From Octopus vulgaris (Eukaryota), in the NCBI GenBank assembly GCA_951406725.2, contig OX597819.1, positions 88,846,001 to 88,910,000 of the forward strand: a stretch of 64,000 nt of DNA, written 5' to 3'. This document shows, piece after piece, positions 1 through 64,000 of this stretch; positions within the stretch are counted from its first letter, which is position 1; each line of letters begins with the position of its first letter. The position numbers were made by a program, and so were the translations under genes. The notes beneath the pieces are model-generated. The model did no database searches. It was not told the origin of the DNA and saw only the letters and a list, made by a program, of their open reading frames with translations.

Positions 1-540
1 GTTCTAAGTTCAAATCCTGTGAGGGCCAACTGTGCATTATATATTACTCAAGGTCTTTGAGATAAATAATCAGTAAGATACCGGTCAAATTAATCTGAGA
101 CCCTTTTATTCAAATTAATAAGCTTCTGCTAATTAATATAAGAGATTCTTGTTATGACTAAAAAGAGAGAAAGAGGATGTTAAGTTGGTAACTGTGGTAC
201 AGAACCAAGCTGTCTGGCTTCCAATATTTAGTTCCATCTCCTAACGTTTTAAGTTCAAACCTTACTGGTGTTTAATCAACTTCACCTTTTATAACTGATG
301 AGATCAATAGGTAAGTATATTGAAGTTGATTCAATCATCAATCAACTATATTTGTTCTTTATGGCTTTAAGAAGTTCACTTTGCAACCACATGGTTTTGG
401 GCTCATTCCCATTGTGTGGCACCTTGAGCTAGTATCTTCTATAGCCCTAAGCTTACCAATGGCCTGTGAGTAAATCTGGTAGACAGAAACTGAATAGAAG
501 CCTGTTGTATGTGTGTGTGTGTGTGTGTGTTATTTATATA

Positions 541-1851
541 CTAGCAATGCACTCCGGCATTGCTCGGGTGTTATGACCTACAACCATATTGTATTATTTG
601 TTCCTTTCTTATGGGTAGAATCGGCACACTAGGAGTACGAAGCAAATAACTCTTCTTTATAAACATGATTTCCAGTCATTCTGATGAACAATGCCACAGT
701 TTCTGTGTACCAAATTCAGTCACAAGTCTATGGTTGGCCTAGGGCTATAGTAGAAAACACTTGCCCAAGGTACCATGCAGAGGGGCTGAATGTGAAACCA
801 TGTGGTTGGACAGCAAACTTCTCAACCACACAGTCATTCTTGCACCTAATGTGCGAGTGTGTGTGTTTACATTTGTTGTTAAATCAAGTATTGTGTTTCA
901 CTATGTCTCAAAGTTAGCAGTGCATCAAGCAGAGATCTATAAAATAAATGCCAGATTGAAATACAGACTGAGGTCAGTGTGATCAATTAAATTTTTGAAG
1001 GTGATACCCCATCATGGCGACAGTTGAAAGACAAAACCAAGTAAAATAATGTTTAGAGACTTAATGGCTTCAAATTTCAGGTAATGGATTACTAACCACA
1101 AGATAACGAAAGTTCAAAATATCAAATTGAACTTCCACTCTATATGATAACACTATATGTACATCTCAGCCTACTTGACTTCCGATAATTAACAATTGTA
1201 ATTGAAATTGAATGGTTAGCAGTAAGAAAGATGTCCAGATCTCTTAAAAAGTTATTGTGCAAAATATTCTGAGGAAAAGTACTTTTTTCACCACAACAAA
1301 ACACACACACATACACAGTGATGTGTCTGTGGTAACTTGAGCTACTACAAAGAGCAGCCAAATCTCTCTTAAAACACACCTTTTCATCAAAAGAAGGACA
1401 CAGATTTACAGTATTTCATGAAGAAAAATAAGGAAAAAACTATGTGATGGGTCTGCTATATCAGAGGCAACTCTGGGCTAAACAAAACATAGGCAAACAT
1501 ACTTCATATTAAAAGATTATCTACTAAATAATACTAATAAAGTTGGTAGTATATCTTTGGAGTTTTATTCCCTAGTAAAACTCCATGTATCTTAAACATT
1601 TTCTCATTATGCTCCAAGATTGTTCAGGCAGAGTTGCATCCCTTAGCTAAAGGCCTCAAAATTGTGTGACCCGAACTCGTTTCCAAGGTTACTTTTGAAG
1701 TAAAAAAAGAGTTGTTGCGCAAAAAACATACTTTATTTGGTAGCCTGAAGATCACTGAATCTTTTGATACCTCATACATCAAAATCAGCAACTCAGTTTT
1801 CAAATCCACAAGGAACATACACACACACAAACTTTGTTTTATATATTAGGA
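541..1851 (-). mobile_element. Helitron-like element (about 1.3 kb) with internal SINE pieces
   Basis: Minus-strand 5' end A|TCCTAATATATAAAA at 1851; 3' hairpin CCCGAGCAATGCCGG followed by CTAG|T at 541; flanks are two halves of one SINE (about 365-540 and 1852-1995). Confidence 0.65.
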
Positions 1852-2057
1852 TATATTCATACATACAAATCAGTGTTGGCATGTTTACATCCCATGTAAC
1901 TTAGCAGTTTGACAAAAGAGACTGATAGCGTAAGTACGAGGCTTACAAAAAGAAACAAAAGAATAAGTTCTGGGGTTGATCCGTTTGATTAAAATTGTAA
2001 ATTATATATATAAGTAAATAAATGGAGTTGAATGCAGGTGTTATTCAAATTCTTTTA

Positions 2058-2143
2058 CTTTCAACATATGTTTCGAAGACAACATTAGTTTTATTCCAAA
2101 GGAATAAATGGTGTAAAATAATGTAATCTTCTCATCAGGAAAG
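2058..2143 (-). ncRNA. Type I hammerhead ribozyme motif with GUU triplet and extended stem II
   Basis: Minus strand: CUUUC-CUGAUGA-GAAGA...UCUUC-GAAA-CAUAUG-UU-GAAAG. Stem II is extended by ACAUUA/UAAUGU and UUUAUUCC/GGAAUAAA. It lies in a segment of about 185 bp (2013-2197) between (TA)n tracts. Confidence 0.82.
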
Positions 2144-2415
2144 AAAGAGAATGTATCTTAACAACAAGACATTATAACAATTTTGATGACTGCAGTCATA
2201 TATATATATATATTTATTTGAAATTTTGATTAATTAAAAATCATTTCTTGTTCAAGTATGGTAGCCTGAATTTCTAAGTTCATTTAAGATTAACTGTTGA
2301 TAGAGTTTCCTGTATACATACATGGCTATAGATCCCAAAATATATATGCCCAGTCAAAATTATTTTGAAAATATATAAGCACAGAAATAGACAGGCAGCT
2401 GAGATATTGACCAGT

Positions 2416-2453
<38 letters not shown>

Positions 2454-3246
2454 ACAAGTGTATACAGAGTAAGCAGACAGTGGCATCCTTTATGCAGTTG
2501 TTCAACTTGTTAGAAACTGCTGCTAAATCTACTACAAGAAGGAAGAACACATATGATAATGTAATCCACTGTCTGAAACACAAAACTTTTCACAGCTGTA
2601 ATGTATTTGGCTAAAGGTCTGCTTTGTCAGGGTTGTGCTAGGACTAACAACAACTATATATTCAAAGGTCTATATGTTTCAGAAACTGGACTGTGGTCAT
2701 GTTGGGGCATCTCCTTGAAGGGTTGTAGACAATTAAATCAACCTCAGTACTTATTATATCAGTCTCTTTTGCTGAACTAAGTAACAAGGACTTAAACCAA
2801 TACCAGTTACCAATTGTATATGCTTGTCTATACAATGGGCTTCTACACAATTTCCATCAATTGAATTTACTTGCAAGGCAGTGGTTAGCCTGGGGCTATA
2901 TTAGAAGATAATATAGTCAGTCCCACTATGCACCCAAGGTGGCGCATAGTGGGACTGAACCTGAAACCACATGGCTGAAAACCAAGCTTCTTAACCTCAC
3001 AACCATACTGCACCTATACGTACACTAATCTAAACAGTTACATCTTACAAGGGCCAGAGGATTTAAACACACACACACACAAACATAATTGCATATATGT
3101 GTGTATTACTTAAGTCAGAACACTGACATGCATATACATACATATCTAAACAAACCAAAACATAAAACTCAGTTCTCATATGCTACGAAAAAAAAATGTA
3201 ATTTTCTTTTTTAAGAATAAAATAAATAGACAAAGAAGAGACCTAC

Positions 3247-3360
3247 CACAGTTTTTCTCATCTGAGTTATCCCCGCAGTCGTTTTCCTGATCACACAGCC
3301 AAATTTTAGGAATGCAGTTACCATTTTTGCACTTGATGTCATTTTTAATGCATTCATCAG
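3247..3360 (-). CDS. LRP4: Internal coding exon, LDL-receptor class A repeat (LRP4-like gene)
   Basis: Minus strand reads ttatctttcag|CT ... G|gtaggt; 114 nt, phase 1-1; (S)[37 protein letters not shown]. Confidence 0.9.
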
Positions 3361-3472
3361 CTGAAAGATAATGGCATTTTCATTACTGCACAAAAAAACA
3401 AAAACAAAAAAAAAACACAACACCACTAGGCAAGAAATGGAAACAAAATTGAAGGAAGAGGGAAAAATAATA

Positions 3473-3508
<36 letters not shown>

Positions 3509-4363
3509 GTGTTGTTTTCTTTATCAACCACTAAGGATTGACAAAAACATCAAGGATGGTACAGGATGATACAGAGTGGTTTTACATAAAAGCAAATACA
3601 AAAAAGTATAATAGCAGAAAGAAAGAAATGGAAAAAAATTCAAACGAGGAATAATTTCCTATAGGTATGGGAGACCTCCTAGGGTGCCAATGGAAAGCCC
3701 ACAAAGCCATGGTCACTCTGACCACTAGGGCAAGTGCTCTTCCCCAGTTGTCGCCCTCTGTTCTCCAGGTGCAGCAACAACAATAATGATAATATTCCTT
3801 TCTACTTAAAGGCACAAGGCCTTAAATTTTGGAGGAGGAGTCTAGTCGAGTATATCAACCCCAGTATTTCACTGGTACTTAATTTGTCAACCTCAGCAGA
3901 AACAACAACAACAATAATAATAATGATAATAATAACAACAATAATAATGATGTCAAATTTTGGCACAAGGCCAGCAATTCTGGAAGAAGAGATAAGTTAA
4001 TTACATCAATCTCAGTGTTCAACTGGTACTTATTTTATTGACCCCAAAAGGATGAAAGACAAAGTCGACCATGGCGGAATGGATGAAACGCCACTAAGAA
4101 TTTTTGACCAGCATTCTATCAGCATTCTACTGACTTGAACATAATAATAATTGTTTCTGATATAAACATAAGGCTGGAAATTTGGGGTAGGGGGATAATC
4201 AATTACATTGAGTCAAGGGCTCAACTGGTACTTATTTTATTGGCTCTGAAAGGATGAAAGACAAAGTTGACTCCAGCAGAATTACAATTCAGTTGGAACA
4301 AGTTGGAACAAAGACTACAAAATATTTTTCTGACACGTTAATGATTCTGCTAACGCATTGCCC

Positions 4364-4391
4364 TAATAATAATAATAATAATAAAAATAAA

Positions 4392-4437
<46 letters not shown>

Positions 4438-4512
4438 GTAATAATAATAATAATAATAATATTAATAATAATAATAATAATAATAATAACAATGATGATA
4501 ATAATAATGATG
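4364..4512. repeat. (AAT)n microsatellite
   Basis: Read directly; it produces the poly-N, poly-L and poly-I ORFs. Confidence 0.97.
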
Positions 4513-4985
4513 ATTTCTTTATTTGCCACCAGGGCAATGGCTGAGGAACATGATATAAAAACAGACATAGATTGTGGTAATTTACACAGAAGCAAATGAT
4601 AAAAGAAAACAATGTAATTAGACATGACATACAATATTTAAAAAATTGACAGAAAAAGAAAATAATGTAAGACTGACTATTCATACAGCTTGGAGAATCT
4701 CTAGTGCCAATAGAGGAACCCCACCAAACAAGATCTCCCTCAAAACCAAGAGCCTTCTTCAATTTTTGCTCTCTGACTTATAGGTCTATATTCAGGGCGG
4801 GAACCATCCTTTTTTTGCAAATTTTTACCAATTTTACCCCACTTTCAATAGATTCACTCAAGGACAGCATCTCCCTCTTCACCTTCACCTTTTTCAAATG
4901 AAACTTGAAGAAGTCAATGAGGGCCCTACCAAGGAAGAAAGTCTCTACCCTCATACTTTTTAACCTCATTTATCACACTACCTAT
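4504..4985 (-). mobile_element. Tx1/L1-like LINE 3' end with (ATT)n tail
   Basis: ORF-end remnant RLKSMRVETFFLGRALIDFFKFHLKKVKVKREMLS, then a 3' UTR, AATAAA and (ATT)n. A similar UTR lies at about 3490-3775. The clade assignment is inference. Confidence 0.55.
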
Positions 4986-5439
4986 TTTACTATAGGTCCC
5001 AGACAGAGAAAAACTGCATTCCTTGCTTGGAATGTGAAAAACTGTATCTAGGAAGTAGTAAAAGTGTCTTATGAAATGCTATACGTCTTCACGTGCTTTT
5101 AAGAGTTTATGTTTAACTCAAGCTCCTTGGCAGATAGAAGGAAACATTTCTCCTGAAAGGGCTGCTAGTAAACTGCCAGATAACATCTTCAGTCTATTCC
5201 TTTGTGATTATGTAAACCAAACAGGTTAAACTTAATCATTTAGTGCTTAAACTGGCCATATCCGGCCAGAATATTCTACTTTTTTCATGTTCAAGCTGAT
5301 CAGATCCAACCTCTCACACCTACCCTACAATGCCATTCTAAAGATAAACAATCACATCATCAAAATCTTGAAGCTATGAGATAATGCAAAACTAATTCAA
5401 GACAATGTGAATATATAAGCATTACATTTGACAGAGTAA

Positions 5440-5838
5440 TCTATATATATATATAAAGCTGAAGTTGTCTGTGTATGGCAGGTTTGGTAGCCTTCAACTA
5501 ACACTATCTCCTCCGAGACACTGTGGCGCAAGTTGACCAAAATTGAGAGTATGACAGAAGAAAGCTTGCTCTTCCTTCTGTAGAAGAAAAAATTCAAATC
5601 GAAACACGTTAACACCAAAAATTATTTACATCAAAACGGTGCTTTTTTTCTATGGAAATCCCTATTTTTTACGATTTTTGACTGCTGTGTCGCCATTTTT
5701 CGGTGTATTTCAACCAGAAAAATGTTCAGTTAAATAGAATAACAAGCTACATAATGCAAAATTATTACTTTTCAAAAATTCCAATTGTGAAGGGTCAAAA
5801 AGAAAACAAGCCCAAGCAACGCTGGGCTATACTGCTAG
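5440..5838 (+). mobile_element. Non-autonomous Helitron (399 bp)
   Basis: 5' A|TC, 3' CTAG|T, subterminal hairpin GCCC(A)AGC-AAC-GCTGGGC, no TSD. It interrupts a MITE at gacagagtaa^tct, and the uninterrupted site is seen at 15399-15411. Confidence 0.88.
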
Positions 5839-6921
5839 TCTAACATTAAAGAGTTAAATCTACTACCCTAAAACACAACAAATATCATTACAGGATTTGA
5901 TTCAAAGTCAAAGATATTTAGCTGTATTGATACCATCTTTTCAGCTGAACACAAGGCTCAATGGTCATATGGGTTTAACTATTTCTCAATACAACAGGGT
6001 GTGATCTACCTTTTATGTTTTACTTATTTCAGTCATTGAATTATGACCATGCTGGGGGCACTTCCTTAAAGGGTTTAGTTAGGGAGATATGTCTTCTATT
6101 TCAGACAGGCCAAAATACATACAGGTTCTCTCATAACATTCTGTCATGAGTACTTGATAAACAGTTGAGTGGAGGCACATGGCCAGTGGAGGCACATGGC
6201 CTAGTGGTTAGAGCAGTGGACTCGCAGTCGAGGGATCACAGGTTCGAATCTCAGACTGAGTGATGTGTGTGTTTATGAGTGAAACACCTAAGCTCCATGC
6301 AGCTCTGGCAGAAAGTAATGGCGAACTTCTGCTGACTCTTTTGCCACAACTTTCTCTCACTCTTTCCTCCTGCATCTTGCAGCTCACCTGCAATGGACTG
6401 GCGCCCCGTCCAGGTGAGGAATCTATACGCCAAGGAAACTGGGAAACCAGCCCTAATGAGCCAGGTGTGGTTCGAGAAGGAACAAACTCGATAAACAGTT
6501 GGTTAATCATAATGCTATTGTTGAAATCTAAGACACAAGACACATCAAACAAAATGAACTACAAAACTTCAATTATTCCTCTGAGTACCATAAAAAAGAT
6601 ATAGAAAAATATGTGTACACATGTGAGTGTATATCTGTGTCTCCTTGTCTTGACATCATATGTAATTGATTGCATTGTCATACAAGCAGTGTCGTTCATT
6701 TTTAGTATTCTGTGAGAACATGTTTTGCCATGGAGCAATATCACATTGCTAGTAAACAGATGAGGGTTGGTGACAGGAAGGGTATCCAGCTATAGAATAT
6801 CTTCCTCAATAAACTCCATCTAACCCATGCAAGTAGGAAAAAGTGGAGGTTAAAATGATGGTAATGATATCATTCATCACTCACAACAAAAGAAATAGAG
6901 TAATAGAAAGAGATTACTCAC

Positions 6922-7035
6922 AACATCGCTCATCAGAGCCATCTTTGCAGTCTTTGGCATCATCACATCTCCATTGAGACTTTATACAGTGACCGTCATC
7001 ACATCGGAACTCATCTTCGGTGCAATTCTTGGGAG
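6922..7035 (-). CDS. LRP4: Internal coding exon, LDL-receptor class A repeat (LRP4-like gene)
   Basis: Minus strand reads cttttgcaaaatag|CT ... T|gtgagt; 114 nt, phase 1-1; (P)[37 protein letters not shown]; splices in frame to both neighbours. PP-x2-C-x-EDEF and the short SDE-x-C ending resemble LRP4 repeat 3 as recalled. Confidence 0.9.
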
Positions 7036-7440
7036 CTATTTTGCAAAAGACAAAAAAGAAAAGAAAAGAAATTATAAACAAATAAATACAGCAGTGGCTG
7101 TGTTGTTAAGAAATTCATCCCACTCACTTCACAATGACATGGTTCTGCATTCAATTCTACTCTAGCATTAGTTTTACCAATTCTTTCTGAGTGGAATCTG
7201 GCAGGCAGAGACTGTACAAACATATGTATGTTTGTGTGTCTAAGTTTACCATGGTTGATCTGTTAAACAGTTTATTTTGCAGTCAAGGGGTGTTGAGTTC
7301 AATTCTACTGCAAGAAATCTTTGATGTTCTTTAACAAGCCTTGTGAGTGAAAATGATTAGATGGAAACAGTGCAGAAGCCTATCTGATGAACTGTACCAG
7401 TAATTCAAAGAAAGGAACAACTTTGTCATACACTGTGTCA

Positions 7441-7770
7441 TTCAGGTTTTTTGCTTAAGGCCAGTTACACTCTAAGTCAGTCTAGTTGATCAAACAACTG
7501 AAATACTCACTATTGAAACTAATAGGTCCACTTGTGTCTTTGTATGCTTACTCGTGTCTTTGTATGCTTACTTGTGTCTTTGTATGCTAGGTTCACTGTA
7601 TATCAGACTGAAGTACTTCAGTCTGATATACAGTGAACCTAGCACTGGTTTCTATACGAGTAAGCATACAAAGACACAAGTGGACCTATTAGTTTCAATA
7701 GTGAGTATTTCAGTTGTTTGATCAACTAGACTGACTTAGAGTGTAACTGGCCTTAAGCAAAAAACCTGAA
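7441..7770. repeat. Nested palindrome of 330 bp
   Basis: 7441-7555 is the reverse complement of 7656-7770; 7585-7644 is a spacer-less 60-bp palindrome; a 20-mer is repeated about 3 times at 7531-7588. Confidence 0.95.
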
Positions 7771-7979
7771 ACCCTGAAAGTAGTTCCCCTGTATGTTTGC
7801 TGTCTAATAACTGGAACCAGTAACAGAATAACAGTATAGAAACAACATACACAGATAGTTACTATAATATTACTATTTATTATGACCGAAATACATAAAG
7901 CAGTGGACTGGCAGATTTGGTACTGTATCAGACAAATTGCTGGCCTTGTGCCAAAATTGGAAAGAATCGTTACTATTAA

Positions 7980-8201
7980 CCCATTAGTGCCCGAATTTTA
8001 TTATTTAATTTATTACTAAAAAGTTTTTTTTATACAACTGTATCTGATACTAAGTATATAAAAAAATTTTAATACAATACTTGAAAGACACTCCAGTCTT
8101 GATGACTAACTAAAAAATATCTCTGAAAACTATAGGTGTTGCATAAATATGAAGGATTATCCTTCTGGCCCTAAAAAAAAAGGACCATGGGCACTAAGAG
8201 G
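7980..8201. mobile_element. piggyBac-type MITE, second family
   Basis: TTAA|CCCATTAGTGCCC ... GGGCACTAAGAGG|TTAA. Confidence 0.7.
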
Positions 8202-8645
8202 TTAAGGTGGTGAGCTGACAGAAACATTAGGATGTTGGGAAAATGTTTTGCAGTAATTTTTATGTTCTTTATGCTCTGAGCTCAAATCTAGCCATGGTCA
8301 ACATAGCTGTTTAGCCTTTCAGGGTTGCTGTAATAAAGTACCAGACAAGAACTGGAGTCGATATAATGTCCCCTGCCCCACTAACATTAGTGGTCTTGAG
8401 TTATAATTTGAGACAAAGGTAGTGAGCTAGCAGAATTGTTTGCATCCTGTGTGACACCTTGAGCAAGTGTCTTCTACTATAGCCTCAGGGCCAAGCAAAG
8501 CTTTGTGGGTGGGTTTGGTGGACGAAAACTAAAAGAAGCCTGTTGTATGTATGTTCGTATGTGTGTGTGTGTTTTTGTCCCCCTGCCATCGCTTGACAAC
8601 CAATACTGGTGTGTAACTCAGTTGTTTGGCAAAAGAGATCAATAG

Positions 8646-8787
8646 AATTTGAAACCGTTATGATTGAAATTCATATGATGATAGGGTTGTTCATGCAGAG
8701 TGACCTGGGGTTATAAAATGAGACACTCCATTTGACTGCTAAAATCTATTATTGCAAATATGATGTAATGGATGATGATGATGATGA

Positions 8788-8818
<31 letters not shown>

Positions 8819-10554
8819 AAGAAGAAGAAGAAGAAGAAGAAGAAGAAGGAGGAGGAGGAGGAGGAGGAGGAGGAGGAGGAGGAGGAGAAATTTTCCCAAT
8901 ACTGTAGGGTGTAATGGGAATGAAATTTGGCTGCTATTTCTAGCAGGTCAAGAGGCCATATAAAGGGTTCTCATATTCAATCCTGCTGTCGCTATTATTA
9001 CTTAGACCCAAGCTGGCTCTGGTCAAGCAGGTCTTTGATCAAAATACATTCCAGCCATAAACATAGGGTTCTTTTTTTTTTCGTTTTTGCAGACCACAAC
9101 AAAGTTAGGATTAGAGTAATCAATGTCTTTAATTATAAAATTTTTTAAGACAGTTGAGTGTTATTTGAGAGATTTTGCTGTTATTTCTAGCTAACAGAAC
9201 AGCCATGTAGAGGACTCTTCATTGGTTTGAATTCAATTCTATTCTGAATAGTAGTGGAGCATAATGCAAACAGAAATGAGGCAATTACAAATGGAGGTTG
9301 AAATTGGGTTGCATATCTCCTTTGCTTGTTAATTTATTGCCACCCCCCCCCACACCCTAACCAACACCAATAACGAGTAAATAATCATCTCTCTCAACAT
9401 TCTTAGGGGATAAATTAAAACTGGTAATTAAAAATTGCTGCTATACATCATGATAGCTGACTGATATCTATCTGTGATCTTATTCAATAGAACACACCTA
9501 GAGTATATTAATTACATAAAACATATAAACTTAGTGGCATTTGTTATGACTTTACGATCTGAGTTCAAGTTCCACTGGGGTTAACTTTATGGTTCATCTT
9601 TTGGGGATTGATAAAATAAAGCACCAGCTAAGAACTGGGGTTGATGTGACCAACTAGCCCCACCAACATCTGAAATTGCTGGCCTTGGGGCAAAATTTGA
9701 AACCATTATGATTGAAATTCATATGATGATAGGGTTGTTCATGCAGAGTGACCTGGGGTTATAAAATGAGACACTCCATTTGACTGCTAAAATTCATTAT
9801 TGCAAGTATGATGTAATGGATGATGATGATGAAGAAGAAGAAGAAGAAGAAGGAGGAGGAGGAGGAGAAGAAGAAGAAGGAGGAGAAGAAGAAGAAGAAG
9901 AAGAAGAAGAAGAAGAAGAAATTTTCCCAATACTGTAGGGTGTAATGGGAATGAAATTTGGCTGCTATTTCTAGCAGGTCAAGAGGCCATATAAAGGGTT
10001 CTCATATTCAATCCTGCTGTCGCTATTATTACTTAGACCAAGCTAGCTCTGGTCAAGCAGGTCTTTGATCAAAATACATTCCAGCCATAAACATAGGGTT
10101 CTTTTTTTTCTTTTTTGCAGATCACAATAAAGTTAGGATTAGAGTAATCAATGTCTTTAATTAAAAATTTTTTTAAGACAGTTGAGTGTTATTTGAGAGA
10201 TTTTGCTGTTATTTCTAGCTAACAGAACAGCCATGTAGAGGACTCCTCATTGGTTTGAATTCAATTCTATTCTGAATAGTAGTGGAGCATAATGCAAACA
10301 GAAATGAGGCAATTACAAATGGAGGTTGAAATTGGGTTGCATATCTCCTTTGCTTGTTAATTTATTGCCACCCCCCCACACCTAACCAACACCAATAACG
10401 AGTAAATAATCATCTCTCTCAACATTCTTAGGGGATAAATTAAAACTGGTAATTAAAAATTGCTGCTATACATCATGATAGCTGACTGATATCTATCTGT
10501 GATCTTATTCAATAGAACACACCTAGAGTATATTAATTACATAAAACATATAAA
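8646..10554. repeat. Local direct duplication of about 0.88 kb
   Basis: 8646-9529 matches 9694-10554, differing mainly in the (AAG)n(GAG)n and poly-C/T runs; the spacer is a SINE fragment. Confidence 0.92.
8771..8887. repeat. (GAT)n(AAG)n(GAG)n compound microsatellite
   Basis: Read directly; a differently arranged version lies at 9819-9920. Confidence 0.97.
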
Positions 10555-11224
10555 TAAATAGTTTGTTCTTTTTTGTTTATGTTTAATGCCACCCCCACCC
10601 CCCTACTTGCAAATTACAGAGTTGTGGTAGCAATATTATGTTCCAAGAGGAAGGGTTTGAGCTGATAAGAAAAAGAAAATTAGGTCTCTAGTTTAGATAT
10701 ATATACACTGCCACTTGTATAAAAATGAATAACAGTGTAGTAGGTGTCTGTGTAAACATGTGAAAAGATAAGTGCGATTAAATTTCCTAATTTACAGTAA
10801 TCAAAGATTAAATACACTCATAAAGCTAACTAAACTGACATTTTATATTAAATTTATATAATTTCCTGGGTCATTAGAAGTGACTTTTTGTGGATAATAA
10901 TGAGAATTTGATAGATATGAGGGTCTTGAAATATTACAGTAGATATCATATACTGAAGATGGATGTTCATTCTTCGACTCACTGAGTACTTCCTCTAAGA
11001 AATATACATTGTTTCTCCAAAATAATGTCCTTCTTCTTAATCGCCATCCTAATCCACAGCACCATATTAATCACTGTTTGCGAGAGAGAAGAGAAGGGTG
11101 TTTTCTACGATTCCCCACTCACCAAGATACTTGTATCATTTTGTTACTGAAGCCCCTTATTCTCAGAGCTGACCTTGTCCAATTTATTTCTGTATTTTCA
11201 CCAGTGTTTCTCAGCTAAACTCTT

Positions 11225-11642
11225 TACTCTCTTTTACTCTTTTACTTGTTTCAGTCGTGTGACTGTGGCCATGCTGGAGCACCGCCTTTAGTCGAGCAAA
11301 TCGACCCCAGGACTTATTCTTTGTAAGCCTAGTACTTATTCTATCGGTCTCTTTTGCCAAACCACTAAGTTACAGGGACGTAAACACACCAGCATCGGTT
11401 GTCAAGCTATGTTGCGGGGTGGAGACAAACACAGACACACAAACATATACACACACATCCATATATATATGCATATATACGATGGGCTTCTTTCAGTTTC
11501 CGTTTACCAAATCCACTCGCAAGGCTTTGGTTGGCCCAAAGCTATAGTAGAAGACACTTGCCCAAAGTACCATGCAGTGGGACTGAATCCGGAACCATGT
11601 GGTTTGTAAGCAAGCTACTTACCACACAGTCACTCCTATGCC
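11225..11642 (-). mobile_element. tRNA-derived SINE family A (CORE-like), full length
   Basis: A and B boxes, CTTGGGCAAGTGTC core-like segment, internal TA/TG repeat and (GTAAAAGA)n tail. Other copies at about 24360-24730(-), 25695-25900(+), 33230-33600(+), 39680-40080(-), 48890-49292(-) and 62350-62710(-). Confidence 0.85.
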
Positions 11643-12524
11643 TATGAAGTTGCTATGGGCAACTTTTACTATCAACATATATCACTTTTGCATGCAAATC
11701 TTCATTCATTTCCACCATAAATTTAGCAATGATAATGACAATAATAAATAAAATAAAATGTGTTACTGCAGTATTTGTCTCGAGATAACATCTCTTACAG
11801 ACTTGCTGTGTTAAAAACACAATAAATATTGGCAGAAGACAAAAATAATTACCCTAGCAGAGGCTAGTGAGAACACCAGATGCATTTTTGTCTGAATAGG
11901 CCAGTTACTGCTGTATTTGTCCTAAAATACAAAACACTTTATTTCACGGTGCTCCAGTTCACTCAGCTGTAGAAATGATGCCAAGCTGTATCAGAGTTTG
12001 CCTTTCTTTTGGATAACATTGATGGCATGGAGAGAGGAGGAGGGTATGCATGAGTGACTGCTGGTCTTCTATAAACAACCTTGCCTGGATATGTACCTTG
12101 AAGGGGAACTTTCGAGCTGCAATCCCATGGTCATTCATGACCAAAGGGGATCCTTCCTTCTCCATAGTAGTTTTAAGTAAGCAGCTTTTGTGATGTTCTA
12201 GACACCATATAAATAACTTATGGTGTTTTTAACACAGCACATCCATAAGAAATGCTATCTTAAGATGAATACTGCAGTTAAGGTCAATATACATGTGTAT
12301 TTATAGTATATACTATGCACATGAATGTGTAATATATTAAGTATATACTTTAAGACTAAATCCCACACACTATGGACAAACAGTTTTAGTGCCTTGTGAG
12401 TAGTCTTGGATAAAGGAAGCTTATATGAATACATCCTCTAACAAAAAAAAATCTGTATGAACAGCAATTTCTGCCACCCTTCTGAACACAACTAGCCTAA
12501 GTCTAAATGCAGAACACAGAATAA

Positions 12525-13007
12525 CCCTTTTGTTAGCATTTTTTTGTTGAAATGTATTCTCTTTATTTCAATTAATTTTCAAATTAATGAAGAATTTAGT
12601 AAAATAACTTTGTCATTATTAAGATGGTGTTTGAAACAGATTAACAGGAAATTTGATAGAAAGCATTATTTTAGATCAGTGACTCCCAAAATTTTCAGGT
12701 TGCCACCTCTTTGACACCCAGGCCATATTCTTAGTTCCCTCACCCCAACTAACCATCAACTCATAGACCTGTCTCTGAAGCAAATTCAAAGCAACTGTAT
12801 TTGACAAATAAAGCTTAACCTAATGAACCCATTGTTTTGCTTTTACATGAATTATTTCATATGATTTAGTTTTGCTAATTAATTACTTCCACTGCACCAT
12901 GAGGTCAATACTGCCCACTTTGGAAACCACTGTTTTAGATCATTTTTAAAGCAGGAAGTTTGTATCAAAGAACCAGGGGTAGTAGTGGTGGTTTAATATC
13001 AAAAGGG
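12525..13007. mobile_element. Decayed piggyBac-type MITE hosting a hAT MITE
   Basis: Begins (a)taa-CCCTTTTG and ends CAAAAGGG-tt; a related reverse copy lies near 56720-56950. Confidence 0.5.
12677..12932. mobile_element. hAT (Charlie-like) MITE
   Basis: Termini CAGTGACTCCCAAA ... TTTGGAAACCACTG with a perfect 8-bp TSD TTTTAGAT (12669-12676 and 12933-12940). Confidence 0.82.
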
Positions 13008-13189
13008 TTTTAAGAAAGGAGAATCTAATTTTGGCTAGCAAGGAATCTCAGTATTCTGAAGAAAACCTGTTTTAATGTCTCCCATTAACCTTCTTCATAG
13101 CAAATCATCTAAGACTACTTCTGGTTTCATGATACAAAAGAAAACATATTAAAGGGTTCATATTTGTATTTAACTTCAGTTAAATAATG

Positions 13190-13530
13190 TGAAGGTGCAT
13201 GGCTCAGTGGTAAAAGTGTCCAGGTCAAAATCACAAGGTAGTGAGCTTGATTCCTAGACTGGGATGCGTGTGCGTTCTTGAGCAAGACACTTTATTTCAC
13301 ATTGCTCCAGTTCCCTCAGCTGTAGAAACGAGTTGCAACATCACTGGTGCCAAGCTGTATTGGTCTTTGCCTTTCCCTTGGATAACATCGGTGGCATGGA
13401 GAGAGGAGGAGGGTATGCATGAGTGACTGCTGGTCTTCTATAAACAACCTTGCCTGGACATGTACCTTGAAGGGGAATTTTCGAGGTGCAATCCCATGGT
13501 CATTCATGACCAAAGGGGATTCTTCCTTCT
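13190..13530 (+). mobile_element. tRNA-derived SINE family B
   Basis: Starts gtgaaggtgcaTGGCTCAGTGG with a B-box-like segment; other copies at 19103-19350 and 20647-20975. Confidence 0.8.
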
Positions 13531-14292
13531 TCATAGTAGTTTTAAGTAAGCAGCTTTTGTGATGTTCTAGACACCATATAAATAACGACAAAGTTAATCA
13601 CTAGTAAATCCCAACAAATTGTCAAATTGTTGATTATTTTCAAAACTGAAACAAATGGTCAGTGGCTGTTCATTAGAGTTACTACCACAAAGCGATTAAA
13701 GATGAAGAAATTGCTGAGGAAAAGTTGGCCAACACAAAGTTGGTTCTGTGACTCTGTAATATCACCATCATTGGTTTGTAAAGCTGTAGGTGTCATAGTA
13801 TACCCACTGTTCAGTCTTGAACAAGTAGATCTCCAATCAAGAGCTTTCCAGCCAAGCCAATCTCATCATTTTCCTATCTAAGACTATATTATCCAATGTG
13901 TATATCCATTTTTAAGGCATTAGAGTGTAATTCAAGGAAGATTTCATTGCTATTTCTAGCAAACTGAGTAACATTACAGTTGTTATTGGCCATTATAGTG
14001 GAAAAGAGGAATAGATAATAGTAGTAGTGGTTGTTGAAGTGGTGATGGCATGGGAGGTGGTGATGTCATGGGGTGGTGGTGATGGCAGTGGTGGCCTCAT
14101 TAAATGTACATTTAGTTTGTTCTGATTAATCCAAAGCAAGAAAACATATTATTAATTGTTTAATAAATGCCATGAAAAATTATTTCATATGATTTAGTTT
14201 TGCTAATTGATTACTTACGCTACCAGCAGAGTAGAAACTTAATTACTTTTCAGTACAACAAAAAACAGTTTAAGAAAAGATTACAAAAGGAA

Positions 14293-14682
14293 ATGTGTGT
14301 GTGTGTGTTATATACACATATGTGTGTATGTGTATGCAGGTTTGTGTTTGTGTGTATGAGTATGTGTATGTACATGTACACGTGCTTGTATGTGTGAGAG
14401 TATGTGAATGTGCATGTACATATGCATTTGTGTTTGTGCATATGTAAGTATGTGTATGTACATGTACATATGTGTTTGTGTTTGTATGTGTGTGAGTATA
14501 TGAATGTACATGTACACATGCATTTGTGTTTGTGCATATGTGTATGTATATGTACACATGTTTGTCTGAGTGTGAGTATGTGAATGTACACGTACACAAG
14601 TATGTACTTGTGTGTATGTGTGTATGTGTATGTACATGTACACACACATGTGTGTGTGTGTGTATGTGCATGTGCATGTGTG
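14293..14682. repeat. TG/CATG-rich compound minisatellite
   Basis: Recurrent tgtacatgtacac, tgtgtttgtgcatatg and gagtatgtgaatg units; it is the source of several spurious ORFs. Confidence 0.9.
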
Positions 14683-14814
14683 AAGGTGCATGTCCTGATT
14701 GATGGTTAGGGTGTTCAAGTCATATAATGCCAATGGTTTGCTTTCTGGACCAGGCAGCATGTGTCTTTGGGCAAGGCATATCATTCCAGCTGAAAATGAG
14801 AACCAGCCAAGTAC

Positions 14815-14997
14815 TGATGCAGTCTTTTCTCTCTAATCCTAAAATGTTCAGCTGGATTGGATCAAAGATAAGGGACCTAAGAAGATATCTATGCCTTCTC
14901 ATTGATACAGTCTTTTCTCTCTAATCCTAAAATGTTCTTCTGGATTGGGTCAAAAATAAGGGACCTAAGAGAATCTCTATGCCTCCTCATTAATACA
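14815..14997. repeat. Tandem duplication, unit of about 87 bp x2
   Basis: cagtcttttctctctaatcctaaaatgttc ... ataagggacctaaga occurs twice. Confidence 0.9.
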
Positions 14998-15202
14998 TAA
15001 GCACCTAAAAAATTTAGTGAAAGCATGGTATATTGTACCAGATCGATATCATTTGTAAGTTATGACTGAAAAAAAGAGACGCACAGACATTGTACTTTGT
15101 AAAGTATCACCCCCACCCCAGGATGACTAGATGGTCTTCGTCGCATCGAAAGACAAGCTACACACAGTGAAGGAGACAATGTAGGTTCAAGAAGACACTT
15201 AA

Positions 15203-15424
15203 CCCTTTAGCTTTGAAACTAGCCATTTCTGACCCAAAATATTCTACCTGTTTTACATTTCAAACTGACTGGATCCAGCTTCTTGCACCTATCCTACAAT
15301 ATCAGGCGAAAAATAAACACTCACATCACTGAGATCTCAAAGCTACAAAATAATGCATGATTAATTCAAAGCAATGTGAATAAATAAGCATTACATTTGA
15401 CAGAGTAATCTGAATGTTAAAGGG
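15203..15424. mobile_element. piggyBac-type MITE
   Basis: TTAA|CCCTTTAGC ... GTTAAAGGG|TTAA. Related copies lie at about 5232-5858 (split by the Helitron), 39365-39588 and 48577-48800. Confidence 0.8.
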
Positions 15425-16045
15425 TTAAGTTATCTTTAAGATAAGACAACCTCTCAATTGTTCATGCTACAATAAAATGTACCCAGTGTCCAGTGTGAAG
15501 TTTTGAGTTTTAAGAAGGGTATCTAGCTATGTACAAGTATCTAACCATAGAACCCATGCCAAAAATATAACATACCAATGTGACAGGGTCCTCTGACAGA
15601 AATAGCAGGGCAGTAATTCTGAAGAACTGACTCTGATCATGACAATTTATCTAACCCATGCTAAAAGACATGTTCTTTGTAGAATATTGGAAATGAATGA
15701 CATTGCTTGCATGACCTCATCACCGTTTAACATCTGCATTTCATTGCTGGCATGGGTTGGATGGTTTGACAGGACCCAACCAGGCAGAAAACTGTACCAG
15801 ACTTCTGTAACTGTTTTGACATGGTTTTTACACCTGAATGCCCTTCCTAACACCAACCACCCCATAGAATGTACTGAGTACTTTTTATGTAGCTCCAGCA
15901 CAGGCAATGTCAGTTTTCGCAGAGTACTGACACTTACTTATAACTAGCACATGATATCAAGACAAGGACACACATACACACACACACTACAGGCTTCTTT
16001 CAGTTTTCATCCACTCATAAGGTTTTGGTCAGCTAGGTGCATATA

Positions 16046-16260
16046 TGAGGGGGTGCTGAAAAGTTCCTGGTTTTGGGCAAAAGAAAATACAGGAGGATCA
16101 GTTAATTATGATTTTATTCAACATATTCACCTCTCAGATTCACACTTATAGCAGTAGCCCTTCAGTTTTTCTAAGACCTGTAAAAGAACTCAGAAGGTTA
16201 GGTCTCTAACCAAGCCTTTTGCAATACCCTAAAAGCCAAGAACTTTTCAACACCCCTTTG
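16046..16260. mobile_element. Mariner-type MITE inserted in a SINE
   Basis: TIRs TGAGGGGGTGCTGAAAAGTTCCTGG and CCAAGAACTTTTCAACACCCCTTTG, preceded by TA; SINE sequence resumes on both sides. Confidence 0.7.
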
Positions 16261-17754
16261 CAGCAGAAAACACTTGCCCAAAGTGCCACACAGTGGGACT
16301 GAACACATTTATAAATATAAAACTCAATGCTCAGTAAAATGTTTATATTGGTTTTATGCTTCTTCCACAATATTTGCATCTTTCTACAACAATAACTTCA
16401 GTTTCAACTGAAAACTGTAATTTCATTCAGTATTACATATAGATCAATAACCTTTTCTCAAAGAAACAAATAAAACAAAACTTATTTTATCTATCCTATA
16501 TCATAGCTAAGAGAGAATTTTAGAGTACAGAGTATGTGCAGGTATGGCTATGAGGTAAGAAGTTTGCTTTCCAACTACATGGTTCTGAGTTCAGTCCTAC
16601 TGTGGGAGCCCTGGGCCAACCAAAGCCTTCAGCATGGAATTAGAAAATAGGAACTGAAAGCAACCCGTCAAGTATGTGTGTCTGTGTGTCCATGTCTTGA
16701 CATCTTGTGATTGTTGTAAAATGATTGTCACTGTCATACAGCGTCATTCATTTCCAATATTCTGTGAGAACAAGTCCTAGCCATAACCACTATTAGCCTC
16801 ATGCCTCGTACACACATGTGATGAATGTATATATATAGGGCATCAAGCCATAGAAAATCTGCCTTAATAAATAAACTCTGTCCAACATGCGCAAGCATGG
16901 AAAAGTGGACATTAGAGTAAAGATGAAAAGGATGATAAAGAAAGTATGATTCATCTTCAGCTGTAACAGATCAAAGTAATTTATCATAAACCAACAAACC
17001 AAGCATAGCAGACTGTAAAACCCGAGATGAATGTCATTCTTCAACAAGAACAGAAGAAAATATAAAATATTTTTTCTTCAACTTTGTAACTGGTTTTCAA
17101 ATTGAAATTCTAGTCACATAACAGAATTAAGAAATTCTAGTCACATAAGCAAATTACGTTCTGCCAAGATATACTTCATCTTTCCTCCCATTAGGAAACA
17201 GAAGTATGTAATAAAATAAGTGCCAGGCAAATTTGTTGGGTGTCATTTCAAATTTAATGTATAAGTTATGTAAAAATATATGAGTTTGTTCCAATACCAG
17301 AAATAATAATCCAAAATTAATCTAAAACTTGCTATTCCAATAATTCGGTCACATAAGTGGTGAACAAAGATAACAATTTCAAAGAAATTTCCAGTAAAAG
17401 TTAAATATATACATACAATTCTGGCAAGTTAATATTCATTTTGTCCAACCCATGCCAGCATGGAAGAAAGGGGTTAAATGATATAGATGATGACAATGAT
17501 ACGTGTGTGTGTGTGTGTGTGTGCGTAGGTGTGGGTGCTAGTAAGTGTGTAAGTGTATATATATAGGATAAGGATAAACAAAAGAATAAAGACCCTTCTG
17601 AAGTCATATAGACTCATAGGGTCAATTTCCTGGTTCTTGTGACATATATATTACCCCTGGATGGGTTACCAGTCCAGTAATCAAAACCACAATCTTACGA
17701 TCATGAGTCCAATACCCTAACCACTAAGCCTCATGCCTCTACACACATGTATGA

Positions 17755-17796
<42 letters not shown>

Positions 17797-18459
17797 TAGC
17801 TTAAAAACAAAAACCACCCTATCAGGCAGCTTTTAAGCTACTGACTCCATATGGGAAGACCTGCAAACAAATCTCTGACTTGTTTTGGAGTATTTGTTGC
17901 AATTACTTCTTCCAGGGTCATATCCCAATGATGATATTTGCCACAAAAAAAAAAAATCATGTAAAAAAAAAAAATCACTGAAAATAATCACTGGATTTTG
18001 CAATTAATTTTGATTATTTCCAAAACTTATTTCCAAGTTAAAAAAATTGTTATCAAACAAAAAAATTTGTTGCAAAAAAAATCACATAAAAAAGATCACA
18101 GTAATGAAAACTTGAGAATCCAAAATTTCAGGATTGTGGGCCCGGATGCGGCCCAGAATGCTTTCATTTTATTCATGGAGTCAGTCTGATACTAAAATCG
18201 TTTGATATGTTGGGCTACGGCCTCTAGGAGTAAAGTTGAACAAGTTTGACACACTGACATTCATATTTATTATATAAGATATGCACACACAAATACGGAT
18301 ATATATATATATACATAGACACACACACACACATACATACATATATATACATCTATGTGTGTGTATGTGTATCCCATTAAAAAGACATTATGCTTTTGCT
18401 TTTTGTTTACAAAAAGATTCCCCACCCCCCAAAGAAAAATATATGCTAAAGTTACTCAC

Positions 18460-18576
18460 GGCAGTTCAGTTCGTCGCTTTTATCCCCACAGTCATCATCA
18501 CCATCACACTGCCATGTTTTTCGAATACATTTGTGGTTTGTGCAGGTGAATTGGTTACTAGAACACGTCGAATACA
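18460..18576 (-). CDS. LRP4: Internal coding exon, LDL-receptor class A repeat (LRP4-like gene; most upstream exon visible)
   Basis: Minus strand reads ttttcag|TG ... C|gtgagt; 117 nt, phase 1-1; translates [38 protein letters not shown] with 6 Cys, W-x-C-D and D-C-x-D-x-S-D-E. The exon is certain; the LRP4 name comes from recalled similarity to LRP4 repeat 2 and is tentative. Confidence 0.9.
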
Positions 18577-19370
18577 CTGAAAATTACAAAAAAAAAAAAT
18601 TATATATATATATGAGTGTATGTTTGACTGTGTAAAGCAAAAATGAACAAAGACAAAATGCATTAAAAAATTTCTATTTGTAGTAACCTAAAATGATGTG
18701 ATGAAGACTCTGAAAAATAATATAGATTTTTATAGACAATAAGCTGTATTTTTGACATAAAAGGCTTGGATTAATAATTCTAAACCACAATTAACTTTCA
18801 ATAAATACTTCTTGATGGGTAAACATCTTTTGCTATATTTCTGAGCCGACCAAAGCCATGAGAGTGGATCTCATGACAGGGTGTAATTTGAGCAAGACTT
18901 ACTTGATATTTCAATTTTTCTGTCAGGTCAAATGATTTCCACCTCATATTATCTCAAAGTGACTAAACTAAGCTGTCCGGAGCCTATAAAACTATCTCAA
19001 TCATTATCTTTGATGATAAAATAAGAAATGAAGGACCTGGAAGGTTATATTTCACCCTTTGCCTATCTAAAGCATTTTGATAAGTTTGTCTCAAACAACC
19101 TTGTGAAGGTGCATGGCTCAGTGGTTTCAGCGTTGGGCTCATAATCATGAGGTAGTGAGTTCAATTCCCAGACTGGGCTGCGTGTTGTGTAAATGAGCAA
19201 GACACTTTATTTCATGTGGCTCCAGTTCACTCAGCTGTAGAAATGAGTTGTGATGTCACTGGTGCCAAGCTGTATTGGACTTTGCCTTTCCCTTGGAAGG
19301 AAACTTTCTAGGTACAACCTCATGGTCATTCATGACTAAAGGGAAGTCTTTATCATATATATATATATAT

Positions 19371-20045
19371 CAGGAAGTTCTCAATTCCACTAATCTTACA
19401 CTTCCTAAACAAGTCAGCATTAGAAATTCTGTCTTTTAGTGAATTACTGCAGATTGTCCTCAGATGGTCTTTGTGGAAAATATCTAGTTGATTAATGTGT
19501 TGTCTATAGGGTGTCCACAATCTGAGCCATACAAGTGAGTAGTAAGAATGCCAGCTTTATAGACCTGTATTTTGGTGTCAAGTTTCTTGTCCCTTTCATT
19601 CCACAAGCAATGATGGAGTTTGCCAAATGTGTAAAAATTGGTGGAATTGAGAGCTTCCTTATACAATCACAATTGTGCTGGGCTGGCCATGTCAGAATGA
19701 GTGACGAAAGAATACCCAAAGTCCTCATGCACAGCCAGCTAGAGAGTAGACACAGAAATGGTTCAGATTTGAAGACAAGCGGGATAGCTCTCAACACCTT
19801 TGAGTGAACAGCCTTGGAACAAACAAAATGGCAATCGTTGTGTCAAAATGGTACTAAAAACTTTGTTGCAGCCAGCATTAACAGGCTTCAGGGTGCAAGG
19901 CAAAGAAGAAAAGCAGCTGCAAATAAACCACTTGCACTGACCTGTAATCTTCATACTTGCAACATCTGTGGCCTTCTTTGCAAATCGTTGGCAGGACTTA
20001 AATGTCACATTTGGCACAAGCATTAGGACTGACAAAGAAGGAGTA
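19371..20045. mobile_element. RTE (BovB-like) LINE 3' fragment with inverted 5' part
   Basis: Minus 19630-19371 encodes KLDTKIQVYKAGILTTHLYGS ... RISNADLFRKCKISGIENFL. Plus 19630-20026 encodes KIGGIESFLIQSQLCWAGHVRMSDERIPK ... CNICGLLCKSLAGLKCH. Confidence 0.85.
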
Positions 20046-20099
20046 CATTGTCGGAGCCTTATATGTTGAACACGACGTCTGCCATATATATATGTGTGT

Positions 20100-20415
20100 G
20101 TGGAGGCACAATGGCCCAGTGGTTAGGGCAGCGGACTCGCGGTTGTAGGATCGCGGTTTCGATTCCCAGACTGGGTATTGTGAGTGTTTATTGAGCGAAA
20201 ACACCTAAAGCTCCACAAGGCTCCGGCAGGGCAGGGGGTGGTGGCAATCCCTGCTGTACTCTTTTGCCACAACTTTCTCTCACTCTTTCTTCTGTTGGCC
20301 TGCTCGCTTAGCCAGCAGGGTGGCGTCATTTGGAGGCTAAAATAATGCGAAGTGCATTGTGACCAGCGATGTGTAGCAACAGCTGATAACCTGGTCGGTC
20401 ATGGTGATCACAGTG
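20100..20415 (+). mobile_element. tRNA-derived SINE family C
   Basis: TGGCCCAGTGGTTAG ... GGTTTCGATTCCC head; a related copy lies at 6187-6490. Confidence 0.8.
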
Positions 20416-21858
20416 ATATATATATCATCATCATCATCGTTTAACGTCCGCTTTCCATGCTAGCATGGGTTGGACGGTTCCACTGGGGTCTGGCAAGCCC
20501 GAAGGCTGCACCAGGCCAGTCAGATCTGGCAGTGTTTCTACAGCTGGATGCCCTTCCTAACGCCAACCACTCCGAGAGTGTAGTGGGTGATTTTATGTGC
20601 CACCGACACAGGTGCCAGACGAGGTTGGCAATATATATATATATTGTGAAGGCGCATGGCTCAGTAGTTAGAGCATCAGGCTCACAGTTATGAGGTAGTG
20701 AGTTTGATTCCCAGACCGGGCTGTTTGTTGTGTTCTTGAGCAAGATACTTTATTTCACGTTGCTCCAGTTCACTCAGCTGTAGAAATGAGTTGTGATGTC
20801 ATTGAGACCAAGCTGCATCGGTCTTTGCCTTTCTCTTGGATAACATTGGTGGCATGGAGATGAGAGGCTGGTATGCATGGGCGAATTCTAGTCTTCCATA
20901 AACAACCATAGTAAGACTTGTACATTAGAAGGGAACTTTCTAGGCGCAATCTCATGATTGAAGGGGGTCTTTAGCCACCCTTTTTTCCTTAACCCAAATA
21001 TCCATGCTTGTTTTCAGACTTTAACTGAACCTTTGTTTCATATTTTCAGAGTAATATAAAGCTTTCCGTTCATTAATTTCCAATCTATTCTGGTGTCTGA
21101 AAAACATTGGAAATGTGCATCATATACATAATGCATGGACACCAGGGAAATATGTTCTGTATATAATATGTAATACACAGAACAGGCAATGGGTTAATGT
21201 GTATCTTTTAGTATCTTAAACATACAAATCATACTCACAAAATAAAGAAAACATGTAATACAGACAAGAAGTCTTCCAATACAAACGCTTATTATCTTAC
21301 AAATTACCCTTCACAAAAAAAAAATAAAAAGGTTTTGTACTTATATTATTAAAAATCATTATCTTGTGTGCACACGCACATGCACAGACAACAATGAGAA
21401 AAAAAATCGGAGAGAAAAAGAAAAAAGGCTGAAGTTATATAAAAAAAAAAACCAACAAAAAATAAAAACAAACACCCTGGCAGTCAAACATTTTATCTTC
21501 TAATGAAACATCAGTGTGAACATATTAGAGAAATAGAGTTCCAGAAAAGTTCACCTGCCACACAGACAGGAAAAGATAAAAGAATGAAAGGAACACATCA
21601 TTCTCTCTTACATCTTTATACATCTTTTAACCACCCATCATCCTTTTGTCTCTAGCCTTCTCTCTCTCTCTCTCTCTCTATCTATTTATCTATCTCTTAT
21701 ACATACACTCATAGAGGATAGTTGATATAATTAGTAATTTTTGTTTCTTCCCTAATCTCTCCTTTCTGATTGAATTAAATTTTGGAAAACATTTACTAGA
21801 TAACCCATTGCAACACATTACATACTCTAAGAAAAGTTAATGGATTCTGAGACAGTAT

Positions 21859-21902
<44 letters not shown>

Positions 21903-23505
21903 GACTTTGCAAACATGCATGAGTACACACATACACTAATTATATACCCACCACTATCATTCTTGCTGCAAACCATTACCTACACTCCTCTTCACAAACA
22001 CTAAATACTCTCTCTCTCTTTCACAAACACTAAATACTCTCACACACACACACTTCCTGCTTCTCCTCCCTGATTTATTATCCATCATTGACTTGTTCTC
22101 TGTATTTGCACTAAGATCATCTTTGATTCAACTGGCACTGGACAGCCCAGCTTGTCACTCTGACAAACACACACACACATACACACACAAGGCAAAAATG
22201 ATGGGGGGGGGGTTCTTTCTCTGTTTTCTTGGTTAATTAAACATGACAAGACAAAGATTGAACATCCTTAATTAGACCCTAGGGCCCCCTATAACAAAGA
22301 CATTTTAGGGAACAGGAGACAAAAAGTCTCTTCAGTACAAAACCAACATATTTCTTCCATTTGACTAAAGAAAAAGGGAGAAGGAAGAACAGTCTGTATT
22401 TATTTCAAACATAATCAGCAGCCTTTATAGTGACTAGTCCTATGGAGAAGTTTTTTTGTTTTATATTTCATATATATCAGCAGTAGTAGCATTTAATATC
22501 CATGTTGCATGGTGGAATGAGTTGGGCAGTCTGACTGGGTCCGAGGACTGCATTGGTGCTCCAGCGTCTGCCTTGGCATGGTTTCTACAACTGGATGCTC
22601 TTCCTAATGCCAGCCCTTTTACAGCATCTGCTGGGTGCATGTTTCTGTGCCACCAGCACAAGTGAGGTCACCATTCCGCACACCATTACAAGACTACAGA
22701 CCCTGAGAAAGGAGGATGCACACAGATACAGAGATGGGGGGAAGGGAGGGGGAGAGAAAGGAAGGAGGGTGACAGAGCGAGGAAAGAAAGGAGAGAGGGA
22801 GTGAGGGAGATGGAGAGAGGGGAGAGAGAGAGGAAGGGAGACTGAGAGAGATGGAGCGAGGTAGAGAGAGAGAGAGAGAGAGAGAACTGTGCAGCTAAGA
22901 GGCTTTTTTGCACCCACATAATTCTATGTTTGATCCCATAATATTGTACTTTGGGCAGAGATGTCGTCTGCTCTGGCCCCAAGCTGACCAACATTTTGTG
23001 AATGGAATTTAGCAGCAGATGGAAACAATACAGAAACTTGTATGTTTGTGCATATGTGTGTGTGTTTGTGCATGTGTGTGTGTGTGTGATGAGACTTATC
23101 TCAGCATGGAGCTGTTGTTTATACATGGCATCACTTAAGAGGCGACTGATGTTTTGGAACTGATTCTTTATTTCAAAACATCAATATCTTTCCCCAGCCA
23201 CATAAAAACTTGCTTAAAAACACACTAGCTTCACTGCATAATTTTTATGGATGCAGTTCACCGCCAGTTTCCCTAGAATCTGATTTCGTTTTTATATCAT
23301 TTACTCATTTCAGTCATTGGACTGCAGCCATGCTAAGGCATCACCTTAATGGGTTCTAGTCAAGCAAATTGATCACTGTACTTATATTTTTTTAAATATC
23401 TGGTACTTATTCTAGTGGCCTCTTTTGCAAAAACGCTAGGTTACAAGGACATAAACAAACTAATACTGGTTAAGTGGTGATGGAACTAGCACAAATACAC
23501 ACACG

Positions 23506-23552
<47 letters not shown>

Positions 23553-23650
23553 GTTAATCCAAACAAGAAAACACAGAAAAAAAACACAGCAACGCGAGGA
23601 CGTGGAACAATTAAAGTATTATTTGACGCTCAGGAAAGAAGGGAAGGAGG

Positions 23651-23685
23651 GTTTAACGTTTCAAGCAGAGCTCTTCGTCGGAAAC
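23651..23685 (-). ncRNA. Minimal, variant hammerhead motif within a Penelope-like fragment (about 23552-23776)
   Basis: Minus strand: GUUU-CCGACGA-A-GAGC-UCU-GCUU-GAAA-CG-UU-AAAC. The core has a U4C change; the segment is bounded by (TA)n on both sides. Confidence 0.55.
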
Positions 23686-23774
23686 AAGGAGAAGGAAAGA
23701 TCCCAAGAAGGGAAGACAGAGGAAAAAAATATTTTTGCTGGTGGTGCTCAAGAGATCACATGTTGAAAGAACAG

Positions 23775-23806
<32 letters not shown>

Positions 23807-25348
23807 CATATATCATTATCATCATCACCTCATTTAACATCTGTTGTCCATGCTGGCATGGGTTGGATGGTTTGATCAGGCCTGGTAAGATGAAGGGCTG
23901 CACCAGACTCCAGTCTGATTTGGCATGGTTTCTACGGCTGAATGCCCTTCCTAACGTCAACCACTCTGAGAGTGTAATGAGTGCTTTTACATGCCACCAG
24001 CACAAGTGCCAGTTGCATGACACCAGTATCTGCCGTGACTACAATTTGACTCGGCATGATGGGTCTTCTACTAAAGCACAGCATATTGACAAAGGTCTTG
24101 GTCATTTATCATTGCATGCGCGAGACCCAATGCTTGAAAGGAGCTTTTCACGTGCCATCAGCATGGATGCTAGTTATGTGATATATGCACAAACAATGGG
24201 CTTCCATGCAATTTCTGTCTTCCAAATGTACTCACAAGGTATTAGTCAACCTGGAGCTATAGTAGAAAATACTTGCCCAAGGTACCCCACAGTGGACTGA
24301 ACCTGAAATCATATGGTTTCAAAGGAAAGTTCTTAACCACACAGCTATGCCAACATGTATTCTTTTATTCTTTTACTTGTTTCAGTCTTTGACTGCAGCC
24401 ATGCTGGAGCACCACCTTTAGTCGAACAAACTGACCTCAGTACTAAGCCTAGTACTTATTCTATTAGTCTCTTTTGCCGAACGGCTAAGTTACGGGGATG
24501 TAAACACACCAGCATCGGTTGTCAAGCGATGGGGGTGGGGAACAAAGACACAAATACACACACACATATATACATGACAGGCTTCTTTCAGTTTCCATCT
24601 ACCAAATCCACTCAAAAGGCTTTGGTCGGCCCGAGGCTATAGTAGAAGACACTTGCCCAAGGTGCTATGCAGTAGAACTGAACCCAGAACCATGTGGTTG
24701 GGAAGCAAGCTTTTTACCACACAGCTATACCTACATGTATGTGTATTATTTTTTTTTATATTCCTTTTACGTATCCCTTCACAGTTTACCAGTGGCTGTA
24801 GTACAAACTAAAGGAATGAGCCCCTATACTATCTCTAAAAATTTACTACTGACAAGAATCTTGATATATCAGCTATTAAAATCAGGCCTGAAAGAAGGAT
24901 GTTGCATGAAAGCAAACATCTTCAGTGTGATAGACAGCTGTAACACTTAAAATAGTTCAGCCATGTCAGACACATGAAACAATGCCAGCGGTGGTGTTTC
25001 CATGTTTTATTTATCAAGCTCATATATATCCTTGGCACTAGGCACTTCTTCATGACAAGATGTTTCTAGACATTCAAAGGTAAATAAAGTAAGAAAGATG
25101 GGGAAAAAAAAAATCTTGAGAGTGCCAATAACATGAGTCTTTATAAATATGTTAAGGGATAATTTACTGAAAGTGATAGACAACAAATTCTTAATTTAAA
25201 TTTCTCATTTAGGAGAGGAAAACAAAAAAGAAATATCTAGTGGCAATTATTAGCAACTCTCAAATAAAAGGTGAAGTAATTTCAAGGAATTGAGAATTAA
25301 TCTCTCAAGGGAAGTAAAACCTTATTTCCATTTACAGGCAAGAGACAA

Positions 25349-25388
25349 CTAAAGACATGTTTCAACCTATTAGATCTCATCAATATAG
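25349..25388 (-). ncRNA. Degenerate minimal hammerhead motif
   Basis: Minus strand: CUAUA-UUGAUGA-GAUC-UAAUA-GGUU-GAAA-CAUG-UC-UUUAG. It has a C3U change and one stem I mismatch but a palindromic stem III and a GUC triplet. Confidence 0.5.
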
Positions 25389-27146
25389 TATAAACAACTC
25401 AACCATGCTAGATCAACTGACAGAGATTTTTACCTAAAGTATATATAAAAAAAAAGTAATGAATAATTTTTGGTCAGTATAATTATCATTACAAAATGAA
25501 ATCTCTCTGAATGGTATTGTTCAGTAGCAATCTTTAATTAAACCAGTGGATTGATGGATAATAGTGACAGATAACAAGAAGCAAATACTGGTTGTCAAGA
25601 TGAATAATGTGTCAAGTGAGAAAAATATTTGTAATTTATGAACTGAAAAAAGAGCAAAAGGAGACAGCAATACAAGACAGGACCTTACATAGATAGGCAC
25701 AAGCCTGACTATGTGGTTAAGAAGCTCGCTTTGCAAAGATGTGGTTCTGGGTTTATGTCCCCGTAACTTAGCAGTTTGGCAAAACAGACCAATAGAATAA
25801 GTACTAGGCTTACAAAGAATAAGTCCTGGGGTCGATTTGCTCGACTAAAGGCAGTGCTCTAGCATGGCCGCAGTCAAATGACTGAAACAAGTAAAAGAGT
25901 ATGTGTACCTTTGTGTCTGTGTTTACCCTACCACTACTGTTTTGATAACTGGTATTGGTTTGTTTACATCCCCACAACATAACAGTTTGGCAAAAAAACA
26001 AAACTGACAGAATATGTACCTCATTTAAAAATAAGTACTGAGGTGATTTATTCAACTTCAAAGTAGTGCCCAGCATGATTACAGTTCAATGACCGAAACA
26101 AGTAAGAAATTAAAGATATATACAAATATATTTTGCACTTGTAGGCAACTAGTAGGCACAGATGTTTAACAACTATACCACACACAGAAACAAAATTAGA
26201 TCGAAAATACTAAAGAATAATACTTGCATACTCTATCAAATTTCTCACAAAAATAGAAGATTAATCATGGAAGCCAAGCTTATATTGTAACACAATGCCA
26301 AATCAAACACACAAGCAACACGCACACATCAGAAAATGTAGCTACATACATGCAAAATTTAAGTGAGAAAGCCTACATAAATTTGATCATAACAAGTCTA
26401 CAAAAATTTGACCAGTGTATAAGAAGCAACACAAATGTCAAATGTATTTCATTTCTTTATAAAAAGACTGTGAATGTCTAGAAACAAAGAACATGGATTA
26501 AGGAACTTTGTGGTTCTAGATTAATTACAATAAATTGATATGAAAGTATGAAAATAAAACTTGTAATAAAAATGATAAAACTGGAACATAGTCACGTCTT
26601 TAATGAAACGGATCAAAGTAAAGAGGATATGAATATATATTATTCTTTTGTTCTTTTACTTATTTTAATCACTTTGACTGTGGCCATGCTGGAGCACCAT
26701 AATTCTTTTTTTTTTTTTAACAGTATATCTTGAGGCAAATAAAGCTATAAATAAAAGTGTGTAAATACAGGATTAAAAAAATCTTCGGATAAAAAAAAAA
26801 AGTTATGAGGCTGCCAGTAAGGTTTGAAACCCCCCACCCCCTATCCTTTGATCCTTTGTAAACATGGGAAGTGTTCTGCCATAGGACCAAAGTAATCATT
26901 CAAATTTCTCACTCCATTTTAGAAACTTTATTCATACCATTGAGAATAGTATGTTGGTGATGCCAAAAGAATTTATACACTTCGAAGTTTATTAGTCAGT
27001 CCAGACTCCACTTATGCAGATACTCTAGTAATAATTTGAAGTAGTTTGTTATATTTGACTTAAGTTACAAATTCTAGTATTGCACACCGCTTCTTAGTGT
27101 AACATGAAATACATACACACACACAAATGTATGTATGTATATATAT

Positions 27147-27180
<34 letters not shown>

Positions 27181-27189
27181 ATAATAATG

Positions 27190-27250
<61 letters not shown>

Positions 27251-27432
27251 TAGGGAATATAATTCCAAAATTACAGGGAAAAATTCAATTTAGTAATAAA
27301 TCAAATTTCACAATATGTAATATATGTATATAAATTGGAGTAAATAAAATATAAATATATATTGTTATTTCATTATTTCTTTGTTGAATTGATAAAAGGT
27401 GGTTCTTCTCTAATTTATATACATATATACAT

Positions 27433-27463
<31 letters not shown>

Positions 27464-27612
27464 CACACACACACACATATATATATACACAATATATACA
27501 CATATATATACATACATATAATCATCATCATCATTATCATCGTTTAACGTCTGCTTTCCATGCTAGCATGGGTTGGACGAAAATATATACATATATATAT
27601 ATATATATATAG

Positions 27613-28567
27613 TACTAAGCAATTAAGGGTTTAGCAACGAATTGCCTCACCACACACCGAATTTAGAAATAGCAGTCAAAGAGTTATAGCTATTCTTTCT
27701 ACTAAAAGGAGATCTCAGTAAAAACACAGCACTTGAAAGGCAAACACAGACAGGCAAGAGAGAATGAAATGACGGCAATCTATCATACAATTTTAAGTCA
27801 CCTACGGACGTACGTTTCGAAATCAAGTTTTAGGAAAGCATAAGAATTAGATAATTCTACCTTACCCAAACTTCTTTTCTCATCAGCGTAGTATACTACA
27901 ATTATGAATAATTGTATATTAAATTTTGAGATACTAGAAGGCACCATCTCAACTCAGTGTCAGAGCGAGCTAAAGCATTACCAGTACCACGAAATTCAAA
28001 GTGAGAATGAAAGTTTGTGTCACCAGCCCCCTTCCACCCGCGTGTAGCCAAGACAAGATGCTGTGGTCATTTACTGGGATAAAATATGGTTATCAGTAAC
28101 AATAAAGGGTGAAATTAATTAATTTGGAATAATTATTCATTACACCAACTAGATTTCGGCATGTAAAAGCCTCATTCGAGGAAAATTTAAGTAATACTAA
28201 GCAATTAAGGGTTTAGCAACGAATTGCCTCACCACACACCGAATTTAGAAATAGCAGTCAAAGAGTTATAGCTATTCTTTCTACTAAAAGGGAGATCTCA
28301 GTAAAAACACAGCACTTGAAAGGCAAACACAGACAGGCAAGAGAGAATGAAATGACGGCAATCTATCATACAATTTTAAGTAGAAAGAATAGCTATAACT
28401 CTTTGACTGCTATTTCTAAATTCGGTGTGTGGTGAGGCAATTCGTTGCTAAACCCTTAATTGCTTAGTATTACTTAAATTTTCCTCGAATGAGGCTTTTA
28501 CATGCCGAAATCTACTTGGTGTAATTAATAATTATTCCAAATTAATTAATTTCACCCTTTATTGTTA

Positions 28568-28573
<6 letters not shown>
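27613..28573 (-). mobile_element. Non-coding hammerhead-bearing element (Penelope pLTR or retrozyme-like), about 1.3 monomers plus an inverted terminal copy
   Basis: Direct repeats 27613-27798 and 28195-28381 (period 582); inverted repeat 28091-28285 vs 28379-28573; (TA)n on both sides; no ORF of 60 aa or more inside. Confidence 0.8.
27802..27891 (-). ncRNA. Type I hammerhead ribozyme with intact core and GUC cleavage triplet
   Basis: Minus strand: CUACG-CUGAUGA-GAAA[long stem II]UUUC-GAAA-CGUACG-UC-CGUAG. Stem I is CUACG/CGUAG and stem III is the palindrome ACGUACGU. Confidence 0.88.
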
Positions 28574-28610
<37 letters not shown>

Positions 28611-28611
28611 C

Positions 28612-28935
28612 CATCTAGACTGACTCTTTCCCTAATTAGATGGGTTTTGACCCTCTCTATAACCTTCATTACTTGATCCAACAACTTGATACCTCTGTAA
28701 TTATTTGTATCTAAAATGTCACCTTTACCTTTGTAGCAGTTGACTATGGTGCTGCTACACCAGTCACTGGGTATAACTCCTTCATGTATCACCTGGTTGA
28801 CTATATGGGTGACTAGGCTATAACCGACACCGCCAGATATTTTGAGCATCTCTGTGGTGATTCTTGATGGGCCAGGGGCTTTCCCTGTCTTCATACCCCT
28901 AATTGCTTGATCTACCAAGGTACTGTCAATGCGAA
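28612..28935 (-). mobile_element. LINE reverse transcriptase fragment (RTE/RTE-X-like)
   Basis: MKTGKAPGPSRITTEMLK ... IPSDWCSSTIVNCYKGKGD ... NYRGIKLL match the N-terminal motifs of non-LTR RT. Confidence 0.9.
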
Positions 28936-29368
28936 GACCTGTTGAAGCAAGTGATATCGAAATTGAAATCACATTCGAATACTGGCATCCGTGGTAGTGG
29001 AGCGCTAAGAGTACCATTTGAGCATGATCGTTACCTGCGTCGCCTTACTGGCACTTGTGCTGGTGGCACGTGAAAAAAACATTCGAGCGAGGTCATTGCC
29101 AGTGCCGCTGGACTGGCTCCTGTGCAAGTGGCACATAAAAAGCAACATTTGAGTGTGGCCGTTGCCAGTACTGCCTGACTGGCCCTCGTGCCGGTGGCAC
29201 TTAAAAGCACCCACTACACTCTCGGAGTGGTTGGTGTTAGGAAGGGCATCTAGCTGTCAATCAGATTGGAGCCTGGTGCAGCCATCTGGTTTGCAAGTCC
29301 TCAGTCACATCATCTAACCCATGCTAGCATGGAAAGCAGACGTTAAACGATGATGGTGATGATGATGA
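28933..29368 (+). mobile_element. LINE 3' end or LINE-tail SINE with (GAT)n tail
   Basis: Ends ggaagggcatc ... ccatgctagcatggaaagcagacgttaaacgatgatg. The same family occurs at 20425-20630(-), 23815-24170(-), 38150-38530(+) and 47457-47716(-). Confidence 0.75.
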
Positions 29369-32089
29369 TATACGTACATATATATAAACATACATACACA
29401 CACAGATATCTACATATATGTGTGTGTACACACATGCATGTGCATGAAATCTATTCTGTCTCAAAACAGACAACTGTTACTTTAGTGAGGTTCCATCTGG
29501 ATGACATTCGCTGAAGTGTTAGGAAGATTTCAGCAAATTTATACATAACTTAATTCCTCTAGAAACCAATGAAACTACAAACTAATTATGAGACTAATTA
29601 TCACACTAATTATCAACAGAGACAGACAGTGTTGATGTGATTTGGTGAAATTAATAAATCCTAATTATTGAAATGGGAGGAAACATAATTCCGTCTCATC
29701 TGATAAACCAAATTCCTGTGTTTTATTGTGAGGTTAACTCTCTTAATCTTTTTTCTGTTTTTAGGAATAGATGATTTGACCCTGCCAAAAAAATAAAGTA
29801 AATAAATAAATGAATAATAAAAATATAAAAAAAAAAAACTGCATGAACTGTCCGTTAAAAAAGCTCAATGTCACTGCTAATATAAATTGATAATCTGTGA
29901 AATCCCAATTAAGTAATTAAATCTAGCTAATTCAGATAGAATAAAGAGAGCTGAGAGATTTTTCTTAAGTTAAAAAAAAAATTGATACTTAAGGATATTG
30001 TTCAAACAGATTAACTTCAAAGTCTACAGATATATGAGAAGGTTAATAAAAACAACATTGCACAGAGAATACCAGACAGCCTTATTACAAGTGGAGCTGA
30101 CATTGACCTTGTGTTGCATAAAGTAATAGTTTTTTTTTATATCAGTATGGGTGATACTATAGCAATCTATGCCATTACTACAGCACATCAAATTCAAATG
30201 CCTGTGCAGCTCATTATTGAACACATAAAGTGTGTGTGTGTGTGTAGACAGATATATAGGCAGATAGATAAATAGAGATATATAACTAGATAAATAAATA
30301 TGAATATAGATGTAAATACAGACAAGCAGATGTAATTATAGATATAAATACAAATAGACAGAAAGATATTTGTTGCAGTTGTTGTCTCTGGGTCAACCTG
30401 TATCGAGCTGACCTATACCCAAAAGTATTCCAGCCAAGGCCATCCTGTCAGATGAAGGATATCTAGGTATACAAATGATTCAACTCTGTCCTTCCCTTTT
30501 TAAAGATAGGTAGGGCATGATTTGACATAAACTCATGGTCATTGTTGGGAATGGGAGGAGGAGGTGGAAGGTAATTGCAATAAATGTTTAACCCTAGGTC
30601 AGTCCTGAATGACCAGACATAGATTAGTCAATCAGAGTTGACCAGGTTCTTCCAATCATGACTACCCCAGCTCTTCTTTATCAGGGATTGGCATATATCC
30701 GTTGTATCCTTCCACATTTAAGACAACAAGGTGTGATTTGAAGGAGGTTTGGCTGCTATTTCTAGGTTGAGCATCTATGTATGGGCTTATTTGTTGGCTC
30801 ATTATAGGCTGTAGTAGTCTTGGGTTGTTGTAGTTAATGAAATATATTTTATTAGTTGTAGTCGTATTCAATGCTGTTATTGTTGTAGCTGTTATTGCAT
30901 TGGTTTAGATATGGTAATTGCTCTCACTGCTGTCGAAGCCAAAATGTGATAACAGTTCATATATAACCAATATTATTGCTAATGTTGTTGTTGTTGCTGT
31001 TGTTATGTTGTAGTAATCATTGCATCTATTGCTTGTGCCGATGCAGCAGCTGTTGTGGTTGATGTCATTGCTATGGTTTTAATTGCTTCGGCTGTCGTTT
31101 CTTAATCTCTATTAAAAGACTGAGACCATTCTAGCACATCTAATTACATTTAAGTTTATGGACTAAAGTGAGAGGTGGGCCAAAGAAGGAAGCAGGTTAA
31201 TGCAGGAAGCCTCTAAGTGGTCAGTCAAACTGCTAAAAATAGCACCAAATCTCTTTCGAAATACACTATCTTTCATAAAGACAAGACGCATTAGATAATG
31301 TAATTCCAATCTCTAAAAGGAGAGAATGGTCATAGCTAAAATACCTTTGATCATAGATATACTCAATCAAGGCCAACCTAGGGCTAAACACCAACATCTA
31401 CATTTACGAGAAATTCTAATAAATGAGGTGGGTATTTTAGGTTTAAAAAAAAACAAACAGAAAAGCGTTAATACACAATAAAAAAAATCTTCAAAGTCTT
31501 TCTATATCAGGGAATACACTATAGCAATAAAAATATATAAAAAGATACTATTTTTTGACAAATATCAAAAGGTTGTATGCTATTAGCAATTAACTGAAAT
31601 ATATAAATAAATGTAATTCAAATAATATGCTTAACAAAAATATTCCAGATTTAGCAGCTAAATGGTTCTCTACATAGTCTTTCAGGCTAAAAAAATTATA
31701 AAATTATTTACAGAGTTGAAGCAGAACATTAGGCAAAATGCTTTGCAAATGTTTGTTTTTGGCACTTTATGTTCTAAGTTGAAATCCTGCTGGCTTTAAG
31801 TTTGTCTTTCATTGTTCCAGGGTTGATAAAATGAAATACCTGTTAACTACGGGAATCAATTTACTCGACCACACCTACCTCTCCCAAACTTATGGCTATT
31901 ATTATGGTATTTTGGTATGGACCAAATGTGTTGTGAAACTTATCAAGTGTTACTGGATTAAAACTTTTGCTTTTTTAAAATTGTTTTGTTAATGTAGCCA
32001 GTTGAAAAGAATCATCAGACACAGTGGTAAACGAATAACACAGGAGAGATATGTTACAAAAGACAGAGGTTTCAGGCACAGGATATAAA

Positions 32090-32760
32090 TTTATTAACAA
32101 ATCAGAAGAAAGAGTACATGACTGTCTTGCCTAAAATGGGAAAGGTTTTCACAAAAGAAGAGCACTAACTGTTCAGATTTCCAATCAAGCTTGTAGCAGT
32201 GAATGCCTGGTCTTCAGAGGGCATATAATGAGGTTACAGACTGTGTCAGTGCATAACACACTTGCCCACAGATTGTGCTGCAATGTATGGAACTGCACAA
32301 TAAGGGTTACAGCCAGAAATATTGGAACAAATGCATGCTCTTGGATAGTCATTACCTTCGCAGCACAGTATGGTTAAGTGGGGAGTGCTGGGATAAAAGA
32401 AAACAATGTGGTTGAGAAGGGTTTTTATGGACTTGCAAATCTTGATGACCTCTGAAAACTACAAAGGTATTTTAGAGCTGTATTCCATCCATTACAAAAG
32501 GCCTAGTTGTTATAAGTGTGGCAAAAAGAAAAGCCACTCAGAAACTTTCTGCCAAGAGAAATTTGAACTACCAAGAAAGAGAAAGAGTAGGGCAGCAGTA
32601 GGTGCAGAAACAATAACAGGAGAACCCAGGAACTGCTATTTTAAGAGAACCATCAGTTACAGTTCTAAGGACAGATGACAGACTCATTTCGTCCTCAGTA
32701 TCAGAAAACCAAAAGCAACACCCTACAGAAAAAGCACCCAGTACACTTTGTAATGTACTT
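32090..32760 (+). mobile_element. Decayed retroelement ORF1/gag-like relic
   Basis: RPSCYKCGKKKSHSETFC resembles a zinc knuckle (CX2CX5HX4C) in broken frames. Confidence 0.45.
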
Positions 32761-33598
32761 GGTATTAAGAAGGGCATTCAGCCATAGAAACCATGCCAAA
32801 GCAGACACTGGAGCTAAATGCAGCCCTCTGACTCATTAGATCCTGTTGAACCCATGCCCAATGTATGGTAAATGATGATGACAATGATCACACACACACA
32901 CACACATATATATATGTCTCATCTTGTCAGATGATAACTGTTGCATTTCAACTTAGTTACACTGATTTACTTTTCTTCTTGCATGTGCATGGATATCCAT
33001 CATGCTAGGACTTTATAAAATACAAATGGACCAAGAAATGAAATGATAGTGAAACATCTGTATGTTGCTGGATTTAAGAAACAAAAGCATGTACGACACC
33101 TCTGACTCTCTCAGCCACCATAAAAGGTTCCAGTGAATGCAAGTTTTATGTCAAAGTAACTTTCTCCAAGAAGGAGTTAACTTTCCCATAGTTTTGTTAA
33201 AGGTAATGGGAGCAACCTCTACCCTTGATTGAGGCGTGGTAAGAAGCTTGCTTCACATCCGCATGGTTTGGGTTCAATCCAACTGTATAGCACCTTGAGC
33301 AAGTGTCTTCTTGAATAGCCCTGGGCCGACCAAAGCCTTATAAGTGGATTTGATAGATGGACACTGAAAAAAACTCATTGTGTGTATATATGTGTGTGTG
33401 TATTTGCTCCTTCACCACCACTTGACAACCAGTGCTGGTGTGTTTGCATCCTCGTAACATGGCTGTTCAGCAAAAGATATTGCTACAATAAGTACCAGGC
33501 TTAAAAAAAAGTACTGGGATTGACATATTCGGCTAAAAAAAATTCTTCAAGGCGGTGCCCCATCATGGCAACAGTCTAATGATTGAAGCAAAAAAACA

Positions 33599-33599
33599 G

Positions 33600-33667
<68 letters not shown>

Positions 33668-33900
33668 ATGTATATATATATATATATATATATACATACA
33701 CATATATATATATATATATACACACATATATACATATATATATATACACACATATATACATATATATATATACACACATATATACATATATATATATACA
33801 CATATATACATATTTTTATATATACACATATATACACACACACACACTGATATATATATATATATATATATATCCACACATACTTATATACACATACATT
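33599..33900. repeat. (TA)n/(TG)n/(CA)n compound microsatellite
   Basis: Read directly. Confidence 0.97.
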
Positions 33901-34949
33901 TGTGAGTCGTCATGCTTGCATGCATACATACATACATATACACACACACACATGCATAATACAATATATGCATACACACGTATATATTTAATATTAGATA
34001 TGAATTCACTGCATATTATTTACCTATGTTGCTTTCTTGGCCCCCTTCCTCCCACTCACACGTCCACCACCATAACCACCATTCACCATTTCCCAAGAAT
34101 TCTATTCACAAGACAAACAAGCTACTTAGAGACGTCACGGTAGGCTGTTGAGCTGCCTGGCCCGCCAACAAACATATTATCAATACAATATTCTCTTTCC
34201 TATAAATTTCATATTAAAAAATATGATGATGATCATCATCATCATCATCAGATATGATGGACGATGGTAATGATGATGAAAGTTTTAAGGATGATGATGA
34301 TGATGATAATGATGATAACGGTGGTGGTGGTGGTAGTGGTGGTGATACTGATGATTGGTCTGTTGGTGCTTTGCTAGAGAAGATCAAAGTAAAAATAAAA
34401 TGTGGCTTCTCTTATTAATAAATGAATTGGTGTGTCCTCATGAAAGAGAGCTTATATGTGGTCTGATTGGAAAATTCTGTTTTCCAATCAAACCATATAT
34501 TCTTTATCTTTCTTTTTCTTCTTTTTTTCCTTAATATGAAATATGCTGCTATCACCATACTTTTTATATGGGCTAATCTGGCTTTTGGTGATCGAAACTA
34601 ATCATAACATCATTAGTAAACACACTGCTAGCAACAACCTCAAACTCTATTGAAAACAAATGAGTCATTTGAACCAACAAGAAGAGCCATGATAGAGTTG
34701 CTCAACTTCCAAGAAATGGCAGCTGCACATTGCTTAAATCATACAACCTTTACTTTATCAGAAATAAAAAAATAAATACAAGTCTAGTCATGGCTATGTG
34801 GTAAGAAGCATGCTTCCCAAACACATGGTTCCAGGTTCAGTCCCACGGCATGGCACCTTGGGCAAGTGTCTTCTACCATAGCCTTGGGCTGACCAAAACA
34901 TGGTGAGTGGATTTAGTAGATTTGGTAGACAGAAACTGAAAGACGCTTG

Positions 34950-34991
<42 letters not shown>

Positions 34992-35650
34992 CTGGATCAT
35001 CCCATAAATAATATGGATTTTTAAAAATATTTCTTTTATTTTTCAAAATTCAGATAAAAAGTTCATTTTTAATCTAAAATATTCTCCCCTTCATTTTCTA
35101 CAATGCTCTTCCATCTATCTGGTAGACTTGCAAGGCCCCTCTTCCAAAATTCATCTGTCCGTTCCAAAAATACTCCTCCAGTACTGTTCTGAACTCATCT
35201 ACAGAATTCATATTTTTTCCAGCTAAATGATTTTGAAGACTGCAGAATAAATGATTATCAGATGGGGCAATGTCTGACGAATACGATGGGTGGAGCATCG
35301 TTTCCCATTCAAACTGCTCCAGCCTTTGGAATGTCATCCTCATTGTATGTAGCCGAGCATTATCCTGATGGAAGAACACCTTTTGTCTTGAAACCAAAGA
35401 CAGTCATTTTTCTTCAAGCACTGCCTTAAACCGATCAAGCTGCTTGCAGTAGATCTCCTTTGTTATCATTTGGTTTGGGTTTAAAAGTTCAAAGTGGACT
35501 AAACTTTCCATATCCTACCAAACAGATAACATCTTATGCAGGTGAAGACCTTCTTTAGCCAGGAGTGCCAGTGTTTCTCCTTTCCCTACCCATGTCTTTG
35601 GTGCTTGACATTTTTACAGAGAATCCATTACTCATCACCAGTCACTATTT
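34992..35650 (-). mobile_element. Mariner (DD34D) transposase relic with 3' terminus
   Basis: Minus strand encodes IVTGDE*W, HQDNARLH and HPSYSSDIAPSDNHLF, with 34 residues between the second and third D; contains stops and frameshifts; ends at a TA tract. Confidence 0.88.
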
Positions 35651-36273
35651 GGAGCTACCCCTAAGTATCAAGCCAATTACCATTTTATTCTCCAACAATC
35701 ACTATTTTGAGTCACCTTGGATTCACCATTTGACAAGTGTGATACCTGATGTGGCCAATTGATTCTTCAGGATCTTGATCATGCACCTCTTACAGCTCAC
35801 TCACTTGGAATCAGGCAGGATACAGTGACTGGTTGCATTAGTCCAGGTTGGATGACATCTAGAGGGTTCTGACCAACCTGCATTGGCAATCCTGGGTAAG
35901 GGGATTGTTGAGCTGATGAATGCACCCTTTGGATATGTGGTACCGTCTACTTTAAAACATACTGGTACAAGCTACAGCCACTGGATTGGGACAGGGCCTC
36001 CTCCATGCCTTTGCTATAGTGAGTACACCCTCATGGTACCACCCTCATTAAAAACAAAGAAATGATTTCTTTTTGGTAAAGTAGCCTAATGCCACACAGT
36101 GAGAATGAGTCTGAAACCAAATAGTTGGGAAAAGAACTTAACCACATGACCATATAAATGATTTACCTTTCTCAGACTTTTTCTTTGTACTAGGAAAAAC
36201 GAAGACAGACACATGTGCACACACAGACACACGGATTATTTTGTATCTAATCAAAATTTGAGTATTCATGAAG

Positions 36274-36638
36274 TTTGTGTGTGTGTGTGTGTGTGTGTGT
36301 ATACATGTGTGAAGGAGCGTGTACATGTATCTGTGGGAGTGTGCATGTCTAAGTGTTGGTGCATATATGTGTGTGTGGGCACTTGTATGGGAGTGCCTGC
36401 ATGTGTATGTGTGGGATGCATGTGTGTGTAGGATGCATGTGTGTGGGATGCATGTGTGTGTGTAGGATGCATGTATGTGTGGGGGATGCATGTGTGTGTA
36501 GGGTGCATGTGTGTGTGAGAGGGTGGATCTGTGTGGGAGTTGCATGTGTGTGTGGGTAGGTGGGTAGTTGGGTCTGTGTGTGTGTGAGTGTGTGTGCACA
36601 TGTGTGTAAGTCTTAATGCACAAACAGAAGGAAGAATA

Positions 36639-36683
<45 letters not shown>
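36274..36683. repeat. TG-rich minisatellite (ggatgcatgtgtgt units) followed by (TA)n
   Basis: Read directly; about 100 bp shorter in the duplicate at 45342-45647. Confidence 0.9.
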
Positions 36684-36687
<4 letters not shown>

Positions 36688-37260
36688 GAACCTATTCATT
36701 CATGGCGGCTCATTCATTCTATCACTACCCAGCGCTTATGTCGTTCTGTCACCTGGAGGATTCCTAACAGCAAGAAAACACTGAGAAGTAACTACAACAA
36801 CAGTGCACTGAGAGTACTATTTCTTTTGTTTTTATTACCACCACATGTGTGTATGTGTATGTGTGTGTATGCATATGTCTATGTGAAAAAATGAGAAAAA
36901 GAAAAAAGAGAGAGAGAAAGCACAGGGTTAGTACTCCTATTGATTAGTGGTGTTGTAGGTGACAAAAGACATTTCTGCAAACAGTGTACTGCAGTTCACT
37001 ACTGCAGTACAGACTGCTAATTTCACCTTCAATATGTCTCTGCAACTGAATATGTTAATAAATTTTTGTTATTTGTAGCATAATTCACAGCTTGTAAATA
37101 GCATAGGGACTGCTACATGAAAGCTTGTCAATGCTACAAGCGAAATCTCAACTACCACCAACTCAAAAACTATATCACCAACAATAACGATTATGATTTC
37201 TTTTATTCGCCACAAGGGTGGCAGTTAAAAGAGACTGTACAAGAACAAATTACAAAAGCT

Positions 37261-37293
<33 letters not shown>

Positions 37294-38700
37294 GTGGGGT
37301 TATGCATAATTGACTGTAGATATAAAACAAATAGGTATAGAAAACAAAAAGTAGTAACATGTCTATCATCATCAACATATAATGTTTATTTTTGCTATGC
37401 TGGTGTAGGTAGGATGGTTTGACAGAAGACTGCACCAAGCTCCAATGTCTGTTTTGATATGATATCTGCTCTTTCCTAATGCCAATCATAATATTAACAA
37501 TAATAATAATAATAATGATAATAATTCTTTCTACTATAGGCACAAGGCCTGAAATTTTGGGGGAGAGGCCAGTCAATTAGATCAACCCCAGTACACAATT
37601 GGTACTTAATTTATGGGCCCCAAAAGGATGAAAGGCAAAGTGGACTCTGGCAGAATTTGAACTCAGAACTGCCAACTCACTGCCTTAATTAATAATAACA
37701 ACAGTTTCAAATTTTGATACAAGGCCAGCAATTTTGGGGGAGGATGTCAGTTGATTACACTGACCCAAATGCTTGAAAGGCAAAGCTGACTTCAGCTGAA
37801 TTTGAATTCAGAACATAAACATGGACAAAATCTGGCTAAGCATTTTGCCTGGCATGCTAATGGTTCTGCCAGCTCACCGCCTTATTGATAATAATAATGA
37901 TTTCAAATTTTGGCACAAGGCCAGCAAGTTCAGGGGAGGAAACCAGTTGATTACATCAACCTCAGTGCTCAACTGGTACTTATTTTATCAAAGCATGAAA
38001 GGTAAAGTTGACCTTGGTGGAATTTGAACTCAGAACAAAAAGATGGATGAAATGCCACTAAGCACACAGCCCAGCATGCTAATGGTTCTGTCGGGTCACT
38101 ACCTTGTTCATAATAATAACAATAATCCTTTCTACTGTAAGCACAAATTTGTGCTGCAAAGTGGCTGAGCTCCTTTCGAGTGTTGGGCCTCATGGAGGTG
38201 AGGTAGCTGAGTTCCTTTTGAGTGTGGGGCCTCATGGAGGCAATGACCAAGACCTTTGGCATTATGTTGTGCTTGAGAAGAAGACCCATCAAGCCAAGCA
38301 AAATCGCAGTTGTGGAAGTTACCGGTGTCATGCAAATGACATTTGTTCTGGTGGCATGTAAAAGCATCCATTATACTCTCAAAGTAGTTAGCATTAGGAA
38401 GGGCATCCGGCTGTAGAAAACCATGCCAAATCAGACTGGAGCCTGGTGCAGCTATCCAGCATGCCAGCTCATCCAACCCATGCCAGTATGGACAACGGAT
38501 ATTAAATGGTGATGGTGATGATGATGATGATATATGTGACAGATTTCTACCCAGTTTTGGTCTACCCAATTCACTCACAAGACATTGGTCAGTAGGTGGT
38601 TATAGTAGAAGACACTTGCCCAAGGTGCCAGACAATGGGTCTGAACCCAAGACCACATTGTTGGGAAGCAAGTTCTCAACCACACAGCCAATGCCTGCAC

Positions 38701-38733
<33 letters not shown>

Positions 38734-40889
38734 GACACACACACACACACAAAATGAAGATGAGAATGAAGCCCATGGAGCACTAACACAGCAGAGTGTC
38801 ATATACTCTTTCTGCTAATCTGGATGTGAAAAGAGATGACCTCAGAGATGCAATCATTATTGCCATCTTCAAGAAAGGTTGCAATTCAGACTGGAAGGCC
38901 AATAGACTTAGTACTAAATGTATACTGGAGTTAATTCAATAAACTATGTTCCCACCTGACATATCGCTGGCTTTATATCTAAATTTTAAATTATTAGTAG
39001 CATCATTACTAATACGCCAACATAATATGAAATAAATTTGGTATTCCAGAAACATATGCTCAAAATGCATATTGTGTGGCTGTAGCATCAAACTCCAAGA
39101 AGAAAAATCCCATTAGAATGTTTAACTCTGGTAGTCATAAGATTGAAAAGACATAGCTTGTTGATATTTCAAAGTGGAACCTTAATTCACGCAGGGTTGA
39201 GAAAATTTTTGATATTAGTTTATCGATAATTCTTTAATGAATGTAAAGCTAATGCTAAAATGCAAAGTTATTCAATCCCTAGAAATCAAGACATTTTTAT
39301 ATACGACTATAAACTCTTTTTTTCCTTTCTTGTTATCACAGTGACTAGATGTGACATCCGCAAACTCTTCTGCATTAAAACCAACCATATCAGGCCCAAA
39401 TATTCTACTTGCTTTATCTTCAAACCAGTCAGACCCTGTCTCTCATACCTACCCTATAATGTCATTCTAAAGATATACAACCACATCATAAAAATATTGA
39501 AGCTACAAGATAATGCATGGTTATTTTAAAACAACATGAATAACTAAGCATTACATTTGACAGACTAATTTGAATGCTAAAGGGTTAAGGATCTTTAAAA
39601 CTGCATTGCCAATTCAATACAATATTCTCAAGAACTAGAAGCATATCCTTTAAAGTTTTACTCCATAGAGCAAGAGACTCTCTTTTCTCTCTATTACTTG
39701 TTTCAGTCATTTGACTGCGGCCATGCTGGAGCACCGCCTTTAGTCAAGCAAATTGACCCCAGGACTTATTCTTTGTAAGCCTAGTACTTATTCTATCGGT
39801 CTCTTTTGCCGAACTGCTAAGTTACAGGGACATAAACACACCAGCATCCGTTGTCAAGCAGTGTTGGGGGGACAAACACAGATACACAAACACACACACA
39901 CATATATATACATATATACGACAAGCTTCTTTCAGTTTCCGTCTACCAAATCCACTCACAAGGCTTTGGTCGGCCCGAGGCTATAGTAGAAGACACTTGC
40001 CCAAGGTGCCACGCAGTGGGACTGAACCCAGAACCATGTGGTTGGTAAGCAAGCTACTTACCACACAGCCACTCCTGCTCCTATATATATAATTTTAAAT
40101 GTCTAATTGTTTCAGAATAGTAATAGTGTTTAACAAAATAATTTCTCAAACTAGTAACCTCATCTTTAATAATGTATGCTTACTATATTTACAATGCACT
40201 CCATTCTGATTAACCTCCAGTTGTTATAAAGGTGTTCTGTTCCTGGATGCATAACAGTTGGTTTTGAAATAAAGGTCCTTGGTTTAAACCTACTCTGATA
40301 CACATCAGATAATGATTGGAAATGAAATTGGTTAAAACTCAGTGCAGATGTAAAAATACACTCTAAAGATGAAGCTTATAACTTGCAAATAATCTTAACC
40401 CAATACATGCTCAAAGTATATAAATATACTGCATAATTCTTTAATTATGATCATTATTATTCACAATAAAAACAGTTATTTCTCACACTGATTACAAGGT
40501 CTTCAATTTTTACAAGAAAGACATCACTGTCTGAAGCAGCCTTGGTCCCTTTCGTTTATCTTAAAAGGATGGAAATCAAAAAGCAAAGCTGACCCCTTTA
40601 CGGTTTGAACTTAGAACGACAAGGGATAATGTTAAATATACTTTTTCCGTTTTTGCTGAGTTCAGACAATTGGCTGTAACCACATAGAGGAACTACCATC
40701 AAAAAGTGAGCTGATGCTTATGGCTTAAATAAAAAAGCATGTACTCATCTGGTCATACCATGCTGTTTTGACTCAATCAGACAGACTCTATCAATACAAA
40801 ATTCTTTCATGCTGCAAATGGGGAAGCAATCTGCTATATGATTGGCTGTCATAGTTACCCAACCTACTGAGAATCACTGCAGCAATATT

Positions 40890-42460
40890 GTTTTAAATAT
40901 TGACACAAGGCCAACAATTTTAGTGGGAGGGTTAGTTGATTGCATCATCCCCAGTCCTAAAATGGTAATTATTCTATTGAACTTGAAAGGATGAAAAGCA
41001 ATGTTGACCTCAGTGAAATTTGAACTCTGAATGTAAAAAGTTGGAAAAAACACTGCAAGGCTTGTTGTCCAACACTCTAACAATTCTGCCAACTTGCCAC
41101 AGCTATAATAATTATAGAGATTTCTAGAATAGGTCCAAGATAATAAATTCACAGGGAAGGAAAGGGATCTAAATAATTTTTTAGGTTCAGCACTTCATCA
41201 GTGTTTATTTTACCAACTGTGAGGATGAAATGCAAAGATGAAACCCTGTGGCAATATTTGAAGTACAAGGATGTAATAAAGCACCACAAGACATTTTGTC
41301 TGATGCTCTACTAATTAAGCCATTTACAACACTTTTGGTTATAAGAATAATTCTTTCTAATTTTGACACAAGGCCATTAATATTGACATTGATGATGATG
41401 ATTAACCCCAGCACTTGACTATGTATTTTAATGAACCCAGAAGAATGAAAAGCAAAGTTGACTCAGGTGGAATTTGAACTCAAAATGTTTAACAGCATTT
41501 CTTCTGACTCATTATGCTAATGATTCTACTAGCTCACTGACTGATGATAATAATAATAATAATTATCCTTTCTACAATAAGCACAAGACCTGAAATTTGG
41601 GGGAAGGGATAGTCAATTTTATTGGGCCCCAGTACTCAACTGGTACTTATTTTATTGACCCTGAAAGGATGAAAGGAAGAGTCAACCCTGGCAGCATTTG
41701 AACTCAGAACATGACGATGGACAAAATGATTTAGTCAGCTTACCACCTTAATAATAATAATGATGGTTTCAAATTTTGGCACAAAACCAGCAACTTCTGG
41801 GGTGGGGTAAGTTGTTTACATCAACCCCCAGCACTCAACTGGTACTTATTTTAATGACATCAAAATGATGAAAGGAAAAGTTGACCTCAGCAGAATTTGA
41901 ACTCAGAATGTGAAGACAGACAAAATGCCACTAAGTATGTTGCCTGGCACGCTAACAATTCTGCCAGCTCACCACCATAACAATAATAATAATATAATAA
42001 TAATAATAATAATAATAATTAGAAGAATAAGAATTTTGTTTATTTAAGATAAAGGCCAGCAATGGTGTATGAGAAGCAATGTTGACCATGGCAAGATTTG
42101 AACTCAGAACATAAAGAGACCAAACTAAATATCACAAAGCATTTTACCCAACACTTTAATGATTCTGCCAATTCACAGCCCTAAAACCTGGTGTTACCTC
42201 TGGCCTTGCCAGTTCTTGTCAAGCTGTCCAACCCATGCCAGCATGAAAAACAGACATTAAATGATGATGATGTGATTCAAGCACAGGCACAAGGCCCAAA
42301 GTTTGGTTGTGGGAGTGGGTGTGGGTGGGTTAGTCCAGTAAATTGCCCCTAATATTTGACTCTGGTGGGGTTTGAACTCAAAAGAACTGTAACTAAATAC
42401 CACAAGGTATTTTTCTTTTTTACCATCATTCTTATGATTCTGCCAATAACAATAATAATA
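40890..42460 (-). mobile_element. Head-to-tail array of family D SINEs (Deu/Nin-domain-like) with (ATT)n tails
   Basis: Repeated units of about 190 bp (ggcacaaggcc ... ctggtactt ... gatgaaaggcaaagt ... tttgaactcagaa ... ttctgccagctc) separated by (AAT)n. Similar arrays at 3790-4365, 37520-38110, 46485-47070, 50100-51660, 55030-55830 and 61510-61935. Confidence 0.8.
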
Positions 42461-43100
42461 GTGACTACAAAAACATGATATTATTAGTACTAAAATAACA
42501 AACCATTATTTTGCCTTTAACAAATCACTACCTCAATTACTCATATTTAATTCTGCCACCACCACCACAACCAAAATAATACTAACACATCACAAATAAT
42601 ACCAAAATTGAAATAACAGTGGAGATTCTATTATTACTACTAAGATAATAATATCAACACTTCACAAATTACACTAATATAACAACACCGAGTACGTTGC
42701 TACCACCATTGAGATAATAATTCTGACATAGTCACTAATGGTAAATATAACAGCAACAATGAGCTAACAATGGTGGCTCTCTCTATGATTGATTCATCCG
42801 CTAGAAATAGCAGACAAATTTTCCCCTTACATCATACTCCCTTTCTCCACCATCTTAACACACACATATGCAAAAAAAAAAAAAAAAAAAAAGGAAGAGA
42901 AAGAAAAGATGTTCGATAATACAGTTCAAGACATAGAGCGGTTGAATAAGAAATGGTATATATTCATAGCTGGAATGTCTTTGATCACAGGTCTATTTGA
43001 TTAAAGCTGACTTGAGGCAAAACAACAACAACAACAACAGAGACATCACCACTGGAACTATTATTACTATTATTATTATTATTATTATTATAACAACAAC

Positions 43101-43200
43101 NNNNNNNNNNNNNNNNNNNNNNNNNNNNNNNNNNNNNNNNNNNNNNNNNNNNNNNNNNNNNNNNNNNNNNNNNNNNNNNNNNNNNNNNNNNNNNNNNNNN
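43101..43200. other. Assembly gap (100 N)
   Basis: Run of N characters. Confidence 1.
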
Positions 43201-44007
43201 TGTTGAGCTGCCTGGCCCGCCAACAAACATATTATCAATACAATATTCTCTTTCCTATAAATTTCATATTAAAAAATATGATGATGATGATCATCATCAT
43301 CATCAGATATGATGGACGATGGTAATGATGATGAAAGTTTTAAGGATGATGATGATGATGATGATGATAACGGTGGTGGTTGTGGTGGTGGTAGTGGTGG
43401 TGATACTGATGATTGGTCTGTTGGTGCTTTGCTAGAGAAGATCAAAGTAAAAATAAAATGTGGCTTCTCTTATTAATAAATGAATTGGTGTGTCCTCATG
43501 AAAGAGAGCTTATATGTGGTCTGATTGGAAAATTCTGTTTTCCAATCAAACCATATATTCTTTATCTTTCTTTTTCTTCTTTTTTTCCTTAATATGAAAT
43601 ATGCTGCTATCACCATACTTTTTATATGGGCTAATCTGGCTTTTGGTGATCGAAACTAATCATAACATCATTAGTAAACACACTGCTAGCAACAACCTCA
43701 AACTCTATTGAAAACAAATGAGTCATTTGAACCAACAAGAAGAGCCATGATAGAGTTGCTCAACTTCCAAGAAATGGCAGCTGCACATTGCTTAAATCAT
43801 ACAACCTTTACTTTATCAGAAATAAAAAAATAAATACAAGTCTAGTCATGGCTATGTGGTAAGAAGCATGCTTCCCAAACACATGGTTCCAGGTTCAGTC
43901 CCACAGCATGGCACCTTGGGCAAGTGTCTTCTACCATAGCCTTGGGCTGACCAAAACATGGTGAGTGGATTTAGTAGATTTGGTAGACAGAAACTGAAAG
44001 ACGCTTG

Positions 44008-44057
<50 letters not shown>

Positions 44058-44716
44058 CTGGATCATCCCATAAATAATATGGATTTTTAAAAATATTTCT
44101 TTTATTTTTCAAAATTCAGATAAAAAGTTCTTTTTTAATCTAAAATATTCTCCCCTTCATTTTCTACAATGCTCTTCCATCTATCTGGTAGACTTGCAAG
44201 GCCCCTCTTCCAAAATTCATCTGTCCGTTCCAAAAATACTCCTCCAGTACTGTTCTGAACTCATCTACAGAATTCATATTTTTTCCAGCTAAATGATTTT
44301 GAAGACTGCAGAATAAATGATTATCAGATGGGGCAATGTCTGACGAATACGATGGGTGGAGCATCGTTTCCCATTCAAACTGCTCCAGCCTTTGGAATGT
44401 CATCCTCATTGTATGTAGCCGAGCATTATCCTGATGGAAGAACACCTTTTGTCTTGAAACCAAAGACAGTCATTTTTCTTCAAGCACTGCCTTAAACCGA
44501 TCAAGCTGCTTGCAGTAGATCTCCTTTGTTATCATTTGGTTTGGGTTTAAAAGTTCAAAGTGGACTAAACTTTCCATATCCTACCAAACAGATAACATCT
44601 TATGCAGGTGAAGACCTTCTTTAGCCAGGAGTGTCAGTGTTTCTCCTTTCCCTACCCATGTCTTTGGTGCTTGACATTTTTACAGAGAATCCATTTCTCA
44701 TCACCAGTCACTATTT
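44058..44716 (-). mobile_element. Mariner (DD34D) relic, duplicate copy
   Basis: Near-identical to 34992-35650 as part of the 9 kb duplication. Confidence 0.85.
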
Positions 44717-45599
44717 GGAGCTACCCCTAAGTATCAAGCCAATTACCATTTTATTCTCCAACAATCACTATTTTGAGTCACCTTGGATTCACCATTTGAC
44801 AAGTGTGATACCTGATGTGGCCAATTGATTCTTCAGGATCTTGATCATGCACCTCTTACAGCTCACTCACTTGGAATCAGGCAGGATACAGTGACTGGTT
44901 GCATTAGTCCAGGTTGGATGACATCTAGAGGGTTCTGACCAACCTGCATTGGCAATCCTGGGTAAGGGGATTGTTGAGCTGATGAATGCACCCTTTGGAT
45001 ATGTGGTACCGTCTACTTTAAAACATACTGGTACAAGCTACAGCCACTGGATTGGGACAGGGCCTCCTCCATGCCTTTGCTATAGTGAGTACACCCTCAT
45101 GGTACCACCCTCATTAAAAACAAAGAAATGATTTCTTTTTGGTAAAGTAGCCTAATGCCACACAGTGAGAATGAGTCTGAAACCAAATAGTTGGGAAAAG
45201 AACTTAACCACATGACCATATAAATGATTTACCTTTCTCAGACTTTTTCTTTGTACTAGGAAAAACGAAGACAGACACATGTGCACACACAGACACACGG
45301 ATTATTTTGTATCTAATCAAAATTTGAGTATTCATGAAGTTTGTGTGTGTGTATACATGTGTGAAGGAGCATGTACATGTATCTGTGGGAGTGTGCATGT
45401 GTAAGTGTTGGTGCATATATGTGTGTGTGGGCACTTGTGTGGGGGGATGCATGTGTGTGTAGGGTGCATGTGTGTGTGAGAGGGTGGATCTGTGTGGGAG
45501 TTGCATGTGTGTGTGGGTAGGTGGGTAGTTGGGTCTGTGTGTGTGTGAGTGTGTGTGCACATGTGTGTAAGTCTTAATGCACAAACAGAAGGAAGAATA

Positions 45600-45647
<48 letters not shown>

Positions 45648-46223
45648 GTAGAACCTATTCATTCATGGCGGCTCATTCATTCTATCACTACCCAGCGCTT
45701 ATGTCGTTCTGTCACCTGGAGGATTCCTAACAGCAAGAAAACACTGAGAAGTAACTACAACAACAGTGCACTGAGAGTACTATTTCTTTTGTTTTTATTA
45801 CCACCACATGTGTGTATGTGTATGTGTGTGTATGCATATGTCTATGTGAAAAAATGAGAAAAAGAAAAAAGAGAGAGAGAAAGCACAGGGTTAGTACTCC
45901 TATTGATTAGTGGTGTTGTAGGTGACAAAAGACATTTCTGCAAACAGTGTACTGCAGTTCACTACTGCAGTACAGACTGCTAATTTCACCTTCAATATGT
46001 CTCTGCAACTGAATATGTTAATAAATTTTTGTTATTTGTAGCATAATTCACAGCTTGTAAATAGCATAGGGACTGCTACATGAAAGCTTGTCAATGCTAC
46101 AAGCGAAATCTCAACTACCACCAACTCAAAAACTATATCACCAACAATAACGATTATGATTTCTTTTATTCGCCACAAGGGTGGCAGTTAAAAGAGACTG
46201 TACAAGAACAAATTACAAAAGCT

Positions 46224-46254
<31 letters not shown>

Positions 46255-47923
46255 GTGGGGTTATGCATAATTGACTGTAGATATAAAACAAATAGGTATA
46301 GAAAACAAAAAGTAGTAACATGTCTATCATCATCAACATATAATGTTTCATTTTTGCTATGCTGGTGTAGGTAGGATGGTTTGACAGAAGACTGCACCAA
46401 GCTCCAATGTCTGTTTTGATATGATATCTGCTCTTTCCTAATGCCAATCATAATATTAACAATAATAATAATAATAATGATAATAATTCTTTCTACTATA
46501 GGCACAAGGCCTGAAATTTTGGGGGAGCGGCCAGTCAATTAGATCAACCCCAGTACACAATTGGTACTTAATTTATGGGCCCCAAAAGGATGAAAGGCAA
46601 AGTGGACTCTGGCAGAATTTGAACTCAGAACTGCCAACTCACTGCCTTAATTAATAATAACAACAGTTTCAAATTTTGATACAAGGCCAGCAATTTTGGG
46701 GGAGGATGTCAGTTGATTACACTGACCCAAATGCTTGAAAGGCAAAGCTGACTTCAGCTGAATTTGAATTCAGAACATAAACATGGACAAAATCTGGCTA
46801 AGCATTTTGCCTGGCATGCTAATGGTTCTGCCAGCTCACCGCCTTATTGATAATAATAATGATTTCAAATTTTGGCACAAGGCCAGCAAGTTCAGGGGAG
46901 GAAACCAGTTGATTACATCAACCTCAGTGCTCAACTGGTACTTATTTTATCAAAGCATGAAAGGTAAAGTTGACCTTGGTGGAATTTGAACTCAGAACAA
47001 AAAGATGGATGAAATGCCACTAAGCACACAGCCCAGCATGCTAATGGTTCTGTCGGGTCACTACCTTGTTCATAATAATAACAATAATCCTTTCTACTGT
47101 AAGCACAAATTTGTGCTGCAAAGTAGCTGAGCTCCTTTCGAGTGTTGGGCCTCATGGAGGTGAGGTAGCTGAGTTCCTTTTGAGTGTGGGGCCTCATGGA
47201 GGCAATGACCAAGACCTTTGGCATTATGTTGTGCTTGAGAAGAAGACCCATCAAGCCAAGCAAAATCGCAGTTGTGGAAGTTACCGGTGTCATGTAAATG
47301 ACATTTGTTCTGGTGGCATGTTAAAGCATCCATTATACTCTCGAAGTAGTTAGCATTAGGAAGGGCATCTGGCTGTAGAAAACCATGCCAAATCAGACTG
47401 GAGCCTGGTGCAGCTATCCAGCATGCCAGCTCGTCCAACCCATGCCAGTATGGACATCATCATCATCATCACCATCGTCGTTTAGCGTCCGTTTTCCATG
47501 CTAGCATGGGTTGGACGGTTCTACTGGGGTCTGTGAAGCCAGAAGGCTTCATCAGGCCCAGTCAAATCTGGCAGTGTTTCTACGGCTGGATGCCCTTCCT
47601 AACGCCAACCACTCCGTGAGTGTAGTGGGTGCTTTTTACATGCCACCCGCACAGGTGCCAGACAGAGCTGGCAAACGGCCACGAACGGATGGTGCTTTTT
47701 ATGTGCCACCGGCACAACGGATATTAAATGGTGATGGTGATGATGATGATGATATATGTGACAGATTTCTACCCAGTTTTGGTCTACCCAATTCACTCAC
47801 AAGACATTGGTCAGTAGGTGGTTATAGTAGAAGACACTTGCCCAAGGTGCCAGAAAATGGGTCTGAACCCAAGACCACATTGTTGGGAAGCAAGTTCTCA
47901 ACCACACAGCCAATGCCTGCACC

Positions 47924-47963
<40 letters not shown>

Positions 47964-50900
47964 AAATGAAGATGAGAATGAAGCCCATGGAGCACTAACA
48001 CAGCAGAGTGTCATATACTCTTTCTGCTAATCTGGATGTGAAAAGAGATGACCTCAGAGATGTAATCATTATTCCCATCTTCAAGAAAGGTTGCAATTCA
48101 GACTGGAAGGCCAATAGACTTAGTACTAAATGTATACTGGAGTTAATTCAATAAACTATGTTCCCACCTGACATATCGCTGGCTTTATATCTAAATTTTA
48201 AATTATTAGTAGCATCATTACTAATACGCCAACATAATATGAAATAAATTTGGTATTCCAGAAACATATGCTCAAAATGCATATTGTGTGGCTGTAGCAT
48301 CAAACTCCAAGAAGAAAAATCCCATTAGAATGTTTAACTCTGGTAGTCATAAGATTGAAAAGACATAGCTTGTTGATATTTCAAAGTGGAACCTTAATTC
48401 ACGCAGGGTTGAGAAAATTTTTGATATTAGTTTATCGATAATTCTTTAATGAATGTAAAGCTAATGCTAAAATGCAAAGTTATTCAATCCCTAGAAATCA
48501 AGACATTTTTATATACGACTATAAACTCTTTTTTTCCTTTCTTGTTATCACAGTGACTAGATGTGACATCCGCAAACTCTTCTGCATTAAAACCAACCAT
48601 ATCAGGCCCAAATATTCTACTTGCTTTATCTTCAAACCAGTCAGACCCTGTCTCTCATACCTACCCTATAATGTCATTCTAAAGATATACAACCACATCA
48701 TAAAAATATTGAAGCTACAAGATAATGCATGGTTATTTTAAAACAACATGAATAACTAAGCATTACATTTGACAGACTAATTTGAATGCTAAAGGGTTAA
48801 GGATCTTTAAAACTGCATTGCCAATTCAATACAATATTCTCAAGAACTAGAAGCATATCCTTTAAAGTTTTACTCCATAGAGCAAGAGACTCTCTTTTCT
48901 CTCTATTACTTGTTTCAGTCATTTGACTGCGGCCATGCTGGAGCACCGCCTTTAGTCAAGCAAATTGACCCCAGGACTTATTCTTTGTAAGCCTAGTACT
49001 TATTCTATCGGTCTCTTTTGCCGAACTGCTAAGTTACAGGGACATAAACACACCAGCATCCGTTGTCAAGCAGTGTTGGGGGGACAAACACAGATACACA
49101 AACACACACACACATATATATACATATATACGACAAGCTTCTTTCAGTTTCCGTCTACCAAATCCACTCACAAGGCTTTGGTCGGCCCGAGGCTATAGTA
49201 GAAGACACTTGCCCAAGGTGCCACGCAGTGGGACTGAACCCAGAACCATGTGGTTGGTAAGCAAGCTACTTACCACACAGCCACTCCTGCTCCTATATAT
49301 ATAATTTTAAATGTCTAATTGTTTCAGAATAGTAATAGTGTTTAACAAAATAATTTCTCAAACTAGTAACCTCATCTTTAATAATGTATGCTTACTATAT
49401 TTACAATGCACTCCATTCTGATTAACCTCCAGTTGTTATAAAGGTGTTCTGTTCCTGGATGCATAACAGTTGGTTTTGAAATAAAGGTCCTTGGTTTAAA
49501 CCTACTCTGATACACATCAGATAATGATTGGAAATGAAATTGGTTAAAACTCAGTGCAGATGTAAAAATACACTCTAAAGATGAAGCTTATAACTTGCAA
49601 ATAATCTTAACCCAATACATGCTCAAAGTATATAAATATACTGCATAATTCTTTAATTATGATCATTATTATTCACAATAAAAACAGTTATTTCTCACAC
49701 TGATTACAAGGTCTTCAATTTTTACAAGAAAGACATCACTGTCTGAAGCAGCCTTGGTCCCTTTCGTTTATCTTAAAAGGATGGAAATCAAAAAAGCAAA
49801 GCTGACCCCTTTACGGTTTGAACTTAGAACGACAAGGGATAATGTTAAATATACTTTTTCCGTTTTTGCTGAGTTCAGACAATTGGCTGTAACCACATAG
49901 AGGAACTACCATCAAAAAGTGAGCTGATGCTTATGGCTTAAATAAAAAAGCATGTACTCATCTGGTCATACCATGCTGTTTTGACTCAATCAGACAGACT
50001 CTATCAATACAAAATTCTTTCATGCTGCAAATGGGGAAGCAATCTGCTATATGATTGGCTGTCATAGTTACCCAACCTACTGAGAATCACTGCAGCAATA
50101 TTGTTTTAAATATTGACACAAGGCCAACAATTTTAGTGGGAGGGTTAGTTGATTGCATCATCCCCAGTCCTAAAATGGTAATTATTCTATTGAACTTGAA
50201 AGGATGAAAAGCAATGTTGACCTCAGTGAAATTTGAACTCTGAATGTAAAAAGTTGGAAAAAACACTGCAAGGCTTGTTGTCCAACACTCTAACAATTCT
50301 GCCAACTTGCCACAGCTATAATAATTATAGAGATTTCTAGAATAGGTCCAAGATAATAAATTCACAGGGAAGGAAAGGGATCTAAATAATTTTTTAGGTT
50401 CAGCACTTCATCAGTGTTTATTTTACCAACTGTGAGGATGAAATGCAAAGATGAAACCCTGTGGCAATATTTGAAGTACAAGGATGTAATAAAGCACCAC
50501 AAGACATTTTGTCTGATGCTCTACTAATTAAGCCATTTACAACACTTTTGGTTATAAGAATAATTCTTTCTAATTTTGACACAAGGCCATTAATATTGAC
50601 ATTGATGATGATGATTAACCCCAGCACTTGACTATGTATTTTAATGAACCCAGAAGAATGAAAAGCAAAGTTGACTCAGGTGGAATTTGAACTCAAAATG
50701 TTTAACAGCATTTCTTCTGACTCATTATGCTAATGATTCTACTAGCTCACTGACTGATGATAATAATAATAATAATTATCCTTTCTACAATAAGCACAAG
50801 ACCTGAAATTTGGGGGAAGGGATAGTCAATTTTATTGGGCCCCAGTACTCAACTGGTACTTATTTTATTGACCCTGAAAGGATGAAAGGAAGAGTCAACC

Positions 50901-51194
50901 CTGGCAGCATTTGAACTCAGAACATGACGATGGACAAAATGATTTAGTCAGCTTACCACCTTAATAATAATAATGATGGTTTCAAATTTTGGCACAAAAC
51001 CAGCAACTTCTGGGGTGGGGTAAGTTGTTTACATCAACCCCCAGCACTCAACTGGTACTTATTTTAATGACATCAAAATGATGAAAGGAAAAGTTGACCT
51101 CAGCAGAATTTGAACTCAGAATGTGAAGACAGACAAAATGCCACTAAGTATGTTGCCTGGCACGCTAACAATTCTGCCAGCTCACCACCATAAC

Positions 51195-51227
<33 letters not shown>

Positions 51228-54200
51228 TAGAAGAATAAGAATTTTGTTTATTTAAGATAAAGGCCAGCAATGGTGTATGAGAAGCAATGTTGACCATGGC
51301 AAGATTTGAACTCAGAACATAAAGAGACCAAACTAAATATCACAAAGCATTTTACCCAACACTTTAATGATTCTGCCAATTCACAGCCCTAAAACCTGGT
51401 GTTACCTCTGGCCTTGCCAGTTCTTGTCAAGCTGTCCAACCCATGCCAGCATGAAAAACAGACATTAAATGATGATGATGTGATTCAAGCACAGGCACAA
51501 GGCCCAAAGTTTGGTTGTGGGAGTGGGTGTGGGTGGGTTAGTCCAGTAAATTGCCCCTAATATTTGACTCTGGTGGGGTTTGAACTCAAAAGAACTGTAA
51601 CTAAATACCACAAGGTATTTTTCTTTTTTACCATCATTCTTATGATTCTGCCAATAACAATAATAATAGTGACTACAAAAACATGATATTATTAGTACTA
51701 AAATAACAAACCATTATTTTGCCTTTAACAAATCACTACCTCAATTACTCATATTTAATTCTGCCACCACCACCACAACCAAAATAATACTAACACATCA
51801 CAAATAATACCAAAATTGAAATAACAGTGGAGATTCTATTATTACTACTAAGATAATAATATCAACACTTCACAAATTACACTAATATAACAACACCGAG
51901 TACGTTGCTACCACCATTGAGATAATAATTCTGACATAGTCACTAATGGTAAATATAACAGCAACAATGAGCTAACAATGGTGGCTCTCTCTATGATTGA
52001 TTCATCCGCTAGAAATAGCAGACAAATTTTCCCCTTACATCATACTCCCTTTCTCCACCATCTTAACACACACATATGCAAAAAAAAAAAAAAAAAAAAA
52101 GGAAGAGAAAGAAAAGATGTTCGATAATACAGTTCAAGACATAGAGCGGTTGAATAAGAAATGGTATATATTCATAGCTGGAATGTCTTTGATCACAGGT
52201 CTATTTGATTAAAGCTGACTTGAGGCAAAACAACAACAACAACAACAACAGAGACATCACTACTGGAACTATTATTACTATTATTATTATTATTATAACA
52301 ACAACGTAGAGCATTAATATCGTTAATATGTTCACGCCACAATTAGCACAGTCGCCAAGCCACCCCTGCCAACATTGTTACGAATGGTTCAAAATTAAAT
52401 TAACCATCATCACATTTAATGGAAAGTATATTACCTTGGTTGCCATGCTACAGAAAGCTGACACCTTATAGTTTATCGGGGTAGCATTTACTACACCCTA
52501 CAATGATACATACTGTTCTTGTTATTAATAAAGTAGTATCTATTGCACTTGATACTCTCATTGTTTGTTGGAAGTATTATAAGGTAATTGCTTTAAAAAA
52601 TAGCACACACACACACACACATATCAGCTTTGTATGTGTAATAGAGAGTGTGTGTGTGAGAGAGAGAAAGAGAAAGTGTGTGTGTACAGGTATATATTTC
52701 TTTATTGCCCACAAGGGGCTAAATATAGAGGAGACAAACAAGGACAGACAAACGGATTAAGTTGATTACATCGACCCCAGTGCGTAACTGGTACTTTATT
52801 TATCAACCCTGAAAGGATGAAAGGCAAAGTCGACCTCGGCGGAATTTGAACTCAGAACGTAACGACAGACGAAATACGGCTACGCATTTCGCCCGGCATG
52901 CTAACGTTTCTGAGCCATATGGTTGAACAGTTTGTTTCCCAACCACATGGTTAAGGGTTCAATCCCACAGCATGGTACTTTGAGCAAGTGTCTTCAGCTA
53001 TAGCCCACGGTTGTCGACTTTGCCTTTCATCCTTTCGGAGTCGATTAAATAAGTACCAGTTACACACTGGAGTCGATATAATCAACTTAATCCGTTTGTC
53101 TGTCCTTGTTTGTCCTCTCTGTGTTTAGCCCTTTGTGGGTAGTAAAGAAATAGGTATTTCGTCTGCCGCTACGTTCTGAGTTCAAATTCTGCGGAGGTCA
53201 ACTTTGCCTTTCATCCTTTCGGGGTCGATTAAATAAGTACCAGTTACACACTGGGGTCGATATAATCGACTTAATCCGTTTGTCTGTCCTTGTTTGCCCT
53301 CTCTGTGTTTAGCCCTTTGTGGGTAGTAAAGAAATAGGTTAACCAAAAACTCGTTAGTAGATCTAGTAGATGGAAACTGGAAGAAGTCCCTTGTAAATGC
53401 ATGTGTGTGTGTGTGTGTTTGTGTGTGTTTATATGTGCAGGTATGTACGCATGTGTGTGTATGTGTGGGGGGAATATGTTTGTGTTCATGTCACTTTGCT
53501 TTGATAACAAGTGACAGTTGTAAACGAGTGTGACTGTCATATAAGAAGTGTTTCTCATTTCCAATCTTCCATGAAAAACATGTCCAGCAAGGGTGGAATA
53601 TTGCCTTGCTTAGCAACAGGTAAGTGTTGGTGACAGGAAGGGCATCTGGTTGTAAACAAAAAATCTGTCTCAATGAATTCCATCTGACCCATGCAAGCAT
53701 GGAAATGTGGATGTTAAAATGATGATGATGATGGTGGTGTGTGTGCATGTGCGCACGCATGTGTGTTTGTGTGTGTGTGCATGGTTAAGAAGTTTGCTTC
53801 ACATACACTTTGGTTTCAGTTTTGATCCCTCTCGGAGGCACCGTGGACAAGAGTCTTCTATAACCTAAGACTGAACTAATACTTTGTGAATGAACATTGG
53901 AAGATAGAAACACAGAAGCCCATTGTCTGTGTATGTGTGTGTGTTGTAGAAAGGAGTGCAAATGTGTATGTGTGCATGTATTTGTCTTCATATGGACATT
54001 GGTTGCAGCATGTTTATGCAGTTTATACTGAGGACCAACATGGGGAATTACAACCGTGTTTCGTGGTCTGCTACCACAACAGCTCCTTTATAGGATCCAG
54101 TTAGCTCAAGACATCATCAGGAGGAACCATGTCCGGTTTCGGCCCCTACTCCTCTACCATTTTGACGTGGCGGGGCTCACCCTTTCGGAGGTGTCTTCAG

Positions 54201-55839
54201 CTCTGGTGTTGGGCGCATGTCTTCTTTCTTCTGTTCCCTGGCCTCTTCGGTGTAATGCCAATGAGTGTCAGCTGGTGACTGACTGACTTGTCAAATTTTT
54301 TCCCTTTAAATTGGCAGTAGAGTTGAAGTACCTTGCTTAAAAAAAATAAGTACTGGCCTCAAATAAGGCCTTAACAAGCCTCATCCAGACAAAGCCAACA
54401 TGGAGAGAGCAGACACAAAAAAAAAATGATAATGATTTTATGTGTCTGTGTTTGTGTGTATAATAGTTATTTTCCATACATACAATATTAAAAGATTACA
54501 TTTATAACAAGAGAGAAGAAAAATAAAACAGGGAAAAAAAATAACAATGAGAACTGAAGCATAGATATTTTGCTAGCTGAGCAATCATGCATATCAGTAC
54601 ACCTCAGGGGGTTTGCAACCTCCTCTGTCAAATTAAACACACAAATGCTATATGTATAGTACTCAGGCTCTTACTTCAATGCACACACACACACACACAC
54701 GCACCTAACATATATTTCATATGAAACCTTCTTGGTAACCTTGTATGAGCAAAGTATGATAAATTTCTACCAATGTTTAACACAGTAAGATATGCTGCTT
54801 TTGATTTAAAGCAAATTTCTGCTTGACAACACACAGGTGGTGATTTCACAGAATCATTAGAGCTACTGGTCAGAACGTAAGTGGTATTTACCTTCAGAGT
54901 TCAAATCTTGCTGACCTCGACTTTGCTTTATGTCTTTGTGGGGCCAGGATGTCAGTAAAATAACTATCCATGAAGTTATTATAACATCAACTAGATGTGA
55001 ATGGGATAATAATAATAATAATAATAATAATCATAATTCTTTCTAATTTTGGTACAAGGCTAGCATTTCAAATAGAAAGGGCCTGTCAATAATTATTCTT
55101 TCCACAGTGGAAAAAAAAGGCCTGAAATTCTGGGAAAGGTGTATACAGTTGATTACACTGACACAGGTACTTATTTTATCAACCTCCAATCAGATGGAAA
55201 GCCAAGTTGATCTAGGGAGAATTTGAACTCAGAACTCAATCAATAATAATTATAGTAATTATAATAATTCTTTCTAATATAGGCATAAGGCCTGAAATTT
55301 TGGAGGAGGAGGCTAGTTGATTATAACAACCCTTGGTGCTCAAATGGTACTTTATTTCAGAGACCCTAGAAAGAATGAAAGGGCAAAGTTGACCATAGCA
55401 GAATTTGATCTCAGAACGGAAAGCCAGAAAAAACGCTGTTCGGCATTTTGTCCTGTGTACTCACGATTCTGCTAGTTTGTTGCCTTGTCAATAATAATAA
55501 TCTTTTTCACTATAGGTACAAGGCCTGAAATTTTAAGGGTTGGGGTTGGGATGAGGGCTAATTGATCATATCAACTCCAGTGCTTGACCGGTGATTAATT
55601 TATTAACCCTTAGAGAATGAAAGACAAAGTCAGCCTCAGAGGAATTTGAACTCAGGACATAAATCCAGTAGAAATACTACTCAGCATTTGTTCCAGAGTG
55701 CTAATGATTCTGCCACCTTAACAGCAACAACAATAATAATCCTTTCTACTGTAGGCACAAGGCCAACAATTTCAGGACAGAGTATAAGTTGATTACATCA
55801 ACCCTAGTATTCAACTGGTACTTTTTTTTTTCTGCCTTT

Positions 55840-56165
55840 AACCCTCCAAAGTGGAGTATAGGCCACTTATAATTGAATTCCATGTTGCATAATTTTTCGC
55901 TTCTGTACTTATACTCTGCCATGAATGTCCCCATTTTCTAGTTCTTTTTGTGTCGATCTCCTCCATGAGTTCTTAGGCCTACCTCTCTTCTATATCCATC
56001 CAGATTCCACTGTAAAGCATTTTTCGCTACATTTGGTGTGTCTTTTCTAATCCACTTCCACTTTTTCTTAAATATTTGCTCCCTAATCAAAACTTGATTT
56101 GTTCTTTACCATAGCTCCATATTGCTTATGTGTTTGGGCCATCTAATTTTAAATATACTATGCAA
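55840..56165 (-). mobile_element. RTE LINE 3' fragment
   Basis: Minus strand gives IFKIRWPKHISNMELW ... KKWKWI ... ALQWNLDG. Confidence 0.7.
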
Positions 56166-57303
56166 GAATATGTACTTATTTTATCAACCCCAAAAGGATA
56201 AAAGATAAAGTCAATCTCATTGGAATTTGAACTCAGAATATAAATATGGACAAAATGCTACTAAGCAATAACAATAATAATAAAAAAAATACAAATGAAG
56301 AAACAGACACAGTGTGAGTCTGACTTAACATAGAAAAGTAAGGATGTGTCCGTGTGTGTCTTTGGTGTCATGTCTAATGACTGTAACAATCTCTCGGCAG
56401 CAGATTGAATTTTTGAGAATATTTATAACAGCTCATTGAGTTAGGTGTACAGAATTTAGCAGTGACCAGCTGAAAAATGCAAGGGAGTGGTCTACAGGGG
56501 ATTTGAATAATCTAGCAGTCTATGCACTTGCAGTCAAATATCATATCCACTTGGCTATTTTCCTTTTGATTTTATCAGTAGGCTGACTAGCATCATAATA
56601 AGATTACCAAGCTACAGTTAGTTCGCTCTGCATCAAAATAATGTGTGTGACATGGCTAAGGACACATCTCAAAACTAATGTTCAGAGGATTAAATAACAT
56701 GGTATTAAGATTCTTTTTTTAACTCTTTTGATGCCAACTTGCCAGAAACTACCTCTGTTTCACTGATATAGAAACCACCGAATTTAAAGTGTTTATATTT
56801 TAAATTAAAAATTTCCATCATAGTTCTAATTTAGTCAAGTCACTCCAGACAAATTTAGTCACTTTACCGAATCCTTGCATAATCCTGGTTATTTTTAAAA
56901 TTAATTGAAACACATGATGTATTTCATTAGAAATATGATTGTAAAGGGGTAGTATCAAAGAAACAAAGTGCCTGAAATTCAATGTAAATATTTTTTATTT
57001 TTCATTGAAAAACAGATTATTGAAGATTATTTTTTTTCTTTGGAAAAAGATGAAATGATGAAAATTCAACAAAGCTCTTCCATTGGAAAAGAAATTGGTT
57101 TAGAAGATAAACATATAGAACAGGAAGGAGTCGCTTTGTGATTTCTTGACCTGCTGGAAATAGTAACCAAATATTCTCTGCAAATCACTCCATATCAACT
57201 CATACAAAATAAGGACTATGTAGACACAGGCAGCTATAAAAAGACAAGATGGTCATAACTGAAATGCTTTTGACCATAAACATAATCAATCAAGGTTGAT
57301 TTA

Positions 57304-57650
57304 GGTGCAGGAGTGGCTGTGTGGTAAGTAGCTTGCTTACAAACCACATAAATCTGTTCAGTCCCACTGTGTGGCACCTTGGGCAAGTGTCTTCTACTAT
57401 AGCCTCGGGCTGGCCAAAGCCTTGTGAGTGGATTTGGCACTGAAAGAAGCCTGTCGTATATATATGTATATATATATATATATATGTGTGTGTGTTTGCG
57501 TCCCCATAACTTAGTGGTTCGGCAAAGAGATCGATAGAATAAGTACTAAGCTTACAAAGAATAAGTCCTGGGGTCGATTTGCTCGACTAAAGGCAGTGCT
57601 TCAGCATGGCCGCAGTCAAATGACTGAAACAAGTAAAAGAGTAAAGAGTA
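57304..57650 (+). mobile_element. tRNA-derived SINE family A
   Basis: Starts ggtgcaggagTGGCTGTGTGGtaag ... GTTCAGTCCC and ends gtaaaagagtaaagagta. Confidence 0.85.
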
Positions 57651-59181
57651 AGCTACACTACAACAGCAACGCCGCCATCACCACCACACTACCATAATAT
57701 ACATTATTCCACAAAAAAAAGCTGTCAATTTTGTCAGAAGTGTTAGTCCATGTTATTGAGCCAAAAGCAGGTGACTGGTATTTTATTGATCATGAAAGGA
57801 TAGAAAAGAAGGTTGACATTAGCAAGATTTGAAACTAGAATGTATAAAGATTGGCAGCTTAATGCTGCAATATATTTTAGTCCCGTTCTCTAACAATTTA
57901 ATCAATCATACACACACATTTTTACTATAGATACAAGGCCTGAAATTTTGAGAAGACAGCTGATTACATTGACCCTCGGTGCTCAACCGATACTTTATTT
58001 TATCAACCCTGAAAGGATGAAAGGCAAAGTTGATCTAAATGGATTTTGAACCTAGAACGTACAGAGTCAAAAGAAATGCCACAAAGCATTTCACCTGACA
58101 CACTAATGATTCTGCCAGCTTACCATCTTCCTTCCAATCCAGCGATATATATTAAATGAAATTACATCCAATATACTAATAATGGTTTATATCTGCTTAT
58201 ATTAACACCCTTACCTGATTTAATAAATTCTCTTTCACACTTCATTAGTTATCAATAGTCATTCATAATTTTGCACTTCTCTCCCACCACCAGAAAAGAA
58301 AAAGAAAAATGTGTATGTGTGGGTGAGAAAGAAAAACAGAGCACAAAGAAAACTCTCATATAAAAGACCTTCTCAGCTGAATGATATGAGAGAGCTACAC
58401 AAAGAGAGTAAGTTCAGTGAACTGAATAAACTTGTAAAGAGCTTTAGTGCCAACCTTTCCCTTAATCTGACAACCACCACTTTACTTTACACCTTATCTT
58501 TTTTTGGATACTGAAAAGTGCCTTATCATCATGGACAAGAAATGAAGCGCAGTGTTTCTGTGTTTTAGATTTCTTTTTCCAGTTAGAAGGAACAGAAGCA
58601 GGCACTGCTGTGTGGCTAAGAAGCTTGCTCCCCAATCAGAGTGGTCTTGGGTTCAGTTTCACTGCATAGCATCCATCTATCTATCTAGGTCATTCCTCAG
58701 GATAACCCAAGACTGTTTCCACACATTTTCCCCCCCATTCATCTCTATCTTCTGTATCCCCAAGCAAGTTGTTGATACAGGTCATCTTCCTCCTTCCTCT
58801 CCTGGTTCTTCTTTCTGTTGGATCCCAGAGCACTAGCTTGTTAGCAATTTCATCAATGTGTCTGATGCAGTGTCCAGCATAGCAACTTGAGTAAATATAT
58901 TTTACTATAGCCCTAGGCTAACCAAAGCCTTATGAGTGAACAGAAAAAGAAAAAGCTCATTGTACATACATACATGACACTTTTTTTTCTCTCACTCCAT
59001 TTGTTTTCTCTCATTCAATTCCTTTGAGTGAAGGCTCAAAATGTCAAAGACTCTTCCATTTTACCTGAACATCAAACTAATACACCGTGTTTGCTGTTGC
59101 CTCACCTTTTTTGTTTTTTGTACAGTTTATAACTACATATCTGTGTGTGTGTGTGTGTGTATACATACACACACAGGTATG

Positions 59182-59214
<33 letters not shown>

Positions 59215-60519
59215 TTGTGTGTGTCTGCCATCACCACCTGGCAACCAGTGTTGGTTTGCTTACACCCACATAACTTAATGGTTCAGTGAAAGAGACCAAT
59301 AGAATAAGTACTGTAGTTGATTTGTTTAACTAAACCCTTGTCAATCCACCTCATGGTCTCAGTGGACAAAATAAAAATGGTGTTGCACTGGAGGATGGCG
59401 AGGGAAATGTACTGAAACAGTCACTCCAGGTAATGAGGGACACACTTGCAGATAGCCATCTCTGCTCTAATAGCAAAGAGCAGGAATCTAATCTGGGGGC
59501 CAAAAACATTAGGTCTCCACAGCCCCAGGCTCAACCACAAATCTGTCAGAGGGAGGCCAATACTTTGACATTTTGCCCTTCATGAGCAGTGAAGCCTGGA
59601 CTGCCAGCCAAATACATCAGGTTGCCATTGGAGACGGTTTCGTAGCATGTGGCATCCCAGACGAGAGGCCTATCACCATGAAATGAAAAACTTGGTGCAA
59701 AGCATAGTCTAGACACTGCAGGTTTCCTTTCCCAGCTTGAGGCAGCGGGGTTGAGCAGAGGGGACAATAAAAGGACAGATGGCATGGCAATTTTTGGATA
59801 AGAACTAAGCAAAAGCCTCATATGTGTTATGTTATGTACTCATGCGTGTGTGTATGTGTGTGTGTCTGTTTGTCTCTTTGTCTTGGTTACAAATAAATCA
59901 GTTATATATACTTTGTGGCATCAATTCAGTGTGAGCCAAGGCTATTTCTACTAAAGGAAAACTTAGCAATTAGATAAATGAAGATCAATAAAATAAGAAG
60001 AAAAAGCATTAAGGTCGATATATCCCAAATAAAAAAAAAAACAGTAAAAGAAGAATTTAAAATATGTACATATTTCTTGCCTTATAAGAATGGTTGGTAT
60101 CATAAAAACTACATACATGCAAATATGTAAGTATAGAAATTCTTTTAATATAAGAAACTATTATAAATATCTGAAATATTGGAGTGATATAAAATGATAG
60201 GATTATTGGAATATATCTGTGTCTGAAAAAGTTTGTTATAAAATCAATTAATGTAAATTCAATTTACTAATAAAAAATATTAAAGAAGAAGAGAAATAAG
60301 TCAGACCATTAAAGCAACAATTAAAAAAACAAAAACAAACAAGAAACAGTAAGTAGATTTAAATTTCAGTGAGGAAAAAGTATAATCTATAAAATTTATA
60401 CCATTGGATCTAGAATATCATTGAAATAAAATTATTGTTTGATCCAGTAAATAAGCACAGGCCACTCCTGTGTTACTATTTCACCCTCATATAAGACTAA
60501 ATTCAGCATAAGGCCAAAT

Positions 60520-61100
60520 AGAGGTAGGTAGGAAGTAATGAAATTGAGGAGATATAGGAGCATGTCTACTTAGGGCACACAGTGAATATGAGTTGAGATA
60601 TGGATGCTGAAATCTCAAAGAGAATAAGGGCAGGTTGGAAGGCTTTTAAATCAATAAAGGATATACTTAAAACAAAGCTAGACAATATGCCAGACTCTTC
60701 AATAGAACCAGCCTAGCTGTGCTCTTATACATAAATAAGACATAGGCAACTAAAAAGAGGACAGAATCATTGACAGGCTATGATGCATAGGACCATGGAA
60801 AGATCCATACTAGGAATATCATGACAAGAACATATTCAAAATGAGATAATTTGAAAATGGAGTGGAGTGAATGATGTGATCACAGAATACCAAAAGCACA
60901 AGTTCTGAAGGGCTGGACGTGTTGCAAAGTTCACAGACAACATGTGGATCTGTGCAGTTACCAAGTGGTATCCAAGAGATAGGAAAAGGCTGCTTGGAAG
61001 GCCTCTGTGATGATGGGAAGATAATTTAATTAAGCAATTTGGGTCAAAATGGAAAAGAATGATGCAAACAAGACAAAATAGGAAGTGCATTGTGACCATC
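60520..61100 (+). mobile_element. RTE LINE 3' fragment
   Basis: Broken frames give YLG ... AEISKRIRAGWKAF ... MERSILGIS ... AGRVAKFTDNMW ... WYPRDRKRLLGRP. Confidence 0.8.
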
Positions 61101-61131
61101 TGATGGTCTGGTTAATACTGTGAAAAAACTA

Positions 61132-61486
61132 CAGTAATACCTCACTTTATGGGGACCTGCTTTGTGAGACCCCAAGCATCTACAAGTGATGGTGTGCACA
61201 AGTCTAGTACAAGTGAAAGTGATTCAGAAAACAATAATAATAATAATTTTTATCATAAATGATCTTGAAACTCCTTTTATTTCGCATAAAATATTCTTTA
61301 CATTCTACTGTTGTTTTATTGCCATTTATTTACGAGTATTATAAATTTTATAAGTAAAATATTTTTCTGGGAATAAATTACGATTTATAACATTGCTACT
61401 ATTGGAAATTATTGCTTTGCTCTATGAGTTTTTGCTTCACGAGCAGTCTCCGGGAATAAATTAACTCATATATCGAGGTTTTACTG
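61132..61486. mobile_element. pogo/Tigger-type MITE
   Basis: TA|CAGTAATACCTC ... GAGGTTTTACTG|TA. Confidence 0.72.
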
Positions 61487-61761
61487 TATATATTATTCTA
61501 AAACTAATAATAATCGTTTTTACTAAAGGCACAAGGCCTGAAATTTATGGGGAGGGGGACTAGTCGATTACATCAGCACCAATGTTTCCACTGGTACTTA
61601 TTTATTGACCCCAAAAGGATGATAGGCAAAGCTGACCTCGATGGAATTTGAACTCAGAAAGTAAAGACGGATGAAATGCTGCTAAGCATTTTACCTGATG
61701 TGCTAATGATTCTGCCAGTGTGCCACCTTAACTAATAATGATGATAATAATGATGATAATA

Positions 61762-61799
<38 letters not shown>

Positions 61800-63102
61800 C
61801 CTTTCTACTATAGGCACAAGGCCTTTAATTTTTTGGGAAGGGGACTAGTTGATTACATCAACCCCAGTGTTCCACTGGTACTTTATTTATCAACCCTGAA
61901 AAGATGAAAGCAAAGTCAAGTTTGGTGGAATTAAACCTCTGCTGAGGTTAACTTTGCATTTCATCCTTTTAGGGTTGATAAAATAAGCACCAGTGAAGTA
62001 CTGGGATCAATATAATCGACTAACCCTTCCCCTGAACTTGCTGGCCTTGTGCCAAAATTTGAAATCAATAATAATAATAATAATAAGAAGAATAATAATG
62101 ATAATAATAATAATAATAATATTTGTAAAGAAAATCCCTCAAAGAAATTGAGTTCATTCTGTCAAAAGAAGCATTAAAAAAAAAACCTCACCCACTTATA
62201 TACAAGTAGTACAACAAGACAAAAATAACCAGATTCTATAACAGAAATTTATCATTCTGCTACTGCATTGTAAACATTTTTTACAGGCAGTAGTGTCACC
62301 ACACATACATGTGCTTGTGTGTGTGTGTTACACGTAAACATAACTTTTTATCTTTTCCTTGTTTCATTCATAGGATTGCAGCCATGCTGGGGCACCACCT
62401 CAAAGGGTTTTAGCCAAATACATCAACCCCAGGACTTATTTTGTAAGTCTGGCACTTATTTCAGTAATCTCTTTTGCAGAACTGCTAGATTACAGGGATA
62501 TAAACCAACACCAGTTGTCAATCAATGAGGGAGAACAAACTCAAGCATACACATGACAGGGTTCCACATAGTTTCTGCCTACTAAATTCACTCCCAAGAC
62601 AATGGTCAGACCAGGGCTATAGTATGATACAAACTCGAAGTGCAACACAGTGGGACTGAACCCAAAACCACATGGTTGCAAAATCTGCTTGTTAACCATA
62701 CAGCTATGCCTACATACATATTTGCATAAATATATTTATATGATGGACTCTCCTATCGAAGACAATGTATGAGTGTTCAGCTTTTGCCAGATGACCTGCA
62801 CAAATGATTTGATTTGTTTATAGTGATCAAATGTATGTGCCATACATTAGCTCACTCTCTCTCCATCAAATCGACATTGCCTGAACAGATGCACAGTGTA
62901 CCCATGCATCAAGGTCATCATGATTGCAAAGCAATGTAAGATCAAGTGCTTTGCTCAAGAGTGCAACACCCTAACCACTAAGCCATGCATCCTCACATAT
63001 CTATCTATTTATATATATATATATATCATGCTAGCATGGAAAACGGACGCTAAATGATGATATATATATAATCAAAATAAGCAACAAGGATATCTAGAGG
63101 TA

Positions 63103-63196
63103 ATGCAGTACAATCGTTTCATGCGACTCAATTTAATTGAACAATGCAATCATTTCATTACATCAATTTAAAACGTAGAGCAATCTTCAGCTGCAC
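63103..63196 (-). ncRNA. Type I hammerhead ribozyme motif (left arm of inverted repeat)
   Basis: Minus strand: GUGCAG-CUGAAGA-UUGC...GCAU-GAAA-CGAUUG-UA-CUGCAU; GUA triplet; U-U mismatch at the base of stem II. Confidence 0.72.
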
Positions 63197-63302
63197 AAAG
63201 ACATAGAATTTAATTAAATAAGGACATATTAGTATAATTTTGGAGATTTTGAGTAAAATTATACCAATATGCCCTTCTAATTTAATTAAATTCTATGTCT
63301 TT

Positions 63303-63396
63303 GTGCAGCTGATGATTGCTCTACATTTTAAATTGATGTAATGAAATGATTGCATTGTTCAATTAAATTGAGTCACATGAAATGATCGTACTACAT
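63303..63396 (+). ncRNA. Type I hammerhead ribozyme motif, partly decayed (right arm of inverted repeat)
   Basis: Plus strand: GUGCAG-CUGAUGA-UUGC...ACAU-GAAA-UGAUCG-UA-CUACAU; same family as the left arm with a few transitions. Confidence 0.65.
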
Positions 63397-63551
63397 TACC
63401 TCTGGATATCCTTGTTGCTTATTTTGATTTTAATCACCTTATTTTGAAATTGTATGGATAATACCATGCTAAATTCTGGTGCCTCAACTTAAGTATCATA
63501 TTCATCTGAATCTAAATTTTACATACACACATATACACATAAATACACATA

Positions 63552-63845
63552 CAGAGTGTGAAGGGTATTAAAGAACATTTAATTATCAGTATATCGTTCT
63601 CTTTAAACCAATTAGGTTTTTATTTCTTTCAAATCCCCGATGGCAGATAAAATGGTAACACAAGAAATGGAAAGACATGCAGTCATTGTTGTCATATGTG
63701 TGGAATACAGCGATTTAAAAATTGCCAACTTTCTAAATGTTGTAAGATCTTTTGTACACAAAGTTCAGATGGAAATGAAAGCCTCTGGCAAAAATGTTTC
63801 AGCTGCATCAAAGAGAAAAAGACAATCTACACAGACACTCAAAAA
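63552..63845 (+). mobile_element. Tc1/mariner-superfamily transposase N-terminal relic
   Basis: TA|CAGAGTGTG start, then ORF MADKMVTQEMERHAVIV..SDLKIANFLNVVRSFVHKV with an HTH-like pattern that degenerates downstream. Confidence 0.55.
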
Positions 63846-64000
63846 GCTTGCAGAGGCTATTTGAAGGAAGAAACCGAACAAGCAATTGAATGCATTTCAC
63901 ATTTAGCATGACAATACATGACTACCAACATTTTTGGCAACAAATCAGGCAATCAGTAAATCATGCTTGTTGGTACAGTTTGGATTTGGCAGCTTCCGAC

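Follow-up and report, generated by a model that had tools for sequence, protein, structure and literature searches.

The window, i.e. the whole stretch of 64,000 nucleotides of Octopus vulgaris DNA that was analysed (contig OX597819.1, positions 88,846,001 to 88,910,000), lies in an LRP4-like gene read from the (-) strand. PF00057 matches an LDLa exon at 18460..18576 (-), which is also covered by spliced contigs, and parts of two further LDLa exons at 6920..7030 (-) and 3248..3355 (-). One exon downstream of the 18460..18576 exon has LRP4 as its best PDB match. RNA-like contigs, whose RNA status is a guess, splice an exon 149,221 bp upstream directly onto the exon starting at 18576, which carries the acceptor of a 149-kb intron.

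Six hammerhead motifs, five on the (-) strand and one on the (+) strand, are present at all the positions listed in the first-pass annotation. They belong to five independent hammerhead-bearing insertions, here named A to E, in two introns of the gene. The annotation had spoken of one intronic region. The intronic position is borne out by the spliced RNA-like contigs that span the 149-kb intron, and B, C, D and E do share that intron, but A lies three exons downstream in another one, i.e. after the 3248..3355 exon. The motifs at 2063-2138 (-) and 27807-27886 (-) match a strict type I core, vs no match in 40 local dinucleotide shuffles; those of B, C and E were found under relaxed core rules only. 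BLAST detected no similarity among the five hammerhead regions, in agreement with the earlier statement that they have no stem sequence in common, and the different stem III palindromes given for them (CAUAUG, CG, CAUG, CGUACG and, as a family form, CGAUCG) were all seen in the window families. Every insertion has a copy on the host sense strand, as had been claimed, but in E this copy is only an inverted 5' piece. Rfam covariance models gave no hammerhead match in the window. This miss is not specific to a long arm, because control copies with a short domain II at five other loci were missed too.

The five element families

Family A is represented by the 5'-truncated 3' end of a Hydra-like PLE (2013..2194, (-)) with (TA)n on both sides. 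There are 2,434 first-look candidate copies, and the 40 that were scored show 93-96% identity. The predicted type I hammerhead (2063..2138, (-)) combines CUGAUGA, a 57-nt domain II hairpin and stem III CAUAUG, and its predicted cut is 3' of 2063. The triplet is GUU in the window copy and GUC in 52 of 58 distinct family motifs. Longer family loci have an upstream ORF with RT and, at the C-terminus, a GIY-YIG endonuclease, which ends about 280 nt before the hammerhead in 21 of 30 loci; its motifs include SDKT (in locus L150) and, in the endonuclease, CNIC (CxxC) and CKH (CxH). A resembles the Hydra-clade PLEs of PMC8557442, which include Hydra-1_Obim, in its RT with C-terminal GIY-YIG, in DKT, CxxC and CxH, in a hammerhead close to the 3' end, in (TA)n as target, and in having inverted 5' pieces with a one-sided tail, and the TA flanks of its insertions match Hydra-clade (TA)n insertion. 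It differs in having a domain II of 52-57 nt vs the 7-bp stem and 8-nt loop of Hydra-1_oBim; the tails in the present elements are about 100-155 nt long vs 30-40 nt (PMC8557442). The CxCX5C linker before the endonuclease, which is associated with (TA)n targeting by Craig et al. (2021, PMC8557442), is absent in all 15 copies of A covering that region. We therefore call A Hydra-like rather than assign it to the Hydra clade; the likeness is based on motifs of an ORF recovered without its N-terminus. A Pfam search did not recognise the ORF, and a scan of metagenomes for Hydra relatives from other species found none. Being flanked by TA although it lacks the cysteine linker, this Hydra-like family provides a test of the proposal that the linker directs (TA)n targeting.

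Family B (23553..23774, (-)) is the 5'-truncated 3' end of a Neptune-type PLE and lies between TA tracts at 23507-23552 and 23775-23813; there are 2,600 candidate copies with 95-99% identity. An ORF of the order RT-CX4CxxC-GIY-YIG was found about 3.4 kb upstream in three of five long loci. Its linker CSRSRCNTC (L112, L114 and L115) corresponds to the Neptune-clade CX2-5CxxC between RT and the C-terminal GIY-YIG; the Neptune-type label comes from this motif. The minimal hammerhead (23655..23681, (-)) has the core CCGACGA with an extra A after A9, a 4-bp stem II, the stem III palindrome AACGUU and the triplet GUU. Family copies keep this motif. The canonical CUGANGA core is not seen in B: CCGA is present in all 20 of the top loci, and CTGA takes its place in some older relatives. 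Minimal PLE hammerheads with a palindromic loop 3 were described, and a dimer model proposed, by Cervera and De la Pena (2014, PMC4209133); the dimer cleavage is summarised in PMC6765202. B agrees with the hammerheads of PMC4209133 in the nucleotide added after A9, G10.1-C11.1, the palindromic 15.2-16.2 and the short helix I, while its young subfamily is unlike them in having C at core position 4.

Family D is represented by a main body (27610..28381, (-)) of 1.3 units of a 583-bp non-coding tandem unit, which stops at unit position +198 against the TA tract 27583-27611, and by an inverted 5' piece (28375..28573, (+)) that contains unit positions 101-299 with a tail of about 100 nt, has no hammerhead and ends at the TA tract 28571-28607. 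Candidate copies number 1,737 (97-99% identity). The predicted type I hammerhead (27807..27886, (-)) has CUGAUGA, a 61-nt domain II hairpin, stem III CGUACG and the triplet GUC; its stem I is 5 bp long in the window copy and 6 bp in the family. Each 583-bp period has one type I hammerhead, the longest ATG ORF of the unit is 49 aa, the GC content is 36%, and tandem runs reach 4.4 units. By these tandem units with a type I hammerhead, no ORF and low GC, D is a putative non-LTR retrozyme. It shares the low-GC, non-coding tandem with one type I hammerhead per unit with the metazoan non-LTR retrozymes of PMC7229834 and Li et al. (bioRxiv 10.64898/2026.07.22.740005), for which mobilisation by PLEs was proposed in the same two sources; molluscs are absent from the sample in the accessible text of Li et al. 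D differs from these retrozymes, as described there, in its 61-nt domain II and in its unit of 583 nt vs circles of 170-400 nt.

Family E consists of a main body (63240..63520, (+), antisense to the host) with the family palindrome CGAUCG and a hammerhead core at 63309..63390 (+), which has a 63-nt domain II and the triplet GUA. The inverted 5' piece (63067..63241, (-)) holds a second hammerhead copy at 63109-63190 and ends at a short TA tract. The two copies at 63.1-63.4 kb are thus parts of one insertion, the sense copy being the inverted 5' piece. In both copies the basal pair of stem II is a U.U mismatch. The family has 2,140 candidate copies with 91-95% identity and no recognised ORF. What looked like a remnant of a Hydra RT, antisense and upstream of E, was dismissed, since its profile search score was no better than those of reversed controls.

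Family C (25127..25501, (-)) is an old repeat with 65-85% identity to its relatives and no flanking TA tract. Its decayed hammerhead (25347..25392, (-)) has the core TTGATGA and the palindrome CAUG. Taken alone this motif is weak; several relatives retain CTGATGA, a 4-bp stem II and CAUG.

Insertion pattern and origin

Four of the five window insertions end at (TA)n, as the first-pass annotation had noted, the exception being C. Of 56 copies in gene spans, 37 have (TA)5+ no more than 300 nt downstream, vs 17.5% of random positions. A, B, D and E show fixed 3' ends, a one-sided tail, 5' truncation, inverted 5' pieces and partial tandems. Inverted family pieces occur upstream of 11/25 loci of A, 13/25 of D, 12/20 of E and 2/20 of B; the B loci have a single 3' end and few inversions. 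Counted from the predicted cut, the 3' ends of D fall at +190-205 in 30 of 54 segments and at +292-306 in 15, and the 5' ends are scattered, without enrichment at the predicted cut (4/54 within 15 nt vs about 3 expected). The two 3' ends of D (+196 and +299) match the Poseidon PLE of the green anole, in which two internal reverse-transcription start sites give a one-sided tail (PMC11167929). The Poseidon PLE belongs to a different PLE clade, and its compact hammerhead is dispensable for insertion in vitro (PMC11167929).

We consider it likely that the window holds five 3'-end remnants that entered the LRP4-like introns independently, two of them from families with a PLE ORF and three probably mobilised by PLEs, and that three of them carry predicted type I hammerheads with a long stem II. 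Searches for an ORF partner of C, D and E came up empty, so that for these families the case for mobilisation by PLEs rests on architecture. From PLE biology one would expect the PLE endonuclease to nick (TA)n DNA and reverse transcription to begin at either of two fixed positions inside the element RNA; in this way 3' ends would be fixed, 5' truncations scattered and inverted 5' pieces frequent. The covariation described below suggests that selection maintains the ribozyme in master copies. There it would cleave tandem transcripts into single units, most likely acting as a dimer with palindromic stem III. The long arm would most likely be a tolerated extension that must stay paired, with its length and sequence free, and solitary intronic copies are most likely inert by-products. 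Cleavage may even be dispensable, since the young subfamily of B has C at core position 4 and hammerhead mutants had no effect on insertion in vitro (PMC11167929). We note that PLEs have already been described in the literature as targeting (TA)n, leaving inverted pieces and carrying a palindromic stem III.

The long domain II

Domain II of A, D and E is 57, 61 and 63 nt long, i.e. about four times the usual length. The annotation had described a branched stem II of roughly 55-65 nt; a single interrupted hairpin is predicted instead in all four window copies. Minimal PLE hammerheads have a helix II of up to 7-8 bp (PMC4209133), whereas the domain II of A, D and E is far longer and their stem III is of the tetraloop type.

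A genome-wide search with the core pattern gave 39,826 matches with a domain II of 45-75 nt vs 1,419 for the reversed pattern, a 28-fold excess. The corresponding numbers were 8,744 vs 519 for 9-19 nt, 12,060 vs 1,408 for 20-44 nt and 10,727 vs 1,318 for 76-106 nt, so that the length distribution is continuous across the four classes. About 72% of the above-control matches of the tetraloop class have a domain II of at least 45 nt. One published core search used a spacer of 7-17 nt for domain II (PMC8557442), and genome counts of these ribozymes may thus be too low, because most tetraloop-type matches exceed that spacer. In 934 kb of gene spans there were 21 matches vs none in 30 shuffles; the density is not reproduced by shuffled sequence. 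The 155 distinct long-arm motifs fall into 29 BLAST clusters, of which some singletons may be due to chance; together with the TA enrichment, this supports the idea that TA-associated retroelements with ribozymes have radiated and diversified. Another 20 long-arm matches had no ORF partner in their upstream regions. A Neptune-like endonuclease 684 nt upstream of one long-arm hammerhead in a gene span was rejected as a partner because TA tracts intervene and other copies lack it.

The core columns CUGANGA...GAAA...NUH, in type I order, are invariant in the alignments of the type I hammerheads (A, D and E). Around this invariant core both sides had changed in 9/27 and 11/24 pairs. The covariation score was reached by 0 of 500 shuffles and collapsed in slid controls, in a test where the counted structures come from the very sequences examined and the shuffling takes no account of relatedness. 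Compensatory changes are present in helices I, II and III of the A and E/F clans and, by inspection, of the D subfamilies. Domain II covaries between subfamilies, including its inner helix. On the other hand, of 30 long arms sampled no more than 16 gave a better fold than their shuffles (z < -1.5).

It is possible, but we would not favour it, that the long domain II is itself functional, either as a family-specific docking site for a PLE protein or as a scaffold that provides, by its first internal loop, the loop I-loop II contact and allows monomer cleavage. The dominance of long arms in the tetraloop class, their presence in many unrelated families and the covarying inner helix are consistent with this. 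D has U1.7, a basal stem of 4 bp and, on the 3' side, an unpaired A, which would suit the minimal loop I-loop II tertiary contact of U1.7 with a matching A. However, no more than four of 20 cluster representatives combine U1.7 with the matching A, domain II differs freely in length and sequence from family to family and inside families, and a young intact Hydra family has a domain II of 10 nt.

No long-domain-II hammerhead class was found in the literature searched; the supplements of bioRxiv 10.64898/2026.07.22.740005, which lay outside the search, may list such motifs. A tentative reading is that of an undescribed long-armed class, with dozens of families and about 40,000-48,000 copies. Its domain II of 45-100 nt would be a family-specific handle for protein docking or for activation, and shared palindromes together with stem I would set pairing and cutting. 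If so, the genome would offer a natural collection on which to probe the purpose of PLE hammerheads. The role of the hammerhead in PLEs is an open question in the literature on which the long-armed families bear; dozens of families with natural swaps of palindrome and stem I offer ready-made monomer, homodimer and heterodimer constructs.

Stem III palindromes and strand orientation

Stem III is palindromic in 18 of 21 unbiased matches vs 20 of 106 core-less control sites. Its predicted energy is +2.4 kcal/mol in the monomer vs -6.4 to -10.3 in the homodimer duplex, and double changes of the outer loop pair keep the palindrome (GC:4, AU:5, GU:2). The palindrome is under selection, which fits dimer cleavage, a plausible mode of action already known for PLE/retrozyme systems. 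A TA-associated radiation with palindromic stem III is in itself the known PLE/retrozyme system.

The first-pass annotation went further and proposed that the stem III palindromes are private to their families, with the consequence that only like-with-like dimers could cleave and single sense copies in introns spare the host pre-mRNA. We regard this as improbable. Palindromes do survive double changes, including at positions unable to pair within one hairpin, and no two of A, D and E are compatible with each other in stem III and stem I. But the palindromes are not family-specific: CGUACG, CGAUCG, CAUAUG, CAAUUG and CACGUG are each shared by several families that are unrelated, and palindromes switch between sister subfamilies. 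Among the 29 clusters GTAC was used by seven (in a sample enriched for GTAC), GATC by four and AATT by four. For a strand-swapped dimer stem I has to match as well, and two unrelated cluster pairs agree in stem III and in 3-5 bp of stem I. Moreover, invertebrate retrozyme hammerheads with 2 bp and a tetraloop can cleave efficiently as monomers (PMC7229834), and palindromic helix III with dimer cleavage is described as general to PLEs in PMC4209133.

Nor was the suggested sense-strand bias in introns detected. Gene spans of about 0.9 Mb contain 32 sense and 24 antisense copies (P=0.35), or 27 and 23 without this window. The sense fraction of 0.57 (95% CI 0.43-0.70) means that sense copies are not depleted, which is compatible with sparing of the host but does not show it; a sense excess is likewise lacking. 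Hammerhead density and orientation in the window are similar to those of other gene spans, i.e. the cluster in the LRP4-like gene looks ordinary. It is very unlikely that the hammerheads are host-adopted regulators of the LRP4-like transcript, comparable to the conserved intronic hammerheads of amniotes (cited in PMC7229834): each insertion does have one copy on the sense strand of the gene, but every insertion is one of many dispersed copies, and A, B, C and E as found in the window bear degrading changes relative to their families. Finally, chance matches in AT-rich DNA can practically be dismissed, for although B, C and the two E copies have z-scores close to zero when the whole motif is folded, the excess over shuffles and over the reversed pattern and the covariation refute this for A, D and E, and the family copies of B and C keep the motif.

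Hammerhead motifs and their fold

The first-pass annotation proposed six hammerhead ribozymes in the window, and motifs are indeed found at these places. A strict type I descriptor matches at 2063-2138 (family A) and 27807-27886 (family D), with no match in 40 shuffles. Looser rules bring in 23655-23681 (B) and 63109-63190 (E), while 25347-25392 (C) and 63309-63390 (the plus-strand copy of E) were recognised through family homology. Rfam gave no hammerheads in the window, and it likewise missed short-arm copies at other loci. The window copies have drifted from their families, i.e. A carries the triplet GUU, B two wobbles in stem II, C a change of C3 to U, and the plus-strand E copy a change of C15.2 to U. 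The stem-loop II region (domain II) had been described as branched; we find instead one interrupted hairpin in A, D and both E copies (z -4.7, -3.1, -0.8 and -0.5), as in 24 of 30 consecutive genome matches (base closed in 21/30, z < -1.5 in 16/30).

The motifs are not chance matches: a descriptor without a palindrome bonus, run over gene regions totalling 934 kb, gave 21 matches vs none in 30 shuffles. The fold covaries. The core is invariant in 10 A-clan and 11 E/F-clan sequences, and 9/27 and 11/24 named pairs, respectively, changed on both sides, in structures drawn from the same sequences. The covariation score was reached by 0 of 500 shuffles (kinship ignored), and slid controls dropped to 28-51% paired. 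In the 2.8 Gb assembly, the core pattern plus tetraloop occurs 8,744 times with a domain II of 9-19 nt (reversed control 519), 12,060 times at 20-44 nt (1,408), 39,826 times at 45-75 nt (1,419) and 10,727 times at 76-106 nt (control 1,318; visibly mixed with other repeats); these are pattern counts, not folded matches, and nested matches are counted twice. First-look candidates numbered 2,434 for A, 2,600 for B, 52 for C, 1,737 for D and 2,140 for E, of which 40 per family were scored.

The long-armed hammerheads are a real and abundant variant of the known hammerheads of Penelope-like elements (PLEs). PLE hammerheads, palindromic stem III, dimers and TA targeting are already published, as are retrozymes as PLE derivatives (bioRxiv 10.64898/2026.07.22.740005). 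No hammerhead class with a domain II of 45-100 nt was found in the literature searched, and five of the long-arm stem III motifs are absent from the supplement text of Craig et al., in which line breaks may hide matches.

Stem III palindromes and proposed dimers

A palindromic tetraloop closes stem III in 18 of 21 unbiased matches vs 20 of 106 in the control, and in 18 of 30 consecutive genome matches, 8 more differing by one wobble; by eye, 83 of 100 among the matches listed with a 20-44 nt domain II have it. The computed energy of the 2-bp stem III is +2.4 kcal/mol in the monomer and that of the 8-bp homoduplex -6.4 to -10.3 kcal/mol, which agrees with the dimer model for PLE hammerheads as outlined in PMC4209133 and summarised in PMC6765202. 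In a strand-swapped dimer stem I, too, is made between the two partners. No two of A, D and E are compatible with each other, but for two pairs of unrelated clusters both helices match. According to PMC7229834, a coral retrozyme hammerhead cleaves efficiently as a monomer, so dimer-only activity is not to be assumed.

The suggestion that each family has its own palindrome, i.e. an orthogonal code, is not supported. The CGUACG long-arm pattern (1,238 matches vs control 6) is drawn from several unrelated families, identical loops recur among the 29 clusters formed by 155 motifs, and related subfamilies swap ATAT/ACGT, GATC/AATT and GTAC/GATC.

Repeat families and insertion anatomy

Each of the five motifs sits at the end of a repeat family. 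In longer copies of A a GIY-YIG ORF stops ~280 nt ahead of the hammerhead (21/30 loci). Its reverse transcriptase (RT) is 27% identical to a Hydra-type protein and has the DKT motif; the CxCX5C linker is absent in 15/15 copies. The A-clan ORF (L116-L155) has an Asn-rich stretch in place of this linker, yet copies are located at (TA)n. B is linked to RT, a CX4CxxC linker and GIY-YIG in 3/5 long loci. In its Neptune-type partner (L112, L114, L115) ORF and hammerhead are ~3.4 kb apart, the 3' sequence between them being CA-rich and of low complexity. In a young B subfamily C replaces U4 of the core in 20/20 top loci, yet the subfamily is widely spread (window 23675-23681; L051-L070). C is an old family with relatives 65-85% identical. 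In E, shared sequence extends upstream for at least 1.7 kb, with no recognisable ORF or protein match; the family also holds a decayed internal direct repeat, ~850 bp apart (L356, L357). One repeat protein has its nearest database homologue annotated from Octopus sinensis.

D is a tandem unit of 583 bp (GC 36%, longest ATG ORF 49 aa) in runs of up to 4.4 units. Its 3' ends lie 190-205 nt past the predicted cut in 30/54 segments and 292-306 nt past it in 15/54; A and E also have one near and one far 3' end. The 5' ends of D are scattered and not enriched at the predicted cut (4/54 within 15 nt, ~3 expected). A LINE RT-like fragment (28565-29044, minus strand; by eye, no Pfam match) touches the TA tract at D's far end.

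Inverted family pieces lie upstream at 11/25 A, 13/25 D, 12/20 E and 2/20 B loci; in the window they are at 28375-28573 (D) and 63067-63241 (E). The latter makes both E ribozymes one insertion event, its main body antisense to the host. The proposed TA association held: (TA)5+ lies within 300 nt downstream in 37/56 copies vs 17.5% of random positions. This insertion anatomy is that of PLEs. For Hydra, Naiad and Neptune elements, Craig et al. (PMC8557442) describe 5' copies in inverted orientation, tails on one side only and insertion targeted to (TA)n. In PMC11167929, the one-sided tail is attributed to two internal start sites, and hammerhead mutants had no effect on insertion in vitro. As inferred here, a PLE protein would nick (TA)n DNA and prime at internal sites, D, E and C may be mobilised in trans, tandem transcripts would be cleaved by the hammerhead, probably as dimers, and single intronic copies would be inert.

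Two further observations deserve mention. Many nearly identical copies, with 727-aa open frames, a ~1.2 kb 3' UTR and a short hammerhead (10-nt domain II, 5-nt loop III), make up a young family of Hydra-type PLEs at L326-L355 (e.g. G000:C4:132440744-132444527). At L367:3170-3832 an intronless ORF resembling dCMP deaminase (by eye) is flanked by two direct repeats, each containing a long-arm hammerhead.

Host gene, introns and orientation

The LDLa exons of the host gene are on the minus strand of the window (G000:C6:88,846,001-88,910,000), and LRP4 is the top PDB match of one downstream exon. A profile search located an eighth LDLa exon ~149 kb upstream of those in the window. In contigs from RNA-like runs it is spliced directly to the exon at 18576 (contiguous record positions in X4 and X7, matching loose ends in X5, X7 and X9), so B, C, D and E are all inside a single 149,221-bp intron. 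The idea of one intronic region therefore stands for these four; A sits in another intron, three exons later.

The proposed sense-strand bias did not emerge. With gene strand assigned from LDLa exons, 32 gene-span copies are sense vs 24 antisense (P=0.35; sense fraction CI 0.43-0.70), with 27:23 leaving out this window, 18:11 for long arms and 11:10 for strict cores. We note that 24/56 copies are in inverted pairs, which pulls the ratio towards 50:50; solitary copies are 20 sense vs 12 antisense.

A further long-arm family related to E, family F (CAAUUG), has three copies in the host gene (L156, L161; window-relative -6417, -6162 and 68191); two of these are sense copies, separated by 74 kb. 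Across ~100 kb of the large intron (G000:C6:88,914,300-89,013,800) no hammerhead copies were detected vs ~1 per 16 kb elsewhere. Finally, ~9 kb is present twice in tandem, at 34146-43085 and 43201-52296 (97.6-99.5% identity); the copies abut at a 100-N gap (43101-43200), and the repeat is likely an assembly duplication.

Follow-up and report, generated by a model that had tools for sequence, protein, structure and literature searches.

Structure of the element

The window, the whole 64,000-nucleotide stretch of Octopus vulgaris DNA analysed here, contains a composite repeat element at 27613–28573, bordered on both sides by (TA)n target tracts (27584–27611 on the left and 28572–28607 on the right). 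The element is composed of a long arm of 1.32 units (27613–28381), the RNA sense of which is the minus strand, and an inverted short arm (28379–28573), the RNA sense of which is the plus strand, joined head to head at 28375–28381. Positions in the 582-nt unit are given as phases, the phase being the window position minus 27612; with the RNA sense on the minus strand, reverse transcription proceeds towards higher phase. The unit itself (27613–28194, minus strand) is non-coding: six-frame translation gives short frames only, and inspection of the six frames by eye showed no residual ORF start inside it. The partial second unit (28195–28381) carries one extra base relative to the first, and position 28381 is therefore equivalent to 27798. 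The 3′ end of the long arm, 27613, is start site B of the family described below; the short arm spans phase 95 to 479 and has its own 3′ end, 28573, at start site A. The 104-nt 'tail' between the two sites (start phases 479/472 for A and 582/573 for B) has an internal copy at 28091–28194 on the minus strand, and the inverted arm aligns to 28091–28289 with two internal mismatches and one at the junction.

The original prediction had described a 582-nt unit present about 1.3 times, an inverted arm, flanking (TA)n and a hammerhead, and all of these coordinates hold. The start of the repeat, 8 nt 3′ of the position equivalent to the predicted ribozyme cut, was reproduced, and the AGT microhomology noted at the inversion is real and even longer, extending to 7/8 nt with one gap (TTTTA-AGT). 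No RT or GIY-YIG ORF lies in the element or elsewhere in the window, and besides this focal copy the 64,000-nt window holds no other relative of the family. A 60-nt inverted pair at 27521–27580 and 29310–29369, 93% complementary, flanks the element at a distance and probably represents the ends of a common high-copy repeat.

The predicted hammerhead ribozyme

A type I hammerhead is predicted on the minus strand at 27802–27891, with the core elements CUGAUGA (27886–27880), GAAA (27818–27815) and GUC (27809–27807), a stem I of CUACG/CGUAG, a long stem II and a palindromic stem III, ACGUACGU, the self-duplex of which folds at −11.2 kcal/mol. The predicted cut falls between 27807 and 27806, that is, between phase 195 and phase 194. 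At 27892 the focal copy carries A instead of the C found in 148 of 151 units, and its stem I is accordingly 5 bp rather than 6 bp long. Rfam missed the hammerhead at both the gathering threshold and the E-value threshold, and its fold is not exceptional against shuffled sequences (z = −1.63), so the ribozyme call rests on the motif, on its conservation in 151 hammerhead-spanning units from other loci (104 with the canonical core and 38 with a U4C core) and on two compensatory changes in stem II (A–U to G–C in 31 units and U–A to C–G in 22), each of which is probably a single subfamily event. In having a predicted type I hammerhead in each unit, the family agrees with the non-LTR retrozymes. 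The U4C core (CCGAUGA, at the equivalent of window position 27885) is common to many copies (38/151 units), and variant-core lineages have thus still spread. A motif scan also found a second, unrelated type I hammerhead-like motif at about 2058–2143 of the window, minus strand, with a stem I of CTTTC/GAAAG, a long stem II and a palindromic CATATG stem III, which possibly belongs to another retrozyme or PLE family.

The repeat family and the junction sample

The element belongs to a young family of units of 582–594 nt without an ORF. It is not single-copy, the state that the original prediction had set against itself: an exact 27-mer has 578 genome matches, an exact 22-mer spanning the cut has 544 and a slightly degenerate 29-nt motif has 2006, with none for any of the reversed controls. 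The best 40 of 2240 candidates are 95–98% identical, and the AT content is 61–62% across unit phases 60–470, the GC content thus lying below 50% as in retrozymes.

The junction sample comprised 190 insertions in 186 merged regions, with 291 arms in all; arms below 84% identity were dropped. It was drawn from the 30 best full-length matches, from the first 100 matches to each of two patterns (which have 578 and 133 matches) and from all 78 matches to a third pattern. Rates were calculated from 260 arms, counted only beyond the anchoring pattern, so that long arms were not favoured, and the focal locus was removed from the junction-rate, arm-pair and change-point statistics. At locus L280 an identical 879-nt insertion and its flank occur twice (1689–2567 and 4423–5301), 2.7 kb apart, as a local duplication; this was counted once in the de-duplicated junction tests and in the arm-length and template counts.

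A wider superfamily of hammerhead units that are 67–80% alike was also seen (2652 motif matches; reversed control 0), at loci L128, L138, L157, L177, L207, L301, L302 and L360–L389. Its arms, too, start at the same two distances from the motif (about 35 and 140 nt), its targets are TA tracts, and those few pairs that were viewed are A+B inversions.

Fixed starts, targets and the RNA template

The 3′ starts of the arms are fixed. Among the 291 arms, 168 start at site B (mostly phase 582 or 573) and 102 at site A (mostly phase 479 or 472), about 104 nt apart (104–111 nt), and 21 start elsewhere; an AT tract adjoins 252 of 269 canonical arm starts, in keeping with the microsatellite targeting of Penelope-like elements (PLEs). 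Since the two sites are some 195 and 298 nt away from the predicted cut, on its 3′ side, copying would start inside the RNA and not at a ribozyme-made end. As described in PMC11167929, the Poseidon RT likewise uses two internal RNA start sites in vitro, which define its tail.

The original prediction of a multimeric or circular template receives indirect support from arm length: 68 of 270 canonical arms are longer than one unit and five are longer than two, the longest reaching 4.2 units. In the 47 multi-unit arms the units within one arm differ by 0.14% per nt at shared polymorphic sites, compared with 4.1% between loci, and these within-arm differences almost never recur between loci; the nearest loci are as alike as units inside one arm. 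Such homogeneity fits a circle copied round and round, and fits equally homogeneous multimer transcripts. Contigs from runs guessed to be RNA, though not recorded as such, cover the element but cover the flanking repeats more deeply, so that this coverage says nothing for expression. For Poseidon, the in vitro work in PMC11167929 describes hammerhead cleavage as not needed.

5′ junctions and the predicted cut

The 5′ junctions of the 190 sampled insertions scatter across the entire unit, and the predicted cut is read through in 135 of 146 passages. Only 11 of 269 junctions, that of the focal copy included, lie 0–8 nt 3′ of the cut, and a single copy (L271) ends exactly at it. At phase 190–194, 0–4 nt from the cut, there are eight junctions compared with 2.7 expected (p = 0.006, with the expectation stratified by distance and start site, in a window that is physically defined but was chosen after the data had been seen), and seven of 578 five-nt windows are as extreme. 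Beyond the cut, phase 195–260 holds nine junctions compared with 22.9 expected. The maximum-likelihood change-point in the junction rate is phase 194, with support at 142–146 and 191–207, and in the first pass the rate drops about 2.3-fold beyond it, alike for A and B arms. With symmetric pairs counted once and the duplicated copy removed the change-point is still 194; 61% of bootstraps place it in phase 190–205 and 33% earlier than 190. TA or AT dinucleotide density was rejected as an account of the lower junction rate past the cut, since the density is higher there.

These figures suggest that a minority of templates are cleaved RNA, the trace at family level being weak: an excess of about five arms in some 140 implies that a few percent of templates were likely to be cut RNA, and a junction at the ribozyme cut is true for at most a few percent of arms. 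As a rule for the family, the original prediction that junctions map to the cut therefore fails, given their spread and the frequent read-through. Junctions placed at random relative to the cut, which that prediction had named as counting against it, are largely what was found, together with the weak trace at phase 190–194 and the change-point. Hot spots that match or exceed the one at the cut occur at phases 79–97, 121–125, 138–142, 314 and 364.

For the focal copy, the earlier reading took the 5′ junction to be the processed 5′ end of the RNA: the long cDNA would have run off the hammerhead-cut end and, after losing 8 nt, would have annealed to the microhomology closest by. Such a course would agree with the family excess at 0–4 nt, with the copy ending at the cut at L271 and with the first-pass fall at phase 194 in both kinds of arm, but the distances that matter for this copy show no excess (phase 184–189, 5–10 nt from the cut, with two events besides the focal one after de-duplication), and the wider bin of phase 184–194 has only 11 junctions compared with 6.6 expected (p = 0.07; 48 of 571 windows as extreme). 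A stronger hot spot lies at phase 81–100 (34 compared with 13.4 expected), a third of the bootstraps have the change-point at a phase lower than 190, and no rate step is seen at the cut in later passes (4.45 compared with 3.77 per 1000 nt, p = 0.36), the focal junction being a second-pass one. Because it lies at phase 186, in a second pass, outside the enriched bin and at a 7/8-nt microhomology, the focal junction can be explained without the cut, and its closeness to the cut is probably chance. Run-off from a cut end is rather unlikely for this copy, and it can coexist with the explanation preferred below.

Pairing of sites A and B in inverted insertions

Two-arm inversions account for 84 of the 190 insertions; an inverted, 5′-truncated arm and partial tandems are characteristic of PLEs. 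Among the 73 complete inversions with canonical starts, 70 pair A with B, two are AA and one is BB (p = 7e-18 compared with 50%), although pairs of either like kind would also have been captured by the anchoring patterns; the focal copy combines a B start with an A start. One arm thus carries the tail and the other does not in 70 of 73 pairs, but the tail is 104–111 nt long, compared with the 30–40 bp of PLEs. The arms within one insertion differ by 0.8%, compared with 3.5% for different loci (31 pairs that share 90 nt or more, p = 9e-7), and both therefore come from one template or source. An overlap of 1–19 nt is present at 41 of the 73 inversion junctions.

The original prediction had ascribed the inversion to a template switch, which is likely not its origin because the end of the inverted arm coincides with the second of the family's two fixed start sites. 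A fold-back, in which a single cDNA would turn back on itself, serve as its own template and be cut at the other of the fixed sites, with later deletion within the palindrome making its centre asymmetric, would give two near-identical arms, and in the focal copy the sequence of the short arm indeed lies wholly within the long one, at 85 nt from the junction. Self-priming has been proposed before (in PMC3846280), as has EN-mediated resolution of the tail (in PMC8557442). Near-symmetric junctions are also in excess, at 14 of 70 compared with 4.7 expected and a maximum of 13 in 5000 permutations, and these could come from fold-back or from two enzymes halting at the same RNA end. However, in 35 of the 70 AB pairs neither arm is contained in the other, which plain fold-back cannot give, so that half of the pairs would need a later deletion although the family is young; moreover, in vitro both Poseidon sites are RT starts, and the Poseidon RT cuts and extends both target strands, according to the account in PMC11167929. 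We consider fold-back improbable as the general source of the inverted ends.

Penelope-like elements and a candidate enzyme

The genome contains 6136 GIY-YIG candidates, of which the best 150 were scored. One young family has an intact 781-aa RT+GIY-YIG ORF with a CxxxxC linker and copies that are 95–99.7% alike; it is assigned as Neptune-type by the description in PMC8557442 rather than by a tree. Its 3′ end has 696 exact genome matches and meets (TA)n either directly or after a tail of 33–40 nt. In 100 loci scanned, all eight inverted copies with both ends in view pair a tail with no tail, a small sample, and most other ends are without a tail. At several loci a retrozyme copy and a PLE end lie in one TA tract. 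One young PLE of the Neptune type occupies L164 (244–5490). There the 781-aa frame is overlapped by a 479-aa frame that lies upstream, the pLTRs measure 504 bp, and a degenerate core resembling that of a hammerhead (TTGATAA...GAAAC) is present close to the 3′ end.

The original prediction had proposed looking for a Penelope ORF with RT and GIY-YIG domains attached to the repeat; none was found in the flanks, the family loci or the GIY-YIG loci. The pLTRs of the Neptune-type and other PLE families seen share no similarity with the retrozyme unit. Among 70 GIY-YIG-anchored loci, some of which overlap, there was no autonomous element whose pLTR is homologous; tblastn of the family's own loci and of 30 loci from relatives gave no autonomous parent either, and none was among the top candidates scored with an nhmmer profile of 38 natural copies. 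Comparison of 250 nt on both sides of the 291 arms with three PLE references gave coding sequence at two loci, each across the TA tract. Since no autonomous element with a homologous pLTR was found, the partner enzyme stays a candidate. At L055 (137–1824), and also at L181, the 3′ end of a retrozyme copy meets a 5′-truncated ORF of a second PLE family across about 7 nt of TA, which may be a nested insertion or a chimera; a supposed retrozyme–PLE chimera at L307 was rejected, as a long TA tract separates it from the PLE.

That the copies are 5′-truncated pLTR fragments of an autonomous Penelope-like element, and not an independent retrozyme, is very improbable: every end feature is that of PLE insertions and a rare master could have been missed by searches that score the best candidates only, but a quarter of the canonical arms run from unit into unit without an ORF, and the flanks of the arms are coding at those two loci only.

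Comparison with known systems

The original reading of a retrozyme- or Penelope-like element is supported: the repeat is a retrozyme by sequence and PLE-like at integration. Judged by its sequence, the repeat is a non-LTR retrozyme, built of tandem non-coding units without a long frame, and it lacks the ORF of an autonomous PLE. The focal copy has one hammerhead, whereas an 'active' retrozyme has two consecutive ones (Li et al. 2026); other family loci (L011 and L079) hold two or more units, so the family qualifies as active and the focal copy would be a non-source copy. Further retrozyme traits are self-cleavage in vitro, expression as linear and circular RNA, the lack of a PBS and PPT, and a long target-site duplication, which a (TA)n target would mask.

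As far as Cervera and de la Pena 2020 (PMC7229834) and Li et al. 2026 (bioRxiv 10.64898/2026.07.22.740005) describe the metazoan non-LTR retrozymes, the octopus family is like them in its non-coding tandem units, in a type I hammerhead per unit with a weak palindromic stem III, and in AT-richness, high copy number and the presence of PLEs in the same genome. Its unit of 582–594 nt is longer than the 170–400 nt of PMC7229834 and inside the range of 51–972 nt in the bioRxiv text. The family consists mostly of dispersed partial units, whereas the known metazoan retrozymes form long arrays; fixed double starts and inverted A+B ends, seen here, are not among the retrozyme features described in the texts of these two sources, and no matching pLTR parent was found here, whereas 21 of 57 Xenopus retrozyme families have one according to the same sources.

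With EN+ Neptune-type PLEs, as portrayed by Craig et al. 2021 (PMC8557442) and in PMC3846280, the octopus repeat shares partial tandems, an inverted 5′-truncated arm, an optional tail at one end, a (TA)n target, a hammerhead near the 3′ end and microhomology at the 5′ joint. It differs from them in having no RT or GIY-YIG ORF and in a tail of about 104 nt rather than 30–40 nt, and none of the pLTRs of PLE families seen in the genome resembles it in sequence. The one-sided tail on inverted PLE ends is known qualitatively from the same two papers. With Poseidon PAc of Anolis (Frangieh et al. 2024, PMC11167929), the repeat shares two internal starts away from the cut, AT-rich targets and uncleaved RNA as the main template, on the description given there. 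Poseidon PAc is autonomous with its tail in the ORF start, whereas the octopus repeat is protein-free, and the in vitro reactions reported for Poseidon use the same start site on either strand, whereas here the two ends nearly always use different sites.

In the mainly open-access main texts covered, no count of tail pairing or of junctions relative to the cut was found for retrozymes; the supplements of these papers may hold family consensus lists that include the octopus repeat.

In L1 twin priming, one RNA is primed from two target ends, and its 5′ part becomes inverted and is attached through microhomology; the second priming site is internal and varies, and there is no overlap between the parts. 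The octopus repeat is unlike this in that each of its two starts is at a fixed site and one region is copied into both arms.

Proposed mechanism and significance

Taken together, the element is best explained as a copy of a protein-free hammerhead non-LTR retrozyme that was probably inserted in trans, by double priming, through a Penelope-like RT/GIY-YIG enzyme. Nicks made by such an enzyme in either strand of a (TA)n tract would allow two cDNAs to be primed on the same RNA at two fixed internal sites, one from site B (27613) and the other from site A (28573), 104 nt further 3′. Head-to-head joining of the two cDNAs at a short microhomology would then create the inverted end. The template would mostly be an uncut multimer or a religated circle, since the predicted cut is passed in about 92% of cDNAs; a small minority of cDNAs probably copied a cleaved RNA as far as its 5′ end. 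What the genomic copies show is that starts are fixed, that targets are TA tracts, that A pairs with B, that the cut is read through, that the two arms are nearly identical and that Neptune-type elements have the same end signature. The enzyme, the cleavage, the circle and the double priming are parts of the best explanation that we infer.

PLEs have been proposed as mobilizers of retrozymes (in PMC7229834 and bioRxiv 10.64898/2026.07.22.740005). Against mobilization in trans, an account of a rotifer reports no cross-mobilization between PLE types (Arkhipova 2013, PMC3846280). More specifically, and with somewhat less than even confidence, we suggest that a Neptune-type enzyme moves an unrelated circular ribozyme RNA in trans, using one fixed site per strand, and that the junctions record both circles and cut linear molecules.

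In conclusion, the A+B end rule, common to the retrozyme and an autonomous element, is a more robust and testable finding than the coincidence with the cut. The type of element is itself already known; the near-strict rule of one tail and one no-tail is useful genomic evidence on its mechanism. As the family is young, short and abundant and obeys the same pairing rule as an intact autonomous family, an in vitro test could use its RNA as a small substrate, together with a candidate enzyme. The reinsertion of retrozymes and the origin of the inverted ends and the one-sided tail of PLEs are stated as open in PMC7229834, bioRxiv 10.64898/2026.07.22.740005, PMC11167929 and PMC8557442. If the Neptune-type reading is true, these insertions would provide genomic evidence on how retrozymes move, on how Penelope inverted ends and tails arise and on ribozyme cutting in the germ line.
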